Source of the DNA: a virus
Virus record (IMG/VR): IMGVR_UViG_3300036766_000678
Coordinates: 64,001 to 128,000 of that record
Direction: 5' to 3' (one strand)
DNA length: 64,000 nucleotides
Positions 1 to 64,000 of the stretch are shown here, in pieces. The position numbers were made by a program, and so were the translations under genes. The notes under the pieces are model-generated. The model was not told where the DNA came from, ran no database searches, and was given only the letters and a program-made list of their open reading frames with translations. The first letter of the stretch is position 1. Each line of letters opens with the position of its first letter.

Positions 1-44
1 AATAATGCCCTTTAGGGCAAACAACGTGTTTAAAACCTTTTGCT

Positions 45-818
45 CTACCCGCCATATTTCTCACCTTTTTTCAAAGTTAAAACTTCTGCTTTATCTTTCG
101 TTATCAAAATCGTATGTTCCGCGTGGGCTGCCAAACCACCATTCAATGTAAAAGTCGCCCATTCATTATCTTTGAAATATACACCAGCATCTTTAAACAT
201 AGTAAAAATAGGTTCGATGCAAATTGTCTCATTTTGAACTAACATAGATCCTTTAGTTTTTTGCGGGATATTAGGAATCTGCGGGGCTTCATGAATTACA
301 TTAAAACCGATCCCATGCCCCACAAAAGGAATTACTACCCCATACCCATTCTTATCTGCTTCATCAAATATGGCTTGGCTTATATCTCCCACATAATTGC
401 CTTCCACTGCCTTCTCAATACCCCGCCAAAGGGCCGCTTTTGTGGTTTCTACAAACTTTTCCACCTCTGGACGTATCGGAGGAACCAAAAGGGTTAAAGC
501 CGAATCTGAACACCATCCTTGAAAGGATACAACTAAATCAAACTTAACCAGGTCCCCGTCTTTAATAGGTAAGTTTGTTGGAGGACAATGGACTACAAAA
601 TTGTTTATTCCAAGACAAATTGAATGTTTATACCCGCGATAGCCAATCGTAGCGGGAATTGCATTATGATCTCTAATAAATTCCTCTGCTTTTTTATCAA
701 GTTCTACCCCTGTAACCCCTGGTTGGCATAAAGAAGATAAGTAAGAAAGAGTATCAGCACAGATCTTTCCAGATTTTCTCATTAGCTCAAGATTGGAATC
801 AGACTTTATCTTTATCAT
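45..818 (-). CDS. map: Methionine aminopeptidase, type I
   Basis: 257 aa with MetAP metal-site motifs GDLVKFD..SD, GHGIG..HEAP, E-P and HAEHTILIT. Confidence 0.92.
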   Translation of the reverse strand: MIKIKSDSNLELMRKSGKICADTLSYLSSLCQPGVTGVELDKKAEEFIRDHNAIPATIGYRGYKHSICLGINNFVVHCPPTNLPIKDGDLVKFDLVVSFQGWCSDSALTLLVPPIRPEVEKFVETTKAALWRGIEKAVEGNYVGDISQAIFDEADKNGYGVVIPFVGHGIGFNVIHEAPQIPNIPQKTKGSMLVQNETICIEPIFTMFKDAGVYFKDNEWATFTLNGGLAAHAEHTILITKDKAEVLTLKKGEKYGG

Positions 819-1414
819 TTTAGTTGTAAACGGAATTTCTGTATATCAAATAAGGCTGGGCATTCTTTGGAAGGTTCAAAATATGAATGGGGGTAAATAG
901 ACGAGGGAGGGAGATGATAAATATGAAGAAGATATTTGCATAGTTTTGTAAGAGAAGCGTTTTGTTCTTCAGTAAAGGTACTTAAATTATCTCCCACTAG
1001 ATGGATAGACAGAGATACATTTACGAGTCGCTGCGCTTCAGAATAACGGATGAGGGAAGAAACATGCCATGCTCTATCACTATCTCTAACTAATTGAATA
1101 ATATTCCCTTCTCTAGTAATAAGATAATGGGTCGAAGTTTGACTCACTTCACTCCTAAACCATTCAAGAGCTTTTTCAGTATCAAGAGAGCCTGTATGAT
1201 GAAGAACAATACAAGAAATATTATGTTTTTTGCGGATACTAAAATTAGAAGTAGGTACAAATTGAACAGGCGGTTTTGATGGGGGGATAGATTTTGGAAG
1301 AGGAACAAGAGATTTGTAAAATGGGTTAAGCTTTCTCAATACTGACAAAAGCTTCATTTTGAATTTAAAAAAATATCTTTTCTTTGGTTGTCTTATCTCT
1401 ACTTGTACAGGCAT
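815..1414 (-). CDS. N-acetylmuramoyl-L-alanine amidase (Amidase_2-like; endolysin candidate)
   Basis: IVLHHTG, STHYLI..G.I.QLV..DRAWH, H...K.CP; basic, Pro-rich N-terminal extension. Confidence 0.8.
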   Translation of the reverse strand: MPVQVEIRQPKKRYFFKFKMKLLSVLRKLNPFYKSLVPLPKSIPPSKPPVQFVPTSNFSIRKKHNISCIVLHHTGSLDTEKALEWFRSEVSQTSTHYLITREGNIIQLVRDSDRAWHVSSLIRYSEAQRLVNVSLSIHLVGDNLSTFTEEQNASLTKLCKYLLHIYHLPPSSIYPHSYFEPSKECPALFDIQKFRLQLK

Positions 1415-1429
1415 AGGTATATTATATCA
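1415..1429 (-). promoter_or_regulatory. Extended -10 promoter (TGnTATAAT) 6 nt upstream of the amidase ATG; leaderless
   Basis: Minus strand reads TGA-TATAAT-atacct-ATG. Confidence 0.55.
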
Positions 1430-1454
1430 GATTTTATAAGGAAATACTATCTTT

Positions 1455-1712
1455 TTAAAGGTCTACAGGGCCATTCAAATCATCAATCTCTTCTGCATTA
1501 GAATAAAAAGCTTTAAATGCACTTGCTTGAGCACAGGCTAGAGTTTTAACTTCATTTAAATCGGTAGAATTAGATAGAACACTACTTTCAATACAAATAT
1601 GGTTGCAAGGTGATGGTATAGTTTCCCCATCAAATGAAAAAGTAACATCATAATACTGAACAGACCCATCAGCATTTTTATAAACTATACAATTAACGAT
1701 TGAATCACTCAT
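1455..1712 (-). CDS. Hypothetical protein, possible tail fibre chaperone
   Basis: 85-aa acidic ORF with RBS, directly after a tail fibre gene. Confidence 0.5.
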   Translation of the reverse strand: MSDSIVNCIVYKNADGSVQYYDVTFSFDGETIPSPCNHICIESSVLSNSTDLNEVKTLACAQASAFKAFYSNAEEIDDLNGPVDL

Positions 1713-1723
1713 AATTTTTTCCT

Positions 1724-3700
1724 TTATATTTTTATAATTTTGGTAACGATTGCACTTTTTTGAATAACCGAAGAAGGGTTATTAGTAGCTGTTGTACTTT
1801 GATTTGTAGCTGTTGTAGGCAGATCGTGAAGAAAAGGTCTTGAAGCTGATCCTGATGACCCTGCTCCTACAAAAATAACATCTGGAGTAAGGTTAGTAGT
1901 CCCATAAGGCCAAGAAGCCGCATTTCCTGTTACTATAACTCCAGGCGATCCCCCGACAGGAGAAATATGAGTATGTGCATCTTGAATATGATTATGAGCA
2001 TTTTGAGTAGAAGTAACATCTTCTGCCCCACCAGTATTACCAACAGTATTTCCAAGTGTTCCTGTCCCCGTACCTCCAGAACCTACTGCTACTCGTCGTC
2101 TAAAATCAGGAAGCCTAAAATTACCAGCCCCCTCCCCACCCGTATTCCAAATTGTGCTAATAACTGTAAATAAATTTGGGTAATCTGTTTGAGATTTTAC
2201 ACTACCGTCGCACAGTAAAAATCCAGAAGGACTTGAAGCACCTGCAAAATCTAACATAGCCCCCGTAGGAACTGTAAGAGATTGCCAAGAAGGACTTACT
2301 GGAGCACCATCATAATATTCTGGAGAATTAATATCCAAATTAAACCCGTATTCTCCTGGTATTGGATTTGGAGGTCTTGCCGTTGTGACCCAACGTTGAT
2401 ATCTTTCTGTAGTACTTCCAATCCTTCTTCGTTCAACCAAAGCTGAAAGAGCATTATGCCCTAAAATTCCAACATAAGTATATGTAACTGTGCAAAGCCA
2501 AAGTTTAGTAGCATCATTAGCAACCGCTGCTGTTGTTACAGCAAATGCTTGTGTAATAGAATCCCAATAAACATTATATGTACCAGATGCCGTTGGAAAA
2601 GTTACAGCAGCATCCGCTGGAACTGCACTAAAAATGGAAGTTACATTGTAAGCTGATCCATTAACAATTGCAAATTCCGTAGAAAGCAATTGATGAACAA
2701 GAATATAATCACTAGTAGCAATAATAATATCACATGCCATAGCTGATGTATTAGGATATGAAGCTGGGAATACTCCAGGTACACCAGCAATAATAGCATT
2801 ATTAACATCCGTACTGCTTCCTGGCCCACTACCATTTATTCCATGTTCAATTTGTCGATGTGCATTTACTGTGTCAAACTGGGAAACTCCTAAATCCGCT
2901 AAAGACATATTATGGGGATTGAATGGAGAAATTCCAGTTCCAGTTCCCACACTTTTTATATGGGCCTGGAGCGTGTAAGTAGAAGCAGGTGCATATGTAG
3001 AGGTTCTATCTGAGGCATTAGCTAATGGTGTGGTTATAGGAACGAGATTAGGTAAAATCTGGTAAAAATTTCTCCCTACCTGCGAAATATTAGACGGTGC
3101 AACAGCAGCAACTGGGCCAGTGGGCATAGTAACAGTAGCCAGAAAAATAGAATTGGCATTAGGTGGAACAGGAGGAGCAGGAGAAAGAGAATAGGCAACC
3201 TGAACTGTTTGAATATTATATCCATCCGTTTGTTTGTAAAACTGTTTTCCGTTTGTCTCTTTATTTAAAGTAAAAGCAGAAGTATCAATAGTAGCAAGGT
3301 AATTTATCCAAATATAAGTTATTGTTCCACTATTACCAACAGAAATATTTACTACTCCAGATGACTGGGGTGTACTGATAAATGCACCAAGACCGTCATT
3401 TGTAGTAGCTGTAACATTGGCAGGATTATAAAGAGTAACATCTGAAATATCTATAAAGATTCTATTGCCTAAATTATCTTGTGCTATAGAAGTTCCTGTG
3501 CAATTTACGCTAGGAGTAGCTGATGTATTATTTGTACCTGGAGCAATCAAAAATCCTTCCCCAGAGGAAGTAGCATTGTTAATGCCACTAGAAAAAGTAT
3601 CCCCAATAACATTATTAGTTTTTCCTTCTTGACTAGTTTGCATCCAATCAAATACCTGTTTAATTATTCTTGCTGCATTATTATAAAGTGTTGAGGCCAT
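1724..3700 (-). CDS. Tail fibre protein with phage tail-collar domain
   Basis: C-terminal VPTGAMLDFAGASSPSGFLLCDG...YPNLF...FRLPDFR matches the tail-collar motif. Confidence 0.8.
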   Translation of the reverse strand: MASTLYNNAARIIKQVFDWMQTSQEGKTNNVIGDTFSSGINNATSSGEGFLIAPGTNNTSATPSVNCTGTSIAQDNLGNRIFIDISDVTLYNPANVTATTNDGLGAFISTPQSSGVVNISVGNSGTITYIWINYLATIDTSAFTLNKETNGKQFYKQTDGYNIQTVQVAYSLSPAPPVPPNANSIFLATVTMPTGPVAAVAPSNISQVGRNFYQILPNLVPITTPLANASDRTSTYAPASTYTLQAHIKSVGTGTGISPFNPHNMSLADLGVSQFDTVNAHRQIEHGINGSGPGSSTDVNNAIIAGVPGVFPASYPNTSAMACDIIIATSDYILVHQLLSTEFAIVNGSAYNVTSIFSAVPADAAVTFPTASGTYNVYWDSITQAFAVTTAAVANDATKLWLCTVTYTYVGILGHNALSALVERRRIGSTTERYQRWVTTARPPNPIPGEYGFNLDINSPEYYDGAPVSPSWQSLTVPTGAMLDFAGASSPSGFLLCDGSVKSQTDYPNLFTVISTIWNTGGEGAGNFRLPDFRRRVAVGSGGTGTGTLGNTVGNTGGAEDVTSTQNAHNHIQDAHTHISPVGGSPGVIVTGNAASWPYGTTNLTPDVIFVGAGSSGSASRPFLHDLPTTATNQSTTATNNPSSVIQKSAIVTKIIKI

Positions 3701-3711
3701 ATACTTCTCCT

Positions 3712-5241
3712 TTATTCTTGTACTCTAAAAAAAGTTTTTACTTCGGCTGGTACTAACTGGTTAACTAAAGATTCTACTGTAGGAATATTAACTGTTGCTA
3801 TATGATCACTTTGAGCAGTAATTGAATCAGTTACTGTCATACTGTCTGAAACATCCTGACTAATTGAAAATGAGGGAGTAACTGAATCACTCTGGGTAAC
3901 TGAATCGGACAACGATAAAGTTAAAACAATACTTAAAGGAGAAGGAATATCACTAGACCACGTAGGAGCAATATTAAATGTAATTGTGTTTCCATTTCCA
4001 GTAGAATCATTTAAAATATTCCCAGAACCTTCTTCCATTCTCCAATATGCTATAGGGCAAGCTGAAGGACTTCCTCCCGAAGCAATAATACTGGCATCAA
4101 CAGAAGATAAAATTACATCCCAAATTCGAGTATCATCAACACTTCCATTCCAAGGAAAACCTTGTGCATTACTAAAAGCTAATGGGGCTGCATTAGAAAG
4201 ATTTCCGCCTGGTGAGCCATATACAACTGTAGTAACATCTATTCCATCTAAATATAGTTTAGACCCTAAAACGCTATCATAAGTAGCCACTATATTATGC
4301 CACAACCCATCAACTACAGAACTTGGGGTTTTAACAATGTAATCTGACCCACCTGCACGAATAGTAAGAGCTAAAACATTTCCAAAACTATTAATTAAAG
4401 CTAAACCCCATCCAGGAGATGCTATAGAATTTATATTTGCTGTTTTCCATATTAATGTATCATAATTTGATACATTAATACTAGTTTTAAACCAAGAACT
4501 AACAGAAAACCTATTTAAATTATCTGCTAAAGTACTGTTGCTATTTGTTCCAATTTGTGTACCATTCTCGCTAATAGAATAAGCAGAACCAGCAGTTCCA
4601 CTACAATCAGAGGCAGATAAAAATATAGCCCCAGTAGATGAAAATCCAGAACATCCTCCAACGGATAGCCAATGAGCTTGTTGTGTACTTACAGGTGGAT
4701 TTATATAATAAGCATCTGCACAAGCAGGGGCAGGAATTCCAACAAAAGAAGTTCCTAACCAAGGAGAAAGAACTGTATCATAAATCTCAACATTAAAACT
4801 TTCCACAAAAGATACTAACAATTCACTTGTTGTAGAAGGGGTAAGTATAGGCCCGTTATGTGGGGGAACATGACAACCATTAGAATCCTCTGAATTAAAA
4901 ACTGCAATATCCAAAGGATCTGAAGTAGACAAAACTCCAGAAAATTCCTGAACTGAAACCACAAGATGACTACTATTTATAGAAACTGTTACAGATGTAG
5001 CCCCACTTAAGGAATTATAGGCATACCAAATTTGAACCGCTCCCCCTTGGAAGTTAACTCCGCTACCACCAGAAGCCAAATAATAAGTATTACCCGCATT
5101 GTCTGTTACTGTAGTAACAGTAGAAATTAGGGAACCAAACATTACAACAATAAGATTTCCACTTCCCGTAGCTGAAATAGGAACAGAGGTGATGGAACCT
5201 AAAGTCCTATTATTGCCTTCTTGTACAAAAGTGATAGCCAT
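3712..5241 (-). CDS. Virion protein with LamG/concanavalin-A-like lectin domain
   Basis: FSVSSWFK, WHNIVATYD, LYLDG, GSVDDTRIW motifs. Confidence 0.75.
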   Translation of the reverse strand: MAITFVQEGNNRTLGSITSVPISATGSGNLIVVMFGSLISTVTTVTDNAGNTYYLASGGSGVNFQGGAVQIWYAYNSLSGATSVTVSINSSHLVVSVQEFSGVLSTSDPLDIAVFNSEDSNGCHVPPHNGPILTPSTTSELLVSFVESFNVEIYDTVLSPWLGTSFVGIPAPACADAYYINPPVSTQQAHWLSVGGCSGFSSTGAIFLSASDCSGTAGSAYSISENGTQIGTNSNSTLADNLNRFSVSSWFKTSINVSNYDTLIWKTANINSIASPGWGLALINSFGNVLALTIRAGGSDYIVKTPSSVVDGLWHNIVATYDSVLGSKLYLDGIDVTTVVYGSPGGNLSNAAPLAFSNAQGFPWNGSVDDTRIWDVILSSVDASIIASGGSPSACPIAYWRMEEGSGNILNDSTGNGNTITFNIAPTWSSDIPSPLSIVLTLSLSDSVTQSDSVTPSFSISQDVSDSMTVTDSITAQSDHIATVNIPTVESLVNQLVPAEVKTFFRVQE

Positions 5242-5266
5242 AAATTATTCTCTATTTAACTCTTAA

Positions 5267-5749
5267 CTAAAATGTGATTTGCCACGTAAGTACGAAAGTA
5301 TTACCAGAACCTTTATTTAATGCTCCAAAAGTATTACGAGCAAACATTGTTCCTGCTGGAGTAGGAGAAGTCCAATCTGTAGAAAATAATCCTGCTTCAG
5401 TAATAGCTCCGGTATCAACACCAGGACCAAAAGTTGCAACGTTTTGCCAAATATTAGTAGAACCTGGAGTTGTAAGAATTCCTTGAACTCTAGTAACAAG
5501 TGGTACTTCTAGATCTGTATTTCCAATTACAGGGGCTGTCCCACCTGTTCCCAATCCAACCCAAGACATAAATTTAGTAGATTGGGTAGTGGCAGTAAGC
5601 CAAGAAGCTAAGAAAACTGGACCCACCGTGACCACAAGGTTAGAATCTGTATGATCATAAATAAGAATACCTTTTTCATCAAAAAGTTGTTTACGAACAG
5701 ATCCTGTTATTCCTTTAAGACTATCATGTTGTATACTTTTTTCTATCAT
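5267..5749 (-). CDS. Baseplate/tail-fibre attachment protein
   Basis: GLGTGGT...ITEAGLF...TWQITF pattern typical of tail-fibre N-terminal modules; synteny. Confidence 0.5.
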   Translation of the reverse strand: MIEKSIQHDSLKGITGSVRKQLFDEKGILIYDHTDSNLVVTVGPVFLASWLTATTQSTKFMSWVGLGTGGTAPVIGNTDLEVPLVTRVQGILTTPGSTNIWQNVATFGPGVDTGAITEAGLFSTDWTSPTPAGTMFARNTFGALNKGSGNTFVLTWQITF

Positions 5750-5776
5750 AGTAATTCTCCTAATTTATACTAATAT

Positions 5777-7186
5777 TTATGCGAGGACGAAGGCTCCAGG
5801 ATTAAAAATTGTGATAAGAATGCCAGCTTTAAGTGTAGAGCGATCAAATAGGACAGGTGGAGGTAAGGAAATATCTGTGTACAACAACCGATAAGCAATA
5901 TTAACTTCAGTTGGGCCGTTCCATGGTAATAGTAAATGGGCTTGAGTGTCACTCGTTATTTGATCAATTGTTCCTATGTAAATTCCATTCAAATCTGTAA
6001 TTTGATCTCCAACCACAAGTTCAGTTAAAAATAATGTCCCACTTCCCCCAATATCATTGCTACCATTATTAAATGTTACATTTCCAGTTAATAATGTTAC
6101 ACCATCTAAAGCATCGAAGACTACTGGAAAAGGGTCATTTGGATTTCCCACATCAAATGTGGCTTGTAACGTATCAGTCGTAGCCACATTCATTGTCCAA
6201 ATTCCTAACGGCCCATCTGTTGTATAAGCACTTGTAGGGACTAATAATCCTGTTGTAATATCTTCTACTACTAATGTTGCATCAATATAAGGTTCTGAAG
6301 TATTAAATACTGTTTGTGGTCCACTTGGAACAATCGGGTCATCTTGAATTGTAATTAAAAAGAAATCTTCTAAATCACGAATATTTGTGATTGCAGGAGG
6401 AACACCAGTAAAAGATTGCACTGTTAATATAATAGCTTCATTTGTACTACCTACCAAAGAAGCTAGGAAGAGATTCATCAAAATCCAACGATAATCTACA
6501 AACTGTAAAGTATTAGGCTTTGGAAAATTAAATAATACCCCAAAATTTTGCTGAAGAAATTCATCTCTACACATATCTACATAATTATCTGTTTGAGTAA
6601 GAAAATTCTCATAAAATACTTTATCTAACTGGTTTCCATACATATCTTCTACGACATACAAATTTGAATTTCGTTGAGCTACTGGTAACAGAAGATCACC
6701 TTTACCATACACATGAGCATCAGGCAAAGAATTCATTAAATTCTCTGCATACTGTTGTTCAACTTTTTGCGGTATAGTCCAAATTAATGTTTGAGACCAA
6801 TCCGATTGAAAAGAACCAGTATGGGTTCTAACTCTAGCATACCAAACTTGTTCTATCCCATCTATACGAGCGGCCACAGGAACTGTAAATCCTTTTCTAA
6901 CATTACCATTTTGAAAAGTAATTGGAGGAGTTCCCACAAAGTTAGAAAAAACAACATCATTTGGGGAAATAAAAGCTGGATCAGTGTCAAGTTCTAGGTC
7001 AAAGGTTGCTGCAATTAATGCTGGAGTAATAAATGACGGGTCAAAACCAAACCAGAATGTATAAATTCCATCTAGAGTATTTCTATAAAAACGAAGATCT
7101 AAAGGAATACCTTGTGCTGCTGCTGTAGTAGCACCACTATAAAAATTTCCACTCGAATAAAATATCCCACTTCCAAAAAATACCAT
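5777..7186 (-). CDS. Putative baseplate wedge protein
   Basis: 469 aa, downstream of the baseplate J-like gene; inferred mainly from position. Confidence 0.45.
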   Translation of the reverse strand: MVFFGSGIFYSSGNFYSGATTAAAQGIPLDLRFYRNTLDGIYTFWFGFDPSFITPALIAATFDLELDTDPAFISPNDVVFSNFVGTPPITFQNGNVRKGFTVPVAARIDGIEQVWYARVRTHTGSFQSDWSQTLIWTIPQKVEQQYAENLMNSLPDAHVYGKGDLLLPVAQRNSNLYVVEDMYGNQLDKVFYENFLTQTDNYVDMCRDEFLQQNFGVLFNFPKPNTLQFVDYRWILMNLFLASLVGSTNEAIILTVQSFTGVPPAITNIRDLEDFFLITIQDDPIVPSGPQTVFNTSEPYIDATLVVEDITTGLLVPTSAYTTDGPLGIWTMNVATTDTLQATFDVGNPNDPFPVVFDALDGVTLLTGNVTFNNGSNDIGGSGTLFLTELVVGDQITDLNGIYIGTIDQITSDTQAHLLLPWNGPTEVNIAYRLLYTDISLPPPVLFDRSTLKAGILITIFNPGAFVLA

Positions 7187-7689
7187 TAGAGTAATCCTCT
7201 ATTTTTAGAGATTTTTCTATTCCATTTTCTTAATATGTCGCCACTTCTCTTTTTTGCTTCGGGGGTATTCATTCTAATTTTAACAATTTTACTCATTATT
7301 TTTTTATATTTTTTACCCTTTGTACTTTTCCAAAATTTTCTTTTTGCTTTTCTAGATTTAAGACTCCATTGTAATCCCAATCGACTATTAGCTTTGGGAC
7401 AAATATTATATCCTTTCATAAGGTCATAACTCTTATAGTAATCCATCCAATATTGTTCTTTTTTCTCTAATTTTTTCTTAGTTGGATTTTTAATTACTTC
7501 TATTATTTCAAATTCAAATTTATTTTCACCATACTTATTCCATGCCCTCTGAAGAAGAATAGAATGATGATAATTTCCGCGTAATTCTTTTTTATGATCT
7601 AGCCATCTTTTTATAAAATTTATGGCAGACCCAACATAGACCTTACCACTTTTAATGTGTCTAATTTTATAAATACCACTCTGTATCAT
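7186..7689 (-). CDS. GIY-YIG homing endonuclease (free-standing)
   Basis: SGIYKI..KVYVGSA..KRW..H..LQRAWNKYG..FEIIE. Confidence 0.9.
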   Translation of the reverse strand: MIQSGIYKIRHIKSGKVYVGSAINFIKRWLDHKKELRGNYHHSILLQRAWNKYGENKFEFEIIEVIKNPTKKKLEKKEQYWMDYYKSYDLMKGYNICPKANSRLGLQWSLKSRKAKRKFWKSTKGKKYKKIMSKIVKIRMNTPEAKKRSGDILRKWNRKISKNRGLL

Positions 7690-7707
7690 TATTATTTACC
7701 TTTATTT

Positions 7708-9888
7708 TTAACCAAGAATATTCCAAGATGTTCCGTCATAGCCGACAAACTGAGAAGTATTAGAATTAAAAATGATCATTCCTGCTACAGGTGTCAAAGC
7801 ATTCTGTTGTGTTGTATCAAGAGAAGGAAGAACAATCGCCCCATCTGTAATTCCATAATTCAGATATAAACTACCTGAATTAGTTGTGAGATTTACTTCA
7901 GAAATATTCGTAAACCCATGGACAGTGGTATCTAAACGATCAACAATTAAATAATGATCTGCAACTACCTCATTTTCTGCCCTTGCTTGAATCATAACAT
8001 TTGTATTACTTGACATTCGAATACTTGCATCTGTAGTGGTATTATCCCCCGCAGTAAGACGAAGCATGTGTGGAGATTGGAGTTCTACATCCATCTCCAA
8101 ATTTCCACCTGTGATAAAGCGCGTCTTTAAAGTTCCTGCTACATTATATCCACTATCAAAGAAAATACCTGAATAAGATGAAACTACTGCAACACCTTCT
8201 GACGGATCTTGATGCCCTTTGACAACTACTGAAGATCCATTATCTCTAAATCCCTGAACTTTTCCATTAACAAGAAGTCCTTGAGAGGGAGTTGTATTAG
8301 TAATAACTAAAGCATCTGTTGATGGGGTAGTATTAGTAATTGTTTCATTTCCATCAATTGCAGAAGTTCCAGATAAAAATAAATTCTTCCAGCGTTTTGG
8401 AGCAGATCCCAAATTAATACTGTTATCAGATCCTGGAAGAAGTGAAGTATTAATAGCAACAGCAGAAAGATTGCTCAAAGCTTGATTTGCACCAATACTT
8501 CCAGTGTCAAATTCAGTCCATATAGGAGAAGCTTTAGTTCCAGTATTAGAATACAATGCACCAGAAGTGGTATTCATATATAATGAACCAATTTCGGCAA
8601 ATGTGGCCCCAGTTACTGCATTAGTTGGAATACCAGACCCATTCAAAATACAAACTTCATGGTCCATACGAATAGCAGCATTCTTAATTGATAGTTCTAG
8701 ATACCCATTATGGGCTGCACCAAATAAATCCAATCCATAAGTAAATCCACTACCTGATTGTGAATTATTCTGCATTGCCTTAAATGCCGCATTAGCTAAA
8801 GTAACACTACTATCTCCATCAATATACGCAACAACAGCACCATCAGACTCAGTTACACCATCTGTAATCTGAGCAAGAACAGCTCCTTTAGGGTAAGTAG
8901 TTGCTTTAACCCCAGTGACACTATCAGCACCAATGACACCACCAATATAGTTAGAAATTCTAGTAAGTGAGGACCCATGGACATTGCCCATAATAGAAGC
9001 TAAATATTTAGGATTAGTAGATGTATTACTACCTGCGCCAGCACTTAACGTTTCATCACTGGCAATACCTTGATTAGACCCAGAACCAGAATATGTTTCA
9101 GATTGTGTAAGTGAACCTGTTAAAATAAGAGAAACAAAAGTAGGACTAGAGGTGATATTAATATCTTGTGGGGTAGAGAGAGTTATAGCTCCAACACTTG
9201 AACTTGCAATAATTTGATTAGTAGTTCCAGTAATAGATGTAACTGCTCCAGCACCAGTCGCAATTACATTTCCTTTCCATCTAAGATCATCACTACCATC
9301 CGAATCAAGTACATCGTCACCACTACCTGCAAAATTCCTCCAGGCAATAACATCTGTATGTGCCAGTCGTAATACTCCAGTACTTGCAGGAGAGGCTGAA
9401 GCTGTAATAAAATCTGCCGCTTTTGTTTCTCTTATAGCAGTAACATCTCTTGGAAATATAAAATCGTCTGTACCTGTATTGCTTATACTTGCTGGTTTAA
9501 CAATATTGTTAGAAAGAGAACCATTATAATTTAAAGCGACACCCACAGGTCCTTGAAGTTCATTTACATCCTCTGCGGCAAATTCTGAACCTAAACCATT
9601 ATACGATACCAAAATAGCATTTCCATCTTGTGATACATTAAATGTAATAACACCTGTTAAATAATTAACAAGAAACTGTGTTCCCGTTGGGGAACCAACT
9701 GTAATTTCATTATATCCAGGAATTGATACTATAGGAAGAAGTGGGGAGGGTGCTTCAGGAGTTTCAACAAGACGGATAAGTCCAGGGGTCACAACAGCAA
9801 CACCTGTGATTCCGACTACATGACTTTCTGACACAATAGCTTGTGCAATTAAACGCTTATTTACTTTATCAACAAATGGGATGCTCAT
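7708..9888 (-). CDS. Structural/fibre-like protein carrying a shared ~150-aa module
   Basis: 726 aa, G/S/T-rich; internal module near-identical to one in 30835..32235. Confidence 0.55.
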   Translation of the reverse strand: MSIPFVDKVNKRLIAQAIVSESHVVGITGVAVVTPGLIRLVETPEAPSPLLPIVSIPGYNEITVGSPTGTQFLVNYLTGVITFNVSQDGNAILVSYNGLGSEFAAEDVNELQGPVGVALNYNGSLSNNIVKPASISNTGTDDFIFPRDVTAIRETKAADFITASASPASTGVLRLAHTDVIAWRNFAGSGDDVLDSDGSDDLRWKGNVIATGAGAVTSITGTTNQIIASSSVGAITLSTPQDINITSSPTFVSLILTGSLTQSETYSGSGSNQGIASDETLSAGAGSNTSTNPKYLASIMGNVHGSSLTRISNYIGGVIGADSVTGVKATTYPKGAVLAQITDGVTESDGAVVAYIDGDSSVTLANAAFKAMQNNSQSGSGFTYGLDLFGAAHNGYLELSIKNAAIRMDHEVCILNGSGIPTNAVTGATFAEIGSLYMNTTSGALYSNTGTKASPIWTEFDTGSIGANQALSNLSAVAINTSLLPGSDNSINLGSAPKRWKNLFLSGTSAIDGNETITNTTPSTDALVITNTTPSQGLLVNGKVQGFRDNGSSVVVKGHQDPSEGVAVVSSYSGIFFDSGYNVAGTLKTRFITGGNLEMDVELQSPHMLRLTAGDNTTTDASIRMSSNTNVMIQARAENEVVADHYLIVDRLDTTVHGFTNISEVNLTTNSGSLYLNYGITDGAIVLPSLDTTQQNALTPVAGMIIFNSNTSQFVGYDGTSWNILG

Positions 9889-9903
9889 ATTTTTATCCTC
9901 TTA

Positions 9904-11382
9904 TTATGCTACTGAAATTGCTAATGTGCCTGGAGTGGTATAGGCTAATTTTCCGATTATTAGGCGTTGCGACGGTGGAATAGTGGTAGTGGTTGCCCCA
10001 ATAGTGGATGAAACAGTGAGTGAGTCAATTAGTACGGCATCAACTCCAGGCACCAACTCCTCGATCACGACCACATCACTTAAATCAATGACCGCGCCAA
10101 GTCCAAGTCCATTAATATATAGGCTGAGCGCAGTCTGTACATCTGTGACTACATTAGCGGAAATAAATCCTGGCAATACTAAAATTGAATTCGTAACCGA
10201 AATGAACGCTTCTAAAGCCTCTTTTACAAGTATGTCTGAAGCAACAATATGATTAGAATCATTATTAAAAAGGGCTTGAAGTGTCTCAATCAAACTATCA
10301 TATGTATAAGAAATTGTAATAACTGTATTATTATCTGGATTAGTACCTGCTGGAATCCATTCAATATAACTAGCTGCATCTGTACTACCTGCAAATAAAG
10401 TGTTTGGATTCTCCACAAAATTATAATCTACGGTTGGAGTAAAAACATGACCAGAAACACTTGCCACTACACCAGTAACAGATCCAACTGATAAGGCAGG
10501 TTGATGATTTAATATAAAAGATTGTGATCCTGTTGTTGAATACATTGGAGTATCAGAAACCGTTGTTAAAATTTGACCCTTAATATAAACATCGACAGAC
10601 CCACCAAATTGATCTCGTTGCATTTCAGGATCATTGGGGCCAACTACAATAGCTTGTTGCACACTTGGGTTTGTATTTACTAAAGAGATAATTCCATTAG
10701 GAGTACCAACATTGTTACCCTCCAGTTTAATCTGTATACGTGCTGCAAAGGCTGTGTTACTTTCAATGTCAGTGCCTCCTGTGGTGGAGACCGTGTTTAT
10801 TACACTGTCAATACCAGGAACAGAAGATACAAGAGAAGTAATTGTCTGTGCTCCAACGTTGCCCACAATTCCGATTGTTTGACACGATATTGTAGTTGAC
10901 TGTTCATAAAAACCTGAAACTGGGTTAAAGTAGCTGGGCGCGAGAGAAGGAGTAAATGTTACTCCTGCTGTAGTAGCAAAACTAACAGCGGGAGATTGCG
11001 AAGTTGCTAAAGTAGAAACTGTTGTTCCAGCATTAACGTTAATAATTGGGCTACTGGTAGTATATGTTCTAATTCGGAATGTAATATTTCCAACAGAAGC
11101 ACTTCCTGAATTTCTGGTCAATCCATAATTAAGTGCTAGGTTGTCCAAATCTGAGGGTGTAAGAATTGCTGCGTTAACAGCGAAACTTTGGACATCCTGA
11201 GTATATTGAATTGACGAAAAAACTGACTGAGAAGTTCCATCTTGTGCCGATAACTGATTGGCAACAGTGCTACAAATTACGTCCGAAACAACACTCCCAG
11301 AATTTGTTGCAATATTTGGACGCTTAGTTTGCAAAAATGAAAGCATCGAATTTAAAATTTGCGAAAATGTTGGAAGTGCCAT
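9904..11382 (-). CDS. Baseplate J-like protein
   Basis: LDNLALNYGLTR..A.G.ITF; G..GNV.A.TIT; GGTDIES...RI; G.VDVYI. Confidence 0.85.
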   Translation of the reverse strand: MALPTFSQILNSMLSFLQTKRPNIATNSGSVVSDVICSTVANQLSAQDGTSQSVFSSIQYTQDVQSFAVNAAILTPSDLDNLALNYGLTRNSGSASVGNITFRIRTYTTSSPIINVNAGTTVSTLATSQSPAVSFATTAGVTFTPSLAPSYFNPVSGFYEQSTTISCQTIGIVGNVGAQTITSLVSSVPGIDSVINTVSTTGGTDIESNTAFAARIQIKLEGNNVGTPNGIISLVNTNPSVQQAIVVGPNDPEMQRDQFGGSVDVYIKGQILTTVSDTPMYSTTGSQSFILNHQPALSVGSVTGVVASVSGHVFTPTVDYNFVENPNTLFAGSTDAASYIEWIPAGTNPDNNTVITISYTYDSLIETLQALFNNDSNHIVASDILVKEALEAFISVTNSILVLPGFISANVVTDVQTALSLYINGLGLGAVIDLSDVVVIEELVPGVDAVLIDSLTVSSTIGATTTTIPPSQRLIIGKLAYTTPGTLAISVA

Positions 11383-11392
11383 AATATTATCC

Positions 11393-11869
11393 TTAAATGT
11401 TTCCTATTTCTATACCTGTTGTGATTTCTTGCCCTGAAGCACTTATAATTGTTAACAATGAACTAATACTAGTTAACCCCGAAATGTTCGTACTTAACGA
11501 ATGGAGTGTCTGTACAATCTCAGCAGGATTTGATCTATTTTGGGTAAGAAGGAAAAGTATCTGAAGGGCAGTTGTTATTTGATCTTGTACTGTTGCAGAT
11601 AACGTGTTTGGATTTAATTTATTGCCTATTAATACCTGTAAAGTTGTGCCATATAAAGGAAATAAAATATTAGCCCCCTGTTCTGTAAGGAGCACCTTCT
11701 GGACATCTTGTGTAGTTTCTTCAAGACCTGTTACTAAACTAAAATCTTGGTTTGGCCCTATTTGAAGATCATTTGTTCCTTCTCCAAAAAAGCTCTGGAT
11801 TCCAGGCAACGGCTGTGGAAAGTTTGGCCCCACAGGATTTGTTAATGTTATAAGTTGTAAGTCACTCAT
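11393..11869 (-). CDS. Baseplate wedge protein, gp25/gpW-like
   Basis: Q...LLTEQG...FPLYGT.L pattern; directly upstream of the J-like gene. Confidence 0.7.
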   Translation of the reverse strand: MSDLQLITLTNPVGPNFPQPLPGIQSFFGEGTNDLQIGPNQDFSLVTGLEETTQDVQKVLLTEQGANILFPLYGTTLQVLIGNKLNPNTLSATVQDQITTALQILFLLTQNRSNPAEIVQTLHSLSTNISGLTSISSLLTIISASGQEITTGIEIGNI

Positions 11870-12555
11870 TTTTTCCTCTTCTTTTTATCTTTTAATCTAA
11901 ATTTTTCTAAAAGCTTACCGTACCATTCTGAAACTTCTAGTAAATCACAACTATTACTTTTTGAAAAATTATCATGAGGAATCAAATATTGAAGATTCCA
12001 TGATACATGTAAACCAGAAATTTCATCCCCAAGTAAAGGAATATAATGATCTCCTTGCATTCCATCTGGTTTATTTATATAAAATTCATTTATTTTATTC
12101 CAATCTGTCCAAGCTACAACTCTAAGTTGCCTATTTGTTTCAGATTTTATTTTAGTTGCCTTAACTGATTCAGGATGCTTTTTTCTCCATTTTCGAACCT
12201 TTTCATTTACATGTTCTTGATGTTCCTGAACCCATTCTTTAGATCTTTTTAAACATTCTTCTCTATGACTCTTATAATAATCTCTATTCTTTTTATTAAT
12301 TTCATCTCTATGTTCTTCAATATATTCATGTTGTTGTTCGAGTATTTGGTCTCTTTTTGCCTCATATCTTTCTTTACCATATGCTATAATTTCTTTTTGA
12401 TGCTTTTCTTTATATTCTTGTTGTAATTCTCGGTTACATTCAGTACACATACCATTTTTAACTCTACCAACTATAAAGGTATCATGGCCATGCACACAAA
12501 ATTGTTTCAGAGGATTTTTACTTCCTTTTGGCCTACCTACTTTCTTTCTAGTCAC
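11866..12555 (-). CDS. HNH homing endonuclease with CxxGH module
   Basis: C-terminal DHYIPL.G..SGLHVSWNLQYL...N..K.N; N-terminal FCVHGHDTF..GR....C..C. Confidence 0.85.
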   Translation of the reverse strand: MTRKKVGRPKGSKNPLKQFCVHGHDTFIVGRVKNGMCTECNRELQQEYKEKHQKEIIAYGKERYEAKRDQILEQQHEYIEEHRDEINKKNRDYYKSHREECLKRSKEWVQEHQEHVNEKVRKWRKKHPESVKATKIKSETNRQLRVVAWTDWNKINEFYINKPDGMQGDHYIPLLGDEISGLHVSWNLQYLIPHDNFSKSNSCDLLEVSEWYGKLLEKFRLKDKKKRKK

Positions 12556-12566
12556 TTACTTTCTCC

Positions 12567-13076
12567 TTAAGAATTCGAACAAACCGAATCAATATTATCT
12601 AAAATTGTTTGGGCTTGGTTTACAAATGCCTGTAACTGTATTACATAATCTGAAATTGTATTCCTTACATACTGCCTTCTATTATATTCATTAATCAAAT
12701 TCTGTAAACCTGCCAAAAATTTTGTCACAGAACCACCAGCAGGAATTCCTGGAATAGTAGGCATAGCATTTTCAGCTCGCTGCAAAAGTTGGGTAATAGC
12801 GGGACAAGTAGCATATCCAGACATAGGACCAAAAACCACATTAAGATCTGACTGAATCTTATTCTTTATTGTTGCTACTGTTTGAATTTCTAATTGAACA
12901 AAAGCATTTATAATATCAAGGGCTATAATCTCTGCTCCTAATGCTGCAATTGCTCCATTAGCCAATAAAATCTGACTATTCAAAAAAGTTTTAAAAGTAC
13001 TTCTTAAAATAGCATTTTGACAGAGGATAGTTTTAATAAATTGCACTACACATTGAGCAAGAGCAGGAGTAGGCAT
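12567..13076 (-). CDS. Hypothetical baseplate-region protein
   Basis: 169-aa ORF with RBS inside the baseplate cluster. Confidence 0.5.
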   Translation of the reverse strand: MPTPALAQCVVQFIKTILCQNAILRSTFKTFLNSQILLANGAIAALGAEIIALDIINAFVQLEIQTVATIKNKIQSDLNVVFGPMSGYATCPAITQLLQRAENAMPTIPGIPAGGSVTKFLAGLQNLINEYNRRQYVRNTISDYVIQLQAFVNQAQTILDNIDSVCSNS

Positions 13077-13081
13077 ATTCC

Positions 13082-14203
13082 TTATCCCCCTATAAAAACA
13101 GATGTACTACCAGACGAAATCTTAGATGTTAAAGAAGGGGGGGCTATTGGTGATTGTGCTAAAAATGCTGTTCCTAATGCCCCTAATTGTGACTGTAACA
13201 CAGGACTTCCACCTTGAAACCCAGAAAGTGCTGTAAAAAATCCCTGTATTGCATTTATAAATTTCCAGTAAATTGGATCGACTACAAGAGCAGATGTTGT
13301 AGAATCAGTAATTCGGGCAGCACCCAATGTTCCAAAATTTATATCAATCGTACCAGTCCCAGATAAAGTGATATCTGCTATACTAGTAAAACCAGCACCT
13401 ATAACTTGCAAAGAACAAATTCCTACAGGAAGCATTGTAAGAGAACACTGAGAAATGCCCGTACCTACTATAGTATTTCCTAAAGAAAGATACCCAAGAG
13501 GGGTCATTTTTAATTCACAAATTGGAATAGGAGGTACAACACTTGGAAGCCCTGTTGGAAGAGCTATCTGAGTAGCAACACTAAGTCCCTCATCAATACC
13601 TGTAAGGATATTTCTTGTAAAATTAAAAGAACTCTGAGTATTTAAAATAGGATGTGGATTAGACTCAAAAAAACCATTATTACCAGTAAGAATTACCTCA
13701 TGATCATCATCTGCACTTGTCCCACCAACAATGAGCTTTTCCCCCATGGACCCAGAACTAATCTTAGCTACACCATTATTGCCTAAGAATAAACTGGCAC
13801 CAAAACCTGGAATTAATTGGCCTGTAGGAGAAAGAGGACCAGTGGATTCCATAAATATTTCACCATCTAAAATAGAATTAGAATGATTGGCAATATCTAA
13901 AGTAGGATCACCTGTAGAAGGAATAAAACCTGCGTATTGCTGATTGGCAGTAAGAAAATCAAAGGGTTCACGAAGAACAGAAATGATATATGCTGAATAA
14001 TCCTCTAATTGAAGTACTAAAACAATACTTCCAATCAAAGGAGCACTCTGATCTTTAAGAGCATTGGGTAATTGAACCCCTACCATGTTATACCCTTCTG
14101 GGATCTGCATCACAGTATATTGCCTAGGATTTACTTCATCTTTATTTAAAATTTGACCTTGGAAAATAGAATAATTACCATTAGGCATTTTATTTACCAC
14201 CAA
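13082..14203 (-). CDS. Putative baseplate spike/puncturing protein
   Basis: 373 aa, beta-rich, between the hub and gp25-like genes; inferred from synteny. Confidence 0.45.
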   Translation of the reverse strand: MVVNKMPNGNYSIFQGQILNKDEVNPRQYTVMQIPEGYNMVGVQLPNALKDQSAPLIGSIVLVLQLEDYSAYIISVLREPFDFLTANQQYAGFIPSTGDPTLDIANHSNSILDGEIFMESTGPLSPTGQLIPGFGASLFLGNNGVAKISSGSMGEKLIVGGTSADDDHEVILTGNNGFFESNPHPILNTQSSFNFTRNILTGIDEGLSVATQIALPTGLPSVVPPIPICELKMTPLGYLSLGNTIVGTGISQCSLTMLPVGICSLQVIGAGFTSIADITLSGTGTIDINFGTLGAARITDSTTSALVVDPIYWKFINAIQGFFTALSGFQGGSPVLQSQLGALGTAFLAQSPIAPPSLTSKISSGSTSVFIGG

Positions 14204-16358
14204 ATTTTCTTTCTAAATCTGCTAAAACTGGGAGTTGCTCAACATTAAGAACTACAATGGAATTATCTTGTCCAAGTAGAAATTCTGCATCTCGAACATA
14301 AGTAATACCAAGTGTCATTGTTGCTGTACCTGTTACAGAAATTTGTTTTGAAATATTAGAAATATAACCAAACCTATAATTTGTCTCATCTAAAAAAGTA
14401 TACCCAACATGTATAGATGGATCAAAATCACAAACAACTGTCATAGTTTTTAATCTGGCATTTAAAATTCTAAGAAGATATCTACAATACTCAAAAAGAC
14501 CATTAGTTTTATTATCATTAATTGAGGATTCGGTAGATTTTTTAAGATTAACATTTGGATTTGCTACGGTACTTGATTCAATAAGTCCAAATTGATCCAG
14601 AAGCTTGCCATCACAATATCCAAATTGTTCTAAATTACTAACTACTGGTAAACCATTTATTGAGAATCCAGTAAATAGTTTAGTAATTAGATTGTCTGTT
14701 GTTTCTGAATAAGTATTTGAAATTATATTTAAAGTGCTACTTCTAACCATACTCACGTCAAGCCTATTAGTTGCCGTCTGTTCTCCTTTAGGGTCAAAAA
14801 TTTTAGCATTATTATATTGTGGTGCCCTAATTAAAAATTGGCCATAGGAGGTTTCAAAAATCTCGACAAAAGTAATCTTTCGAATTTCTTCTAAAATTTC
14901 ATGCGGTGTTTTAAGATCGGGACTAAATTTTGTAGTAAAAACAGAATCCAAAAATTTAAAATAAGCTTGTAAACCCTGTACATCGACATCAAAAATTACA
15001 GGTGAAAAAGTATCTAAAGTACCGACTTGCCCTGATAATTTAGCTAACGCACTTTGAAATTGCTCAGGAGGAATTCCAAGATTAGTGGTTGTAAATCCAA
15101 CTTGTGACGAAATTTGAGAAGGTGCAGTTAAAGCAAAAGTAGTTATATCCTGTGGTTCGAGATATTCAAATGCCCTTCTTTTCATCACACAAGATAGCAA
15201 GTATTGAGGAATATTAAATAGATTTGCTGGATAGGTATTTCCTACAATTAAAGAAGAAATATTAAAAAAACTATTATCTAATGTTGTAACCCCATTAACT
15301 GTGCTTATATCATTAAAGTCAATTCTAAATACTAAATCAAATAAATCCCTTACAATAGCAGAAATTGGCTTACCAGCAAATACCGTTTGAAAACCAGAAA
15401 CTGCCTTTGCATTTAAAAGTTGCCCCTGCTGATATAATGCTCCAGTAAGATAAGAAGGCTTTATCAAACGTCTAGTACATCCAAATAATCTAGACCAGCC
15501 ATTTCCTGATAGCATAATCCTATCAACTTGATTGATAGCCCGAATAGGTGTCTTTTTAGTTACAAATCCATTAAGATCATTAGTAAAAAGAGGTTGACCA
15601 TTTAACATGGGAGAATTAAGAACAGTCTCATATTTAAAATTAGGATCATCTGGACTTAAGCCATTACCAGGGGGGGAAATAGTGCTTGTTCCTTGAACAA
15701 AAATTGGCAATGGATTATTAGGCAATGGTGGCTGATTTGTTGTAAAAGTTCCTACAACATCTGTTATTGGGGTAGTATTTTTATAAATATAGACGGAAAT
15801 AAAATCATACTCTTGAATCAAATCACTCAATCGTAATCCTGGAACCTGCGGTAATACACCAGTCAAGGCTGGATTCTGAACTGTAAGTCCTGCATAACCT
15901 TTACCCCTATTCTTTTTTGCAGAAATAATATTATCAATAGGTAATGTAAGATCCCTTAAAGTATCAGAATTTGCTTCATATACTGCCAATCTAGTAATTG
16001 AATCTGTTGACGTAGAAAAAGCAAGCCCTGTTGTTTTACCACCTTCGGGGGCTGGAACTTTTAATTTATTATCAATTGTTGAAAAGCTTAATGCTAAATC
16101 CTGTAACTCTAAATTCCAAGAATATGTAGTCTCATCTATATTTTGAGAAACACTATAAGAAACTACAAAAGGAGAAATATCATATTTAGTAAAATACAGA
16201 GTATCATTTAATACTGTCGCATAAGCATCAAATGAGACTAATCCAGGAACTGAGGGATTAGGATTTGATATAATAACAGGATCAAATGGGGGTGTATATT
16301 TATAAAGAAATACCTTTGTAATAAGATATTCTATGTTAGTTTGGTTATTATCAGCCAT
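14190..16358 (-). CDS. Putative baseplate hub protein
   Basis: 722 aa; C-terminal hub-like pattern (G.LIIRAP.Y; I.VG.; GYI.NIS..I); synteny. Confidence 0.6.
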   Translation of the reverse strand: MADNNQTNIEYLITKVFLYKYTPPFDPVIISNPNPSVPGLVSFDAYATVLNDTLYFTKYDISPFVVSYSVSQNIDETTYSWNLELQDLALSFSTIDNKLKVPAPEGGKTTGLAFSTSTDSITRLAVYEANSDTLRDLTLPIDNIISAKKNRGKGYAGLTVQNPALTGVLPQVPGLRLSDLIQEYDFISVYIYKNTTPITDVVGTFTTNQPPLPNNPLPIFVQGTSTISPPGNGLSPDDPNFKYETVLNSPMLNGQPLFTNDLNGFVTKKTPIRAINQVDRIMLSGNGWSRLFGCTRRLIKPSYLTGALYQQGQLLNAKAVSGFQTVFAGKPISAIVRDLFDLVFRIDFNDISTVNGVTTLDNSFFNISSLIVGNTYPANLFNIPQYLLSCVMKRRAFEYLEPQDITTFALTAPSQISSQVGFTTTNLGIPPEQFQSALAKLSGQVGTLDTFSPVIFDVDVQGLQAYFKFLDSVFTTKFSPDLKTPHEILEEIRKITFVEIFETSYGQFLIRAPQYNNAKIFDPKGEQTATNRLDVSMVRSSTLNIISNTYSETTDNLITKLFTGFSINGLPVVSNLEQFGYCDGKLLDQFGLIESSTVANPNVNLKKSTESSINDNKTNGLFEYCRYLLRILNARLKTMTVVCDFDPSIHVGYTFLDETNYRFGYISNISKQISVTGTATMTLGITYVRDAEFLLGQDNSIVVLNVEQLPVLADLERKFGGK

Positions 16359-16360
16359 AA

Positions 16361-16858
16361 TTAGAATTTCTGCAATAGGCTAGTAATTTTTGCATTAGCC
16401 TGATTTAAAGGAATATTTAAAATAGTCTGTAATCGACCAATGGCTCCTAATACAAGACCATTATTTGTAGTAGAAATAGAAAAATCTTCGATAGCAAACT
16501 CTTGACCCGTTAAGAGTTGAAAATTTAGTGTGTATGTAAATTCATTTAAATGCCCCGTAGAAGCTTCAACATCTAACAGAGTGATAAAACCTTGATAAAG
16601 ACGAGTTTTATAAAAAAGAGTACTCGACTTATTATTTTTTTCATACTGTTGCTTAAGGAATAAAAGTTCTTGATAAGCTGTTTGGCCAGCGGAAGCACCT
16701 GATAAGACAAGCATTTCAGGGGCATTATACCAAACTTGATATTGTACACCGCTCTGAGTTGGTAAAGGGGCAAAACTTACATTCTTTGTAATCTTCATGT
16801 TACGAGGATTTACAAAGAACCGAAGATTATTAAGAGTTAATGGGTATATAGAAGCCAT
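16361..16858 (-). CDS. Putative tail tube initiator
   Basis: F.VNP.N.KI..V...PT.SG..Q.W...L.LSG pattern; follows the tape measure gene. Confidence 0.55.
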   Translation of the reverse strand: MASIYPLTLNNLRFFVNPRNMKITKNVSFAPLPTQSGVQYQVWYNAPEMLVLSGASAGQTAYQELLFLKQQYEKNNKSSTLFYKTRLYQGFITLLDVEASTGHLNEFTYTLNFQLLTGQEFAIEDFSISTTNNGLVLGAIGRLQTILNIPLNQANAKITSLLQKF

Positions 16859-16869
16859 GTTATTTACCT

Positions 16870-18543
16870 TTATTTATGACGAGCCCCTTGCATACTACGA
16901 GCTACAGAAGTAGCTGTACCAATAACATTACCTGTTAAAAGATTTGATGCAATATCTGCTGCTGCCATACTTTTAAGAGGATCATTAAGAATTCCACTCC
17001 AAAGATTCAAAAGTTTGTTCTCAATAGTAGCCAATCCTGTTGTAGCATCTGTTAATGATTTTCGACCAGCTTCTTCTGCTTTAGCTGCTTCATTATCAAA
17101 TTGTGCCATCTTAGCTTGAGCCTCTTTATCAGTAATTCCAGGAGCAGACAAAGATTCTATCAACTCATCAAATTTGGGTATAAGACGCATGGGAAGATTG
17201 GGAAAGAATTGCTCTTGTAACTGACCTTTTACCATCATGGATTCAGTAGAGCCCTTACCAAATTGTGACGTAATGCCTTGTAAGAAACCCCCCATCAATG
17301 CTCCAGGATTTCTAAAGACATTTTGCATTTGCTTCTCATTGGGTAGTTCTCCACCATGAGTAAATGCAAACATTCCGGCTAATTGAGAGAATTTAAGGTT
17401 TGCAATTCCACCACCAATAGCTTCAGCAAATTCTCGTTTCTCTCTTGGTCCTTTTGTTACATCCTTTAAATATGAGGATAATCCTAACAAAGTAGCAGCG
17501 GCGGCGTGGCCATCTGTAGTAAAGGTACGAAAAGTTTTTGTCAAACTAAGGTATGCCTCAAGAGTATCTTTTTGATTAATATTAAACTCTTTTTGACTGT
17601 GGCTCATTTTCATGGCAGCTAATCGGCTGACAGTAAACACATTAGTTAATTCATCTAAATTAAGACCTAAATCCTTAGAATTTTTAGAAAACATTTCTAG
17701 TAATTCAGTAGAATTTGGCATGATATTACCAAACATAAATAAGGCTTTTTGAAACTTTTCGGTATTATCTGTGGCCTCACCTAATAAAGCAGGGGATTGT
17801 GCTAAAGCTCCAACTCCAGCACGTTGTTCTGTTGGGGATAATAATTTCTCAAACACCCCACTAAATAATTTGGTACGAAGATTTTCTACCCCCATACCTG
17901 TTGTCCCAATTATTGCACCAGCAGATACGAGTCCAGCAGCACTACGGGCCAATTCTGTTTGTCGTTCCTGATATGCCACTGTTGCTCTAGCAGCCAAGAC
18001 TATGGCAGTTGAAAAAAGAGTAACTCCTGAAGCGGTAGAAGCAATTAAATCACCAAAACCACTAAGAGCTGTGCCAACAGACGGTAATGCAATTCCTGCT
18101 GCTTGTTGTACACCACCAAACATTGTGGATACATTACTTAATCTACGCTCTCTACCTGCTTGTATTTCTATAAGATTTCTTTCTTTTTCTTTATATTCCC
18201 TTCTTGAAGCTTCAATTTTTTGGTTGGCTAAAGCTGCATCTTTAACTTCTTTTTGAATATTTTCTTCTTTTATTTTTTGTTCTTGCCGAAGATTGTTCAT
18301 GCTCTTTTCATGTTGTCTATCTAAAACTCCATAATAACTTTGGGCAAAATTTGTTGTTCTTTTCCAATAACTATCTGCTTCCTGCCCAAGCATTTTAAAT
18401 TGATTTTTTTGTAAGGCAATAACTTTTTCTAATTGACCAGCAAGATCCGCAGCAGCCCTTTGAGATGAACTCATATCTGGGGGGATGGGCCCACTACTTT
18501 GAAAAGGATTAGGTTGCCCCGTAGGGCCTATTGGATCTGGCAA
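16870..18543 (-). CDS. Tape measure protein (TTG start)
   Basis: 557 aa, helical and A/G/Q-rich, downstream of the tail chaperones; SD GAGG before TTG. Confidence 0.6.
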   Translation of the reverse strand: MPDPIGPTGQPNPFQSSGPIPPDMSSSQRAAADLAGQLEKVIALQKNQFKMLGQEADSYWKRTTNFAQSYYGVLDRQHEKSMNNLRQEQKIKEENIQKEVKDAALANQKIEASRREYKEKERNLIEIQAGRERRLSNVSTMFGGVQQAAGIALPSVGTALSGFGDLIASTASGVTLFSTAIVLAARATVAYQERQTELARSAAGLVSAGAIIGTTGMGVENLRTKLFSGVFEKLLSPTEQRAGVGALAQSPALLGEATDNTEKFQKALFMFGNIMPNSTELLEMFSKNSKDLGLNLDELTNVFTVSRLAAMKMSHSQKEFNINQKDTLEAYLSLTKTFRTFTTDGHAAAATLLGLSSYLKDVTKGPREKREFAEAIGGGIANLKFSQLAGMFAFTHGGELPNEKQMQNVFRNPGALMGGFLQGITSQFGKGSTESMMVKGQLQEQFFPNLPMRLIPKFDELIESLSAPGITDKEAQAKMAQFDNEAAKAEEAGRKSLTDATTGLATIENKLLNLWSGILNDPLKSMAAADIASNLLTGNVIGTATSVARSMQGARHK

Positions 18544-18602
18544 TGGAATTACCTCGGATTGTACTACGTTAGGTTGGAACTACAAAAATTAACAAACTAT
18601 TT

Positions 18603-18638
18603 ACTATATTTACTATATTTACTATATTTACTATATTT
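18603..18638. repeat. 4 perfect tandem copies of 9-bp ACTATATTT
   Basis: Read directly from the sequence; intergenic, upstream of the tape measure gene. Confidence 0.9.
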
Positions 18639-18663
18639 AAAAATTACAGGTTAAAGATATCTA

Positions 18664-18771
18664 TTACACAGGACCATTTGTAAATGGTATTTTTGAATCA
18701 AGTATAACACTTATTATACCTCCAACAATACACACCAAAGAAAAAAGAAAAAAAACTAAAGTGCTATCCAT
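18664..18771 (-). CDS. 35-aa single-transmembrane peptide (absent from ORF track)
   Basis: MDSTLVFFLFSLVCIVGGIISVILDSKIPFTNGPV; GGAGG SD; own sigma70 promoter. Confidence 0.6.
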   Translation of the reverse strand: MDSTLVFFLFSLVCIVGGIISVILDSKIPFTNGPV

Positions 18772-18808
18772 ATTAGTTACCTCCTGTTTAATTCTCTTAT
18801 CTATTTTA

Positions 18809-18837
18809 AGTATAACAGGAAAAGATAAGGATGTCAA
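18809..18837 (-). promoter_or_regulatory. Sigma70-type promoter
   Basis: TTGACA-17 nt-TATACT with TG extension. Confidence 0.75.
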
Positions 18838-18862
18838 AGGTTATTTTTGATGTTAAGGTAGG

Positions 18863-19563
18863 TTAAACTTTTTCAATACGATCTAACTCTTGATAATGTT
18901 CTGGGGATTCTAACATAGATTCAAGCTCTTCTGGACTATATTTATCTTTGAGTTCTTTTGGCATTTCTTCGAACATGAACGAATCTGTACTTTCAGTTCT
19001 TTCTACAACACTTTCATCAAACACTTTTTTGGCTGCTTCTGGATTGATAAATCGGGCGAGGAGTTTTACTTTATCAAAATCTTCTTGTTGATCTTTATGA
19101 TAATTGAGGAGAGTCCAATAGAATTCAGAAGGAGAGAGTGTGGCCACTTCAGGAGAGAACGGAGAAAGGTGTAAAGCTTTTGCTACTAACCACATTTCCC
19201 GAAAGGGGGGGTCATTTAAATCTTTTTTTTTAAAATGTCTAATGCTTCTTGTTGTGGCTGTGATAATTCATCAAAGGCTGTATAAATTTCATTAAACAAA
19301 GGCGTTTGAAGGTTTGAATAAAATTCTTTGGACTGTTCTAAGGTAACAGCTTCATTATTAATATGAGAAGTGGCATACATCAAGAAAGCCATCTGCATAA
19401 TTAAACCGCGATACGAGGCATCACTATTTAATGCACTAGGAATTTCTGCAAGTGCTTTCTGAGTTTCAAGTGTTGAAAGTGAATGTAATGTTACATTCAA
19501 ATCCTTTGTTACCTCTACTTGCTTTTCTACTTTTCCGAGACTCCCAAAGCTTTTTAAATCCAT
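18863..19563 (-). CDS. Tail assembly chaperone pair (G, 19216..19563; GT via -1 frameshift)
   Basis: Between tube and TMP; A-AAA-AAG slippery site at the end of the first ORF; the -1 frame (KDLNDPPFRE) is open into ORF 18863..19195. Confidence 0.8.
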
Positions 19564-19635
19564 ATCTTATCTCCTTTTAGCTCTTATCTTTTAGCTCTTA
19601 TCTTTTAAAACTAGTTTTAATTTTTAAAAAAATTA

Positions 19636-20157
19636 TTACACTACTGTTTTACTCGTGTATCCAAGATCAACATTTTCAATGACGCGGAGATCACCACCAG
19701 CGATATTATAACTTTTTGCGACTGAATGGACCCACAAACCAATGTACACAGTGGTTCGGGTACTTATCCCAGATCCAGCAGGTGCTCGTTCAACTTTAAC
19801 CATAGCTAAGGGGGCTGTGTTGTTTGTAATTTCATCAGCAGAAATTCCAAGAATATCTAGAATTGTAGAACTATACAAAACGGCCCTATCAATTCTAATG
19901 GAATACTCGTCAACCGTTCTAGGAAGACGCTCCACAGGAAGGCCCCCTGGATTATCTGCATCAAGCTCAAATCGAAAATCTGTATTACGTCTTTGAGTCT
20001 CGGTGAAGGTCTGAACAGCACCAATCTTCGTCGAGCCCTGAGCCAAGGCAAGAAGGGCAGCAGGATTATTTAGCGTCTGTTGGTCAAGCGATTTTGGTAA
20101 AACGAACAAGGATACGCTTGTAGCAAGCCTTGCATTAGTTGCGCCTAGATCAGCCAT
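19636..20157 (-). CDS. Tail tube protein
   Basis: 173 aa, between sheath and chaperones; beta-rich pattern. Confidence 0.7.
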   Translation of the reverse strand: MADLGATNARLATSVSLFVLPKSLDQQTLNNPAALLALAQGSTKIGAVQTFTETQRRNTDFRFELDADNPGGLPVERLPRTVDEYSIRIDRAVLYSSTILDILGISADEITNNTAPLAMVKVERAPAGSGISTRTTVYIGLWVHSVAKSYNIAGGDLRVIENVDLGYTSKTVV

Positions 20158-20158
20158 T

Positions 20159-21598
20159 TTAATTCTCCTTAATGCTATCTAAAGTATTTAATTTCCATTT
20201 AATTTTACCACAATCATATACTCTGTAAAAACCCTTTTTTTTCGCCTCTACTTCTTCGTCAACTCCAGCTTTTACTCGAAAATTAAATTTATGTTTTCTT
20301 ACATTTCCATCTGTATACTCATAATCAGGCTGTAATTCTTTAACATTTTCAAATCCTAATTTAGAATACATACTACCATCAAATAAACGATTATCAGAAA
20401 AAGTAATTACAGAATTACAATCAAACTTATTTATTGCGTACTGCAAAGCTTTTTCATGGGGATTCCAAGCTTTAAAGTTATGATTCCAAAAAGCTCTGTT
20501 CCAATCTAAAGTAGTTTCATTTATTTTCTTAAAAGACCATCCACCAATAGGAGTATCTTTATAATAAGCTAGAAGATAAATGGAAGCAGTTACTTTTCTA
20601 CCAGAAAGATAGTGCCATTTATCATGATAAGTTTGAAACTCATTCTGAGATACTTCTTTTATTTCAAAACTGTAAATCCGTTTAGCATTCTTAGTAACAT
20701 TACAAGCATTTAAAATAAGATTTAAAAAGAGATCTTTATGATTTTGCCATTCATCAGAAAATATACCAATATACCTAATACCCAAATTTTTTAATTCAAG
20801 ATATTTTTCATAATCTGTGAATAATCTTGATTTTATTTTAGTTTTTCCCGAATGCCATCGTAATCCATTATATTCAATAGCTATTTTATTTTGTGGAAAG
20901 TAGAAATCTATTTCTTTCCTTTTTAGCACGTTTTGAACACTAAACAACAACGTAGGAATGTAACTTTTTAATTTTTCAAAAATAACTTTAGAGATCTTAG
21001 AAACCCTACCAGGAAAATCCATTCCACAACCACAAGAAGTTGATTTCCCAAATGTTACATCATAAAATCGTATATTGTTTACTTTTCCACAGTCACATTT
21101 GAATAAAAATTTCGAATTTGTATAAGGAGAAATATTCTCAGGAAGGTTATTATTAACTAAAATCAATTTACCAAATTTTTGTGAAAGCCAATAATCCTTA
21201 GATTTCTTATTACAACCACCACAAGAAATAAGGTGCCCACGAATTACTAATCCGAATACTTTTTTACATAAATTACCACAATCACATTTAAATGTAAAAA
21301 TTTTATAAGAACCAGGACTAATTAATTCTGGCAATTCTTTATCTACAAGTTCTAATTTCCCAAATTTCTTCAATAAAAAATATTGCTTTGGCTTTGCTGT
21401 ACACTTACCACATGAAGTTCTATGCCCAGATAATACTTCTCTTAAAACTAATTTTGGTATATTACCGCAATCACATTTAAAGTTATATTCTTTATGAGAA
21501 CCCTTAGTCAATAAATTTGGTAAATTTTCATCTATTAATTGTAACTTACCAAACTTCAAATTCAAAAAATCTTCTTTTAATATTTTATTTATAGCCAT
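20159..21598 (-). CDS. Free-standing homing endonuclease (Vsr/PD-(D/E)xK-like core, N-terminal KFGKL..CDCG repeats)
   Basis: EIDFY.P..KIAIEYNG..WHS core; three Cys repeats; start moved to MAINK at 21598, after SD GAGGA. Confidence 0.75.
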   Translation of the reverse strand: MAINKILKEDFLNLKFGKLQLIDENLPNLLTKGSHKEYNFKCDCGNIPKLVLREVLSGHRTSCGKCTAKPKQYFLLKKFGKLELVDKELPELISPGSYKIFTFKCDCGNLCKKVFGLVIRGHLISCGGCNKKSKDYWLSQKFGKLILVNNNLPENISPYTNSKFLFKCDCGKVNNIRFYDVTFGKSTSCGCGMDFPGRVSKISKVIFEKLKSYIPTLLFSVQNVLKRKEIDFYFPQNKIAIEYNGLRWHSGKTKIKSRLFTDYEKYLELKNLGIRYIGIFSDEWQNHKDLFLNLILNACNVTKNAKRIYSFEIKEVSQNEFQTYHDKWHYLSGRKVTASIYLLAYYKDTPIGGWSFKKINETTLDWNRAFWNHNFKAWNPHEKALQYAINKFDCNSVITFSDNRLFDGSMYSKLGFENVKELQPDYEYTDGNVRKHKFNFRVKAGVDEEVEAKKKGFYRVYDCGKIKWKLNTLDSIKEN

Positions 21599-21701
21599 TT
21601 TAATTTCCTCGAAGGTGGTAGTCCATAGATAGGAATGTGCCTTCGAGTTCACACTCCCATCCATAGAGTACCAAATTATTTATTCCTAAATCTTCACTAT
21701 A

Positions 21702-21730
21702 ATTATATCAGATATTTGTCTATTTGTCAA
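21702..21730 (-). promoter_or_regulatory. Perfect sigma70 promoter upstream of the endonuclease gene
   Basis: TTGACA-17 nt-TATAAT. Confidence 0.85.
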
Positions 21731-21736
21731 GTCCTA

Positions 21737-23701
21737 TTAAACAAGATTTAATCCCAACGTTATAATTATTGTGTCAGTTTCCAATGTGGGTTGTACACCT
21801 ACACTAAGGTTCACTTGGGTAGGAACTACTGAATCCACTGTTGCAGAAGGTGTAGTAAACGCAATAATAATTGTGTCATTTTGTATAGTTTGAAGAATAG
21901 CACTCGTTACTGTTTGAATCTGAAATGGTGTATCTTTCAAAAGTTTCTGACCTATGAAAATTGGATCAAGAAGTCCACGTAAGCTCTGAGCTACAAAATC
22001 CATAATTTGTGTAACTTGATAAAGCTGATTAGCAATCGTATCAAAAGCTGTAGTAGTTCCAAACAATACCTTGGGAACTGCCTGAATTGTATCAACAACA
22101 CAAACTCCTTGATTAATAAGCAGAGATTTTTCTGCCTGAGTCAAAGTATTTGTAATTGAAGTAAATCCAGAAATAACTTCACGAGTCATTGGTTGAGCTA
22201 CATCAAAAGAAGGATTACATCGAACACCAGCAAGTGCTGCTGCAACAAATTGACTACCAACAACTGTTTCAGTTGTATCTGTTCCGATAAATAGTTTGTT
22301 AGTCACTGTGGAATTGTTAAGTAACACTACACGCTTATCAGATACTGACGAAGCAAATCCCAGCATATCTTGATCTGTATAAGTTCCCTCAAGACCAACA
22401 ATAGTAGTACGTTCTAATTTATTAATAGTAGAACTAGCTGTATCAACATGATTTTTTATAACGGCTAAAAGCTGAGCATTTGCTGTACCCGCTAATGAAA
22501 CTACAATACTAATATTTGCTGTAGAAAGAAGTTTATTTAAAGAATTTTGAACTTGGGCAAAAACACTCCCATCATCTGGATCTTGCTGAATCACACAAAC
22601 AATACTAGCTCCATTTTGAAATGCTAAACTTGCACCAAGAGAAATGGAGGTGCTATTACTTACTGGACCATAATCATTCACAACTGATTGAAGTGTAAAA
22701 TAGAATTTGGGCGTATAATCTGCCGTTACTTTTGCATATTCATAAGTAACGAAATAATTAACTCCAGTAGCAGGAGCATCGGGGGTTTCAACAAATGACC
22801 CCGAAGTAAACCCAAGAAGGGAATTCGCTGTACCAGCACCAATATAAAGGCTGGAATTAACAGTATCTGTAGTAGCAATTTTTACATAATCTGACCCACC
22901 AGTTAATGTCACACCTGATTTAGGAAGATTAGTTGCATCACTAGTGGCTAAGGTTACAGCATTTCCTGAACGACCTGATGGAGTAGCAGTAATATTTACA
23001 ACTGCCCCAACAGCAACTGCACTCACTTCAGATAAAGCATTAATAGCACTAGCTAAAGAAGTAGCGGTGGCGGGATTCGATACTGCGGCTGTCCATTCAG
23101 CACCATTTGTCAATACATGACCTGCTACTGTAACAGTATCACCAGCAAGAGCTGTATAATCTACAACTGTATAAAAACCAGTAGCAGCAGTAGCAGCAAT
23201 ATTAGTTGTATTCGTAACTCCAGTAAAATTCGCCAAAATTGCGGTTTTTACTTCAGCAGCAGTGGCAGCAGATGGAACAGAAAAATTTCCATCAACAAAT
23301 GTATAAGTTTGAACTGAACCATTAGCGACGGCCAATTCAAATGTCTTATCATTTCCAGAAAGATCATATGTATCGGCTTCTGTACCAGTAAGTGAAGCGG
23401 CTAATGTAAGCCATTCTACTTTTCCAGCATTCCCACCCGTACCTAATTGATAGTCGATACCATTATCATAAAGTACAAAATTTTCATCTTGAATAGTTGA
23501 AGCAAGAGAAGTGGCAGTATGTGCTAAAGCATCATAAGCTGTTCCACCACGAGTAACTTCTTCGTTACTTGCTAAATTTGTAGTACGCCCAGTTCCCACC
23601 AATGCGGGAATGCGAATTCCCCCAGGTGCCGTGGGTAAAAGATTTGCTTGTATTTGTGAAAAAACGCCAGGAAGAACGAAGGCTCCATTTACGATAGGCA
23701 T
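21737..23701 (-). CDS. Tail sheath protein
   Basis: MP....PGVFSQI N-terminus; C-terminal sheath pattern (RE.ISGF, NQL..QIMDFV..LR); 654 aa. Confidence 0.85.
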   Translation of the reverse strand: MPIVNGAFVLPGVFSQIQANLLPTAPGGIRIPALVGTGRTTNLASNEEVTRGGTAYDALAHTATSLASTIQDENFVLYDNGIDYQLGTGGNAGKVEWLTLAASLTGTEADTYDLSGNDKTFELAVANGSVQTYTFVDGNFSVPSAATAAEVKTAILANFTGVTNTTNIAATAATGFYTVVDYTALAGDTVTVAGHVLTNGAEWTAAVSNPATATSLASAINALSEVSAVAVGAVVNITATPSGRSGNAVTLATSDATNLPKSGVTLTGGSDYVKIATTDTVNSSLYIGAGTANSLLGFTSGSFVETPDAPATGVNYFVTYEYAKVTADYTPKFYFTLQSVVNDYGPVSNSTSISLGASLAFQNGASIVCVIQQDPDDGSVFAQVQNSLNKLLSTANISIVVSLAGTANAQLLAVIKNHVDTASSTINKLERTTIVGLEGTYTDQDMLGFASSVSDKRVVLLNNSTVTNKLFIGTDTTETVVGSQFVAAALAGVRCNPSFDVAQPMTREVISGFTSITNTLTQAEKSLLINQGVCVVDTIQAVPKVLFGTTTAFDTIANQLYQVTQIMDFVAQSLRGLLDPIFIGQKLLKDTPFQIQTVTSAILQTIQNDTIIIAFTTPSATVDSVVPTQVNLSVGVQPTLETDTIIITLGLNLV

Positions 23702-23791
23702 TGGTAATTTCTCCTTAAAATAAACTAAAAATCAAAACTATCTGTATGACAAAAATTTGAGTAAATAACTATTAAAATACTACTTAAACAG

Positions 23792-23850
23792 TATTCCCTA
23801 TATACACGCATTTTAATTATATTTTTACATCAAAAACAATATTACCTACT
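23792..23850 (-). promoter_or_regulatory. Conserved ~59-bp intergenic motif, copy A (upstream of sheath); candidate phage late promoter
   Basis: 55/59 identical to 59631..59689; core also present at 33841..33883. Confidence 0.6.
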
Positions 23851-25216
23851 GAGATAAATCTATAGTTAAAGTGAGAGGTGAAGTTCCTGTTCCTGTCGCG
23901 TTTGTTGCTTGCAATGTTACATAGAAAGTTCCAGAAACTGTAGGTTCACCGCTAACTAGCCCATTTCCGCTATCTACAGTTAATCCAAAAGGAAGGTCTA
24001 GAGCACCGTAGCTTAGAGGGCTATTAATAGCAGTAATTAAGTATGTAAAAGGTAAAATTAGGGCGGTTACATTTCCAGCAATAAATCCAGTTGTATCAGA
24101 AACAACTAAATGAGTAGCATCTGTTACCGAAGTAACTAAAGTTGTATTAATATCCTGAACAATTTTATATCCAGCAACGATACCATCTGTAGTATCTACT
24201 GTTAAATCGGTTGCATTATCAACGGATACAATATTAAATAAAATCTTCTCAGGTCCAGAAGCACTAATTGGGCTAGTAATTTTAGGTACTGGGGCTGTAT
24301 CTAAAGCTAAAGAAGTATTAACCCCAGTAACATTAGTAATTTCTAGGTCATCCGACCATTCACAATAAACATTTAGTACAAAATGATTTGTTATATACCA
24401 ACGACCATCTTGATAAGCTCTGCTTTCAGCAGGAAAAGTACGATCGATCATCTCAATGCCATGTGTGGCTAAATCATCTCTTATGGTTGAAATATTGTTG
24501 TATATTAGATCTAAAATTTCATCTCTAGCAATCGTATCATCAATTGTATAGAGATTGATATTTACTGTAACTACTAAACTTGAAAATATTTTATCTTGAG
24601 TAACTACCCCAAATTCATTTTTTGTCCAACCTAAATCATCTGGGCCAATATAACGAGTTTCATTTGCAGAGGTGGAATCAACCACGACCATGGGCCAGTC
24701 GTTGTAGTCCTGCGGGATAACATCTCCAATAAAAATCTGAGAATTATCAAAATCCCATTCTCCACCTTGAGTTAAAGTAGGGCCTGAAATTTGAACAACA
24801 GTAGAAATATTTGTCACTAATGTTATTGAATTACCAGCAGTACCTGAAATAGTAGCAGTTAAATTTACTACATTATTAACTGGACTTTGAGTAGCAGTGA
24901 CATTTAAAGTGGACGAATGAGCATTTACAAAAGCAATAAAATTAGCTTGTGTTATTACCTGGGTAACACCAATTTGAACTTGATTGCCAACTGGGGCACC
25001 AGTGACAAATGTAATTGTTACACCATTTATAATAACAGTATTTGTATTAGCAGGATTTCCAACAAATCTAATTGTACCTGTAGACGAAGATTCAAGATAA
25101 GGATATTTAAAATTTGGAACAGCCGTATTATTTTCGGGACGAAATAAATCTCTTAGGTTACGGATAACAGAATCCCGCACCCGACGAAGTACCAAAAAAG
25201 GGTTCGAATTAGCCAT
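23846..25216 (-). CDS. Putative tail terminator/neck protein with C-terminal Ig-like (He_PIG-type) domain
   Basis: LPFGLTVDSGNGLVSGEPTVSGTFYVTLQATN; directly upstream of sheath. Confidence 0.55.
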   Translation of the reverse strand: MANSNPFLVLRRVRDSVIRNLRDLFRPENNTAVPNFKYPYLESSSTGTIRFVGNPANTNTVIINGVTITFVTGAPVGNQVQIGVTQVITQANFIAFVNAHSSTLNVTATQSPVNNVVNLTATISGTAGNSITLVTNISTVVQISGPTLTQGGEWDFDNSQIFIGDVIPQDYNDWPMVVVDSTSANETRYIGPDDLGWTKNEFGVVTQDKIFSSLVVTVNINLYTIDDTIARDEILDLIYNNISTIRDDLATHGIEMIDRTFPAESRAYQDGRWYITNHFVLNVYCEWSDDLEITNVTGVNTSLALDTAPVPKITSPISASGPEKILFNIVSVDNATDLTVDTTDGIVAGYKIVQDINTTLVTSVTDATHLVVSDTTGFIAGNVTALILPFTYLITAINSPLSYGALDLPFGLTVDSGNGLVSGEPTVSGTFYVTLQATNATGTGTSPLTLTIDLSQ

Positions 25217-25218
25217 TG

Positions 25219-25782
25219 TTAAAGTCCCGAAGGCAAAGTATAAACTATATTTCCACGTTCTACTTCTACTAGATCGAAATCTTGATGAGTGATAAAATGC
25301 TTCATTCTTCGAGGAAAAACCTGGGTAACAAAAAATCTTTGATTATTACGACGTACAATCATATCACCAGATGCCAAAAGAGGTTCCCATAGCGTCCACG
25401 AATGTGGTTTGTAAACTCTCTGTACACCAAAATCTGTTTTAGTAAATTCCTCTGGGCCACTAGAAAGCAAACTTATTACAATTTCAATTGGAGCAAAATA
25501 CCCATGATAAGGCCCTCCAATATCGGAACCTGTTGTTGTAGAATTTTCTGCAACAAATCCAGTTCCAAAACATTCGGTATCAGAATGTTGAACAGATGAA
25601 TGTCGAACAGCGTCATATTGGCTACAGCGTCGGCCAGAATATCTCCGCTTATAAAGTAATACCCGCTCGCCCCCTGCGGTCAACACCCATTTATCGCGTT
25701 CTCTTATACTCAAAAAGTACCACTCCCAACCAGATGGGCCACGTAAAGACAAATCAGGGAGTATGCCAAAAGAATGTCCCAT
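25219..25782 (-). CDS. Putative head-closure/neck protein
   Basis: GERVLLYKR...C......CFGTGF motif; GDMIV; synteny. Confidence 0.55.
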   Translation of the reverse strand: MGHSFGILPDLSLRGPSGWEWYFLSIRERDKWVLTAGGERVLLYKRRYSGRRCSQYDAVRHSSVQHSDTECFGTGFVAENSTTTGSDIGGPYHGYFAPIEIVISLLSSGPEEFTKTDFGVQRVYKPHSWTLWEPLLASGDMIVRRNNQRFFVTQVFPRRMKHFITHQDFDLVEVERGNIVYTLPSGL

Positions 25783-25783
25783 G

Positions 25784-26707
25784 TTAAAAATTACCTCTTT
25801 TTATTTTGTAAGGAATTTTTTTAATTTTCTTAGCCAATATAGGATTGTACCCTTTAGAATTTGGACTTATATAATAAGCCAATTTCATTTTTAACTGTCG
25901 TTCTTTTTTATTATTAGATTTTCTAGTGGGACGATACCCATGTTTATTAATAAACTTAAAAATTTCATTTTCTACTTTTTTTAATTTATATACAGTGAAA
26001 GTTGGAAATCTATTTATCTTTTTCTCAAAATTTAGATCATATGCAGAACCATTATGGTTTAAATATACGCTTAGGGCATTACCCAATATAGATTCATATT
26101 TATTATCTGTTTGATATACTGGCCTATATCCATACTTTTTACAAAATTCTAATATTTCGTTCTTTCTATCTTCTGCTCCTTTAATAGCTTTATCAGGATA
26201 TTTAGAAATTATTTTTGCAAATTCTGGGTCATACGAAAAAGTTGTTTTTCCCATATACATACGTAAAGCATTACCTAAAAATCTTTCTCTTTTAGTTCCA
26301 GTTCCACTAGAGGGCCTATACCCAAATTTTTTAATAAATTTTAAAATATTCTTTTTATTTTTAATTGTTTGTGGCTCTGGACCAAATTTTATTCCAAAAT
26401 TACTTTCTGCAATCTTACGAATATTGTACCCAAATTTATCATCATAACTTTGCAGCTTATCCATCCAATATTGCTCTCTTTTTTCTAATTTCTTTTTAGT
26501 TGGATTCTTTATAATTTCAAGTATTTTAAATACAAAGTTATCTTCTCCATATTTATTCCAAGCATTTTGAAGATACGGATTTTCATGTTTATTAAAAAAA
26601 AGATCATGGAAATGCATAGTATTTCTATGAGATAAATCTCCAGAACTACCTACATATCCTTTCCCATTAATCTTATTTACTATCCTGTAAATACCTGATT
26701 GTTTCAT
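25784..26707 (-). CDS. GIY-YIG homing endonuclease with three C-terminal repeats
   Basis: SGIYRI..KGYVGSS; repeats of I.KF..K.GYRP...E..LG.AL. Confidence 0.88.
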   Translation of the reverse strand: MKQSGIYRIVNKINGKGYVGSSGDLSHRNTMHFHDLFFNKHENPYLQNAWNKYGEDNFVFKILEIIKNPTKKKLEKREQYWMDKLQSYDDKFGYNIRKIAESNFGIKFGPEPQTIKNKKNILKFIKKFGYRPSSGTGTKRERFLGNALRMYMGKTTFSYDPEFAKIISKYPDKAIKGAEDRKNEILEFCKKYGYRPVYQTDNKYESILGNALSVYLNHNGSAYDLNFEKKINRFPTFTVYKLKKVENEIFKFINKHGYRPTRKSNNKKERQLKMKLAYYISPNSKGYNPILAKKIKKIPYKIKRGNF

Positions 26708-26790
26708 ATCTTTAATTATATCATATTTATATTTATTTTACAGCCAATATAAATGAATGTCCGATTGTAGTATACCTCTCTAGTTAAAAT

Positions 26791-26949
26791 TTAATTTGGC
26801 TGCAATAATATAATCGCAGAATTATATTCTTCTTCAGTAATAAACTGAATATCTGCGCCACCTAATTCAGTAAGAAGCCTAATTACTGTTTCCTGATCCA
26901 TTCCTTCTGTTGATTGATATCCTCTTGAGGAACTTATATAAAGTTTCAT
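26791..26949 (-). CDS. 52-aa acidic protein (absent from ORF track), possible fibre chaperone
   Basis: MKLYISSSRG...EEEYNSAIILLQPN; TAATG coupling to the upstream stop. Confidence 0.5.
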   Translation of the reverse strand: MKLYISSSRGYQSTEGMDQETVIRLLTELGGADIQFITEEEYNSAIILLQPN

Positions 26950-27443
26950 TAACGCATTCTCCTTGCTGATAATCGAGCGGTACAGAAAAAGGAGCCTGTA
27001 TAGGTAGCACTCTCTTTTAGATAAACTGTTGTAGTTCCACTTAATGACATTCGATAACTTGAAACCACTTGGGTAAAGTCATGTGTTGTTGCACCAATAA
27101 CATCTATTGCTTGATTACTTCCAGCAACTAGTCCTGTGCTAGAATTCCCAGATGTAGTTGAAATTCCCGTAATAGCTATAGTAATCGCTGTACCACTATT
27201 AAAGTAATTTATCGCTGTAACATCCCAATCCCCAGCAGTAAGACTTATAGATGTAACATCACCATAAGTTCCAGAAGCAGCTACGGCTGTACCAGCAGTA
27301 ATTGATTCAATATATTCCCCTACAACTCCAGAAGATGCATTATCATTTGTTGTAGTACCTTTAATTCCTGCTGTAGTAGGACTAAAGATAAGATTCGAGC
27401 TTAAATTATTAAATAAAGCTGGATCTATTCGTGTTCGAGACAT
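26949..27443 (-). CDS. Stand-alone paralog of the fibre tip domain
   Basis: KGTTTND..G.VGEY.ES...SISLTAGDWDV...LSARRMR mirrors the C-terminus of 27555..30122. Confidence 0.65.
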   Translation of the reverse strand: MSRTRIDPALFNNLSSNLIFSPTTAGIKGTTTNDNASSGVVGEYIESITAGTAVAASGTYGDVTSISLTAGDWDVTAINYFNSGTAITIAITGISTTSGNSSTGLVAGSNQAIDVIGATTHDFTQVVSSYRMSLSGTTTVYLKESATYTGSFFCTARLSARRMR

Positions 27444-27554
27444 AAAATTATATCTCCTGTTAAGTTAAAATAACTAATTAGGTTTGTAATTCTAAAATTA
27501 AATGGTAAATCTTTTACTATTTTCAAGCATTACCATCAGATGTATAAAATCTCA

Positions 27555-30122
27555 TTAACGCACTCTCCTCGCGGATAAACGCCCATCCCATTGAGGGGGA
27601 CCACCAGAAGCATACTCAGCACGAAATTTTGCATAGATGGTTGTTGTTCCATTTAAGGATTGATGATAAACTGCAACCGTACCATCAGATTCATTATCAG
27701 CCGTAGTGGGTGACCGTAAATAATGTAAATTACTTCCTATGACTAGCCCAGTACTGCTATTCCCCGTAGTTTGGGAAACGCCAATCTGGTAGGCTGAGTT
27801 ATTATTAACTGTTGCACCATTTCTTGACACATGGGCATTCAATGTAACGTCCCAATCCCCAGCAGTTAAAGAAATAGATGTCAAATCTCCATACGCACCG
27901 CTGGACGGAGAATTAACTGCCGAGACGACACTTTCAACATATTCCCCAACATACCCAGCAGCAGCACTATCATTTGTGGTTGTACCTTTAATAGTAGTAG
28001 GTAAAAATGTGGTAATAGCTGTAGTACTAATTGTAAAACGGATGGTTTTACTGAAAGAGTTCCCAGAAGTAAGTCCACTATCTCCTGTTATATTTAATAC
28101 TCCACCAACTTTAGTGAGTGCATATGCCGATGTACTACGAGCGATATCAGCATTACCTGTCCATTCAGAATCAAATTCGAGTTGCACATTATCTGCTGAA
28201 TAAGTAAGAAATCCTAGATTTCCTAGTCCATTTGCTTTAATATGAAATTGCTCTGCTGATGGAGTAGCCCCAGTATCTATTACAAGTGGAAGTGCTGCTG
28301 TAATAGCCGTGGTACTTACTTCTAATTGTTTAATACCATTTGTAGCGAGAGCAATATCATCTGCGCCAATTCTATATAAACCAGTATTAACATCTCCTGA
28401 AAAAGAATAACCTGGAAGAGAGACAGTCCCATCTGTAACTAATAATTGATTACTTGAATTGGTAGTAATACTACTATCCCCACTTACTGTAGTACCACTA
28501 GTAGCATAATAGGCTAATTGATTAGCCGTTCCACTATTAACATTTCCAGAAGTAGATGTTGCTGGTTGAGAAAAAATAAAACTTACTTTCTCACCAGATA
28601 TCAAGGCATTATTAAAGGTTACTGTTGTACTATTTGTTTCTAAATAATCTACTGTGGCCCCAATCGTTTGAACATCTCCATCAAGAGTAACAATTAATGT
28701 ATGCCCCCCTACATTATAAGAATTAACTAAATTAAAAACAGTTGTTGACCCAGTGTAGTTACTTAAAGCAGTTCCTACAACATAATCTTCTCGATAGCCG
28801 ACTCCACCACCTTGTTGCCAAGTTGTATTTCCCGACCCGTCTGTTTGCAAGAAATAAGCAGAAGTTCCTGCTGTTGTTGGTAATTGTAATGTATAAGAAG
28901 TTGTACTATTTGTAGCTTTTAGTGTAACAGTATTTGTTGAATTGTCTGTAAGGACTAAAGCTTTTGTACTTGCAAGAGTAATACTATTAGAAAAACTCCA
29001 AGTCCCACCAATAGTATAATTACCTTTATCCAATACCATATTTGCGGCACTACCTGCATCTGGAATAGTATAAGTTCTTGAAGCAGCAGGTGCTGTTGAA
29101 GAAATTGTAGTTGTATTAGTAACCCCTAATACTAATTGATTTGTTGTAGGATTAATTGTAACAGCACTTGAAAATGTTTTGGCCCCATTTATTGTAGCGG
29201 TACCTTCAGACATTACAAAATTAGCACTAGTCCCCGCATCTAAAATTGTATAAGTTCTAGCTCCTGCTTGAGAAGCATTTGTAATAGTTGTAGTGGTGTC
29301 CCCCGAACTTGATGTAGCAGTAATTTCAATTTTACCTGTAGTAGCGGATGAGGGAAAAACATCCACAGTTCCTGCTGTACCAGAAGCACCTGCTTTAATA
29401 TCTTTTGCAAATACTGTTGTCCATCTTTTCGAACTAGAACCTAATGCAATTGAATTATCTGTTCCTGGTAACAAGGCCGTATTTATGGCTACTCCAGATA
29501 GATTATCTAAAGCAACAGTTGCCCCAGAACTTGCAGGAGTTGACCATGAGGTAACACCTGAACCATTAGTAGTGAGAACCTGTCCACTATCCCCGTCATT
29601 GACGGGCAAAGTTAATGCCCATGAAGCATCTAATATTGCAGGGGCACCAATTGTAATTGTATCAGTTCCTGCTCCTGCCTCTTGGATAATAAGGCTGGTT
29701 CCAAGATAAAGTGTTCGCCAATTGATACTAGATGTTCCTAAATCATCAGTATCATGAGTATCACTTACTAGAGTAGTATTTATAGCAACGGATGCTAAGT
29801 TATCTAATGCTGTTGTTGCCCCTCCGCTACTTGAGTTCCAAGAAAGATTACCACTGCCGTCATTTTGAAGAAATTGCACCCCTGTAGATTGGGCAACAGG
29901 CAATTTTAATATATACGAAGTTGTTACATCATCAGGAGCTTCTATTGTAACTGAATCTGTTCCATTTCCAGTTTGTTCTTTAAAAATAACAGAACCCTGA
30001 TTTATAAGAGTAAGATTTCCTGTACCAAGTTTAGAAAGCTGAATAGCTGCCGTAGTAGCTATGTCATCATCTACAATACTGCCATCAAGTATTTGGTCTG
30101 CGTTAATCTGTGTTCGTGGCAT
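27555..30122 (-). CDS. Long fibre/receptor-binding-like virion protein
   Basis: 855 aa, T/S/A-rich with internal repeats (ARTYTIPDAG; ALDNL..VAINT.L). Confidence 0.65.
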   Translation of the reverse strand: MPRTQINADQILDGSIVDDDIATTAAIQLSKLGTGNLTLINQGSVIFKEQTGNGTDSVTIEAPDDVTTSYILKLPVAQSTGVQFLQNDGSGNLSWNSSSGGATTALDNLASVAINTTLVSDTHDTDDLGTSSINWRTLYLGTSLIIQEAGAGTDTITIGAPAILDASWALTLPVNDGDSGQVLTTNGSGVTSWSTPASSGATVALDNLSGVAINTALLPGTDNSIALGSSSKRWTTVFAKDIKAGASGTAGTVDVFPSSATTGKIEITATSSSGDTTTTITNASQAGARTYTILDAGTSANFVMSEGTATINGAKTFSSAVTINPTTNQLVLGVTNTTTISSTAPAASRTYTIPDAGSAANMVLDKGNYTIGGTWSFSNSITLASTKALVLTDNSTNTVTLKATNSTTSYTLQLPTTAGTSAYFLQTDGSGNTTWQQGGGVGYREDYVVGTALSNYTGSTTVFNLVNSYNVGGHTLIVTLDGDVQTIGATVDYLETNSTTVTFNNALISGEKVSFIFSQPATSTSGNVNSGTANQLAYYATSGTTVSGDSSITTNSSNQLLVTDGTVSLPGYSFSGDVNTGLYRIGADDIALATNGIKQLEVSTTAITAALPLVIDTGATPSAEQFHIKANGLGNLGFLTYSADNVQLEFDSEWTGNADIARSTSAYALTKVGGVLNITGDSGLTSGNSFSKTIRFTISTTAITTFLPTTIKGTTTNDSAAAGYVGEYVESVVSAVNSPSSGAYGDLTSISLTAGDWDVTLNAHVSRNGATVNNNSAYQIGVSQTTGNSSTGLVIGSNLHYLRSPTTADNESDGTVAVYHQSLNGTTTIYAKFRAEYASGGPPQWDGRLSARRVR

Positions 30123-30371
30123 CTAATTAAAATCCTTAAAATCTATTTGTGTAATTAATCGTGCTGCTTTTTGAAAAGCTCCTTCTGGAACTTTTATGTG
30201 AGTTCCGTCAGTTGAAAGTGTGCCCCAAGTTATCTCCCTTGCATGACTTAACGGAGTATCCTTTTTTAAAAGGACAACAATATAGAAGATATCGTGCTCG
30301 AATGAAAATGCTTTTACTACTTGTAAATTAAGAGTAAATGGAATCTTTTGATTAACTCGTAGAATCGGCAT
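30123..30371 (-). CDS. Hypothetical protein
   Basis: 82 aa with SD. Confidence 0.5.
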   Translation of the reverse strand: MPILRVNQKIPFTLNLQVVKAFSFEHDIFYIVVLLKKDTPLSHAREITWGTLSTDGTHIKVPEGAFQKAARLITQIDFKDFN

Positions 30372-30460
30372 AGTACTCCTAAATATATTTTTAAATAAAC
30401 AGAAATAACACTACATTATTACAATGTAATGTTAAAAATGGAAGAATTATTTACTGCGGA

Positions 30461-30706
30461 TTACTTCTTTAAACTATCAGCTAGAAGCTGGAGTCCTTCT
30501 AAGGCACCTTCCAATTTCGTCGCCAAAATTTTCTGTGCTTCAAATTGCTGTTGCAATTTTGCCATATTACTTTTGGCTACTTCAAGCTGCTTACGAAAGT
30601 TATCCTGTTGGGCTGTAAGCACTTCAACAGGTGTCTTTGTTACAACTGGAGTAGAATTATTTTCTACAACTGTAGCTTCAACTGCTTCATTGCTTTTCTT
30701 TGTCAT
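30461..30706 (-). CDS. Hypothetical coiled-coil protein
   Basis: 81 aa, heptad pattern, AGGAG SD. Confidence 0.55.
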   Translation of the reverse strand: MTKKSNEAVEATVVENNSTPVVTKTPVEVLTAQQDNFRKQLEVAKSNMAKLQQQFEAQKILATKLEGALEGLQLLADSLKK

Positions 30707-30834
30707 CTCTGATCTCCTATTTTAATAATATACCGAAGAGCAATAAAGGGGGTAAACCTCTACTGCTCTTCATTAGTATATCATACTTTTCGAATTTTTA
30801 TTCTACTTATTTTTATCTAATAGATAACTATCTA

Positions 30835-32235
30835 TTATGATTTCCAATAAGTAACTAGTACAACACTTCCTGTTTTAGGGGCATTTCCAGCTTCAAATGT
30901 AATCTGACCTGGGTTAGTACCCGTAACAGTATAATCATTTCCAGAACCTTTTTGCTGAACACTACCATTTAAATAGACCATTTCTGATCCAGATACAAGT
31001 GTATTATCAACAGTGAATACTGTAAGAACATCATTAGGAGTTTCGTTAACTTTTTCCAAAACTACTTCAGTAGTATCAGCAAATGCTACAGAACCTGCAC
31101 CAGATTCAAATGCCGTCCAAGCAGGAACTGCTTTACTTCCTGTATTTGCATACATCTTTCCAGTAGAATTATCAATATACAATGAACCCTTTTCAGTAAA
31201 TCCTGCCCCAGTTACAGCATCAACTGGTGCTCCAGAACCATTCAAAATACAAACTTCATGGTCCATACGAATAGCTGCATTTTTAATTGAAAGTTCAAGA
31301 TACCCATTATGGGCTGCACCAAATAAATCCAATCCATAAGTAAATCCAGATCCTGGAGTAGAGTTATTCTGCATTGCTTTAAAAGCAGCATTTGCAAGTG
31401 TTAGAGAACTATCTCCATCAATATAAGCAACTACTGCACCATCAGACTCAGTTACACCATCTGTAATCTGAGCTAAAACAGCACCTTTAGGATAGGTAGT
31501 AGCTTTGGCTCCTGTAACACTGTCTGCACCAATAACACCACCAATATAATTGGCATTTTTGGTAAGGCTATCTCCGTGAACATTACCCATTATAGAGGCT
31601 AGATATGCAGTACCAGAAGCAAAGTCTTTCCCTGCACCAGCAGACAATGTTTCATCAGAGGCAATACCTTGATTAGAAGGTGCCAATGAATAAGTTTCAG
31701 CTTGTGTAATTGAATGTGCTGGAACTACAACATTTACTCCAAATGTGGCCGCAGTACTATTTAAAGTCAACAGATCAGTTGCTACTTCCTTGAAATGGAA
31801 CTCTTTTCCAGTATTAACAAGGAAGTTTAAAGCCTCTGTACCAGAGGTTTCAATCATCTCAATAGTTGGATAATAATCACCTGAACCATCAAGTTCAGCG
31901 TTTGCAAATAATGAAAATCGTCTTGGGGACATTAAATATGTTGTTTGAGCACTATCACTCTCCAACATAATACCAGGCACATCAGTATTATATCGAACCC
32001 AAGCATCATTACTATTACCTAAAATAACTTTCTTAGTATCTGTTAAAACAAAATTTTCATCCGTTTTAACATCTTTTGTACTATGAACAATACCTGTGCC
32101 ATTTGGTTGCAATAGAATATTTTTATCTGCTGCAACTGTACTAATAGTAAGGTCAGTTGTTCTATTTTTTAAACTATCATTTGTTAATGTATCATTTTGG
32201 AGCTGAGAATCGCCCCTAATCGCCGTAACACTCAT
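30835..32235 (-). CDS. Structural protein carrying the shared ~150-aa module
   Basis: Module shared with 7708..9888 and 46593..47411; C-terminal VYLNG...G.DYTV domain. Confidence 0.6.
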   Translation of the reverse strand: MSVTAIRGDSQLQNDTLTNDSLKNRTTDLTISTVAADKNILLQPNGTGIVHSTKDVKTDENFVLTDTKKVILGNSNDAWVRYNTDVPGIMLESDSAQTTYLMSPRRFSLFANAELDGSGDYYPTIEMIETSGTEALNFLVNTGKEFHFKEVATDLLTLNSTAATFGVNVVVPAHSITQAETYSLAPSNQGIASDETLSAGAGKDFASGTAYLASIMGNVHGDSLTKNANYIGGVIGADSVTGAKATTYPKGAVLAQITDGVTESDGAVVAYIDGDSSLTLANAAFKAMQNNSTPGSGFTYGLDLFGAAHNGYLELSIKNAAIRMDHEVCILNGSGAPVDAVTGAGFTEKGSLYIDNSTGKMYANTGSKAVPAWTAFESGAGSVAFADTTEVVLEKVNETPNDVLTVFTVDNTLVSGSEMVYLNGSVQQKGSGNDYTVTGTNPGQITFEAGNAPKTGSVVLVTYWKS

Positions 32236-32341
32236 ATTTAATTACCTCATTATATTTTTATTACTTATCTATACATACCTAAAATTCATCATTTCTTTAA
32301 AAAATCTAAATCATATTCTCATCATAAGAATACAACTAAAT

Positions 32342-33226
32342 CTATTTTAAACCTGCTTGTTCTAAAATTTTACCATACCATTTTGAAATTTCTACTAAAT
32401 TTGCTTTATTATATTTAATAGTATTATCATGTGGAGTTAAATACTGTAAGTTCCATGATACATGTAATCCACTTACTTCATCACCTTGTAAAGGAATGTA
32501 ATGATCTCCTACCATATCATCTGGCATTTTATCATAAAACTCTATAATTTTATTCCAATCGGCCCATAAAGGAACACGTAATTTACGATTTATTTTGGTT
32601 TTTATTTTTGAAGCTTTAATTACATTACGATGTGCCTTTTCCCATCTTTTTCTCATGGTTATAACTTTTTCTGGATTTTCTTTAGCCCATTGTTTATTAC
32701 GTTCTAAAATTTGTTTTTTATTCTTTTCATACCTTTTTCTGTTTCTAAGTTTAAGTATCTCTTTATTCTTATCTCTCCATTCCTTAGATTTTAATTTAAG
32801 TTCTTCCTTATGTTCCCCTCTATATTCTTTATTCCTAGCTGAAATAGCATCTTTATTTTCTTCATAAAATTTTTTCCCAAATTCTTTTTCAGCTAATCTT
32901 TGGCATTCAATACAACATCCATTATATTTATCTCTTCCTACTGCAAATGTATCGTGACCTTTCGGACAAAATTGTTTAATACGAGAATCTTTTGTAGGAT
33001 CTTTACGTTGCTTTAATTTACTACATTCTCTACAATATCCATCTTTAGTTCTTCCTACAATGTCTTTATCATGGCCTTTAGGACAAAATTGGGTTTTTCT
33101 TGAAATTGGAGTTTTTAATCCCAAAGAAACTGGTCTTTTACAACCATTACATTGGCCATTTTTAGCTCTTCCAAAAATGAAAGTATCATGTCCCTGTGGG
33201 CAAAACTGTTTAATTGGCGCAGCCAT
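32342..33226 (-). CDS. HNH homing endonuclease with three CxxGH modules
   Basis: DHYIPLQGDEVSGLHVSWNLQYL; three FCP.GHD repeats. Confidence 0.85.
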   Translation of the reverse strand: MAAPIKQFCPQGHDTFIFGRAKNGQCNGCKRPVSLGLKTPISRKTQFCPKGHDKDIVGRTKDGYCRECSKLKQRKDPTKDSRIKQFCPKGHDTFAVGRDKYNGCCIECQRLAEKEFGKKFYEENKDAISARNKEYRGEHKEELKLKSKEWRDKNKEILKLRNRKRYEKNKKQILERNKQWAKENPEKVITMRKRWEKAHRNVIKASKIKTKINRKLRVPLWADWNKIIEFYDKMPDDMVGDHYIPLQGDEVSGLHVSWNLQYLTPHDNTIKYNKANLVEISKWYGKILEQAGLK

Positions 33227-33243
33227 TTAATATTCTTTCCTTT

Positions 33244-33831
33244 TTACATAATGTAATCAACTAGTAAAATATCCATAGATTGGGGGGCAGATGAAAATGT
33301 AATTGTGCCACCCAAAATAAAATAATCTTTTACATTTAAAGGGCCTCTTTTAAGTTTAACACCATTCGAAAAAACAGATTCTTTATCTGATAGGGGGGTA
33401 TTCGCTAATGTAAATATCTTATTAATTCCATTTAATGTTCCACTTGGAGTTTCTCCTATTACAAAATTAGAAGCTAATAATGTATTTGGAGAAGAAATCG
33501 TTATAGTATTTCCAAGTGAAGATATACTTATATTTGTACCCGCTGATAAAGTTATATCGCCTGTTAAACCATTAATAGATGAAACATCTGCACCTGTAGC
33601 AACAGGAACAAACGAGGTTCCATTATCAACAAACACTTCATTTACATCGCTTCTCCAAATTAAACGACCTGGATTCCCAGCAACAGGATCAGAAACTAAA
33701 TTCTCAAGCCGAAGTGACAAAGCTTGATGTTCATTAAAAGTGAGATCAGCATCAATATCTATAAGTGACGTAGTAATTGAAAGCGGTCGTATTTGTTCAT
33801 AGCCTAAAATGTGCTGGAAATTTGGTGCCAT
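33244..33831 (-). CDS. Structural protein
   Basis: C-terminal ETPSG..NG.N..FTLA..P domain shared with neighbouring genes. Confidence 0.55.
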   Translation of the reverse strand: MAPNFQHILGYEQIRPLSITTSLIDIDADLTFNEHQALSLRLENLVSDPVAGNPGRLIWRSDVNEVFVDNGTSFVPVATGADVSSINGLTGDITLSAGTNISISSLGNTITISSPNTLLASNFVIGETPSGTLNGINKIFTLANTPLSDKESVFSNGVKLKRGPLNVKDYFILGGTITFSSAPQSMDILLVDYIM

Positions 33832-33840
33832 GTCTTATCG

Positions 33841-33883
33841 TCCCTATGTATATATACGCAATTTAATTATATTTTTACATCAA
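33841..33883 (-). promoter_or_regulatory. Conserved intergenic motif, copy C
   Basis: Shares tatacgca.tttaattatatttttacatcaa with 23792..23850. Confidence 0.55.
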
Positions 33884-33904
33884 TTTATCGGCGGAAAACC
33901 CAAC

Positions 33905-35072
33905 CTAGAACTTTAAATAGCTTACGCGAATAAAATCGCCACTTACTGGAGCCACAATAAAAATAAATTGTTGCGGAATACTAACCGTATAGTCAACTCC
34001 TAATATCATTTGTGCCCCGTTTAGATAAATCTGCAAACTTCCAGTTCTATATGGGAAGCTAGTTGTAAATAAAGTATTTGCTCCATCTACTGCCCCACTT
34101 GGAGTTTCTTGATTTACTATACTATTTGAAAGAATTGTCGTCGGAAAAGGCTGCTCAGAAAATTGGGAAAACGACATATCCTGAACGGGATTCGTCAATT
34201 CCAATGAACTTGAATTATTCCCCGTATCAACAGCAGTTACTTTATAATACCAAGTAATTCCAAAAGTGAAACTTACATTATCCACATAAGAAGTTACATT
34301 AGCTGGCGTTGTTGCAATAACTTGAAATGATGAATCATCCGTAGGAGAACTGCTTCTATATACTCTATATAAAACAATATTTGGTTCAACATTTGCAGAC
34401 CATTCAATTAAAAATCCACGATTGGCCAAGAGATTTGTTGAACGGGTTCCCATAACCGTAGATGGACCTACATGAGTAGTCACAGATCCCAAACTTGTAT
34501 AAGCTGTTTCTACCAATACACTATTTCGAGCTTTTACACGAGCATAATAAACTGTACTAGGCAAAAGATTTGTAAAAAGGAAAGAGGTATCTGTAATCCA
34601 ACCACTATTTGTTACATTAAAAATAAAAGAAGGATCAGGAGAAATCTGAACAAAGAACTCAGTGTCTTGTGGATTTGAATTAACTTGCCAATTTGCTGTA
34701 ACCTGAGTTGAATATACACCTGAAAATGGAAGAAATAAAGGTATAGAAGCTAATGTAGTAGCGGATGCAACAGGTCCATAAGAAGTTGCGCCAGTTCCTA
34801 AGACATCTGACGCAGCAGCCAAAGCAACAAAGAATGCAGTATTTGGGACAAGTTCTTCTGCTGTAATTGATGAGAGACCAAGCCACACAGGAATTGGAGA
34901 AAAAGATCCATCCGACATAAGGTACTGTACAACAGCATTTAATCCTACGGTATAGCTAACCTGCCAAGAATAAAAAGTGCCTCCTGGATTTCCATCAGCA
35001 TTTTTTACTACCATTGCAGAACTAGCGGTAATTCCAAGAAGAGTAGGTGAAACGGGTGTATTCAAACTCATA
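33905..35072 (-). CDS. Fibronectin type III domain virion protein
   Basis: FTNLLPSTVYYARVKARN; YRVYRS..YVD...YYKVTAVDTGN; likely start MSLNTP. Confidence 0.75.
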
Positions 35073-35585
35073 TTATTTTCCACCTTCTGAATCAACTTTC
35101 TCAAGCATATCTGAACTTAAAGTAATAAAATCAACATTAACTTTTGCTTCTATTACTTCATCTGTGTCCACATCAATAAGTGATGCAACTACAGGAAGAT
35201 CCAAATCTACAATTTGAATATTTTCTCCTCGATCTTTATTCACATATCCAATACTTCCTGCTGAAATTGTCACTTCTTGCTCACCAATCATATTTGCACT
35301 TTCAGTTGGTTCACCAATAAACATATACCCGTCATCCTCATAAATAGAAGCTTGTATTTTAATATCTTGATTAATCTGAATTTTATCCCCAATCTTGAAT
35401 AATTTTGCATTTGTTTTTCCAGTTTTCTCGATTTTTTCAACTGACAAATGAGAAAGCTTAGCTGCTAACCCCTCACCTACCCCTTCTGTTAATAGGAACG
35501 ATAGGTCTGATAGATTAAGGGCATCATCAGATTCAATATCAATATTAAAACTAACTTTATACTGACCACGCAATGGTTGTTCCAT
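35073..35585 (-). CDS. Hypothetical acidic protein
   Basis: 170-aa ORF with GAGG SD. Confidence 0.55.
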   Translation of the reverse strand: MEQPLRGQYKVSFNIDIESDDALNLSDLSFLLTEGVGEGLAAKLSHLSVEKIEKTGKTNAKLFKIGDKIQINQDIKIQASIYEDDGYMFIGEPTESANMIGEQEVTISAGSIGYVNKDRGENIQIVDLDLPVVASLIDVDTDEVIEAKVNVDFITLSSDMLEKVDSEGGK

Positions 35586-35749
35586 TTTTGGACCTCAGTT
35601 TACAGAGATGTATTGGGTTTTTAATTCAGGACTTTACAGATGTCTTTTGCAACACTATTCTTTTAAATGAACAACAATCTTTAAAAATTATCTAATCTTC
35701 TTCCCCAAATAACCTTTGAAGAAAAACATTATAAGTATTTGACAAGGAT

Positions 35750-35780
35750 ACTATAACGGCCTAGGGTCGCGGAATTCCTT
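35750..35780 (+). other. 31-nt segment resembling bacterial 23S rRNA H69-H71 (I-CeuI site region)
   Basis: ACTATAACGG-CCTAGGGTCGCGGAATTCCTT versus the recalled conserved ACTATAACGGTCCTAAGGTAGCGAAATTCCTT (28/32, one gap). Confidence 0.6.
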
Positions 35781-35792
35781 AAAATTTATTTG

Positions 35793-35984
35793 TTATTTCT
35801 TAAGTTTTACTTCAAAAACTTTATTTGTTTTAGTATCTTCCAAAATTGCGTTATGTCCAAATTTTAAATGTTTAACCGCTTCAGATAAAGCATCTTTTTT
35901 ACTATTAGTACGAAGCCAATATTCACTCCATGATCCACTCATACCAAATAAAACCCAACGATATCGAGGTTGTTTCTTTTTCAT
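35793..35984 (-). CDS. Hypothetical protein
   Basis: 63 aa, coupled to the upstream gene. Confidence 0.5.
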   Translation of the reverse strand: MKKKQPRYRWVLFGMSGSWSEYWLRTNSKKDALSEAVKHLKFGHNAILEDTKTNKVFEVKLKK

Positions 35985-36559
35985 TAAAATCGTACTTTAA
36001 GTACAAGTCCAGGATATTTTTGAGAATTAATGCTAACTCCCAAACTTGTATGACTATAAATGTTATATGAAATATTCATATTAGCCGTAACATCATTTAA
36101 GGCAAGAGAAGAGGATGGGTAAATCCCTAATCCAAATCCTAGATCAAATTTATTCCAATAAAAAACATCCAATCCCAAACCAGCTCTAAATTTGTTATCA
36201 ACCCCAATTCCGAGATAGGGGCGCATCTCAGGTCCAAATTTCCTCGATTCGATCTTTACTTTACCATCATTTGTCTCAACAATTGCAATTGGACGATCAG
36301 GTAGATAAGTACTATGTGTTATTTCTTTGCCATTCTTATCTTTTGTCACGGTAGTAATTTTATGTTTAATGGGGTCGATTATGGCTTTGCGCTGTTCATT
36401 GGGCTGTAGGATCGTGTTGGTGATGTTCTGGTCTACCTTCCTTGCGTGATGTACCCAAAATCTGTAGCCTAAGAGGGCTAACAAAATTACCCCACTTAAA
36501 ACTAAAATATGCTTAATTTTTGATAAAGTTAATTGTTTTATTTTCTGTAAAAATTCCAT
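35984..36559 (-). CDS. Membrane-anchored protein, spanin candidate
   Basis: N-terminal TM helix; C-terminal amphipathic beta-strands (PYLGIGV...) ending in Phe. Confidence 0.4.
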   Translation of the reverse strand: MEFLQKIKQLTLSKIKHILVLSGVILLALLGYRFWVHHARKVDQNITNTILQPNEQRKAIIDPIKHKITTVTKDKNGKEITHSTYLPDRPIAIVETNDGKVKIESRKFGPEMRPYLGIGVDNKFRAGLGLDVFYWNKFDLGFGLGIYPSSSLALNDVTANMNISYNIYSHTSLGVSINSQKYPGLVLKVRF

Positions 36560-36599
36560 TCTTATCCCCTTTTAATCTTATCCAATCAAAATTCTTATT

Positions 36600-37013
36600 T
36601 TATGATAAATAATCTAACGCATTTTGTAAAAATATTTTATTATCTTTAAGTAACCCAAGTGCCATATTACAAGATCGACAAAGTAACCCTCTAATCTCAT
36701 CAGTATCATGATTATGATCAATTACTAAAATTTCATTTAATTGACTTTGATGTTTTTTACATATTCTACAAAGACCTTTTTGATCTTGAAATAGCTTATT
36801 ATAATCTTCTAATGATATATTAAACGTATGTTTTAATCTATAGCCTCTTATTTTATCAGGATTTTCTTTTTCCCATTTTTTATGATATTCATTACCATAT
36901 TTTGTACGATAAGCCTTTCTGCAATCATTACACATACTATTTTTGGTTCGACCACAAACAAAGGTATCATGGCCATGGGTACAAAATTGCTTTTTAGATC
37001 CTTTAATTGCCAT
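36600..37013 (-). CDS. Endonuclease VII-type homing endonuclease with CxxGH module
   Basis: Q...C.IC...LVIDHNH...IRGLLC..CN..LG. Confidence 0.88.
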   Translation of the reverse strand: MAIKGSKKQFCTHGHDTFVCGRTKNSMCNDCRKAYRTKYGNEYHKKWEKENPDKIRGYRLKHTFNISLEDYNKLFQDQKGLCRICKKHQSQLNEILVIDHNHDTDEIRGLLCRSCNMALGLLKDNKIFLQNALDYLS

Positions 37014-37037
37014 CGTTATCTTCTCCTTTACTTATCT

Positions 37038-37283
37038 TTATCTTGGAGCCATATTCTCATTCATTTGTGTATAGATAAAATCAAGCAACTTCTGATATCT
37101 GCCGAGTTTCAACATGGAAATAGGCGACATATTCCCAAGTAGTGGGTTTGTGCATATCATCCAGAATTTCGATTTCGATTCGTCATGGAAGAACATAGTG
37201 TCAATTGCTTTTAAAATAGTATTATAGTGGCACTCATAAAGAATTTTGTCAAATCTAGGACTTTGATTTTTGCTTCGTTTCAT
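37038..37283 (-). CDS. Xre/MbcA/ParS antitoxin C-terminal-like (DUF2384-like) protein
   Basis: W....NPLLGNMSPI.ML..G...LL..I pattern. Confidence 0.6.
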   Translation of the reverse strand: MKRSKNQSPRFDKILYECHYNTILKAIDTMFFHDESKSKFWMICTNPLLGNMSPISMLKLGRYQKLLDFIYTQMNENMAPR

Positions 37284-37509
37284 ATTTCCTCTCTAAGTAT
37301 TCTAAATTATCTAAAGGAAGCCATTTTCTACATCTACATCCTTCATTCCAATTCTTACAATGTGCCCAAGGCATTCTAGATTCTGTTATTTCTTCTAAAT
37401 CTTCAGGAGTAATATCTTTAATATCTATTTTACGCCAATGTTCATGGCCGCAGGTACGGCAACATCTTTCATCTAAACCAACAAAACTATATGGTACTTT
37501 TCTTAACAT
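37255..37509 (-). CDS. NLEYLE-family Cys/His microprotein
   Basis: CRTCGHEH ... CRCRKWLPLDNLEYLERKY. Confidence 0.7.
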   Translation of the reverse strand: MLRKVPYSFVGLDERCCRTCGHEHWRKIDIKDITPEDLEEITESRMPWAHCKNWNEGCRCRKWLPLDNLEYLERKYETKQKSKS

Positions 37510-37657
37510 ATAGATATTCGAGGTATTCTAGATTGTCACTGGGGACCCAATCGTTACAAGCATTTTCAATATAAGTGCTATGTAGATCATGGTAAAATCC
37601 ACATATACGACACCGTGGGTTATTAGTTCTAAATTTTAACTTCTTTTTTCTTTTCAT
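37487..37657 (-). CDS. NLEYLE-family microprotein (56 aa, absent from ORF track)
   Basis: MKRKKKLKF..CRICGFYHDLH..CNDWVPSDNLEYLEYLY. Confidence 0.65.
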   Translation of the reverse strand: MKRKKKLKFRTNNPRCRICGFYHDLHSTYIENACNDWVPSDNLEYLEYLYVKKSTI

Positions 37658-37859
37658 ACAGAAATTCTAAATACTCAAGATTGTCAGATGGAACATACTG
37701 CATACACCATGGTTTATAAACACCACCTAAAATCCTTGCAGCTACAGCAACTCGTTCACGTTCACATGGTAGCATTTGACTTAATCCATGACAATCATCA
37801 TGCCCACAAACTCTACAGGAACTATTGAACATTTTTCTGCTCATTGATATGGGCTTCAA
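37629..37859 (-). CDS. NLEYLE-family microprotein
   Basis: CRVCGHDDCH..CMQYVPSDNLEYLEFLY. Confidence 0.7.
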   Translation of the reverse strand: MKPISMSRKMFNSSCRVCGHDDCHGLSQMLPCERERVAVAARILGGVYKPWCMQYVPSDNLEYLEFLYEKKKEVKI

Positions 37860-38949
37860 TCTGATTTACACAGGCTTTAACGTCTTTTTTAATTTCATGC
37901 TCCCAAAAACGGAAGACTTTGTAACCACATTTTGTTAAATAAGCATTCTGAGATTTATCTATAGCCCGACGTTTGGCAATACCTGCAAATTCATTTACCT
38001 TATGCTCTAAACAACCATGCCAGTAACAGCCATCTGAAAAAATAATAATTTTATATTCTTCAATAACTGCGTCAACTAAAAATTTATTAAATAAAACTTT
38101 TTGGGTTTCAAAAGGAATATTTCGTTTTGTTAATTCTTCTTCAATAGCCACTTCAATTTTTGTATGATCAAATTTAGAAGCACCAATCCAAGCCCATTTA
38201 TCAATTTCACCAGAAGCAATAAGTCTTTTTCTAGTTTTAGATTGTTTCTTAGCTGCTTTTGCAATAATAGGACTATCTTCTTTTGTTAATCCAGAATTCC
38301 ATCCTGCTCCTGGACCAAATGCATTACCAAATTTTTCAATGTGTGTTTGTTGACTTTTCTCCTGTCTAGCTTGAATTTGCTCAGGAGTCATAAAATAATC
38401 AGGACGTTTTAATTTGCCTTCTGCAAATAGTTTCTTACGGGATTCTGATAGATTTTCAGCATTAATTTTTATACGAGGATCTGTCTCTTTTGTATGGCCT
38501 TCGTTCCAATTCAAATTACTACGATTATAAGAACCTTCTTGTTCAAAACCATTTCGTCTTAAATGCCCTTCTAAAATATGGCGAGAAATATTTAATTCAG
38601 CGGCAACATCTGTCATATTACTATTTTTAACTTTATCAATTAACTCTTGCACATTTAAAGATTCAATCCAACGAAATCTCTTTTGCAATCTACGAGCACT
38701 CCCATTTTCAACTCGTTTTGCATCAGCTTTTAATCGAATAGTTGCGTAATCTTGTTGAATATTGAAATGTTCTTTTAATCGCTTAATAATAACAGACCCG
38801 CATTTCCACTTTTTCAATAAAATAGAATAAGATTCAACAGTAAGTTCTTCTTTTAGAAGTTCTTTATTTGGGTACTCATCTAAAATTCGTTGAAATGTAG
38901 TATACATACCTATCATTATAAATATATCATAAAAAGCATTATTTTGCAA
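37822..38949 (-). CDS. DUF559/Vsr-like homing endonuclease with NUMOD3-like repeats
   Basis: E..I...L...F..Q...VD..I....DG.YWH..FRFWE; WN.G.TKE repeats; true start probably 38907. Confidence 0.75.
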   Translation of the reverse strand: MQNNAFYDIFIMIGMYTTFQRILDEYPNKELLKEELTVESYSILLKKWKCGSVIIKRLKEHFNIQQDYATIRLKADAKRVENGSARRLQKRFRWIESLNVQELIDKVKNSNMTDVAAELNISRHILEGHLRRNGFEQEGSYNRSNLNWNEGHTKETDPRIKINAENLSESRKKLFAEGKLKRPDYFMTPEQIQARQEKSQQTHIEKFGNAFGPGAGWNSGLTKEDSPIIAKAAKKQSKTRKRLIASGEIDKWAWIGASKFDHTKIEVAIEEELTKRNIPFETQKVLFNKFLVDAVIEEYKIIIFSDGCYWHGCLEHKVNEFAGIAKRRAIDKSQNAYLTKCGYKVFRFWEHEIKKDVKACVNQIEAHINEQKNVQ

Positions 38950-38971
38950 TGCCTTTAATCATTGTTATCTA

Positions 38972-40174
38972 CTACGGAGAATTCCATGAAAATGCTGAAT
39001 TATGGACAATCACACCGTCTGCATTATAGGAATGCTGCCCCTCAACACTCAAATCATAAACCTTTCCTGTGTAATCAAAGGTAGTAATATTTGTAATTTG
39101 CTGGGTAACTAAATTGATACCTACTAAACAAGAATCCCCAACTTTTAAGTCACTAGCAGGAACCCATCTTTGATCAAAAAGAAGAACCTCATGATTGCCT
39201 GTCATTTTCAAAATTCGTTTCCCAACTCTAATATCATACATAGGCTCTGAAATGTATTTTGAAATTTTGTCATAAACTTTATGAAATTTCCCATCGGAAG
39301 ATAAAACTTTCATACCAACTTTCACCTTTGTCAATGGCATATAGCCAAGAGAAGTGAGTATTCGAGTAGTATCCAAGAAACAACCAAGGCTGATTTTTAA
39401 AAATTGACCGATTTGTGACTGGAAGCGGCTGTGGCCCAAACCGGCTGCACCCACTTTAAACACAACAGTCTTTTTGTAATTCATTTTCATCTTATCGTAG
39501 AATTGCAACATATTCACGTATGATTGATTTATTTTTTCCACCTGATTTATATTCAAGGAAATTCCGTTATCATTGTACGCGAAGTCCTCCAAACCAGCCC
39601 TTTGTTGATAAAACAAATCTGCAAATAAAGAAATTCCAAAATATAAAAGATTAGCCAAATTAGGATCATTAGCCACACTATCAAATGTCAAATTTGTTAA
39701 AGGTGGCATGAAATTAATATCAGCCAAAATCAAATTTGAAAATGCCAAAATCTGGTAATCTTGTGTATTTCTACTAAAAATTTCTGGCATGAGTTTTCTA
39801 CTCTGAGAAATTACTTGCTGTTCAGAAGTAGAAAATTGACTTGGATTTGGACCATTGACTCCTGTTAACGTAGTCAAACTTGTAACAGTACCAAATGCCG
39901 TTGCATTTGTTCCAATACTATCGATAGCAGCAGCTAGGCGAACAGAATAATTCGTTCCTGGAGTTGTATTAATAACTTTTATCATTGTGGTATTAAGCCA
40001 CAATTGAACAGGTTGAATTATTCCAGTACTTTCAACGAACCCGCCAGTTCCACTAAAAATTACCTGAATAGCATAGAACGTGCCTGGGGGGTTGTTGTCT
40101 GGGGTCACTGTCACTAAAAATGAATTAGTTGTGACGTTGGATATAAACGGGGGCTGAGGCACACTGAGCGACAT
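38972..40174 (-). CDS. Putative head-tail connector/neck protein with mini-intein
   Basis: FN3-like N-terminus, helical connector-like middle, Hint domain near the C-terminus. Confidence 0.55.
   Translation of the reverse strand: MSLSVPQPPFISNVTTNSFLVTVTPDNNPPGTFYAIQVIFSGTGGFVESTGIIQPVQLWLNTTMIKVINTTPGTNYSVRLAAAIDSIGTNATAFGTVTSLTTLTGVNGPNPSQFSTSEQQVISQSRKLMPEIFSRNTQDYQILAFSNLILADINFMPPLTNLTFDSVANDPNLANLLYFGISLFADLFYQQRAGLEDFAYNDNGISLNINQVEKINQSYVNMLQFYDKMKMNYKKTVVFKVGAAGLGHSRFQSQIGQFLKISLGCFLDTTRILTSLGYMPLTKVKVGMKVLSSDGKFHKVYDKISKYISEPMYDIRVGKRILKMTGNHEVLLFDQRWVPASDLKVGDSCLVGINLVTQQITNITTFDYTGKVYDLSVEGQHSYNADGVIVHNSAFSWNSP
38999..39382 (-). mobile_element. Mini-intein (128 aa)
   Basis: G|CFLDTTRILT...VYDLSVEGQHSYNADGVIVHN|S; no endonuclease domain. 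Confidence 0.85.
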
Positions 40175-40185
40175 AATTTATCCTC

Positions 40186-41076
40186 TTAGATTGATATTGT
40201 AATTGCTTGATCAATACTTGCTACTAGAGTGGCACCACTTTTAACATTGGTTTCAAAATCAGACAAAGTTGTAACTGCATTTGTACCATTAGCTAAATTA
40301 GTCGCTCCAACAGCAGATTGTGCATTCCCACCATCTCCAGAAATTACAAAAGATACCAATTCAGAAGCAGCAGAAGAAAGTGTAAGTGCTTTAAGAATTT
40401 GAGCTGCGGAAGATACTCCACCTGTCATATTAACAGTAATTGCAAGCCCCGTAACAGAAACAGTTTCAAATCCAGCTCCACCTGTTCCACCAGATAATGA
40501 ATTACCAGAAACAGTAAGATTTATTGTATCCGAGGTATTTAAAGAAATGAAATTGCCAAGTGTACCTGCTGTATTAGCTGTAATTGTAATTACATTACTA
40601 ACAGCAGAAGCTGTAGAAAATGTTGCAGCAGTTGCGGATGAAATAGCTAACGCTAGAGATGTAGCTGTTGTAGAATTATCTACTGAAGTGGTCCAATCTA
40701 CCCCCTCTGTTAAACGAACTTCGTTAACTGTTAAGACTGCTCCAGTTAATTTTGTATAATCAACCACAGTAGCTGTTCCTGTTGCAGTAGCAATAGTATT
40801 TACATAAGCAACGGTAATAGAATTTTCGGATGTTCCATATCTATTTGCCGTATATGTAATATCTTGAATGGCTTTAGAAGCTTTTACCCCAGATAAAAGA
40901 ACATTATCAGAAGCTGGTTTAAATCGCTGAACGCCAGTTCGATAAACAATTTTACCTGTAGTATCAATTACAAACGGAAGGTACTGGTAATCATACATTA
41001 TATAATAAGTAGTCGTAGATAGATCGGCACGTACTTCTAGCCATGAACTGTAGTCTGACTCTATGTTGGGATACAT
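40186..41076 (-). CDS. Structural protein sharing a domain with the sheath
   Basis: ATGTATVVDY...TATSLA.AI...GN.I.L.TSD..NL..SG..L.GG also present in the sheath. Confidence 0.55.
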   Translation of the reverse strand: MYPNIESDYSSWLEVRADLSTTTYYIMYDYQYLPFVIDTTGKIVYRTGVQRFKPASDNVLLSGVKASKAIQDITYTANRYGTSENSITVAYVNTIATATGTATVVDYTKLTGAVLTVNEVRLTEGVDWTTSVDNSTTATSLALAISSATAATFSTASAVSNVITITANTAGTLGNFISLNTSDTINLTVSGNSLSGGTGGAGFETVSVTGLAITVNMTGGVSSAAQILKALTLSSAASELVSFVISGDGGNAQSAVGATNLANGTNAVTTLSDFETNVKSGATLVASIDQAITISI

Positions 41077-41095
41077 TTATGTTCTCCTAAATAAA

Positions 41096-41278
41096 TTATT
41101 TATCTTCATCGTCATCATTTTCTTTTTCAACCCACAAATTCGTAGCCTTCGATTTCCTAACAGAAATTAATCCATACTCAGTATCGCAGCCTAAGCAGAC
41201 ACGCACCAAAAAGGCTCGTTTGCCTTTTTTGACTACCTTTTCTTTGTATCTTTTGCGTGAACAAGTAGGACATGCCAT
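41096..41278 (-). CDS. Small zinc-ribbon protein
   Basis: CPTC...CLGC, 60 aa. Confidence 0.55.
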   Translation of the reverse strand: MACPTCSRKRYKEKVVKKGKRAFLVRVCLGCDTEYGLISVRKSKATNLWVEKENDDDEDK

Positions 41279-41286
41279 ATAACCTC

Positions 41287-41793
41287 TTAAGCAATTCGAT
41301 CTAATGTAATAGTATCTTCATAGAAATCATTTGGAACAACTAATTTCTTATGCCAATTATTAACTGGAATTTCTAACCCCGCATCTTGAAAGGCATGAGA
41401 TATAAAAGTGCTACATATCTCAGAATGTTTAGAATCTAAAAATCCCGTCAAAAAAAGAGGAATGTCATACCATTCGTCAAGATGATTGTGCAACCACATA
41501 ATTACTTGTTCTATTTGTTCATCTGTAATTTTTCTTACCCTATATAATTCAATACCATATTCTTTATTTAATTTATTTAAATCTATTTTAGAAACTCTAG
41601 TTTTTGGCCATCTTGCTTCTAACATTAAATCAGTATCTTGATCAACCAGAGCAACATGGCAATACCCAAATCCTTTTGGTACACCACCAAATAATCTTTG
41701 CGCCCAACCAATAAATTTTGAAGACCAAGAAGAACTAAGAATCACACGGAATAACAATATATCCCCTGGCTTTATTAAATCTTTACTAAACAT
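41287..41793 (-). CDS. Permuted papain-like (YaeF/YiiX, NlpC/P60) amidase
   Basis: PGDILLF, HVAL, YD, CSTFISHAF..AG. Confidence 0.8.
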   Translation of the reverse strand: MFSKDLIKPGDILLFRVILSSSWSSKFIGWAQRLFGGVPKGFGYCHVALVDQDTDLMLEARWPKTRVSKIDLNKLNKEYGIELYRVRKITDEQIEQVIMWLHNHLDEWYDIPLFLTGFLDSKHSEICSTFISHAFQDAGLEIPVNNWHKKLVVPNDFYEDTITLDRIA

Positions 41794-42464
41794 TATTTAT
41801 ACCCAAGAAGATTAACTAACAAGGTAGCATTACTTGACCCCGCATTAACATAAGTAGTTCGAATATAAACATCTAATCCATTATAAGTAGGAGAAACTGT
41901 TTTAACTGTGGGAACTTCAAACATCTTAGTTCCTTCCCCCATAATACGATATTTATTAGAAAATTGAGCTAAAGGAACAAATGTGGATTCATCAGAAATA
42001 TCACCCGTATACAAACCAACCTCAAATAGTATACTGTCACCAATATTTGAACCAGACCAATGAACATCCACGCCATTTAATTTAAAAGGAGCTGGAAAAT
42101 GTGTTTTTACATATCCTGTTTGACCTGCTGGGATAGATAAAACTCCATTTTCTCCATCTACCCAATAACTAGCAATATCTGTAAATAAAGCATTTGCTAC
42201 TTTGGGGAGGCCATCTGTACTTCTATATTCTAAAGGTTGATTACAAGAAGCTTTGTAATTTGTCTCAAAATCTACAGCATCATCACTATTTTTTAATAAA
42301 GAGATATTCCATAAAAATGTTTGTGCTTCTGGAGCAAATATCTCATAAGTATCTACCTTTTCCATATATTGCATTAAAAGTGCTTTTGTACTTACTAATA
42401 TTTTAAAATCCACCCATGAATTAATCAACATTGTCTGCATATTAATTCTCTGTCCAACCGACAC
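41793..42464 (-). CDS. Hypothetical virion protein
   Basis: 223 aa, coupled, in a structural cluster. Confidence 0.5.
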   Translation of the reverse strand: MSVGQRINMQTMLINSWVDFKILVSTKALLMQYMEKVDTYEIFAPEAQTFLWNISLLKNSDDAVDFETNYKASCNQPLEYRSTDGLPKVANALFTDIASYWVDGENGVLSIPAGQTGYVKTHFPAPFKLNGVDVHWSGSNIGDSILFEVGLYTGDISDESTFVPLAQFSNKYRIMGEGTKMFEVPTVKTVSPTYNGLDVYIRTTYVNAGSSNATLLVNLLGYK

Positions 42465-44367
42465 TCAGAATTACTGCCCTATTGTTTGAAAAGGGATTAC
42501 CTGCAATGAGCATAGTTTGACCTGGAGATACAGCTATTTGTTCAATAATAACCATGTTTGAAGAATTAGAATTTTGTCCTACTTGGTCTATTACAACCAA
42601 AGTACCACTGGACGAAACTGTGGAACTTTTAAAAATATTCGCAACTGAAATATTACTACTTCCAAAATTAGCATTAGCGGGAGTAAAAGGTGTTCCATCA
42701 GTTGTAATTGTTGGATTTTTAAACATAAGAAAAGTTACTTGTACATTAGTTACCTTGCAATTTCCAGTTACAGAAAAAACGTTCATAGTCTTTCCACTAC
42801 CTATTGGATTTTTAAATAAGAATATGGGATTATTAGAACCAGCAGTAGCTAAATTATAATTATCAATTGCAGCATAAAAAACTTTTCCAGAAGCTAAATC
42901 GGTTGATCCTGTAACAGAAACACTTAAAGTTGGTTGATCAATTGCTAATGTAACAGGAATAGAACTAGCCATTACCTTCTGTCCTAATGTAGTAGATGTA
43001 CCACCATACTTATCTATATTAATTCCTACATCAGATTGATCAGAAGCTATAACAACTGGCATCGAAGATGCCATTGTTTTCTGACCAAGTGTTACATCAG
43101 TTCCACCAAATCCACCAATATCAGAACGCAATCTTCCAGCAAGGGTTAATGTTAAAGGACTTGTTTGCCCATTTATATATGTTGGTGGACTTGTTGTTGC
43201 AGCAGCTTGAATAAGGATTCCCTTTTCACCAGATGTTGTTGATCCTTGAGAAACTTCTAAAGCTGCTACTGTAGTATCCAAAGCTAAAGCTGAAGTATTT
43301 AAATTAGTTCCTGCATTTGCTGTTACTGTACCAGATATAACCCAGGGACTTGTGCTCTGTGTAACAGCTACAGTCCCAGTAATAGTTGTAGAAGAAAGAG
43401 AAACAACCCAAGGTGAAGTTGATTGAGTTATAGCTATAGTTGCAGGAAAATTATTAACATCAACTTGTAAATCTCCAGTTGCATCAACTGTAGCTATATT
43501 TACACCCGCCGAATCTACAATTTCTATTGGCCATTTGTTAGACGCTGTATTAGGTGTACCCTGATTAGCTGTAACAATTCCACTTACTGGTTGCGTTACC
43601 TGACTACCATCTACAATTAATCTTCCTGCTGTAGTAAGAGTTAAATCAGAAAATTGAGTTGCTGTTAAAGAAGGGGAACTTGAAACAACTCTTGCTGCAA
43701 CAGCAGTACCTTTTGTTGTTCCTGGAGTATAAGTATCTCCAGAAGAATCTAAAGTATGTTGCTCCCCAGAAGAAACTCCACCAGTAATATTTACATTAAG
43801 TGATCCACTTGTGGATGTTAAACTATTACCAGATGTATCTTCTATTTTAGCAATTACAATTCCAGATACTGGTTGTGTTACTTGTGACCCATCAACAACA
43901 AGACGATTAGATGTTGAATCTATTCTTTCCCAAGTTACTCCATTAAATCCATATAAAAGAGCAGAATTTAAACCTACTGTTTGTCCAGCCGTAATTGACC
44001 CATTATCAAGAACTGTAGGAGTGGAAGATCCTGCTACATTTATACTCCCATCTGGGTTAACAATTAATTGATTTCCGCCATCAAATATAGCAGAACGAAG
44101 AGCATATCCATCAGGACCAAAATTAACTATTGCTAATGGATGGGAAGAACTATCTACAGGATCAACACCCTCTATAGTAACAGTTCCAACAGAAATAGTT
44201 CCCGAAATAGAAAGAGCACCCTGTGCATCTGCTCTGACGGGAATAAAACGATTATCGGGGGTAACAGAATATAATACAGAAATTGGTATTGAGCTGTTAA
44301 GCTGATCAGCGTCAAGCGGGGTATTATATTCGGGAGGTATTACATTTCCCATCTTAGTTTCCCCCAA
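42442..44367 (-). CDS. Fibre-like virion protein with internal repeats
   Basis: RL.VDGSQVTQPVSG x2, TQSTSPWV x2, LGQK.MASS.PV x2. Confidence 0.6.
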   Translation of the reverse strand: MGETKMGNVIPPEYNTPLDADQLNSSIPISVLYSVTPDNRFIPVRADAQGALSISGTISVGTVTIEGVDPVDSSSHPLAIVNFGPDGYALRSAIFDGGNQLIVNPDGSINVAGSSTPTVLDNGSITAGQTVGLNSALLYGFNGVTWERIDSTSNRLVVDGSQVTQPVSGIVIAKIEDTSGNSLTSTSGSLNVNITGGVSSGEQHTLDSSGDTYTPGTTKGTAVAARVVSSSPSLTATQFSDLTLTTAGRLIVDGSQVTQPVSGIVTANQGTPNTASNKWPIEIVDSAGVNIATVDATGDLQVDVNNFPATIAITQSTSPWVVSLSSTTITGTVAVTQSTSPWVISGTVTANAGTNLNTSALALDTTVAALEVSQGSTTSGEKGILIQAAATTSPPTYINGQTSPLTLTLAGRLRSDIGGFGGTDVTLGQKTMASSMPVVIASDQSDVGINIDKYGGTSTTLGQKVMASSIPVTLAIDQPTLSVSVTGSTDLASGKVFYAAIDNYNLATAGSNNPIFLFKNPIGSGKTMNVFSVTGNCKVTNVQVTFLMFKNPTITTDGTPFTPANANFGSSNISVANIFKSSTVSSSGTLVVIDQVGQNSNSSNMVIIEQIAVSPGQTMLIAGNPFSNNRAVILSVGWTEN

Positions 44368-45097
44368 ACTTCAATTTCAATGTTTTTTTAATACTATCAG
44401 ATTGTTTTTGTAATCGAGGATCTGTCTCTTTTGTTAAACCAGTATTCCAAGATTTAATAGCATCTGGTAGCCCTTTATTCCAAGGCACTTGATTATACTT
44501 TTTTCCTTTATTTGGAGAAGGTTTACCTAATCTTACTTCAATCATATGTGCTCTATAAATAGGATCTTTCCATCTTTCAATAGCAGCTTTTTTTAAAATA
44601 TCTTTATGTTCTTGAGATAGGGTATGACCTGTTGAGCTAGATTTACCTAAATGTGCCAGACGATTTTTCTCTTTGGCTTCTTCTGTATGGTGTTTCCCAA
44701 AAAATGGGTTTCCCGCCCCTAAAAATTGAATTTTTTTCTTCACACTCATCTTTTCACGAGATTCTTTAGAACGTTTAAGGCCCAAACTTGTACCAGCTTT
44801 TGGTGCTATATTATAGCCAATTTCTGGATTAACACTATTATAATAGTCCATCCAATATTGCTCTCTTATTTCTAGCAATTCTTTTGTTGGATTTTCAATT
44901 CTTTCTATTACAGAAAATTCAAATGCTTCTTCACCATATTTGTTCCAGGCAGCTTGCAAATGAGGATTATGATGCAGATCTTTTCTCAATAAACGTTTAT
45001 GTTCACACCATCTTTTAGAGAAATCAATAGCAGATCCAATATATGGTTTACCATTTACTTTATTTAGAATTTTATAAATTCCACTTTTAGTAACCAT
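44354..45097 (-). CDS. GIY-YIG homing endonuclease with NUMOD3 motifs
   Basis: SGIYKI..KPYIGSA; NPFFGKHHTEEAKEK. Confidence 0.9.
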   Translation of the reverse strand: MVTKSGIYKILNKVNGKPYIGSAIDFSKRWCEHKRLLRKDLHHNPHLQAAWNKYGEEAFEFSVIERIENPTKELLEIREQYWMDYYNSVNPEIGYNIAPKAGTSLGLKRSKESREKMSVKKKIQFLGAGNPFFGKHHTEEAKEKNRLAHLGKSSSTGHTLSQEHKDILKKAAIERWKDPIYRAHMIEVRLGKPSPNKGKKYNQVPWNKGLPDAIKSWNTGLTKETDPRLQKQSDSIKKTLKLKFGGN

Positions 45098-45098
45098 A

Positions 45099-45653
45099 CT
45101 ATTTCACCTGTAAATTTGAAAGACGTAACGTGAGGTTGTTCTTAAACTGACTTGAGGGTGTTTTACTTGAGATTTCTTTTAGTAGATCTATATTCCCGTT
45201 CTCCTTGATGAAACGCAACTTTAAGAAATGTGACAATTTGCAGAAATCTTCGTAAGAAAATACTTTTGTCAAATCTGTAATAGGTTCACTTTGGGATACA
45301 GAAACTTGATTCACTATCTTTACTTCAGGTAAAATTTGTTGTGGAGGAACTTCTGTTTGTGTTGGTAAAATTTGTGTATTTTGTTCAATAGATTCTACAT
45401 GTAAAACGAGTTTTTCTTCTGGAATTTCTTCTATCCATTTTCCATTAAGATAGCCCTTAAGACTTCCTACTTTAAAACTCTTTCTTACGTCCTCATCATC
45501 CAAGACATCAAAAGGTATTTCCTGACCCTCTTTGACCTCTAATGGTTGGGAAAAGCCATTTGAATAGGTAACATTCAAATCTAAAAATTTCAAAGTAGTA
45601 CTACACTCTTTAGCATTTTTAATACAGACACGATATCTTTTTTGCTTTTCCAT
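45099..45653 (-). CDS. Hypothetical protein
   Basis: 184 aa, coupled. Confidence 0.55.
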   Translation of the reverse strand: MEKQKRYRVCIKNAKECSTTLKFLDLNVTYSNGFSQPLEVKEGQEIPFDVLDDEDVRKSFKVGSLKGYLNGKWIEEIPEEKLVLHVESIEQNTQILPTQTEVPPQQILPEVKIVNQVSVSQSEPITDLTKVFSYEDFCKLSHFLKLRFIKENGNIDLLKEISSKTPSSQFKNNLTLRLSNLQVK

Positions 45654-46465
45654 TATCTTTTTCGTCCTCTTTTCTTTGGCTTTTTATCTTTTAGTCCTGC
45701 TTGTTCTAACAATTTACCATACCACTCAGAAGCTTCTAATAAATCTATATTATTATTTTTAACCCTATTAGCATGTGGAGTCAAATATTGTAGATTCCAA
45801 ATAACATGTAACCCAGATACAAAATCACCTTGCAAAGGAATATAATGATCTATTTCCATACCATTGGGTTTATTGGTATAGAATGTTTTAATTCCTCTTT
45901 GACCAAATTTAGGAATTCTAGATTTTCTTTTTATTTCTTGTTTTGTATTTGATAATCTATGTACTTCTGGATGAGCATCCCTATATTCTTTTGATTTAAT
46001 ATAAATTTCATCTTTGTGATCTTGGAAATATTTTCTATGATACTCTAAGATTTCCTCAAGATGAGTTAGATAATATTCTTTAGCTTTTGCTAAATTATCT
46101 AGATAATATTGACTATGATATTCTCTTCTTCTAATTTTAATTTCTTGCTTATTAATTTGAAAATAAATTTTTGCATATTCTTTAAGTTCTTCTAAATGTT
46201 CCTGCCTATATTTTTCATTATATGATCTTTTTTCTTCTTTATGTTCAAGTCTATATTTTATTTTACATAAATGGCATTCGCTCCATTCATCTCTACCACA
46301 TATAAAAGTATCATGCCCTCTTGAACAAAATTGCTGTTTAGGACGACCAATAGACCCTGGATGCCTTTCATCTATACATTGGTTGCATTGACTATTTTTA
46401 GTTTTACCACATATAAATGTGTCGTGGCCATAAATACAAAATTGCTTTTTCCATCCTTTAGCCAT
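45653..46465 (-). CDS. HNH homing endonuclease with two CxxGH modules
   Basis: DHYIPLQGDFVSGLHVIWNLQYL. Confidence 0.85.
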   Translation of the reverse strand: MAKGWKKQFCIYGHDTFICGKTKNSQCNQCIDERHPGSIGRPKQQFCSRGHDTFICGRDEWSECHLCKIKYRLEHKEEKRSYNEKYRQEHLEELKEYAKIYFQINKQEIKIRRREYHSQYYLDNLAKAKEYYLTHLEEILEYHRKYFQDHKDEIYIKSKEYRDAHPEVHRLSNTKQEIKRKSRIPKFGQRGIKTFYTNKPNGMEIDHYIPLQGDFVSGLHVIWNLQYLTPHANRVKNNNIDLLEASEWYGKLLEQAGLKDKKPKKRGRKR

Positions 46466-46493
46466 AAAATTAACTCCTTAGAAGTGGCACTCC

Positions 46494-46525
46494 ACAGGCG
46501 GGAGCTTCTAAGTTCTCCCACCTGT
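46494..46525 (-). terminator. Inverted repeat, possible terminator
   Basis: ACAGGCGGGAG / CTCCCACCTGT stem after gene 46593..47411. Confidence 0.45.
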
Positions 46526-46592
46526 TTCATACCGAATTATTTTTAACTACTTAATCCCCTGCCATTACCATTTTAAAAACTATTCTTTTAAC

Positions 46593-47411
46593 TTATGGAA
46601 TCATTGTTAACGTAACGTGCTTTGTTCCACCTGCATTAGTAAACACAATCGTATCACCTGAAACAGTAACTTTTGTACCATTAGAGAAACGAACTTCTCC
46701 ATCAAGAAAAGCTACAGCAGGATATCCATCATGTGTTGCACCACTTAAATCCAAACCCCAATGGAAACCCGATCCGGGAGTTGAATTGTTGTTCATTACT
46801 TTAAATGCAGCATTAGCAGTTGTTAATGCGGAATCGCCATCAATGTAAGCAACTACTGCACCATCTGCTTCTGTTACACCATCAGTAATTTGAGCAAGAA
46901 CTGCACCAGCAGGATACGTAGTAGAAAGTGTTCCTGTAATACTATAAGCCCCAATAACCCCACCAAGATATGGTTTTGTTTTGGTAAGACTGCCTCCAAA
47001 CAAATTCCACATCGAAGCTGCTAGGTATTTTGGGTCAGTGCTACTACCAGCACCAGCAGACAATGTAAGATCTGCGGAAGCGGCCTGATAGGAATGCGCT
47101 CCAGAATAATCTTGTGAGTTTGAAACAGTTCCAATAAGTGAACTACTATCTACAGTGTCTTGTGTTGAAAATTTACCAGAAGCAACCAAGTCAGCTAATT
47201 CTGCTTGCATAGAGGTAAATTCATCAGCAGTTAACAATGGAAGAAGGTCAACTGTAGCTCCAGAAACAACGGTTATTAGATTTGTTGGATCAAATCCAGG
47301 AACGCGAAGCGTCACATTTACAGTGCCTTCATTTTTAATAGAACGAATAAGTGTTGACATTTTTTGTATCTCCTTGAATTTTAATATTTTTGAACTCTTA
47401 TCTAAGGACAA
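46593..47411 (-). CDS. Structural protein with a diverged copy of the shared module
   Basis: GAVLAQITDGVTEADGAVVAYIDGDS..ANAAFK.M.NNSTPGSGF. Confidence 0.6.
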   Translation of the reverse strand: MSLDKSSKILKFKEIQKMSTLIRSIKNEGTVNVTLRVPGFDPTNLITVVSGATVDLLPLLTADEFTSMQAELADLVASGKFSTQDTVDSSSLIGTVSNSQDYSGAHSYQAASADLTLSAGAGSSTDPKYLAASMWNLFGGSLTKTKPYLGGVIGAYSITGTLSTTYPAGAVLAQITDGVTEADGAVVAYIDGDSALTTANAAFKVMNNNSTPGSGFHWGLDLSGATHDGYPAVAFLDGEVRFSNGTKVTVSGDTIVFTNAGGTKHVTLTMIP

Positions 47412-47535
47412 CTCGGTTTATTATTCTAATCGAGGCGTTTAGGTGAGAAATCTGTGCAACGCCTATACAGGCTATCTTGCACATACATATTTACTGCATA
47501 GGTCTTACTTGCTAATGTTAGAACATCCTAACAAA

Positions 47536-47610
47536 TGGTTGCACCCCTACGAATCGCACGTAGCCCTCTAGCTTATGAGACTAGAATGATCACTTGATCA
47601 CTTGGGAGCG
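47536..47610 (-). tRNA. tRNA with CAU anticodon (Met/Ile2/initiator-like), atypical
   Basis: Cloverleaf with loop CUCAUAA and encoded CCA; C1:A72 mismatch, U4:U69, T-loop UGCGAUU. Confidence 0.7.
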
Positions 47611-47787
47611 AAATTGTTCTCAACCTAACCCTATTAAATCCTTATAGATTTAAGGCTGTTCCAAAAGATACAGAATTTAGGACGGTCGAGATTAAATTGT
47701 GCCTACAGGGGATGACCCTATAGGGCTTTATCAAGAGCTTTATAGGCTCTGAGCCCAATGCCGAAGCATTGGGGGAATAAATTTATT

Positions 47788-47862
47788 TGGCTGCGAGGAC
47801 AAGATTCGAACTTGTAACCTTCTGTTTAACAGACAGACACTCTACCATTGAGTTACCTCGCA
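47788..47862 (-). tRNA. trnN: tRNA-Asn(GUU)
   Basis: Canonical cloverleaf UGCGAGG/CCUCGCA, UUCGAAU T-loop, G73, CCA. Confidence 0.95.
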
Positions 47863-47872
47863 GCTAAAGAAA

Positions 47873-48244
47873 CTATCGTCTACCTGTACGTTTTCTCCAT
47901 GCAGCATTTTTAGCTACCACATCATCGGTGCAAATTCTACAACGACACCCACGATTATAACCACTCGCATTATGTTTTCCATACCCCATATCTTTAAATG
48001 TTTTTAATTTATGGCAAGGATTACATAATACCTGACACTTAGCCAATTCAATTTCTCTTCTTTCTTTAGACCAAGACCAAACTTTATGACTAATTTTTAA
48101 TTTGGGATCTATATGATCTATATTTAAATCGTCCCAAGAACCACATTTAGTACACGGACCATTAGCCAAAAGCCACTCAATACGTCTTTTAGCTATCCAA
48201 ACTCGATTAAATTCTCTTTGTTGATTAGGATCTTTATAAGGCAT
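47873..48244 (-). CDS. HNH endonuclease in the tRNA cluster
   Basis: C..CG...IDHIDP...N.....CQVLC..CH..KT; start reassigned to MPYKDP because the longer ORF overlaps tRNAs. Confidence 0.85.
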   Translation of the reverse strand: MPYKDPNQQREFNRVWIAKRRIEWLLANGPCTKCGSWDDLNIDHIDPKLKISHKVWSWSKERREIELAKCQVLCNPCHKLKTFKDMGYGKHNASGYNRGCRCRICTDDVVAKNAAWRKRTGRR

Positions 48245-48274
48245 ATATTTATTATAACATATTAAATATAAAAT

Positions 48275-48324
48275 TACAACCCTTCGGTTAACAGCCGAGA
48301 GCACTGCCATTGTGCTACTCTTGA
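48275..48324 (-). pseudogene. Truncated tRNA-Asn(GUU)
   Basis: Acceptor 5' strand, D arm and anticodon arm (CUGUUAA) intact; breaks off in the T-stem into AT-rich sequence. Confidence 0.75.
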
Positions 48325-48345
48325 ACGAAATAAACTTAATTTGTT

Positions 48346-48421
48346 TGGTGGACCAGACAGGTTCTGCCCCTGCTGCCTCGACATTGCAGGTGTCGCGCTC
48401 TCCTAATTGAGCTACTAGCCC
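48346..48421 (-). tRNA. trnA: tRNA-Ala(UGC), atypical loops
   Basis: GGGCUAG/CUGGUCC with G3:U70, CCA; C33; T-loop GGCAGAA. Confidence 0.8.
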
Positions 48422-48422
48422 A

Positions 48423-48635
48423 CTAAACAAACTTAGTTATTTTATAAAGATATTCTAGGTATTCTAAATTACCCATATTTCTTGGGCATTTACAAATTAT
48501 CCAATCCACAGTTTCTAATTTATAACAAATTCTTTCCCCATTTTTACACAAATAATGATCATAATGACCACAACCAGTACATTTAACATGGCGAATTAAA
48601 GAATTATCAATTTTCAAATCAGATGGAAAATCCAT
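48423..48635 (-). CDS. NLEYLE-family microprotein
   Basis: CTGCGHYDH..CKCPRNMGNLEYLEYLY. Confidence 0.7.
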   Translation of the reverse strand: MDFPSDLKIDNSLIRHVKCTGCGHYDHYLCKNGERICYKLETVDWIICKCPRNMGNLEYLEYLYKITKFV

Positions 48636-48641
48636 ATATTT

Positions 48642-48670
48642 ATTGTATCAGATCTTTATCTATTTGTCAA
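48642..48670 (-). promoter_or_regulatory. Sigma70 promoter, leaderless; may also drive the tRNAs
   Basis: TTGACA-17-TACAAT-6 nt-ATG. Confidence 0.75.
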
Positions 48671-49388
48671 GGGCTTTCTCTAATTCCCTTCTAACTGCTT
48701 GAGCTTTACACATTTTAATAAGAGTTTCTGGTTTGTGTTTTAGACCAAAATTGCTTTCAGCTACTTTGCGAATATTATACCCATTCCAATCTTCATAGGT
48801 TTTAAATTCATCAATATAATATTGCTCTCTTTCTAAAAGCTTAGAATGCTCTAAAACTTCTTCTAAAATAACACATTCGAAAGCTTTTTCTCCATACTTA
48901 TTCCAAGACTTTTGTAAATAGTCATTATCATGATCATTTAAATATAAATCATGCTTATGTTCTGACCAACGTTTCTCTACATTAATAGCAGAACCAATAT
49001 AAGCTTTCTTACTGATTTTATGAATAATGGCATAAATACCTGATATAGCTTTTCCAATTAAAGAAATTGCTACTTTAGAAATATCTTTATCTGGGGAATT
49101 ATATTTAACTACCCCAACGACAGCAGAACCATTTCTAAGTTTTTCGGGAACATTTAAGCGATTAATTGTTTGATAAGTAAGCCAACATTCTTTACTGCAA
49201 TATTCACTTTTAGAACTTGCAATTTTACCAAACTGTTTACCACAAAATAAACAAATTATATTTTTATGGCCTTTACAATCAGGAACATTCCCAATAGATT
49301 TATTATGACAAATTTCATCACAAAATTTCTCTAAGAAGAAACTATTTTTTGGAGCTTTTACGCAATATTTACATCTTAAATATTTCAT
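48660..49388 (-). CDS. GIY-YIG endonuclease with N-terminal Cys-rich domain
   Basis: SGIYAI..KAYIGSA..KRW in the C-terminal half; several CxxC pairs N-terminally. Confidence 0.85.
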   Translation of the reverse strand: MKYLRCKYCVKAPKNSFFLEKFCDEICHNKSIGNVPDCKGHKNIICLFCGKQFGKIASSKSEYCSKECWLTYQTINRLNVPEKLRNGSAVVGVVKYNSPDKDISKVAISLIGKAISGIYAIIHKISKKAYIGSAINVEKRWSEHKHDLYLNDHDNDYLQKSWNKYGEKAFECVILEEVLEHSKLLEREQYYIDEFKTYEDWNGYNIRKVAESNFGLKHKPETLIKMCKAQAVRRELEKALDK

Positions 49389-49394
49389 ATATTA

Positions 49395-49423
49395 AGTATA
49401 TCACAAATTAGTCTACATTTCAA
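49395..49423 (-). promoter_or_regulatory. Sigma70 promoter, leaderless
   Basis: TTGAAA-17-TATACT-6 nt-ATG. Confidence 0.7.
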
Positions 49424-49441
49424 GCCTTTTTATTGATATAC

Positions 49442-49469
49442 TAGGAGGGATTAGCAATAATCCCTCCTA
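49442..49469 (-). terminator. 12-bp hairpin after the capsid gene
   Basis: TAGGAGGGATTA-4 nt-TAATCCCTCCTA. Confidence 0.6.
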
Positions 49470-49504
49470 TATATCAACATCTTTTAAAGATGTTTTTCAA
49501 TAGC

Positions 49505-52218
49505 TTACGGAAGTGTAATACGAACAATTCCCTTTGCATATCGAACAAGAAACCCAATATCTTCCCAAATCTTCCTGTTACTTAAACCTTTTATCAAGGC
49601 GAGTAATTATTTCTAATTACTTCTTCATATTTCTATGAAGTTCGGACTATAACTTCATCCTTTCGGAGTCAGGCGTTTAGTCTCTACGGATTCTGAAAAC
49701 TTCTTCAGTCTTTCCTCGGTATTGTCTTCAACATTACTTGGTAAGAGTTCCACCGATACGGCCTAATTTTACTTCACCATTTGGAGGTACAATTTCTTGC
49801 ACACTTGTTTTATTTTAGCGAAGACATCTGCCATCTTATTAACCATTATGTTACGACTCTCTTTGCAAAGAAAGCGGTTAATCATTTCTGATTAACTCTT
49901 CATATTTCTATGAAGTTCGGATCATGTCATTATCTTTCGATATTCTGTGTATGATCTCTACACATTTCCTTATTTCTAAGGGTTAGCTCGAAGTTGCCTT
50001 TTGCCTTTCGGCAGTCAGGTTTTCTTCGAATTAGCAGAATTTTAGAAGGACATTAAAAATATTAGAAACTATTTTTAGAAGTTTATCCTTCATCGTTTCA
50101 ACTAAGAGGTCAGTACGAACAGCCAACACGCCAAGATAATCAGCGGGAGCGAGAACGTAACACTCTGAAGAAGGAACAACGACGGACTCTAGAACGTCAA
50201 CACCCATAATTCCACCTACGCGACCAGCTTTGAGGGCCATGTCCTGGAAATTAGGAGCGAAGATTCCTGCCCCGCCTGTACCAGAAGTAGTCGTATTGAA
50301 TAGAATTAGATCCTTACGTGTGAATGGATTGATCCATAGTTTGGAAGGAACCAAAAGCTTTGAGCTTAGAGTAACAATACCAGTTGCTAGGGCTTCCATC
50401 GTAAGTTTTGTTCCACCTGCGGAAAATACCGTAGGGTTGTTTGTTGCAGCACTCGTACCTGCGAGTGAAGCTACTGGGGTCTGATTCGTTAAGCCGGAGG
50501 CGAACAGAATCAACTGATAACCACGAGTATCTTCCTGTAGCATGATTGAGGCTTTTGCACGTTCTTGCTGTCTATTACTTTATGACCTACTGAGGTAGGC
50601 GGATAATTATTTCTAATTATCTCTCATTATTACTAATGAGGATGGACTATGACTTCACCCTGTTTAAGGGGCTCTACGTTTAGTCTCTGAGGATTTTGAA
50701 GATAATTAATAATTTTATTTTTAAGTTTCAAGACATCTTTTAACTCATAACTCCAAATAACAAGACATTCATGCCCGACTTCTTTGTATTGTTGAATTAC
50801 TTTAACTTCTTCATCTTTAGAATGAAAATGTTCTCCAAATAACTCAATCAATTTATTAGAATTTTTTACAACAAAGTCAGGATATTTTACATGCCCATCA
50901 TTTAAAATTACTTGAAAAGTAGCATCTCCAGTATATTCAATTTCAGAAAAACCTAAATTAAGAATCTGTTTCTCAGCATAGTTTGGTCTTTCACAACCAT
51001 TAGAAAGACATTCATGAGCAATCTCTCTAACCTTCATTACGTTATCTACTCCATATTTATTAAAAACACCATCTCTAGTTTTTAATTGAATTTCTGGAAC
51101 AGACAAAGTAGATTCAACACCATACTTATTTAAATTAGATTCTTTTCTATTTTCTACTGCTTTATCTTGGAAATCTGAAATCATCTCTTTCCAAGAATTT
51201 TGGTATTCTTCTGAATTATATTTACTATCTGGATCTTGCCATTTTTCTGAAACTTTAACACGTCGTTTGTCTTGAAATTCTTTAACTTGACTGGGATTAG
51301 AAACACCATACTTTTCCATACAAGTCTTTTTAGCTGAACTTATTCTCTTAACATTAAGAGAAGAATCTTCTAAAATAGCAAGTGGAAATTTCTGCCTATA
51401 GATATCAAAAGCCATACCATGTGTAAGCAAATGTGTTTTAGTAATCTTTAAAAAAGAATTCTGGCAAACTTCGCAATTAATCATTTTCAACCTTTCCTGC
51501 AAATTGTCCTCTTATTAATTATATCATAAAAGGATGTCCTTGCATATGGTAGAGTTTTACTAAATCTCTTTCGAGATTAGGAACCCATTGTGTTAAGTTC
51601 TGTTAAGAACATCATATTTCCTAAAATTACTTTCATTCCATCTAATCATAGGTCGAGTCGAAATAGGCGACGTTTCAACACGAATACGATCAGCTAGAAC
51701 TTCGAGCTGTTGGGGAAGTCCTTCTACACTAATAGATGCAGCAGGAACATCGAGATCAGCATCGAAAACAGCTTCCTCACCCAATGCCAACTTGTAGGTT
51801 TGGAATAGCTGACGAATACGGCCTTCATACAGAAGGTCTCGCTTTAGGGGCGATAACCATTATGTTAACTATATATTTCTATATAGATCGGACTATATCT
51901 TCATCCTATTTTATTAGGAGATCAACGTGTAGTCTCTACGGATTCTTGAAAACATCTTCAAGTCTTTCCTCGGTATTGTCTTGATAACGAACGTGCAAGT
52001 TCACCATCAGGTTTCCACCGATATAGTTGATTTTTTCCCATTCTCATTACTGAGAAGACAGACGTTTATGGTTGTGTATGGATAGGAGATTCTTTCAAAA
52101 TCTGTTGGGCGATCTTTTGAAGACCCCCAGGCGAATTCATCAGCCGAGTTAGTTTTTCTTCAACTTGGGCACTTGAAAGTACCTCGGATGAAGCTGTAAC
52201 ATTCAGCTTGTCATTCAT
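49505..52218 (-). CDS. Major capsid protein, spliced from 5 exons (52218-52100, 51857-51596, 50567-50085, 49843-49817, 49570-49505); 318 aa
   Basis: Joining at U| and G| boundaries gives one 957-nt open frame (..KIAQQ-M-LSPLKR..LNRT-QERAK..TMKD-VNKMADVFA-IWEDIG..TLP*). Capsid identity inferred from synteny (after protease and decoration genes) and size. Confidence 0.8.
49571..49816 (-). mobile_element. Group I intron 4 (246 nt, no ORF)
   Basis: P7 GAGACUA / AUAGUCC; IGS UCCAAAU-GGUGAAG pairs both exons; ends in G. Confidence 0.9.
49844..50084 (-). mobile_element. Group I intron 3 (241 nt, no ORF)
   Basis: Variant P7 GAUCA/UGAUC; IGS GUCCUUC pairs exon GAAGGAU; ends AACAUAAUG. Confidence 0.85.
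50568..51595 (-). mobile_element. Group I intron 2 (1028 nt) with endonuclease ORF
   Basis: P1 GAACU/GGUUC; CUCAGAGACUA and CAUAGUCC; ends in G. Confidence 0.88.
50633..51502 (-). CDS. Intron-encoded Vsr/PD-(D/E)xK-like homing endonuclease
   Basis: KYPDFVV..KLIELFGEHFH..CLVIWSYEL; KYGV repeats; 3' end overlaps the intron core. Confidence 0.75.
   Translation of the reverse strand: MQERLKMINCEVCQNSFLKITKTHLLTHGMAFDIYRQKFPLAILEDSSLNVKRISSAKKTCMEKYGVSNPSQVKEFQDKRRVKVSEKWQDPDSKYNSEEYQNSWKEMISDFQDKAVENRKESNLNKYGVESTLSVPEIQLKTRDGVFNKYGVDNVMKVREIAHECLSNGCERPNYAEKQILNLGFSEIEYTGDATFQVILNDGHVKYPDFVVKNSNKLIELFGEHFHSKDEEVKVIQQYKEVGHECLVIWSYELKDVLKLKNKIINYLQNPQRLNVEPLKQGEVIVHPH
51858..52099 (-). mobile_element. 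Group I intron 1 (242 nt, no ORF)
   Basis: CCGUAGAGACUA and GAUAUAGUCC; IGS GUCUGU pairs exon ACAGAU; ends AACAUAAUG. Confidence 0.9.
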
Positions 52219-52286
52219 ATAAATCTCCTTTAAATTACAAGTCAGCCTCACGGCCAATCTTGTTTACAACTAAACTCTAATTAAAA

Positions 52287-52757
52287 TTAGAGAATTGACT
52301 TAATTTCCAACTGGGTAGGATTGGTAGCAGTATCGTAACCAACAACATATCCAACAATAACGCCCGTTGTGGTAGCAGATGTGATAATACCATCTGTTGC
52401 ACTAGACGTGTATACTGGAGCATTAACTGCATACGTTGTGGCTGCGTAAGGTGATCCACGACCATCATCAAACAGGACGAAATCTCCACCGTTTAAATAA
52501 ACGGATTCGAGACCTCCCCTATTAAAATTCGTGTAATCAAAACCTTGACCAGCTACTTCACCATTTGAGGGTTGGAGTGGGAAAAATACATTTGATTCAA
52601 TTGCAAGACCATAGGGCTTACCAGTTGTATTGGTTTTGACCCAAGGCTGAACTGTTCCATCTGCATTAATCTGTAATGCCATTCCACCAACAATATTCCC
52701 AGAGAGAATTTTGGCACCGCCGCTGCGGTTAACTTCCTTAATCTGACGTATTGCCAT
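52287..52757 (-). CDS. Putative head decoration/cement protein
   Basis: 156 aa from MAIRQIK (AAGGAG SD), directly upstream of the capsid gene. Confidence 0.6.
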   Translation of the reverse strand: MAIRQIKEVNRSGGAKILSGNIVGGMALQINADGTVQPWVKTNTTGKPYGLAIESNVFFPLQPSNGEVAGQGFDYTNFNRGGLESVYLNGGDFVLFDDGRGSPYAATTYAVNAPVYTSSATDGIITSATTTGVIVGYVVGYDTATNPTQLEIKSIL

Positions 52758-52960
52758 AATAGACTCCTTGTTTTTTATTTTGTGTTTTGTAACAGGCGAG
52801 TCTAGTCTTTTCTTAGTTGAGGGGTACTTATTTAAAGGCCACACAACATGTGTGGAAAATTGTTTATCTTTTATACTTTTAAACGAGGCTAAACATGAAA
52901 CGAATAAGATGTTATAAATTTTCCAATATAACAAATTTTGAACCTAGGTTTTATTCAAAT

Positions 52961-53527
52961 CTATTTTAATCCTGCTTCTTCTAACAACTTACCATACCAT
53001 TCTGACACTTCAAGTAAATTGCATTTATTATGCTTTCGGGCATTCTGGGTTTGTGTAAGACATTGTAAATTCCAAGAAACATGTAATCCAGATACTTTTT
53101 TACCTTGCAATGGAATATAATGATCCCCAACCATATCATCTGGTTTATTTTTATAAAATTCAATTATATTATCCCAGTCTGTCCAAGCTACCTCTCTAAG
53201 ATTTCTATTTGTCTGATTTTTGATATTGTATGCTAAACATTTTTCTCGATTATTTATAAAATATTGCCTATCAATTTCGGCCTTTTGTTCTCTATGATTA
53301 TCCCACCATTCTTTTTGTTTGAGTGCTAAAATAGGGCCATTTTCAGTACGATAATCTTTCATTTTAGCCAAAAGAATATCTCTATGTTCTTGAAAATATT
53401 CTTTATAATAATTAGAGTTTTCTAAACTCCATTGCCTTTTACAATCATTACAAGCATTTCTGGAATCTCTTCCATAAATATTTGTGTCATGACCATGTTT
53501 ACAAAATTGAGATTTAGGTCTAGCCAT
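52961..53527 (-). CDS. HNH homing endonuclease with CxxGH module
   Basis: DHYIPLQGKKVSGLHVSWNLQCL. Confidence 0.85.
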   Translation of the reverse strand: MARPKSQFCKHGHDTNIYGRDSRNACNDCKRQWSLENSNYYKEYFQEHRDILLAKMKDYRTENGPILALKQKEWWDNHREQKAEIDRQYFINNREKCLAYNIKNQTNRNLREVAWTDWDNIIEFYKNKPDDMVGDHYIPLQGKKVSGLHVSWNLQCLTQTQNARKHNKCNLLEVSEWYGKLLEEAGLK

Positions 53528-53529
53528 GT

Positions 53530-56500
53530 TTATTTTTTAGGTACATCATTAATTGTCTTATGTTTTAATGTGCCCATACTTCTAAAAATATTTCCAACTT
53601 CGTCATGATCACTAGGATCATAAGTCAAATAAGGGACACGAGTGGCTTTCTTCTCATTAACTGTAGAAGAGGGCATTGGAAGTTCTTCAATAGCTTTTTC
53701 CATGGCCTTTAACGCCATATCATCGAAGGCAAGTAATTCTTTATGCTTGGCCTTAATTGCATGAGTCATAGCTTTATGACGAGCATCTAATAGATAAGTA
53801 CCAGATTTAAGTTCACTATCTAGTACATCTGGGCTCAATTGAAGAACATTTTTGTCAACCATATTAGCAACAATTTTCTGGCATCGTTCAGAACGTGCAG
53901 AAAGAATAGCAGCAAATTTCTTTGCTTTCTCTTCCTCTTGAGCCTTAACTTCAATAGCTTTTAGTTCGGCCTCTTTCTTAGAAATAGCTTCCTCACGAGT
54001 TTTAAGAGCAGATTCTTTCATACCCATTTCATCTTCATGAGCTTCTTCAAGTGCGGGATGCTCTTCAACTTTAGGAGCCTCTTCCATCTTAGGAGCTTCT
54101 GGCATAGCGGGAGCCATCTCAGGCTTTTTTTCCTCAACTGGAGGAAGACCAAGAACAGCTTTCATAAGCTTAAGCACTTCACCAACTTCTTTACCAAAAC
54201 CATCTGGCAATCTTTTAACTTCCTTGCCATCTTTCTCAATAATAACTTCTTTAGATTCTTTGTCCTTATGAGCAGAGTATCCTTCACCAATATCAAGTTT
54301 ATCTGCTTTATCAAATGCAGAAACTTCTTCTTTAGGAGTATCACCAGGGAGAGCTAAATTCTCAGTTTCGTGCTCAGGAACTCCAGCAGGTTTCTCTTCA
54401 ACCTTAACATCATCAACTAAAGGATCTGCGTGTTCAGGTGTAGGAGGCATTTCAGTTGCAGCAGATTTATTAACAGCCACATCTGGCTCTTTTGTAAGAT
54501 TAGGAGTAGTATGTTCTGTTTTACCTTTAACAGCTTCATCAGGCTTGCTAGAGGGATTAGAAGAAGGTTCCTTTTTATCCTTTACTGCTTGATCTGGTTC
54601 CTTAGTTAAATTAGGTGTCTTATTTACTTTATCCCCATCAACACTTGTTTCAGGAGTAGCAGATTTGCCTTCTTCTGGTAAAGTTGTACCCTTAACAGAT
54701 TCATCTGGTTTTGCATCAAATTTTTTCGTACCTTCTGGTAAAGTAGATCCATCAACTGCTTCTGTTGGTTTATCAGCTGCTTTCTTTTCCATAATAGTCT
54801 CCTGAGATGATTTCTTTGGAACATCCATACCCTTTTCTCTAGCTTCAGAATAGGCTGCTGCTACCGCTTGGGCTCGTTCCATTCCATCTTCTTTAATATG
54901 TTTTTCTACATGCTTCTTAATAAATTCTTGTGCTTCGGGTGTCATTGAAGACCACTTAATTTGTGCATTAGCTTCTTTATAATTAACAGAGGCTTTCTTT
55001 TCATCAACTAATTTGCAAGGTTTACCATTCATACTATGTCGTCCATATTCCAGCATCTCACCACATTCGGGACATTTTGTTGCTGCTTCTTTTTTAGAAC
55101 CCTTCTCTTCAGCTTCCATTTCCTCAGTTCCCTTAGCTACATAAGAAGTTTCAACCTCTTTCTCTGATTTCTCCAGTTTCTTCTCTTCTGGATTCTTAGG
55201 AGTAGTGGTAACTTCTTTACCTTCAGCTTCAGGCTTAGGTTCTGAATAATCTGTTTTTACTTCTTTTGCTTTAGGGGCGGCAGGTCCTGTTTGACCCTTT
55301 TCCTGCCCTGGCATTTTAAATTGTGGATCAGTCTTAGCATCTGTACCTGCTGGTGCTGCTGGACCTTTTTGAGCTTGTTCCTGTCCTGGTTTTGTTACTG
55401 GGGAATTTTTAACATTGTGTTCTTTATTATTTGTGCCAGTAGAAGGTTTTGCATAACTACCATCAGGTCCTAGTTCTGGACCTTTTGCGGTTTTATTTAA
55501 TTTATGTGTTACATCCCATAAATCAGCCAATTTCTCAATTCCTTCTTTAGTATAACGAGCAACAACCTCTTTACCATATGCTTCACTGGTTGCCCATTTC
55601 TGATCATCAAAAGAAAGTGTTTCAAATGTACTACCCCAAATATCTTTAAGAGAAGCATCTAATAGGCACTTAGCATCTTCATACACTGACCAAGTAGAAG
55701 CAAGTACATTATTTTTATCTTCATTAAATTTGGCTGAGATGGAAGATTTCTTATCTTTTTTCTTCCCATAATCACATGTTACACACGTAACTTCATCCCC
55801 CACTTTACGGGCAGCAACACTATCACAGTTTGGACATTTGACAAATTCTGTTTTAGCTGTTTCTTTTCCCAATTCCTCTTTAGCCACTGCTTCAACTTTC
55901 TTTTCCAATAATTGAGCAGCAAAGCTATCTTTTACTTTAGCCACAATTCTAGATAGAAATGTTTCTTCTTTCTTAGTGGCATCAGCAACCACTTCTTTAT
56001 TAACTACTTCGTTAGCTTTCTTGGTTTTATGCTGAATATAGCTCTCAAGTTGCTCCATTTCTAGGGCGGAAATTTTTGATAAAATCTTTTTTTGATCTTC
56101 GGATACAATATTCTTATCTGACATGGATGACTCCTTGGATGATTCTTGTGCTTCTTTATCAGTAGTTGGGCAAATTCCGCAGAACTCAGCCTTCAAATTT
56201 TTTGCTGTCTCTGAATCTACTTTAGTTAAAAGACCTTCAAATTGTTTTACAAAATCTTGTTGCTCATCTTTAGAAAGAGCGGCGGTTTTCGAAAGTCTGC
56301 TTCTCATATTGCTTAAAATTGTTTTCACAATCGCTTTAGGGTCTGCGGGAATTCCAACCAAAGACAATTCATTGAATGCAATCCCACTATTTAAAGACAT
56401 GGCTTTAACTTTTTGACCTTTAGAAATGTTATACTTAAGATTATCAACTTCAGCATCAAACTCATGTCCCAAAGAAAATGCTTCAAGATGTTTACAACGT

Positions 56501-58236
56501 GGATCAGCATCTGAATGAAGAACCAAACCACACACGCTACACGCACTTTCATCAACGGAACAATTGTGAACAGCAACACCATTAACAAGATAAGAATTTT
56601 TCTCTTTAACACTAAAATTATAGACAAGTAATTTTTGATCTTCTACTTCAATACCACTAATTGGGATCATTAAATAATTATTTACTAAAAGTTTCTGTTG
56701 TTTATTACCACCTACAGGCAAACCAGTAGGAATCTTATCACAATATTTTGCCATTTCATGTAATGATTCCCCTGAAATACAAATTCTATATGTTCTAGAG
56801 GCAGCAATTGTTTTAGTGCCACTTTTAAAATTAGCTATTTTTTCTTTATAATGCTTTTCTTCTAATGCAAAAAGAAGAGAAGCACGACAAAATAACCATG
56901 CCATCTGATAAATAAAAGCTTGGGAAGCAGTTTCCAAATAGGCACGTCTAATATGGGGATGAGCATCTTTTCTATTTATCTCTTCATAATCGCTATAGCA
57001 GCCATCCCCGCAAAGAAATGCTCCTAGAAGTTCTTTTTGGAATTCAATATTCCATAAAAGAACAGAGGGATCAAGCTTTTTAGTTTTAGCTTTTTCTCCA
57101 CCTAATTGCATTAATTTTTCTGCCAGTTCTTTATCATATATAAAAATACGGCAAGCATTTAATTTTGGATATTTCTTTATAGTTACTTTCTTTTTAGTAA
57201 TAGAGCTAATAAGGGTTTTAATCTCTTTAGCATATTTGGCTTCTTTTATATGCAAAGTAAACATTGCTCCACCAACTAAATTGCAACGACAAATCTTATT
57301 TACTTTTCTACATGGGTAACATTTATAATAAATAATATTGCCCTCTGCAAGATACCAACCTAAAAGACGTGCAAACTCTTTAGTTATATTATCGGGGGTT
57401 TTTTCTTCTTTAGAAAAGGGAAAAGATACATAATCCCCTGGACGAAGATTCTCAGCAGATATCCACTCAAAATATTTAGCATTACTGGCTATTTTTTCTA
57501 GGGATTGCCCAGTAATACTATGCCCTGCCTCAACTAAAGAGACAGAATTTAAAATATTAATTATGTTCTCTTTTTTTATGCTCCAAAAAGGATGTTCATT
57601 TGTGGCAGTAATAGGAAGTTTTGTAAATCCTAAAAGTTTTAAAGTATACATTAACCCGTCATAAGGTCTAATCATTGTTTCAATTACTTCATCAGAAAGA
57701 CCTAAATGATTTAAAACTTTATCCCCTACTTTGATATCTTCGATATTTTTAAAGGTATGATCGGATAGTAAAATTTGGGTCCCTTCTTTAAAACAACCCA
57801 TACTCACCGTGTTCAAAATACCAGTTTGAACTTGCCTCGCTAGTTCAGGAAATAAATATTTATCGAGCTTCGCTAATACTTCAATATATTTCTCACCAGT
57901 CTCTGGATCTTCAACAGGATATGAGTCGATGAGTCTGCCCACGGCTTTCAAAACCGAATCAGCCGAATGGTCTATGTACAATCCCTTTCCTTGAAAAGAA
58001 GCATAACTTTTTAAAAGATCATCCCAACCAAACGCATCCCAATTGCCGTTAGCTCCATTTGTTTCATAACTTGAAATTGCACGAGCCCTCAGATACAAAA
58101 ACTGTTCGTTTTTAGGTTCAATGATATGTGAAGATCCTGGAACCTTTTCTTCCATAGGACGATCAATCAATAATTCTTCCACTGCTGCGGCAGTTTTTAA
58201 AATCTTCCATGAAGAACCAATTTTTTGTAATGACAT
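53530..58236 (-). CDS. Prohead protease-scaffold polyprotein with intein
   Basis: N-terminal protease (YIDH..., VSMG) and a long acidic E/K/P-rich coiled-coil C-terminus. Confidence 0.75.
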   Translation of the reverse strand: MSLQKIGSSWKILKTAAAVEELLIDRPMEEKVPGSSHIIEPKNEQFLYLRARAISSYETNGANGNWDAFGWDDLLKSYASFQGKGLYIDHSADSVLKAVGRLIDSYPVEDPETGEKYIEVLAKLDKYLFPELARQVQTGILNTVSMGCFKEGTQILLSDHTFKNIEDIKVGDKVLNHLGLSDEVIETMIRPYDGLMYTLKLLGFTKLPITATNEHPFWSIKKENIINILNSVSLVEAGHSITGQSLEKIASNAKYFEWISAENLRPGDYVSFPFSKEEKTPDNITKEFARLLGWYLAEGNIIYYKCYPCRKVNKICRCNLVGGAMFTLHIKEAKYAKEIKTLISSITKKKVTIKKYPKLNACRIFIYDKELAEKLMQLGGEKAKTKKLDPSVLLWNIEFQKELLGAFLCGDGCYSDYEEINRKDAHPHIRRAYLETASQAFIYQMAWLFCRASLLFALEEKHYKEKIANFKSGTKTIAASRTYRICISGESLHEMAKYCDKIPTGLPVGGNKQQKLLVNNYLMIPISGIEVEDQKLLVYNFSVKEKNSYLVNGVAVHNCSVDESACSVCGLVLHSDADPRCKHLEAFSLGHEFDAEVDNLKYNISKGQKVKAMSLNSGIAFNELSLVGIPADPKAIVKTILSNMRSRLSKTAALSKDEQQDFVKQFEGLLTKVDSETAKNLKAEFCGICPTTDKEAQESSKESSMSDKNIVSEDQKKILSKISALEMEQLESYIQHKTKKANEVVNKEVVADATKKEETFLSRIVAKVKDSFAAQLLEKKVEAVAKEELGKETAKTEFVKCPNCDSVAARKVGDEVTCVTCDYGKKKDKKSSISAKFNEDKNNVLASTWSVYEDAKCLLDASLKDIWGSTFETLSFDDQKWATSEAYGKEVVARYTKEGIEKLADLWDVTHKLNKTAKGPELGPDGSYAKPSTGTNNKEHNVKNSPVTKPGQEQAQKGPAAPAGTDAKTDPQFKMPGQEKGQTGPAAPKAKEVKTDYSEPKPEAEGKEVTTTPKNPEEKKLEKSEKEVETSYVAKGTEEMEAEEKGSKKEAATKCPECGEMLEYGRHSMNGKPCKLVDEKKASVNYKEANAQIKWSSMTPEAQEFIKKHVEKHIKEDGMERAQAVAAAYSEAREKGMDVPKKSSQETIMEKKAADKPTEAVDGSTLPEGTKKFDAKPDESVKGTTLPEEGKSATPETSVDGDKVNKTPNLTKEPDQAVKDKKEPSSNPSSKPDEAVKGKTEHTTPNLTKEPDVAVNKSAATEMPPTPEHADPLVDDVKVEEKPAGVPEHETENLALPGDTPKEEVSAFDKADKLDIGEGYSAHKDKESKEVIIEKDGKEVKRLPDGFGKEVGEVLKLMKAVLGLPPVEEKKPEMAPAMPEAPKMEEAPKVEEHPALEEAHEDEMGMKESALKTREEAISKKEAELKAIEVKAQEEEKAKKFAAILSARSERCQKIVANMVDKNVLQLSPDVLDSELKSGTYLLDARHKAMTHAIKAKHKELLAFDDMALKAMEKAIEELPMPSSTVNEKKATRVPYLTYDPSDHDEVGNIFRSMGTLKHKTINDVPKK
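56563..57795 (-). mobile_element. Intein (411 aa) with LAGLIDADG endonuclease
   Basis: SMG|CFKEGTQI...LLGWYLAEG...LLGAFLCGDG...VYNFSV...AVHN|C. Confidence 0.92.
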
Positions 58237-58238
58237 AA

Positions 58239-58889
58239 TTATTCCTCAACAATTCCCTTAAGCAAATTTCGAGCCTTATTCAAACTTGTTTCAACATTAA
58301 AATTCTTGATTTCATCCCATTCTTCATCTGTCAATTCTTTCTTAGGAGGTATTGCTTCCTCAGTAACATCGTGTAAAGAAGGCTGCTCTGGGATTTGTTC
58401 CCATTCTTTTTTAGGAACATATTGATATTTTTTCTTTGGTTCTAAAGGAACATTAACTTGTTTTGGTTTTTGAACAGGTGCTTGCCTAACTCGTTTAGGA
58501 GCAACAGGAGTCTTTGTTTTTGGTGCATATTGTGGTGTTGAAATACTTGTGTCGGTGTTTCCATATGAATCAACACGAACATCAGACAAGTTTGGGCCAG
58601 AGACAATCAATGTACAATTAATATCGCCTGGATGCGATTTTTCGAATAAGGGGGCCGAAAAATTTAAACCCCCTACAAAATCTTCTATATTCCACTTTTG
58701 ACGATTTAGATCGACGCAACGTGAGTGCCTAGACGCGCCTGAGTCCCATTCTACAATCTGATACCCCTGGGAAGCTAAATCTTCCAATACTGGTAAGGAC
58801 ATATCCTGACGAGTATTTCCTACAGCCTGTTTATTTAGCCTGTTTATTTTTTGAGCTTTTTCGGCTAGTTTTTCTTCCCAATTGGTCAT
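58239..58889 (-). CDS. Putative minor head protein (Mu gpF/SPP1 gp7-like C-terminal motif)
   Basis: W...RC..LN...W...HP..NC.L; between portal and protease. Confidence 0.4.
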   Translation of the reverse strand: MTNWEEKLAEKAQKINRLNKQAVGNTRQDMSLPVLEDLASQGYQIVEWDSGASRHSRCVDLNRQKWNIEDFVGGLNFSAPLFEKSHPGDINCTLIVSGPNLSDVRVDSYGNTDTSISTPQYAPKTKTPVAPKRVRQAPVQKPKQVNVPLEPKKKYQYVPKKEWEQIPEQPSLHDVTEEAIPPKKELTDEEWDEIKNFNVETSLNKARNLLKGIVEE

Positions 58890-59118
58890 ATTTTAGTTCC
58901 AAATATTCGAGATTATCACTTGTTAAAAAATTAGGGCATTTACAATCAAAATTTGGTCTTGGATTACTTAGAATTTTTATCCACAAGCAGGGCTTCTTCC
59001 CTTTTCGTGAACAGGTAGCGTGATCAAAACGTGAATGCTTGCATGTTCGGCACCTATCTCTATTTGTTTCTTCTACTATTTGCATGTACCCTGAAAAATT
59101 ATATGTTTTGCTTATCAT
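58831..59118 (-). CDS. NLEYLE-family microprotein
   Basis: CRTCKH..H..CKCPNFLTSDNLEYLE. Confidence 0.65.
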   Translation of the reverse strand: MISKTYNFSGYMQIVEETNRDRCRTCKHSRFDHATCSRKGKKPCLWIKILSNPRPNFDCKCPNFLTSDNLEYLELKYDQLGRKTSRKSSKNKQAK

Positions 59119-59311
59119 AAAGGTACTCTAAATACTTCAAGTTCTCTTTAGGTAAAAATTCTGCACATTTACAAGCTAGAGTAAAATTCTTAAAAGCCAT
59201 ATAAATACATTTACCTGGTTTTTTATCCACATCAGTATGACTTAAAAAATAATGTTCACAATTCCTGCACAATTCGAAATTAAAAATATTCTTAATTCGT
59301 CTAATTGGCAT
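59099..59311 (-). CDS. NLEYLE-family microprotein
   Basis: CRNCEH..H..CKCAEFLPKENLKYLEYLY. Confidence 0.7.
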   Translation of the reverse strand: MPIRRIKNIFNFELCRNCEHYFLSHTDVDKKPGKCIYMAFKNFTLACKCAEFLPKENLKYLEYLYDKQNI

Positions 59312-59577
59312 TATCTTCCAGGCTCATTGTACCCATGTTCAGCCAAAATCTTAGAAGCCATTTTAATTAAATTATAATTTTTATCTTTAACACTACGTTC
59401 AAATTGTTTAAATGCTTGTTCATTTTGAACAGCCATACGAGCACAATCTATAGAAAATCCCATAAGCTGTGTAAGCAAAGAACCCATTAATATCGGGATA
59501 TTAAGCTCTTCTTGCCCATCAGATCCTACGATTAAATATTCATCTTCTTTTTTTGGTTTCTCTTGCATAATACCCAC
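59311..59577 (-). CDS. Hypothetical protein
   Basis: 88 aa with SD. Confidence 0.55.
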   Translation of the reverse strand: MGIMQEKPKKEDEYLIVGSDGQEELNIPILMGSLLTQLMGFSIDCARMAVQNEQAFKQFERSVKDKNYNLIKMASKILAEHGYNEPGR

Positions 59578-59630
59578 CTTATCTTATCCTTTTAATTAAG
59601 TTAAATGACTAAAAAATCGTATATAAACAA

Positions 59631-59689
59631 TATTCCCTATATACACCACTTTTAGTTATATTTTTACATCAAAAACAATATTACCTACT
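59631..59689 (-). promoter_or_regulatory. Conserved ~59-bp intergenic motif, copy B
   Basis: 55/59 identical to 23792..23850. Confidence 0.6.
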
Positions 59690-59692
59690 ACG

Positions 59693-59929
59693 TTACTTTG
59701 TAACTGAAAAACCTACTGCTTCCAACCTTCCAATTAATACAGACAAATCATCTGGCCCGTAATCCACGACCCCAATTTGCTTGATAGCAGTATGAAGATC
59801 GTCAATTGTCAGTTGTTTTTTGGGCCATTGTTTCAATAAAATCTCTGAAATATAATTAGGGTCTATAGTGAAACCACCATATTTAATTACTTTCAATTTA
59901 TAGGAACTTCCAATCTTATTTAATGCCAT
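59693..59929 (-). CDS. Hypothetical protein with protease-like N-terminus
   Basis: MALNKIGSSYK versus MSLQKIGSSWK of the prohead protease. Confidence 0.55.
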   Translation of the reverse strand: MALNKIGSSYKLKVIKYGGFTIDPNYISEILLKQWPKKQLTIDDLHTAIKQIGVVDYGPDDLSVLIGRLEAVGFSVTK

Positions 59930-59930
59930 A

Positions 59931-60596
59931 TTATTTACCTAGAAAATGTCGGACATCTTGAATAGAAACCGCTAAAGTTATTCCTGACCAACTAAAAGAA
60001 CTGCCTTCAGTCATTGCATTAACTCCCACTAATTCTCCTCTATAATTAAAAACACCTCCACCAGAAGAACCTGAATTAATGGCAGCATCTGTTACTATGT
60101 ATAAACTTTTATATAATTCTATTTCAACATTTAAAGCAGATACAATACCATGAGAAACTAAAAATTCCATATTAAATGGGCTTCCAACATTTATAATCTC
60201 TTCTCCAACTTTTAAATGTTTACCTAATTTGACATATTTATGACGTAATCCTTTTACACGAAGAAGACTTAAATCGTGGAGGGCATCTAACTTAATTACT
60301 TCTGCTGTATATGATTTTCCATTTATATCCCTAATCCAAATTTGTGAGGGAACAGTGGGTTGAAAACAATGCCCAGCAGACAGTATTTCATCCTTAGAAA
60401 TAAATGTGCCAGAACATCCGCCACGTAAAATTTGTTCTTTACCTTCTTTATTTTTAATTTTAGCTTTTATATGAATAAGTACAGAAGCTTTAAGTGCTCG
60501 ATTAGTGGCTCTTTCGTAATTCATTTTTGCATTGGCACAACTAGAAGAACTTAAAACTATCGTGCTAGTTAGCAACATAGCTAGTAATTTTCTCAT
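59931..60596 (-). CDS. Trypsin-like (HtrA-type) serine protease with signal peptide
   Basis: SAGHC, DLSLL, TDAAINSGSSGG triad motifs; hydrophobic N-terminus. Confidence 0.88.
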   Translation of the reverse strand: MRKLLAMLLTSTIVLSSSSCANAKMNYERATNRALKASVLIHIKAKIKNKEGKEQILRGGCSGTFISKDEILSAGHCFQPTVPSQIWIRDINGKSYTAEVIKLDALHDLSLLRVKGLRHKYVKLGKHLKVGEEIINVGSPFNMEFLVSHGIVSALNVEIELYKSLYIVTDAAINSGSSGGGVFNYRGELVGVNAMTEGSSFSWSGITLAVSIQDVRHFLGK

Positions 60597-60604
60597 AAAA
60601 TTCC

Positions 60605-60826
60605 TTATAAATTTTTATTATACAAATATTCGAAATACTCAAGATTGGACATTGGAGTATAGAAATCACAAGGGCATTTCCCCGTTTGTGACCAGATACA
60701 CCAAGATATAGCAGGTTTATCTTCTATAAGAATTCCTTGTTGGTAAGTTTCAATACTACCTAAATCTTTATGGTCTTCATAAGAATGATAACAATTACAA
60801 AGAAGATGTACTTTCTTTTCTTTCAT
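60605..60826 (-). CDS. NLEYLE-family microprotein
   Basis: CNCYHSYEDH..CPCDFYTPMSNLEYFEYLY. Confidence 0.7.
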   Translation of the reverse strand: MKEKKVHLLCNCYHSYEDHKDLGSIETYQQGILIEDKPAISWCIWSQTGKCPCDFYTPMSNLEYFEYLYNKNL

Positions 60827-61040
60827 AACACCATTCCAAATACTCTAAATTATCTGATGGGATATATCTCAAACAAATACATCTATTAGTTCGACAAATT
60901 CTCCCCAAATATTCACTATCTCTATGTTGATAATTTAGACAAGAAGTATTTTTAGAAGTATGCCAACTAGGAGAACATTTGCACGTCTTGCAAACACTAT
61001 TAAAACGCTGATGGATCTTTACTTCTTTCTTTTTTATCAT
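60795..61040 (-). CDS. NLEYLE-family microprotein
   Basis: CKTCKC..WH..CICLRYIPSDNLEYLE. Confidence 0.7.
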   Translation of the reverse strand: MIKKKEVKIHQRFNSVCKTCKCSPSWHTSKNTSCLNYQHRDSEYLGRICRTNRCICLRYIPSDNLEYLEWCYERKESTSSL

Positions 61041-61344
61041 ATAAATGTTCTAAATATTCTAGGTTATCTTTTGGTGTATATTCTTTGCATTGGCAATTTA
61101 CAAACGTAACTGCCCCCCAATCGGAAAATTCAACACACTGATCATTAAGGTGGGCATGATTACAATCTCTACATCTTTTGGTAGTAGGTATAATTGTGCT
61201 AGGGCTAGTTGTAGTAGTCGTATAAGTATAAGGATAAGGATTTGTATTGGGAGAATACGAAGGATCTATTCCAGTAGTTGTATTATAATTCCAAATAGGA
61301 TTATTTGTTGCTAACACATTAGCCGTTGTAACACTATTAAACAT
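61000..61344 (-). CDS. NLEYLE-family protein with T/P/Y-rich N-terminus
   Basis: CRDCNHAH..CQCKEYTPKDNLEYLEHLY. Confidence 0.7.
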   Translation of the reverse strand: MFNSVTTANVLATNNPIWNYNTTTGIDPSYSPNTNPYPYTYTTTTTSPSTIIPTTKRCRDCNHAHLNDQCVEFSDWGAVTFVNCQCKEYTPKDNLEYLEHLYDKKERSKDPSAF

Positions 61345-61534
61345 TTATCTCTCCTTTTCGTTTCTTATCATATAAGTATTCTAGGTATTCTAAGTTATTT
61401 CTAGGTTCATAACCTAAACACTCAGAAGCACCATTTAAAAGTTTTGGGCAATAACAATGTATTGGAACATACTCACTCTCAGAATTTCCATAATAATGTA
61501 AACAATTACAATTTCTACATGTACTTAAAAACAT
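61337..61534 (-). CDS. NLEYLE-family microprotein
   Basis: CRNCNCLH..CLGYEPRNNLEYLEYLY. Confidence 0.7.
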   Translation of the reverse strand: MFLSTCRNCNCLHYYGNSESEYVPIHCYCPKLLNGASECLGYEPRNNLEYLEYLYDKKRKGEINV

Positions 61535-64000
61535 TATCTTTCAGGTGCGGCCAACTCAACAGCTCCGCCTTCGGGAGCTTCTACCATTTCTGGTGTTGCT
61601 CCAACTTCTCCTGGTACTTCTTCACCTACTCCTTCTGCACCTTCTTCTCCAGGTTCAATTGGTTCTATAGGTTCTACTGGTTCGGGCATTTCCCCACCCA
61701 TTCCACCCCCACCGGCACCTACTTCTCCACCGCCAGAAGGTTTACTAATTTTTGCGGGTATACGATCTTTCCCACCACCCTTATCAAAAATAGTACCTCT
61801 TTCTTGTTCAAGATTTTGTCTTTCAGTTTCAAAATCAAGCTCAGGAAATTTAGCGAAAAGAGTCTTTGTAGAAATAAGGCCCTTATCATGAAGATCCATC
61901 ATTCTGTCTTTTTCCGCATCTTCATCTTCAATATCCAAAGATTTATACCAAGAGATCTGTGGGAGAATTAATTCTTTTTTACCAGTAGCAGGATCAACAG
62001 TATAAAAATTATTCTTTTCTGCAATAGGTCTAAAGAAATGGTTTATCATCCAATCTTCAAATTTATCTCTTACGGTTTTATATTGCATAACAAGGGCATG
62101 TAATGCCATTGTTTTGCTATTACCAAAATTGGGGCCTTCTCCTAAGATAACGTTCTTGTTCACACCCATACCAACAAGCAATTGATCTTGAATGTAATCA
62201 TATTCAGCATTAAGAGGAAATTGTTTTCCCATAACACTTAATGGTTCATATTTAACAATGGGGGGAGCAAAAATACTAAATGGGGGATTCTGAATAGATT
62301 GATTAATTAAATTTTTCCAGTTACTAATATCCTGCTCACTTGGCATAGTATTGGAAGCTAAATCTCCAATAGTCCACAACTCTTTTGGGAACACATAATT
62401 TTGTGCGTAAGCGGATTGAGCGAGACGTATCCAGTCCTGAAGTATGAGGGCCTTAAATAAACAGTTGTGAACGAACACACCACAATCCAAAGCAAAGTTG
62501 TGAAAATTTCCAACAGATTTAATATCATATAATTCTTCTGCTGGTAAAATTTCTATGGATAAAACCTTATGGTTAAGTCTTTTTTTCTCTGCTACTTGTT
62601 TTTGTTTTTCAGCAGCATTTTTTCTAAATTCAGGAGAACGACGAATAGCTAATATTTTTGCAACATATTCTGGATCTTGCCAACGACGTTTCATTGACTC
62701 ACCTTGTACAAGAAAAGAGCCATTCTCATTCTTTGTTTGTGCTATTTTAGCTTTTACTTCAGGACGTTGCTGCACAATTTTTTGAGTTTCAGAAGTTTTC
62801 TTTCTATATTCAGGATCTGCTTTGCTTATACGCATGGCAGTAACAGCATTATTCCTATATTCTTCAGTTTCCCAAAGTTCTTTTAATCTTTCTGATTGAA
62901 TTTCATGCCGTTCTTCTTTTTCCCACGACCTAATTACCCCAGCAGTTAGATTTTTTATAAAATCTGGATTCTGTCTAGCTTTTTCAACTAATGCTTTGTG
63001 TAATTTTATATGATCCTTTCTGGATAAGACCAATAAATTTTCAGGTGTATTATCTGTTTTATGAAAATTTTGATGATGAACAATATCCTTTTTACTAACT
63101 GCCCCATTAATAAAATCGGCTACCACACGATGAGTATATTTCCAAGCATCATCGGCTGGATTATAGATAAGTTCATAGCCAGTAATAGTTCTGCTTTCTT
63201 CCCCAAGTTTACTAATTTTGGAATATAAAGGCATCAAACTTTCACCCACAGAAAGAAATTCAGCATTTTTATAAGATCCATCTCTAAGCACAATAGGGTG
63301 TTCCTTAGAACATTTAATATAATTCCCACTATCTAAAGTTATCTTATAAACTATATCTTTTTTGGTGAAAACAACTTCGTCTGCACGTCCTGGAACAATA
63401 CTATTATTTTTATCAATACTATAAACCCAAAAATTCTTTCTTTTTAGGTCAAAAAGTTCTTTCAAAGTTGGGGAAGTCCCATCCAACAAACGAATCTTTG
63501 TATCTCCCGTTAAACACTGTATGGGACTTGTCCCCCTCGTAGCAGAGGGGTCTGTAAGATCGGCAATCATCGACGTACAATTCTCATCTAGCTTAATATT
63601 TCGATGATCATTAATTGCATTAACAAGTTCTGGAGAAGACTCTTTTAATTTTTCTACTCTCTCCTGATCTTCGGGACGAGTGGAAGATACTAATGCTTTA
63701 AGTTCTTCCGTTGGAATTAATTCAAAAGTTTGAGTACCCGTAAGCATATCTGTTTTAATTTCAACAAGTTCTGGTTCCAATAACACAAAATTTGCCCAGC
63801 GATACAGTTTCTCTTCACCTTTTGGATTTTCAACATCCTGAGTCATATTTCCAAAACAAATAGCTTCACCAAATTTGTTATAAGAGATACTAGCTCTTAA
63901 AATATAGGAGAGAAGATTGAAATGCTGATTTGAACACATCTCTTCATAAAATTTCTTTACAGAAACATCTTGGACAACTAAATCAAATTTGGAAAATGGA
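61534..64000 (-). CDS. Portal protein (5' end outside window) with intein
   Basis: Frame is open to the window edge; portal-like features (LLVGMGV...G.GPNF, FF.PI..N.F, acidic G/E/P tail); upstream of the head genes. Confidence 0.75.
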   Translation of the reverse strand, partial: PFSKFDLVVQDVSVKKFYEEMCSNQHFNLLSYILRASISYNKFGEAICFGNMTQDVENPKGEEKLYRWANFVLLEPELVEIKTDMLTGTQTFELIPTEELKALVSSTRPEDQERVEKLKESSPELVNAINDHRNIKLDENCTSMIADLTDPSATRGTSPIQCLTGDTKIRLLDGTSPTLKELFDLKRKNFWVYSIDKNNSIVPGRADEVVFTKKDIVYKITLDSGNYIKCSKEHPIVLRDGSYKNAEFLSVGESLMPLYSKISKLGEESRTITGYELIYNPADDAWKYTHRVVADFINGAVSKKDIVHHQNFHKTDNTPENLLVLSRKDHIKLHKALVEKARQNPDFIKNLTAGVIRSWEKEERHEIQSERLKELWETEEYRNNAVTAMRISKADPEYRKKTSETQKIVQQRPEVKAKIAQTKNENGSFLVQGESMKRRWQDPEYVAKILAIRRSPEFRKNAAEKQKQVAEKKRLNHKVLSIEILPAEELYDIKSVGNFHNFALDCGVFVHNCLFKALILQDWIRLAQSAYAQNYVFPKELWTIGDLASNTMPSEQDISNWKNLINQSIQNPPFSIFAPPIVKYEPLSVMGKQFPLNAEYDYIQDQLLVGMGVNKNVILGEGPNFGNSKTMALHALVMQYKTVRDKFEDWMINHFFRPIAEKNNFYTVDPATGKKELILPQISWYKSLDIEDEDAEKDRMMDLHDKGLISTKTLFAKFPELDFETERQNLEQERGTIFDKGGGKDRIPAKISKPSGGGEVGAGGGGMGGEMPEPVEPIEPIEPGEEGAEGVGEEVPGEVGATPEMVEAPEGGAVELAAPER
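62464..63516 (-). mobile_element. Intein (351 aa) with HNH endonuclease
   Basis: Q|CLTGDTKI...THRVVA..VHH.NF.KTDN.PENL...LYDI...FVHN|C. Confidence 0.9.

Follow-up and report, generated by a model that had tools for sequence, protein, structure and literature searches.

Why does one phage genome carry so many small Cys/His proteins that share a peptide tail and differ in the middle, and what might such a set be for? The window analysed here is a 64-kb stretch (64,000 nucleotides) of the 180,416-bp (180 kb), 94%-complete genome of an uncultured phage, in which an initial annotation had described a ten-member family. An ORF check of the window recovered all ten minus-strand reading frames, including one at 37487-37657 that had been missing from the ORF track and that, at 56 amino acids, is below the 60-aa cut-off. 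The family is thus real, but ten is a large undercount. A hidden Markov model built from the ten members finds about 45 copies genome-wide, all on the same strand, amounting to approximately 15% of the phage's genes. Related phage records contain 46, 47, 17, 27 and 5 copies, and the family profile matches 1,100 protein clusters among 1.84 billion metagenome representatives, none of them named. A tblastn search with one member as query gave no match in isolated phages, and a search of cellular genomes with the tail pattern yielded no true member among the at least 120 loci listed. Among the loci checked, the family is virus-only.

The family consists of stand-alone miniproteins of about 55-115 amino acids. 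Their motifs follow the order C-x(1,2)-C-x-H-x4-H, C, C-x-C, an aromatic residue and [D/N/S/G]-N-L-x-Y-L-E-x-x-Y. Across 143 sequences the presumptive ligands are strongly conserved (C15 100%, C18 100%, H20 96%, H25 87%, C35 99%, C47 78%, C49 96%), as is the tail (N57 100%, L58 99%, E62 97%, Y65 95%). The scaffold remains constant, and the N-terminus and the two inter-ligand loops differ freely between copies in both sequence and length. From this pattern, the miniproteins probably bind zinc. Each would form a single metal-binding unit comprising a Cys knuckle with two His, a middle Cys, the C-x-C pair and an N-capped amphipathic helix. A structure model of the 70-aa member at 59099-59311 (pLDDT 77) has knuckle hairpins and a C-terminal helix. 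Natural two-unit fusions also exist, in which each zinc unit carries its own tail, so that one of the two tails is internal.

The initial annotation did not recognise the family, and our searches agree, with no significant match to any characterised family, profile or fold. No Pfam, PHROG, NCBIfam or PADLOC entry is shared by any two of 40 members, and the lowest E-values (0.0036-0.05) all come from hits below curated cut-offs. Structure searches of PDB and BFVD and a sequence-profile search of PDB gave no significant match to a solved zinc-binding fold. With a small model of moderate confidence (pLDDT 77), the best Foldseek match in PDB has an E-value of 1.1 (eL37, RING), VIA-align wide returns nothing at Z of 2 or above, and the best BFVD match (E 0.18) is to uncharacterised actinophage miniproteins. 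The PDB sequence profile has a best E of 0.23, with similarity to ferredoxin-thioredoxin reductase and eL37 at E 0.2-0.5 only. Neighbours in the ESM Atlas are unnamed clusters with scores below 0.9, which serve as leads only. The larger tail-bearing proteins have no Pfam or PHROG assignment, and proteins of 201-2000 amino acids include no fusion to a known domain that would give a functional link, which is weak evidence. A literature search under the family's motif strings and keywords returned nothing relevant. The ExoX-like_C family (PF20600) likewise has a short C-terminal helix motif of the D-x-x-Y-L-x-W type, and residues 58-73 of one member (60795-61040) align to positions 12-27 of its model. 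We reject membership, as the match scores 14 bits against a 26.5-bit cut-off, involves one of about 45 tails in the genome, and lacks the first half of the 30-position model.

All ten window members close with an NL[EK]Y[LF]E tail. Three of them are linked in series on the minus strand, each tail supplying the start of the gene that follows. The 76-aa member at 37629-37859 ends in TATGA, which gives the ATG of the 56-aa member at 37487-37657, the smallest of the ten. TATGT in the tail of the latter gives the ATG of the 84-aa member at 37255-37509 (CRTCGH knuckle, CRC, LDNLEYLERKY tail; HMM E 1.8e-27), and TATGA in that tail starts an 81-aa ORFan (37038-37283, minus strand) with a 26-nt overlap. 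A solitary 70-aa member (48423-48635, minus strand) lies between genes for a GIY-YIG and an HNH homing endonuclease, and comes first downstream of a sigma-70-like promoter match at 48642-48670 on the same strand. This promoter had been called perfect. It does lie directly before the gene, but it is near-consensus, matching at 11 of 12 positions (TTGACA-17-TACAAT, with an upstream TG). The end of its -10 hexamer is 6 nt from the ATG at 48635, giving a leaderless geometry.

The remaining six window copies, also on the minus strand, flank the genes for the portal, a trypsin-like protease and a 1568-aa head protein, and two of the six positions are conserved in relatives. The 65-aa member at 61337-61534 starts 1 nt inside the end of the portal gene and belongs to the fastest-evolving orthologue pair (46% identity, dN/dS 0.72). 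Next to it, the 114-aa member at 61000-61344 has an N-terminal extension rich in Thr, Asn, Pro and Tyr, and represents a conserved core copy found directly after the portal gene in the related phages L008 and L048. The 81-aa member at 60795-61040 is missing in L008, and the 73-aa member at 60605-60826 is the sole representative of the C-x-C knuckle type within the window. The 70-aa member on which the structure model is based (59099-59311) has syntenic orthologues in L008 and L048. The 95-aa member at 58831-59118 is 71% identical to its L008 orthologue (dN/dS 0.19). Its tail contains the ATG of a 216-aa head-region ORFan (58239-58889, minus strand), such that its C-terminal extension and the first 20 codons of that gene are dually encoded at 58831-58889. 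All 59 nucleotides of this overlap are identical in L008, compared with approximately 70% identity in the flanks. Conservation of the dual-coding overlap validates the start of the 216-aa gene.

Several lines of evidence indicate that these are genuine genes under selection as proteins. The window has 10 matches to a degenerate tail-coding pattern, where 100 shuffles lead one to expect 0.04 ± 0.20. Across 40 tails, the Asn, Leu, Tyr and Glu codons match genome codon usage, and pairwise DNA identity between tails (0.667) is what peptide sequence and codon usage predict (0.658 ± 0.006). The suggestion that motif codons vary synonymously under protein-level selection is therefore upheld, and the tail as a DNA-level signal or att-like recombination site can be rejected on the same figures. 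Orthologue dN/dS values of 0.19-0.72 indicate purifying selection. When partitioned, dN/dS is lowest in C-x-C plus tail (0.12), intermediate in the knuckle (0.26) and highest in the loop (0.58, at 35% identity), which bears out the description of a constant tail with a variable middle. As overall dN/dS lies below 1, these values do not demonstrate positive selection.

The tail also has a second coding role. The start codon of the next ORF lies within the tail's last Tyr codon in seven of the ten window members, confirming the tandem translational coupling proposed for them, and in 22 of 42 tails genome-wide; of the others, ten have no ATG at that site and ten have an unused one. The last Tyr codon and the G after it make up the ATG of the following gene, so that members are coupled in translation to any gene downstream. 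Overlap with the next gene is found for 39 of 46 tail genes (85%), compared with 113 of 264 other genes, and long overlaps are enriched among tail genes (odds ratio 4.2, p 2.5e-5). Starts embedded in tails lack a Shine-Dalgarno sequence, which the genome otherwise uses (61% vs 16.5% background). Early-type promoters do not precede members more often than background (2 of 13). Copies occur in replication, structural and accessory modules alike, the majority of them in the replication and accessory parts of the genome. Together these findings give no indication of a single timing for host takeover.

Gain and loss of copies between related phages are rapid. In the relative L254, synteny holds for 27 of 29 backbone genes, at 66% identity, but for only one of 11 family members. 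Relatives have similar copy numbers made up of largely different sets, the portal gene being followed by 4, 3 and 1 copies in three of them, and the member that precedes a given gene differs between relatives. The indel that distinguishes the window from L008 at 60795-61040 has both ends at tail/start junctions. Whole units bounded by these junctions can come and go with reading frames left intact.

We tentatively favour the reading that the family is a set of diversified binding proteins directed at factors of the host or the phage, all using the tail as a common contact surface. Through its loops, each copy would recognise a different host (or phage) macromolecule, and the array would most plausibly serve host takeover or counter-defence. 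The anti-defence or host-takeover role that had been suggested for the family fits the rapid turnover and the fast-evolving loops, but is not proven by them, and the early-promoter counts lend it no support. The residues N, L, Y, L, E and Y, which make up the invariant face of the tail helix, would contact one shared partner, a proposal based on the conservation of the same helix on an unrelated protein. That protein, a Cys-free beta-barrel of 136 amino acids, has the tail as its most conserved segment across eight orthologues. Other non-zinc proteins also end in the tail helix, and there are zinc units that lack it. The tail is therefore a separable and separately selected module. The 'constant docking helix' of the initial annotation stands to this extent, but no common partner was found.

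Alternatively, the helix could simply be part of the fold, forming the hydrophobic core of a mini zinc domain by packing on the knuckle, and the copies would then be independent small inhibitors or regulators that have no common partner and resemble one another in fold alone. We regard this as unlikely. Tail position 59 covaries with knuckle type by a charge swap (E with CRxC, K or R with CxC; odds ratio 21, p 6e-15), suggesting that the tail is possibly partly structural. The monomer model is also most confident in the helix and the knuckle, every zinc unit in two-unit fusions has its own tail, and the D/N/S/G/T preceding the invariant Asn is the typical set of helix N-cap residues. However, the covariation could reflect subfamily descent, as independent contrasts on a weak tree are compatible with either contact or descent. 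Invariant polar residues such as N57 and E62 are unusual for a purely packing helix, and packing on a knuckle does not account for the tail on the Cys-free barrel and other non-zinc proteins or for zinc units without tails. It is distinctly unlikely that the tail is instead a signal for packaging onto scaffold, portal or capsid interior, with the miniproteins and a few larger proteins injected together with the DNA to disarm host defences, in a manner resembling T4 internal proteins and their capsid-targeting sequence. The copies around the portal and head genes would fit such a role, as would the 136-aa protein with its weak tube/Hcp-like matches; yet these matches are to generic barrels (Z at most 6.3), and most copies are located outside the structural region.

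We consider it very unlikely that the small ORFs act chiefly in cis, delivering ribosomes to the next gene or activating it, with the tail carrying the downstream start. The frequent overlaps, the embedded ATGs in about half of tails and their missing Shine-Dalgarno sequences would suit such devices. Phage Mu Com (PF10122), a zinc-ribbon translational activator that overlaps mom, is likewise a small Cys-rich phage protein overlapping its downstream gene. Com differs in that it occurs as one copy, has a C4 ribbon and lacks the NLxYLE helix, whereas the family's ligands are C2H2-C-C2; one of 40 members matches its profile, non-significantly (12.5 bits against a 22.9-bit gathering cut-off, E 0.1). 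Further, the tail is conserved as peptide and not as RNA, purifying selection is strong on the Cys/His ligands and on tail residues distant from the ATG, nearly half of tails have no used ATG, and a given gene is not preceded by the same member in different relatives. Least probable, to the point of being far-fetched, is descent from HNH (His-Me finger) homing-endonuclease domains, or spread as selfish cassettes by recombination at a conserved joint in the DNA. Homing-endonuclease genes adjoin four window members, and unit-length indels end at tail junctions. As in HNH domains, the family has a CxxC knuckle, a His and an invariant Asn-Leu at a helix start followed by a basic residue (CxxCG...H...NLxYL...K), and the genome's own HNH genes carry a similar NLQYL within their active site (...DH...WNLQYLT...N..K). 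But in the family neither the second CxxC nor the catalytic DH/HH pair is in canonical register, and no member has a Pfam HNH match. An HNH origin is rejected by profile-profile comparison with the genome's HNH domains (hhalign, family A3 vs A5), which gave 2.9% probability over 10 columns. Syntenic core copies are moreover retained under purifying selection, and the similarity of tail DNA does not exceed what the peptides demand.

A bolder form of the shared-contact proposal, which we think quite unlikely, is that NLxYLE acts as a universal docking tag through which about 45 interchangeable zinc modules, together with a few larger proteins, attach to one hub. This hub might be a protease complex around ClpP, which the phage encodes (PF00574, E 1.6e-24), or the capsid interior. 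The array would then act against host defence proteins by degradation, sequestration or injection, and would be renewed by gain and loss of unit-length cassettes at tail/start junctions. Clamp-binding C-terminal peptides (T4 gp43, gp55 and gp33; bacterial QL[SD]LF), which are short, portable hydrophobic/acidic motifs (x-L-[DE]-[FY]-L) on diverse unrelated proteins that all dock on a single hub, resemble the tail and offer a lead only; the family's motif, being internal in two-unit fusions, need not be C-terminal. A phage sliding clamp is rejected as the hub, as the 94%-complete genome contains no match to gp45 (PF02916), beta-clamp (PF00712) or PCNA (PF00705). A purely functional analogy lies with poxvirus ankyrin-repeat/PRANC (F-box-like) proteins and cellular F-box receptor arrays, which likewise combine a variable target-binding part with a constant C-terminal helix-type module. 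The poxvirus host-range proteins also occur as many paralogues per genome with rapid gain and loss between related viruses. There is no relation in sequence or fold, since the phage family comprises Cys/His miniproteins of 55-115 amino acids rather than repeat proteins, and its host is bacterial. In F-box and PRANC proteins the constant module binds a Skp1-cullin hub, so that targets held by the variable part are degraded; for the phage family no cullin- or Skp1-like hub was found, and docking to a hub is inferred.

To our knowledge, few bacteriophages show a paralogue expansion on this scale (about 15% of genes, at least 40 copies per genome). The family has no name, domain assignment or structural relative, yet it accounts for more than 1,000 metagenome sequence clusters. 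Host-interaction or counter-defence repertoires would be expected to combine a constant scaffold with hypervariable loops and fast turnover, and the family, which shows all three, is thus a concrete candidate source of new inhibitors of bacterial proteins. It may also represent a minimal zinc scaffold that nature has already diversified. The start codon within a conserved peptide-coding tail provides a testable case of dual coding, linking gene expression to the architecture of the array. If the tail were truly a docking tag, a bacterial virus would possess a combinatorial receptor array comparable to F-box/PRANC systems.

All ten ORFs of the initial annotation, including the 56-aa ORF at 37487-37657, are found on the minus strand where it had placed them, and once aligned they share, as it had described, a Cys/His motif and an NLEYLE-type ending. 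The N-terminal knuckle reads C-x(1,2)-C-x-H-x4-H and is followed by a middle Cys, a C-x-C pair, an aromatic residue and usually a Pro; the tail reads [D/N/S/G]-N-L-[E/K]-Y-[L/F]-E-x-x-Y, and a short extension, basic for the most part, follows it. Searched with a degenerate DNA pattern for N-L-[E/K]-Y-L-E, the window gives 10 matches, every one inside these ORFs, against a mean of 0.04 in 100 dinucleotide-preserving shuffles of the window. The ten-ORF observation is not chance.

Ten members is nevertheless a considerable undercount. The window covers bases 64001-128000 of its source record (180,416 bp, estimated 94% complete). An HMM built from the ten finds ~45 small ORFs of like build across that record, on a single coding strand and dispersed over replication, structural and accessory regions. 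Several larger proteins of this genome that lack the Cys/His unit also end in the NLxYLE tail. Among related virus records, located via the terminase gene, a complete 192-kb relative with terminal repeats holds 46 family matches and a 120-kb relative (62% complete) holds 47; further records hold 17, 27 and 5, and smaller fragments 2-4. Searched with a profile, 1.84 billion representative proteins yielded 1,100 clusters at E <= 0.001, nearly all of 50-120 aa; those to which a source gives a name are called 'hypothetical protein', and none has a Pfam domain. On metagenome contigs the genes form arrays, with as many as 11 copies within 14 kb, and in more distant copies D-N-L-x-Y-L-E is the sole constant element. 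A tblastn search with one member as query found no copy among 50,697 isolated phage records, and none lay among the tail-pattern matches listed for cellular genomes (at least 120 loci). The family had been called unrecognised, and the family libraries and literature searched contain no description of it. No Pfam, PHROG, NCBIfam or PADLOC match is shared by two or more members.

Members are commonly chained to the gene that follows. In 32 of 42 tails, the codon of the last Tyr and the following G form TATG, and in 22 of those 32 the enclosed ATG opens the next ORF (at least 40 aa). This holds for seven of the ten window members, in keeping with the tandem translational coupling proposed for most of them. 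Where the 95-aa member 58831-59118 overlaps the 216-aa gene 58239-58889 (-), all 59 of 59 nucleotides (58831-58889) are the same in this phage and in the related fragment L008, while the flanks are ~70% identical. Such identity is characteristic of sequence constrained in two reading frames at once and shows the embedded ATG to be a genuine start. Overlap with the next gene occurs in 39 of 46 tail-bearing genes versus 113 of 264 others, and long overlaps are enriched in the former (OR 4.2, p 2.5e-5). The embedded starts lack a Shine-Dalgarno site, which the genome otherwise has (61% vs 16.5% background). Many members begin with basic residues (MKRKK, MIKKK), which correspond to the upstream tail's Y-[D/E]-K-K read in the +1 frame.

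One member, 48423-48635, had been credited with a perfect promoter. A TTGACA-17-TACAAT element with TG does precede it (48642-48670 (-)) and is the best promoter match in 13 kb, but its -10 hexamer, TACAAT, is not the exact consensus. With 6 nt between the end of that hexamer and the ATG, transcription would yield a leaderless mRNA. Genome-wide, promoters of this kind show no preference for members (2/13). In five of the 13 strongest sigma-70-like coding-strand promoter matches, no more than 5-6 nt separate the end of the match from the ATG of the next gene, pointing to frequent leaderless transcription in this phage. One base past the stop of this member begins a tRNA (48349-48421 (-); Rfam RF00005, 43.7 bits; not called by ARAGORN), which together with tRNA-Asn (47788-47862) and tRNA-Met (47536-47610) forms a cluster behind the near-consensus promoter. 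ORF 47873-48430 (185 aa) extends too far, running across this tRNA; the true start of the HNH gene must therefore lie further in. Elsewhere in the genome, ARAGORN calls an unusually long (92 nt) tRNA-Ile with anticodon TAT at L004:949-1040 (-) (genome about 60949-61040).

Between the window and the syntenic L008 fragment, dN/dS is 0.19-0.72 for five orthologous members and 0.21-0.23 for the adjacent portal and protease genes. Partitioned by region over eleven orthologue pairs, it is 0.12 in the C-x-C plus tail (69% amino acid identity), 0.26 in the knuckle (71%) and 0.58 in the variable loop (35%). Judged by such sequence comparisons, the members are real, translated genes. Their number and identity change quickly. 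Directly after the portal gene lie four members in the window, three in L008 and one in the more distant L048, and the extra 81-aa member (60795-61040) has tail/start junctions at both ends. In another relative, L254, synteny holds for 27 of 29 backbone genes (median identity 66%), but only 1 of 11 members has a syntenic best match (median identity 40%). The 114-aa and 70-aa members are 'core' copies that hold their position. Residues 1-55 of the former (61000-61344 (-)) form a low-complexity, Thr/Asn/Pro/Tyr-rich extension, which has kept its composition but not its sequence in orthologues from many metagenomes (P0030, P0046, P0051, P0060, P0088, P0120). Wherever its context is known, this member lies directly after the portal gene.

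Across 143 aligned sequences, ligand-type residues are conserved (C15 and C18 100%, H20 96%, H25 87%, C35 99%, C47 78%, C49 96%), and with seven candidate metal ligands a member may hold one or two zinc sites. Position 52 is aromatic in 98%, position 56 is an N-cap-type residue, and the tail is likewise conserved (N57 100%, L58 99%, Y/F60, L61 96%, E62 97%, Y65 95%). An AlphaFold2 model made with this alignment is of moderate quality (pLDDT 77, pTM 0.57), with highest confidence in knuckle and tail; its knuckles form small hairpins, H20 is followed by a helix of one turn, and residues 57-67 make up a C-terminal helix. The family has no significant match to solved or predicted structures. Member pI spans 4.6-10.2 with mixed charge, which is not uniformly nucleic-acid-like.

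Between family clusters 3 and 4 lies a trypsin-like serine protease (59931-60596 (-); PF13365, E 1e-23), conserved in position among relatives, whose N-terminal signal and lipobox-like L-S-S-S-S-C argue for a bacterial host. The L048 orthologues of the portal (61534-63939 (-)) and of a 1568-aa head protein (53530-58236 (-)) are far shorter, at 586 and 1149 aa; intein insertions in the window's copies would fit this difference. A 400-aa protein (38972-40174 (-)) carries a terminal Hint/intein splicing domain (PF14890, E 3.5e-12), and HNH, Endo VII, GIY-YIG and Vsr-like endonuclease genes are numerous in the same region. Outside the window, a 234-aa protein (L006:16836-17540 (-), genome 164836-165540) contains consecutive N-N-L-x-N pentapeptide repeats (NLENNLWNNLRNNLENNL...) and terminates in the tail-like K-L-E-Y-L-E-K-C-Y, as does its L254 orthologue. 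The phage encodes ClpP, and no sliding clamp was found in its 94%-complete record. The gene directly upstream of ClpP (L006:6612-6893 (-), genome 154612-154893) bears a tail in three relatives; its body varies, being Cys-free and 93 aa here and Zn-type and 58-68 aa in L035 and L254, and its conserved end, LEWKY-x-x-LE-x-KNET-x-R, overlaps the ClpP start in this genome and L254.

The constant docking helix of the initial annotation is partly supported, in that the tail behaves as a separable module. A 136-aa protein outside the window lacks any Cys/His unit and ends F-E-F-L-D-N-L-x-Y-L-E. That tail is its most conserved segment (eight orthologues, two at only 36-41% overall identity), and its model is a confident beta-barrel, with generic structural matches only, in which the tail is the terminal helix. 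Tail-less Zn units also occur, and in natural two-unit fusions the motif is not necessarily C-terminal. Against a wholly independent tail, it covaries with knuckle type: C-R-x-C pairs with N-L-E and C-x-C with N-L-K/R (acidic in 64/80 vs 10/63; OR 21, p 6e-15). The charges may mean that knuckle and helix touch, or the pattern may simply mark two old subfamilies, and the tree is too weak to separate the two. A scaffold-only reading is somewhat doubtful.

That the members are cis translational devices is quite improbable. Codon choice for Asn, Leu, Tyr and Glu in the tail matches that of the genome's long genes, and pairwise DNA identity among 42 tails (0.667) equals that simulated from peptides and codon usage (0.658 +/- 0.006), so selection acts on the peptide, as synonymous variation in the motif had been taken to indicate. 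A recombination site or RNA signal in the tail was rejected because the DNA-level homogenisation expected of it is absent. Virion cargo is an improbable reading, if a shade less so, and an HNH or mobile relic is the least credible. No test of membership in a known family or system placed the members in it. The nearest analogies, by functional likeness, are poxvirus ANK/PRANC arrays, F-box arrays and Mu Com. We tentatively favour a diversified repertoire of small binding proteins, in which the tail appears to be a surface under selection of its own that may contact one partner. Such proteins would join a constant zinc scaffold to hypervariable loops and undergo fast birth and death, a pattern typical of host-interaction families.

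Follow-up and report, generated by a model that had tools for sequence, protein, structure and literature searches.

The major capsid gene of a tailed phage of about 180 kb is predicted to be divided into five exons by four group I introns. It lies on the minus strand at positions 49505–52218 of the window, by which we mean the whole 64,000-nt stretch of DNA analyzed here (positions 64,001 to 128,000 of IMG/VR record IMGVR_UViG_3300036766_000678). Joining the exons yields a single 957-nt frame encoding 318 amino acids and a stop codon. From the evidence below, we put at roughly 93% the probability that the four ribozymes self-splice from the late transcript and that all four steps are required. 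The gene is laid out as follows, in window coordinates.

52225–52230, minus strand: Shine-Dalgarno-like AAGGAG, 5′ of the capsid start codon, recognized by sequence
52100–52218, minus strand: exon 1, 119 nt, codons 1–40, ending within the Met40 codon
51858–52099, minus strand: group I intron 1, 242 nt, ORF-less, with P2, a short P9 end and the guide wobble G at 52063 (Rfam RF00028, 58.9 bits)
51596–51857, minus strand: exon 2, 262 nt, running to Thr127 (phrog_2522 67–153)
50568–51595, minus strand: group I intron 2, 1028 nt, whose core is interrupted in the P6 loop by an ORF; wobble G at 51585
50085–50567, minus strand: exon 3, 483 nt, Gln128–Asp288 (phrog_2522 154–285, E 2e-12)
49844–50084, minus strand: group I intron 3, 241 nt, ORF-less, without P2, wobble G at 50051
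49817–49843, minus strand: exon 4, 27 nt, Val289–Ala297, including the invariant Asp294
49571–49816, minus strand: group I intron 4, 246 nt, ORF-less, without P2, wobble G at 49778
49505–49570, minus strand: exon 5, 66 nt, Ile298–Pro318 and the stop codon

The junctions were fixed by comparison with L001, an intronless allele that aligns with the spliced frame over all 318 residues without a gap (97.5% amino acid and 85% nucleotide identity); L002 likewise aligns gap-free, at 87.4% amino acid identity. The DNA flanking each junction is colinear with L001, no slide is possible at junctions 1–3, and junction 4 could move by 1 nt only if the exon U and the terminal ωG were lost. The four introns, the 27-nt micro-exon and the restored 318-residue frame of the original prediction are thereby confirmed to the base, and its account of the introns lacked only the 283-residue endonuclease ORF carried by intron 2. 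The gap-free alignment also excluded core-less mini-introns in this gene. L078, considered as a possible spliced copy of the window gene, was rejected on finding that it is identical to L001.

Exons 2 and 3 match contiguous parts of the phrog_2522 major head protein profile. The structure was modelled for P0001, a relative identical to the spliced protein at 311 of 318 residues (97.8%; seven differences), with 84 homologs, and the best structural matches of this model are HK97 capsids (Foldseek E 7e-10). The nearest cultured capsid protein is gp27 of phage G (29% identity, E 3e-25), followed by those of Tunturiibacter phage Tunturi_5 and Bxz1/I3-like mycobacteriophages (24–27%). Pfam returned no match for the exons or for full-length relatives, and the GTDB genome contigs searched held no relative. 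Together, the profile match, the gp27 similarity and the fold predicted via P0001 support the proposed identity as a major capsid protein with the HK97 fold. No intact second copy was found in the 180,416-bp genome, and on the strength of the model this is the sole HK97-fold major capsid gene of a phage distantly related to phage G and the Bxz1-like phages.

All four introns follow an exon U, end in ωG and form, in the minimum-energy fold of their 5′ end, a P1 helix containing a U·G pair, as had been proposed for pairing of the internal guide with the 5′ exon. P1 and P10 measure 6/3, 5/2, 7/5 and 7/7 bp in introns 1–4, respectively, so that the further claim of pairing between the guides of introns 3 and 4 and the 3′ exon also holds (P10 of 5 and 7 bp). 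Among 275 candidate U sites, the true junction ranks 5, 9, 1 and 1 for the guides of introns 1–4. In introns 1, 3 and 4, P3–P9 are paired and the P3/P7 pseudoknot core is present; the core of intron 2, read from the sequence together with Rfam and nhmmer matches, has its two halves on either side of the ORF. Only intron 1 passes the gathering score of RF00028; the 3′ half of intron 2 scored 41.6 bits and its other half 16.1 bits, and introns 3 and 4 were not found in the RF00028 search. The coverage of phage introns by this model is known to have gaps (PMC11878797).

Because Rfam accepts only intron 1, we tested the structure directly by covariation, using an alignment of 24 related cores (intron 2 left out) on the canonical P3–P9.1 structure. 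Of all cells, 91.6% keep their pairing, and 37 of the 46 pairs have changed on both sides; none of 500 shuffles reaches the observed value, and structures slid along the alignment are 36–44% paired. P7 is 99% paired, and the guanosine-binding G–C pair is present in every core (24/24). In intron 3, the most divergent core, compensatory swaps are seen in P4, in P6 and at two pairs of P7. The P7.1/P7.2 insertion and a large P5abc are absent: P3 begins 2–3 nt after P7, and P5 is a short hairpin. By these features they are not of the IA2 type commonly seen in T4 and Twort; the window introns are probably IB-like. A single 17-nt core motif retrieves 100 IMG/VR loci, placing the intron family widely among uncultured phages, and by these structural signatures all four inserts are group I introns of this one widespread family.

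In the mechanism we favor, each compact ribozyme would fold on the late transcript, its guide would set the splice sites by forming P1 with the U·G pair first and P10 thereafter, and GTP-initiated two-step transesterification would remove each intron to give the 957-nt mRNA and the 318-residue protein. Retention of any one intron leads to an in-frame stop within 0–17 codons, and in-frame stops are a known feature of such introns that is thought to aid their folding (PMC3984707). Given the single gene copy and these stops, the expectation that capsid output depends on four splices is sustained, with splicing in vivo being what we infer from the intact cores and guides.

A reading of the inserts as decayed or non-splicing elements, with the gene a pseudogene or an assembly artefact, could appeal to the failure of three of the four introns to pass the Rfam gathering score, but is barely credible. 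At 15% nucleotide divergence from L001, the protein has changed at just 8 of 318 residues, which indicates exons under purifying selection; the core helices and guides are all intact, the genome has no other capsid gene, and the same intron sites are found in independent assemblies. We also regard as very unlikely a scheme of regulated splicing, in which skipping of exon 4 or retention of intron 3 or 4 would furnish a second functional capsid isoform, for instance for pentons. Exon 4 is in frame, and the intron 3 guide can pair with exon 5 (3-bp P10, −10.9 vs −12.2 kcal/mol), so that an exon-4-skipped RNA may form, as at the three-intron gene of Twort, where exon skipping is reported in the passage of PMC3073962 that cites it. 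However, residues 289–297 are gapped in none of 85 homologs, Asp294 is invariant and Phe296 is kept in 84 of 85, and in the model the segment forms a turn and the start of a long strand in the core β-hairpin. Skipping would thus remove an invariant Asp within a never-gapped segment, making a functional isoform unlikely, and the useful skipped isoform once envisaged finds no support here. Retention of intron 3 or 4 would in turn swap 21–30 conserved residues for unrelated peptides, and intronless relatives encode the capsid protein in one frame.

With respect to origin, spread of a single founder inside the capsid gene, through local duplication or reverse-splicing transposition, would fit the 84% identity of introns 1 and 4 over 111 nt and the clustering of all four introns of the genome in one gene, no further intron of this family having been detected elsewhere in the 180,416 bp. 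Local spread does occur in the family, as the two ORF-less introns of L231 are sisters (98/95). We nevertheless consider it unlikely for the window, in which the introns group with those of other phages rather than with their neighbors wherever the core tree is resolved, many of its branches not being so. There, intron 2 falls with the same-site intron of L231, its closest relative (93/99), intron 3 with L153 (82/89), and intron 4 with C-terminal introns (82/81). Site 1 is common to L126, whose intron has an ORF, and to L231, and site 2 is common to L231, a distant capsid gene. Since sites 1 and 2 recur in L231 and the window introns group with those of other phages, the four introns were apparently gained separately, not by in-place duplication.

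In our reading they are selfish elements that settled in a conserved gene invaded again and again, with intron 2 carrying a putative endonuclease for homing and introns 1, 3 and 4 having either lost their ORF or been mobilized in trans. At synonymous sites, divergence from L001 amounts to 47% in the 100 nt next to a splice site, against 25% beyond (p 1e-4), as co-conversion would give, in a comparison that comprises one genome pair with one contiguous low-divergence block and in which some intronless control pairs contrast similarly. The P5 stem-loop of intron 4 is exactly matched in group I introns of unrelated phages in other host genes (L259, L261, L263, L265 and L266; L258, L262 and L264), indicating a probable exchange of intron modules.

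Intron 2 contributes two further features.

50633–51484, minus strand: intron-encoded 283-aa putative homing endonuclease (PF24308, phrog_3339)
51518–51526, minus strand: extended −10-like motif within the P5 loop (TGnTATAAT)

The ORF combines DUF7487 repeats with a C-terminal PD-(D/E)XK domain of the Vsr/EDxHD type, and its 3′ end overlaps P7, P3 and P8 of the intron. Asp203 and Glu214 are invariant among homologs, and His219/221 are present. The best structural match of the C-terminal domain is I-Bth0305I (3R3P; Z 11.2, rmsd 2.5 over 91 residues), ranked first only by VIA re-alignment, with Vsr at Z 9.3; phmmer against PDB sequences found nothing real and Foldseek returned no match with E < 0.001. 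A Phe occupies the Asp position of the E-x-D-G motif usual in the family, leaving activity of the intron 2 endonuclease uncertain. We refer to the protein as a putative, candidate capsid-targeting homing endonuclease. I-Bth0305I is likewise a Vsr-fold endonuclease within a phage group I intron, namely that in recA of Bacillus phage 0305phi8-36 (PMC3239194). The intron 2 protein differs in its 18% identity, its DUF7487 DNA-binding repeats, its not fully canonical motif and its presumed target, the capsid gene.

TATAAT occurs in the P5 loop of three of five ORF-bearing introns and in none of 16 ORF-less or decayed ones, and is a candidate internal promoter for the endonuclease gene. The same hexamer, often as TGnTATAAT, is seen in P5 loops of L073, L144 and L234 introns. 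A promoter/terminator scan was at chance level (15 hits vs 15.5 expected).

Within the capsid family, we delineated 21 introns, the four of the window included, at 14 distinct sites; with two further sites seen from one end only, the family has at least 14. Every one of the 21 has the exon U, the terminal G and a P1 guide. The relatives retrieved are mostly intronless, in searches that favor intact genes. L123 carries an upstream intron two codons before site 1. L231 (824–2333) has introns at window sites 1 and 2 and at a third site, the site-2 intron bearing a decayed endonuclease remnant. L228 (2800–4560) and L235 represent a distant family member with at least four introns and an exon of about 14 nt, in which the ORF of the last intron is broken by a stop. 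In L234 (2200–10100; IMGVR_UViG_3300032053_000045), about 17 group I cores lie within 8 kb, the shortest apparent exons being about 10 nt; the gene they interrupt probably encodes an unrelated major capsid protein (weak phrog_617 match, E 0.09). A single 957-nt gene thus accommodates introns at no fewer than 14 sites, and its alleles, 75–97% identical in protein, include intronless, multi-intron and splicing-optional forms, a range that makes the cost of self-splicing introns in highly expressed phage genes testable.

The splicing-optional alleles are those of seven relatives that carry a close relative of intron 4 no more than 15 codons from the stop, at three sites.

L004, 5544–5788: tail-carrying intron
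L006, 5544–5785: tail-carrying intron
L154, 470–736: tail-carrying intron
L157, 352–610: tail-carrying intron
L123, 935–1207: tail-carrying intron
L267, 2417–2689: tail-carrying intron
L271, 2429–2704: tail-carrying intron

In each of these (7/7, which are all the introns this close to the stop; an eighth candidate, L094 from about 3043, is cut off by the contig end), the 5′ bases of the intron encode a peptide of the length of the last exon followed by a stop codon. In L004, for example, this stand-in reads KSIVKIVVS and the true exon KGIVKIVVS. Pooling six independent cases, stand-in and true tail differ with pS 0.85 and pN 0.19 (Fisher p 8e-17, in a test whose sites and lineages are not fully independent), and each stand-in is closest, or joint closest, to the tail of its own host. 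The stand-in lies in the P1 loop, pairing of the guides to the splice site upstream is retained, and the true last exon is better conserved than its copy.

Most simply, working capsid protein would be translated from the unspliced RNA of these alleles. We think it rather probable that incomplete capsid splicing is costly enough to have shaped the introns, the stand-in letting both RNAs give full-length protein; its synonymous recoding may guard against recombinational deletion or against cutting by the homing endonuclease. To judge from these sequences, P0004, P0015 and P0039 are unspliced read-through proteins that each hide an intron, and P0001 is probably another; P0031, P0067 and P0090 have unusual C-termini and no downstream intron, and P0037 was not counted in this check since its contig ends too early. 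Our literature search found no description of such a stand-in tail. If this reading is true, gene callers see an intact gene in the tail-carrying alleles, and the family offers a ready-made set of alleles in which to measure what splicing costs a phage late gene.

Intron 4 of the window and the L004 tail-carrying intron share about 90% identity across 161 nt, but the window intron has no stand-in: reading on from the exon, introns 3 and 4 encode unrelated peptides of 17 and 15 residues, respectively. The other delineated introns more than 20 codons from the stop also lack one. The 5′ end of intron 3 was considered as an L004-like stand-in and rejected, the stretch being a hairpin that pairs with the guide, and the two cores being distant. 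As the window introns lie at least 21 codons from the end and have no stand-in, this phage would depend fully on four splices.

Capsid genes interrupted by introns have been described before, and the rarity implied for the window arrangement finds no support (PMC7886860, PMC3706429). In the crAss-like Zeta cMAG OLRF01000054, the capsid ORF is in five fragments separated by group I-type introns, and introns in the capsid gene are given as a typical trait of the Delta group (Yutin et al. 2021, PMC7886860). That gene resembles the window gene in its five pieces, but belongs to another capsid lineage and to genomes that are intron-rich overall, and three of its four introns have ORFs; in the window, three of four are ORF-less ribozymes of 241–246 nt, and all detected introns are in the capsid gene. 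The major capsid gene of mycobacteriophage LittleE likewise has a probable group I intron with a homing endonuclease and U/G boundaries, for which RT-PCR and protein sequencing demonstrated splicing (Pope et al. 2013, PMC3706429); it differs in having one intron, with a LAGLIDADG-like ORF on the opposite strand. In Staphylococcus phage Twort, too, a single gene carries more than one group I intron, three in all and similar to each other (Landthaler and Shub 1999, as cited in PMC3073962); the citing text does not equate that gene with the one for the major capsid protein. Most introns of Twort-type phages are IA2-like (PMC11878797), unlike those of the window, in which P3 directly follows P7 without P7.1/P7.2. 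The published five-piece gene, LittleE and Twort make the arrangement less new than had been claimed; new here is a multi-intron capsid gene in a lineage related to phage G and Bxz1. Its recognition puts right how an essential gene is annotated, one that gene callers fragment and whose introns Rfam mostly misses, and the window supplies three small natural ribozymes as well as the candidate capsid-targeting endonuclease.

Two neighbors flank the capsid gene.

52287–52757, minus strand: 156-aa probable capsid decoration protein, upstream, intron-free in the window (weak PF23982, E 0.04)
48660–49388, minus strand: free-standing GIY-YIG endonuclease gene directly downstream of the capsid gene (PF01541, E 3e-13)

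The upstream order is an intein-containing protease/scaffold gene, an endonuclease VII-like gene, the probable decoration gene and then the capsid gene. The GIY-YIG gene adjoins the intronless capsid gene of L001 too, and its product is a candidate, by position, for mobilizing the ORF-less 3′ introns in trans. The head module is dense in mobile elements, comprising an intein, free-standing nucleases and introns. The prohead protease/scaffold gene (53530–58236) encodes 1568 amino acids, and its intein has an endonuclease domain; free-standing nuclease genes lie at 52961–53527 and at the GIY-YIG locus, and probably also at 44354–45097 and 45653–46465. In L009/L010 (2735–2960), an intron of the same family interrupts the first codons of the decoration gene, and in L272 (765–975) one lies in the gap upstream of the capsid gene. 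Finally, a small Cys/His-rich ORF at window positions 48423–48635 ends in an NLEYLEYLY-type motif.
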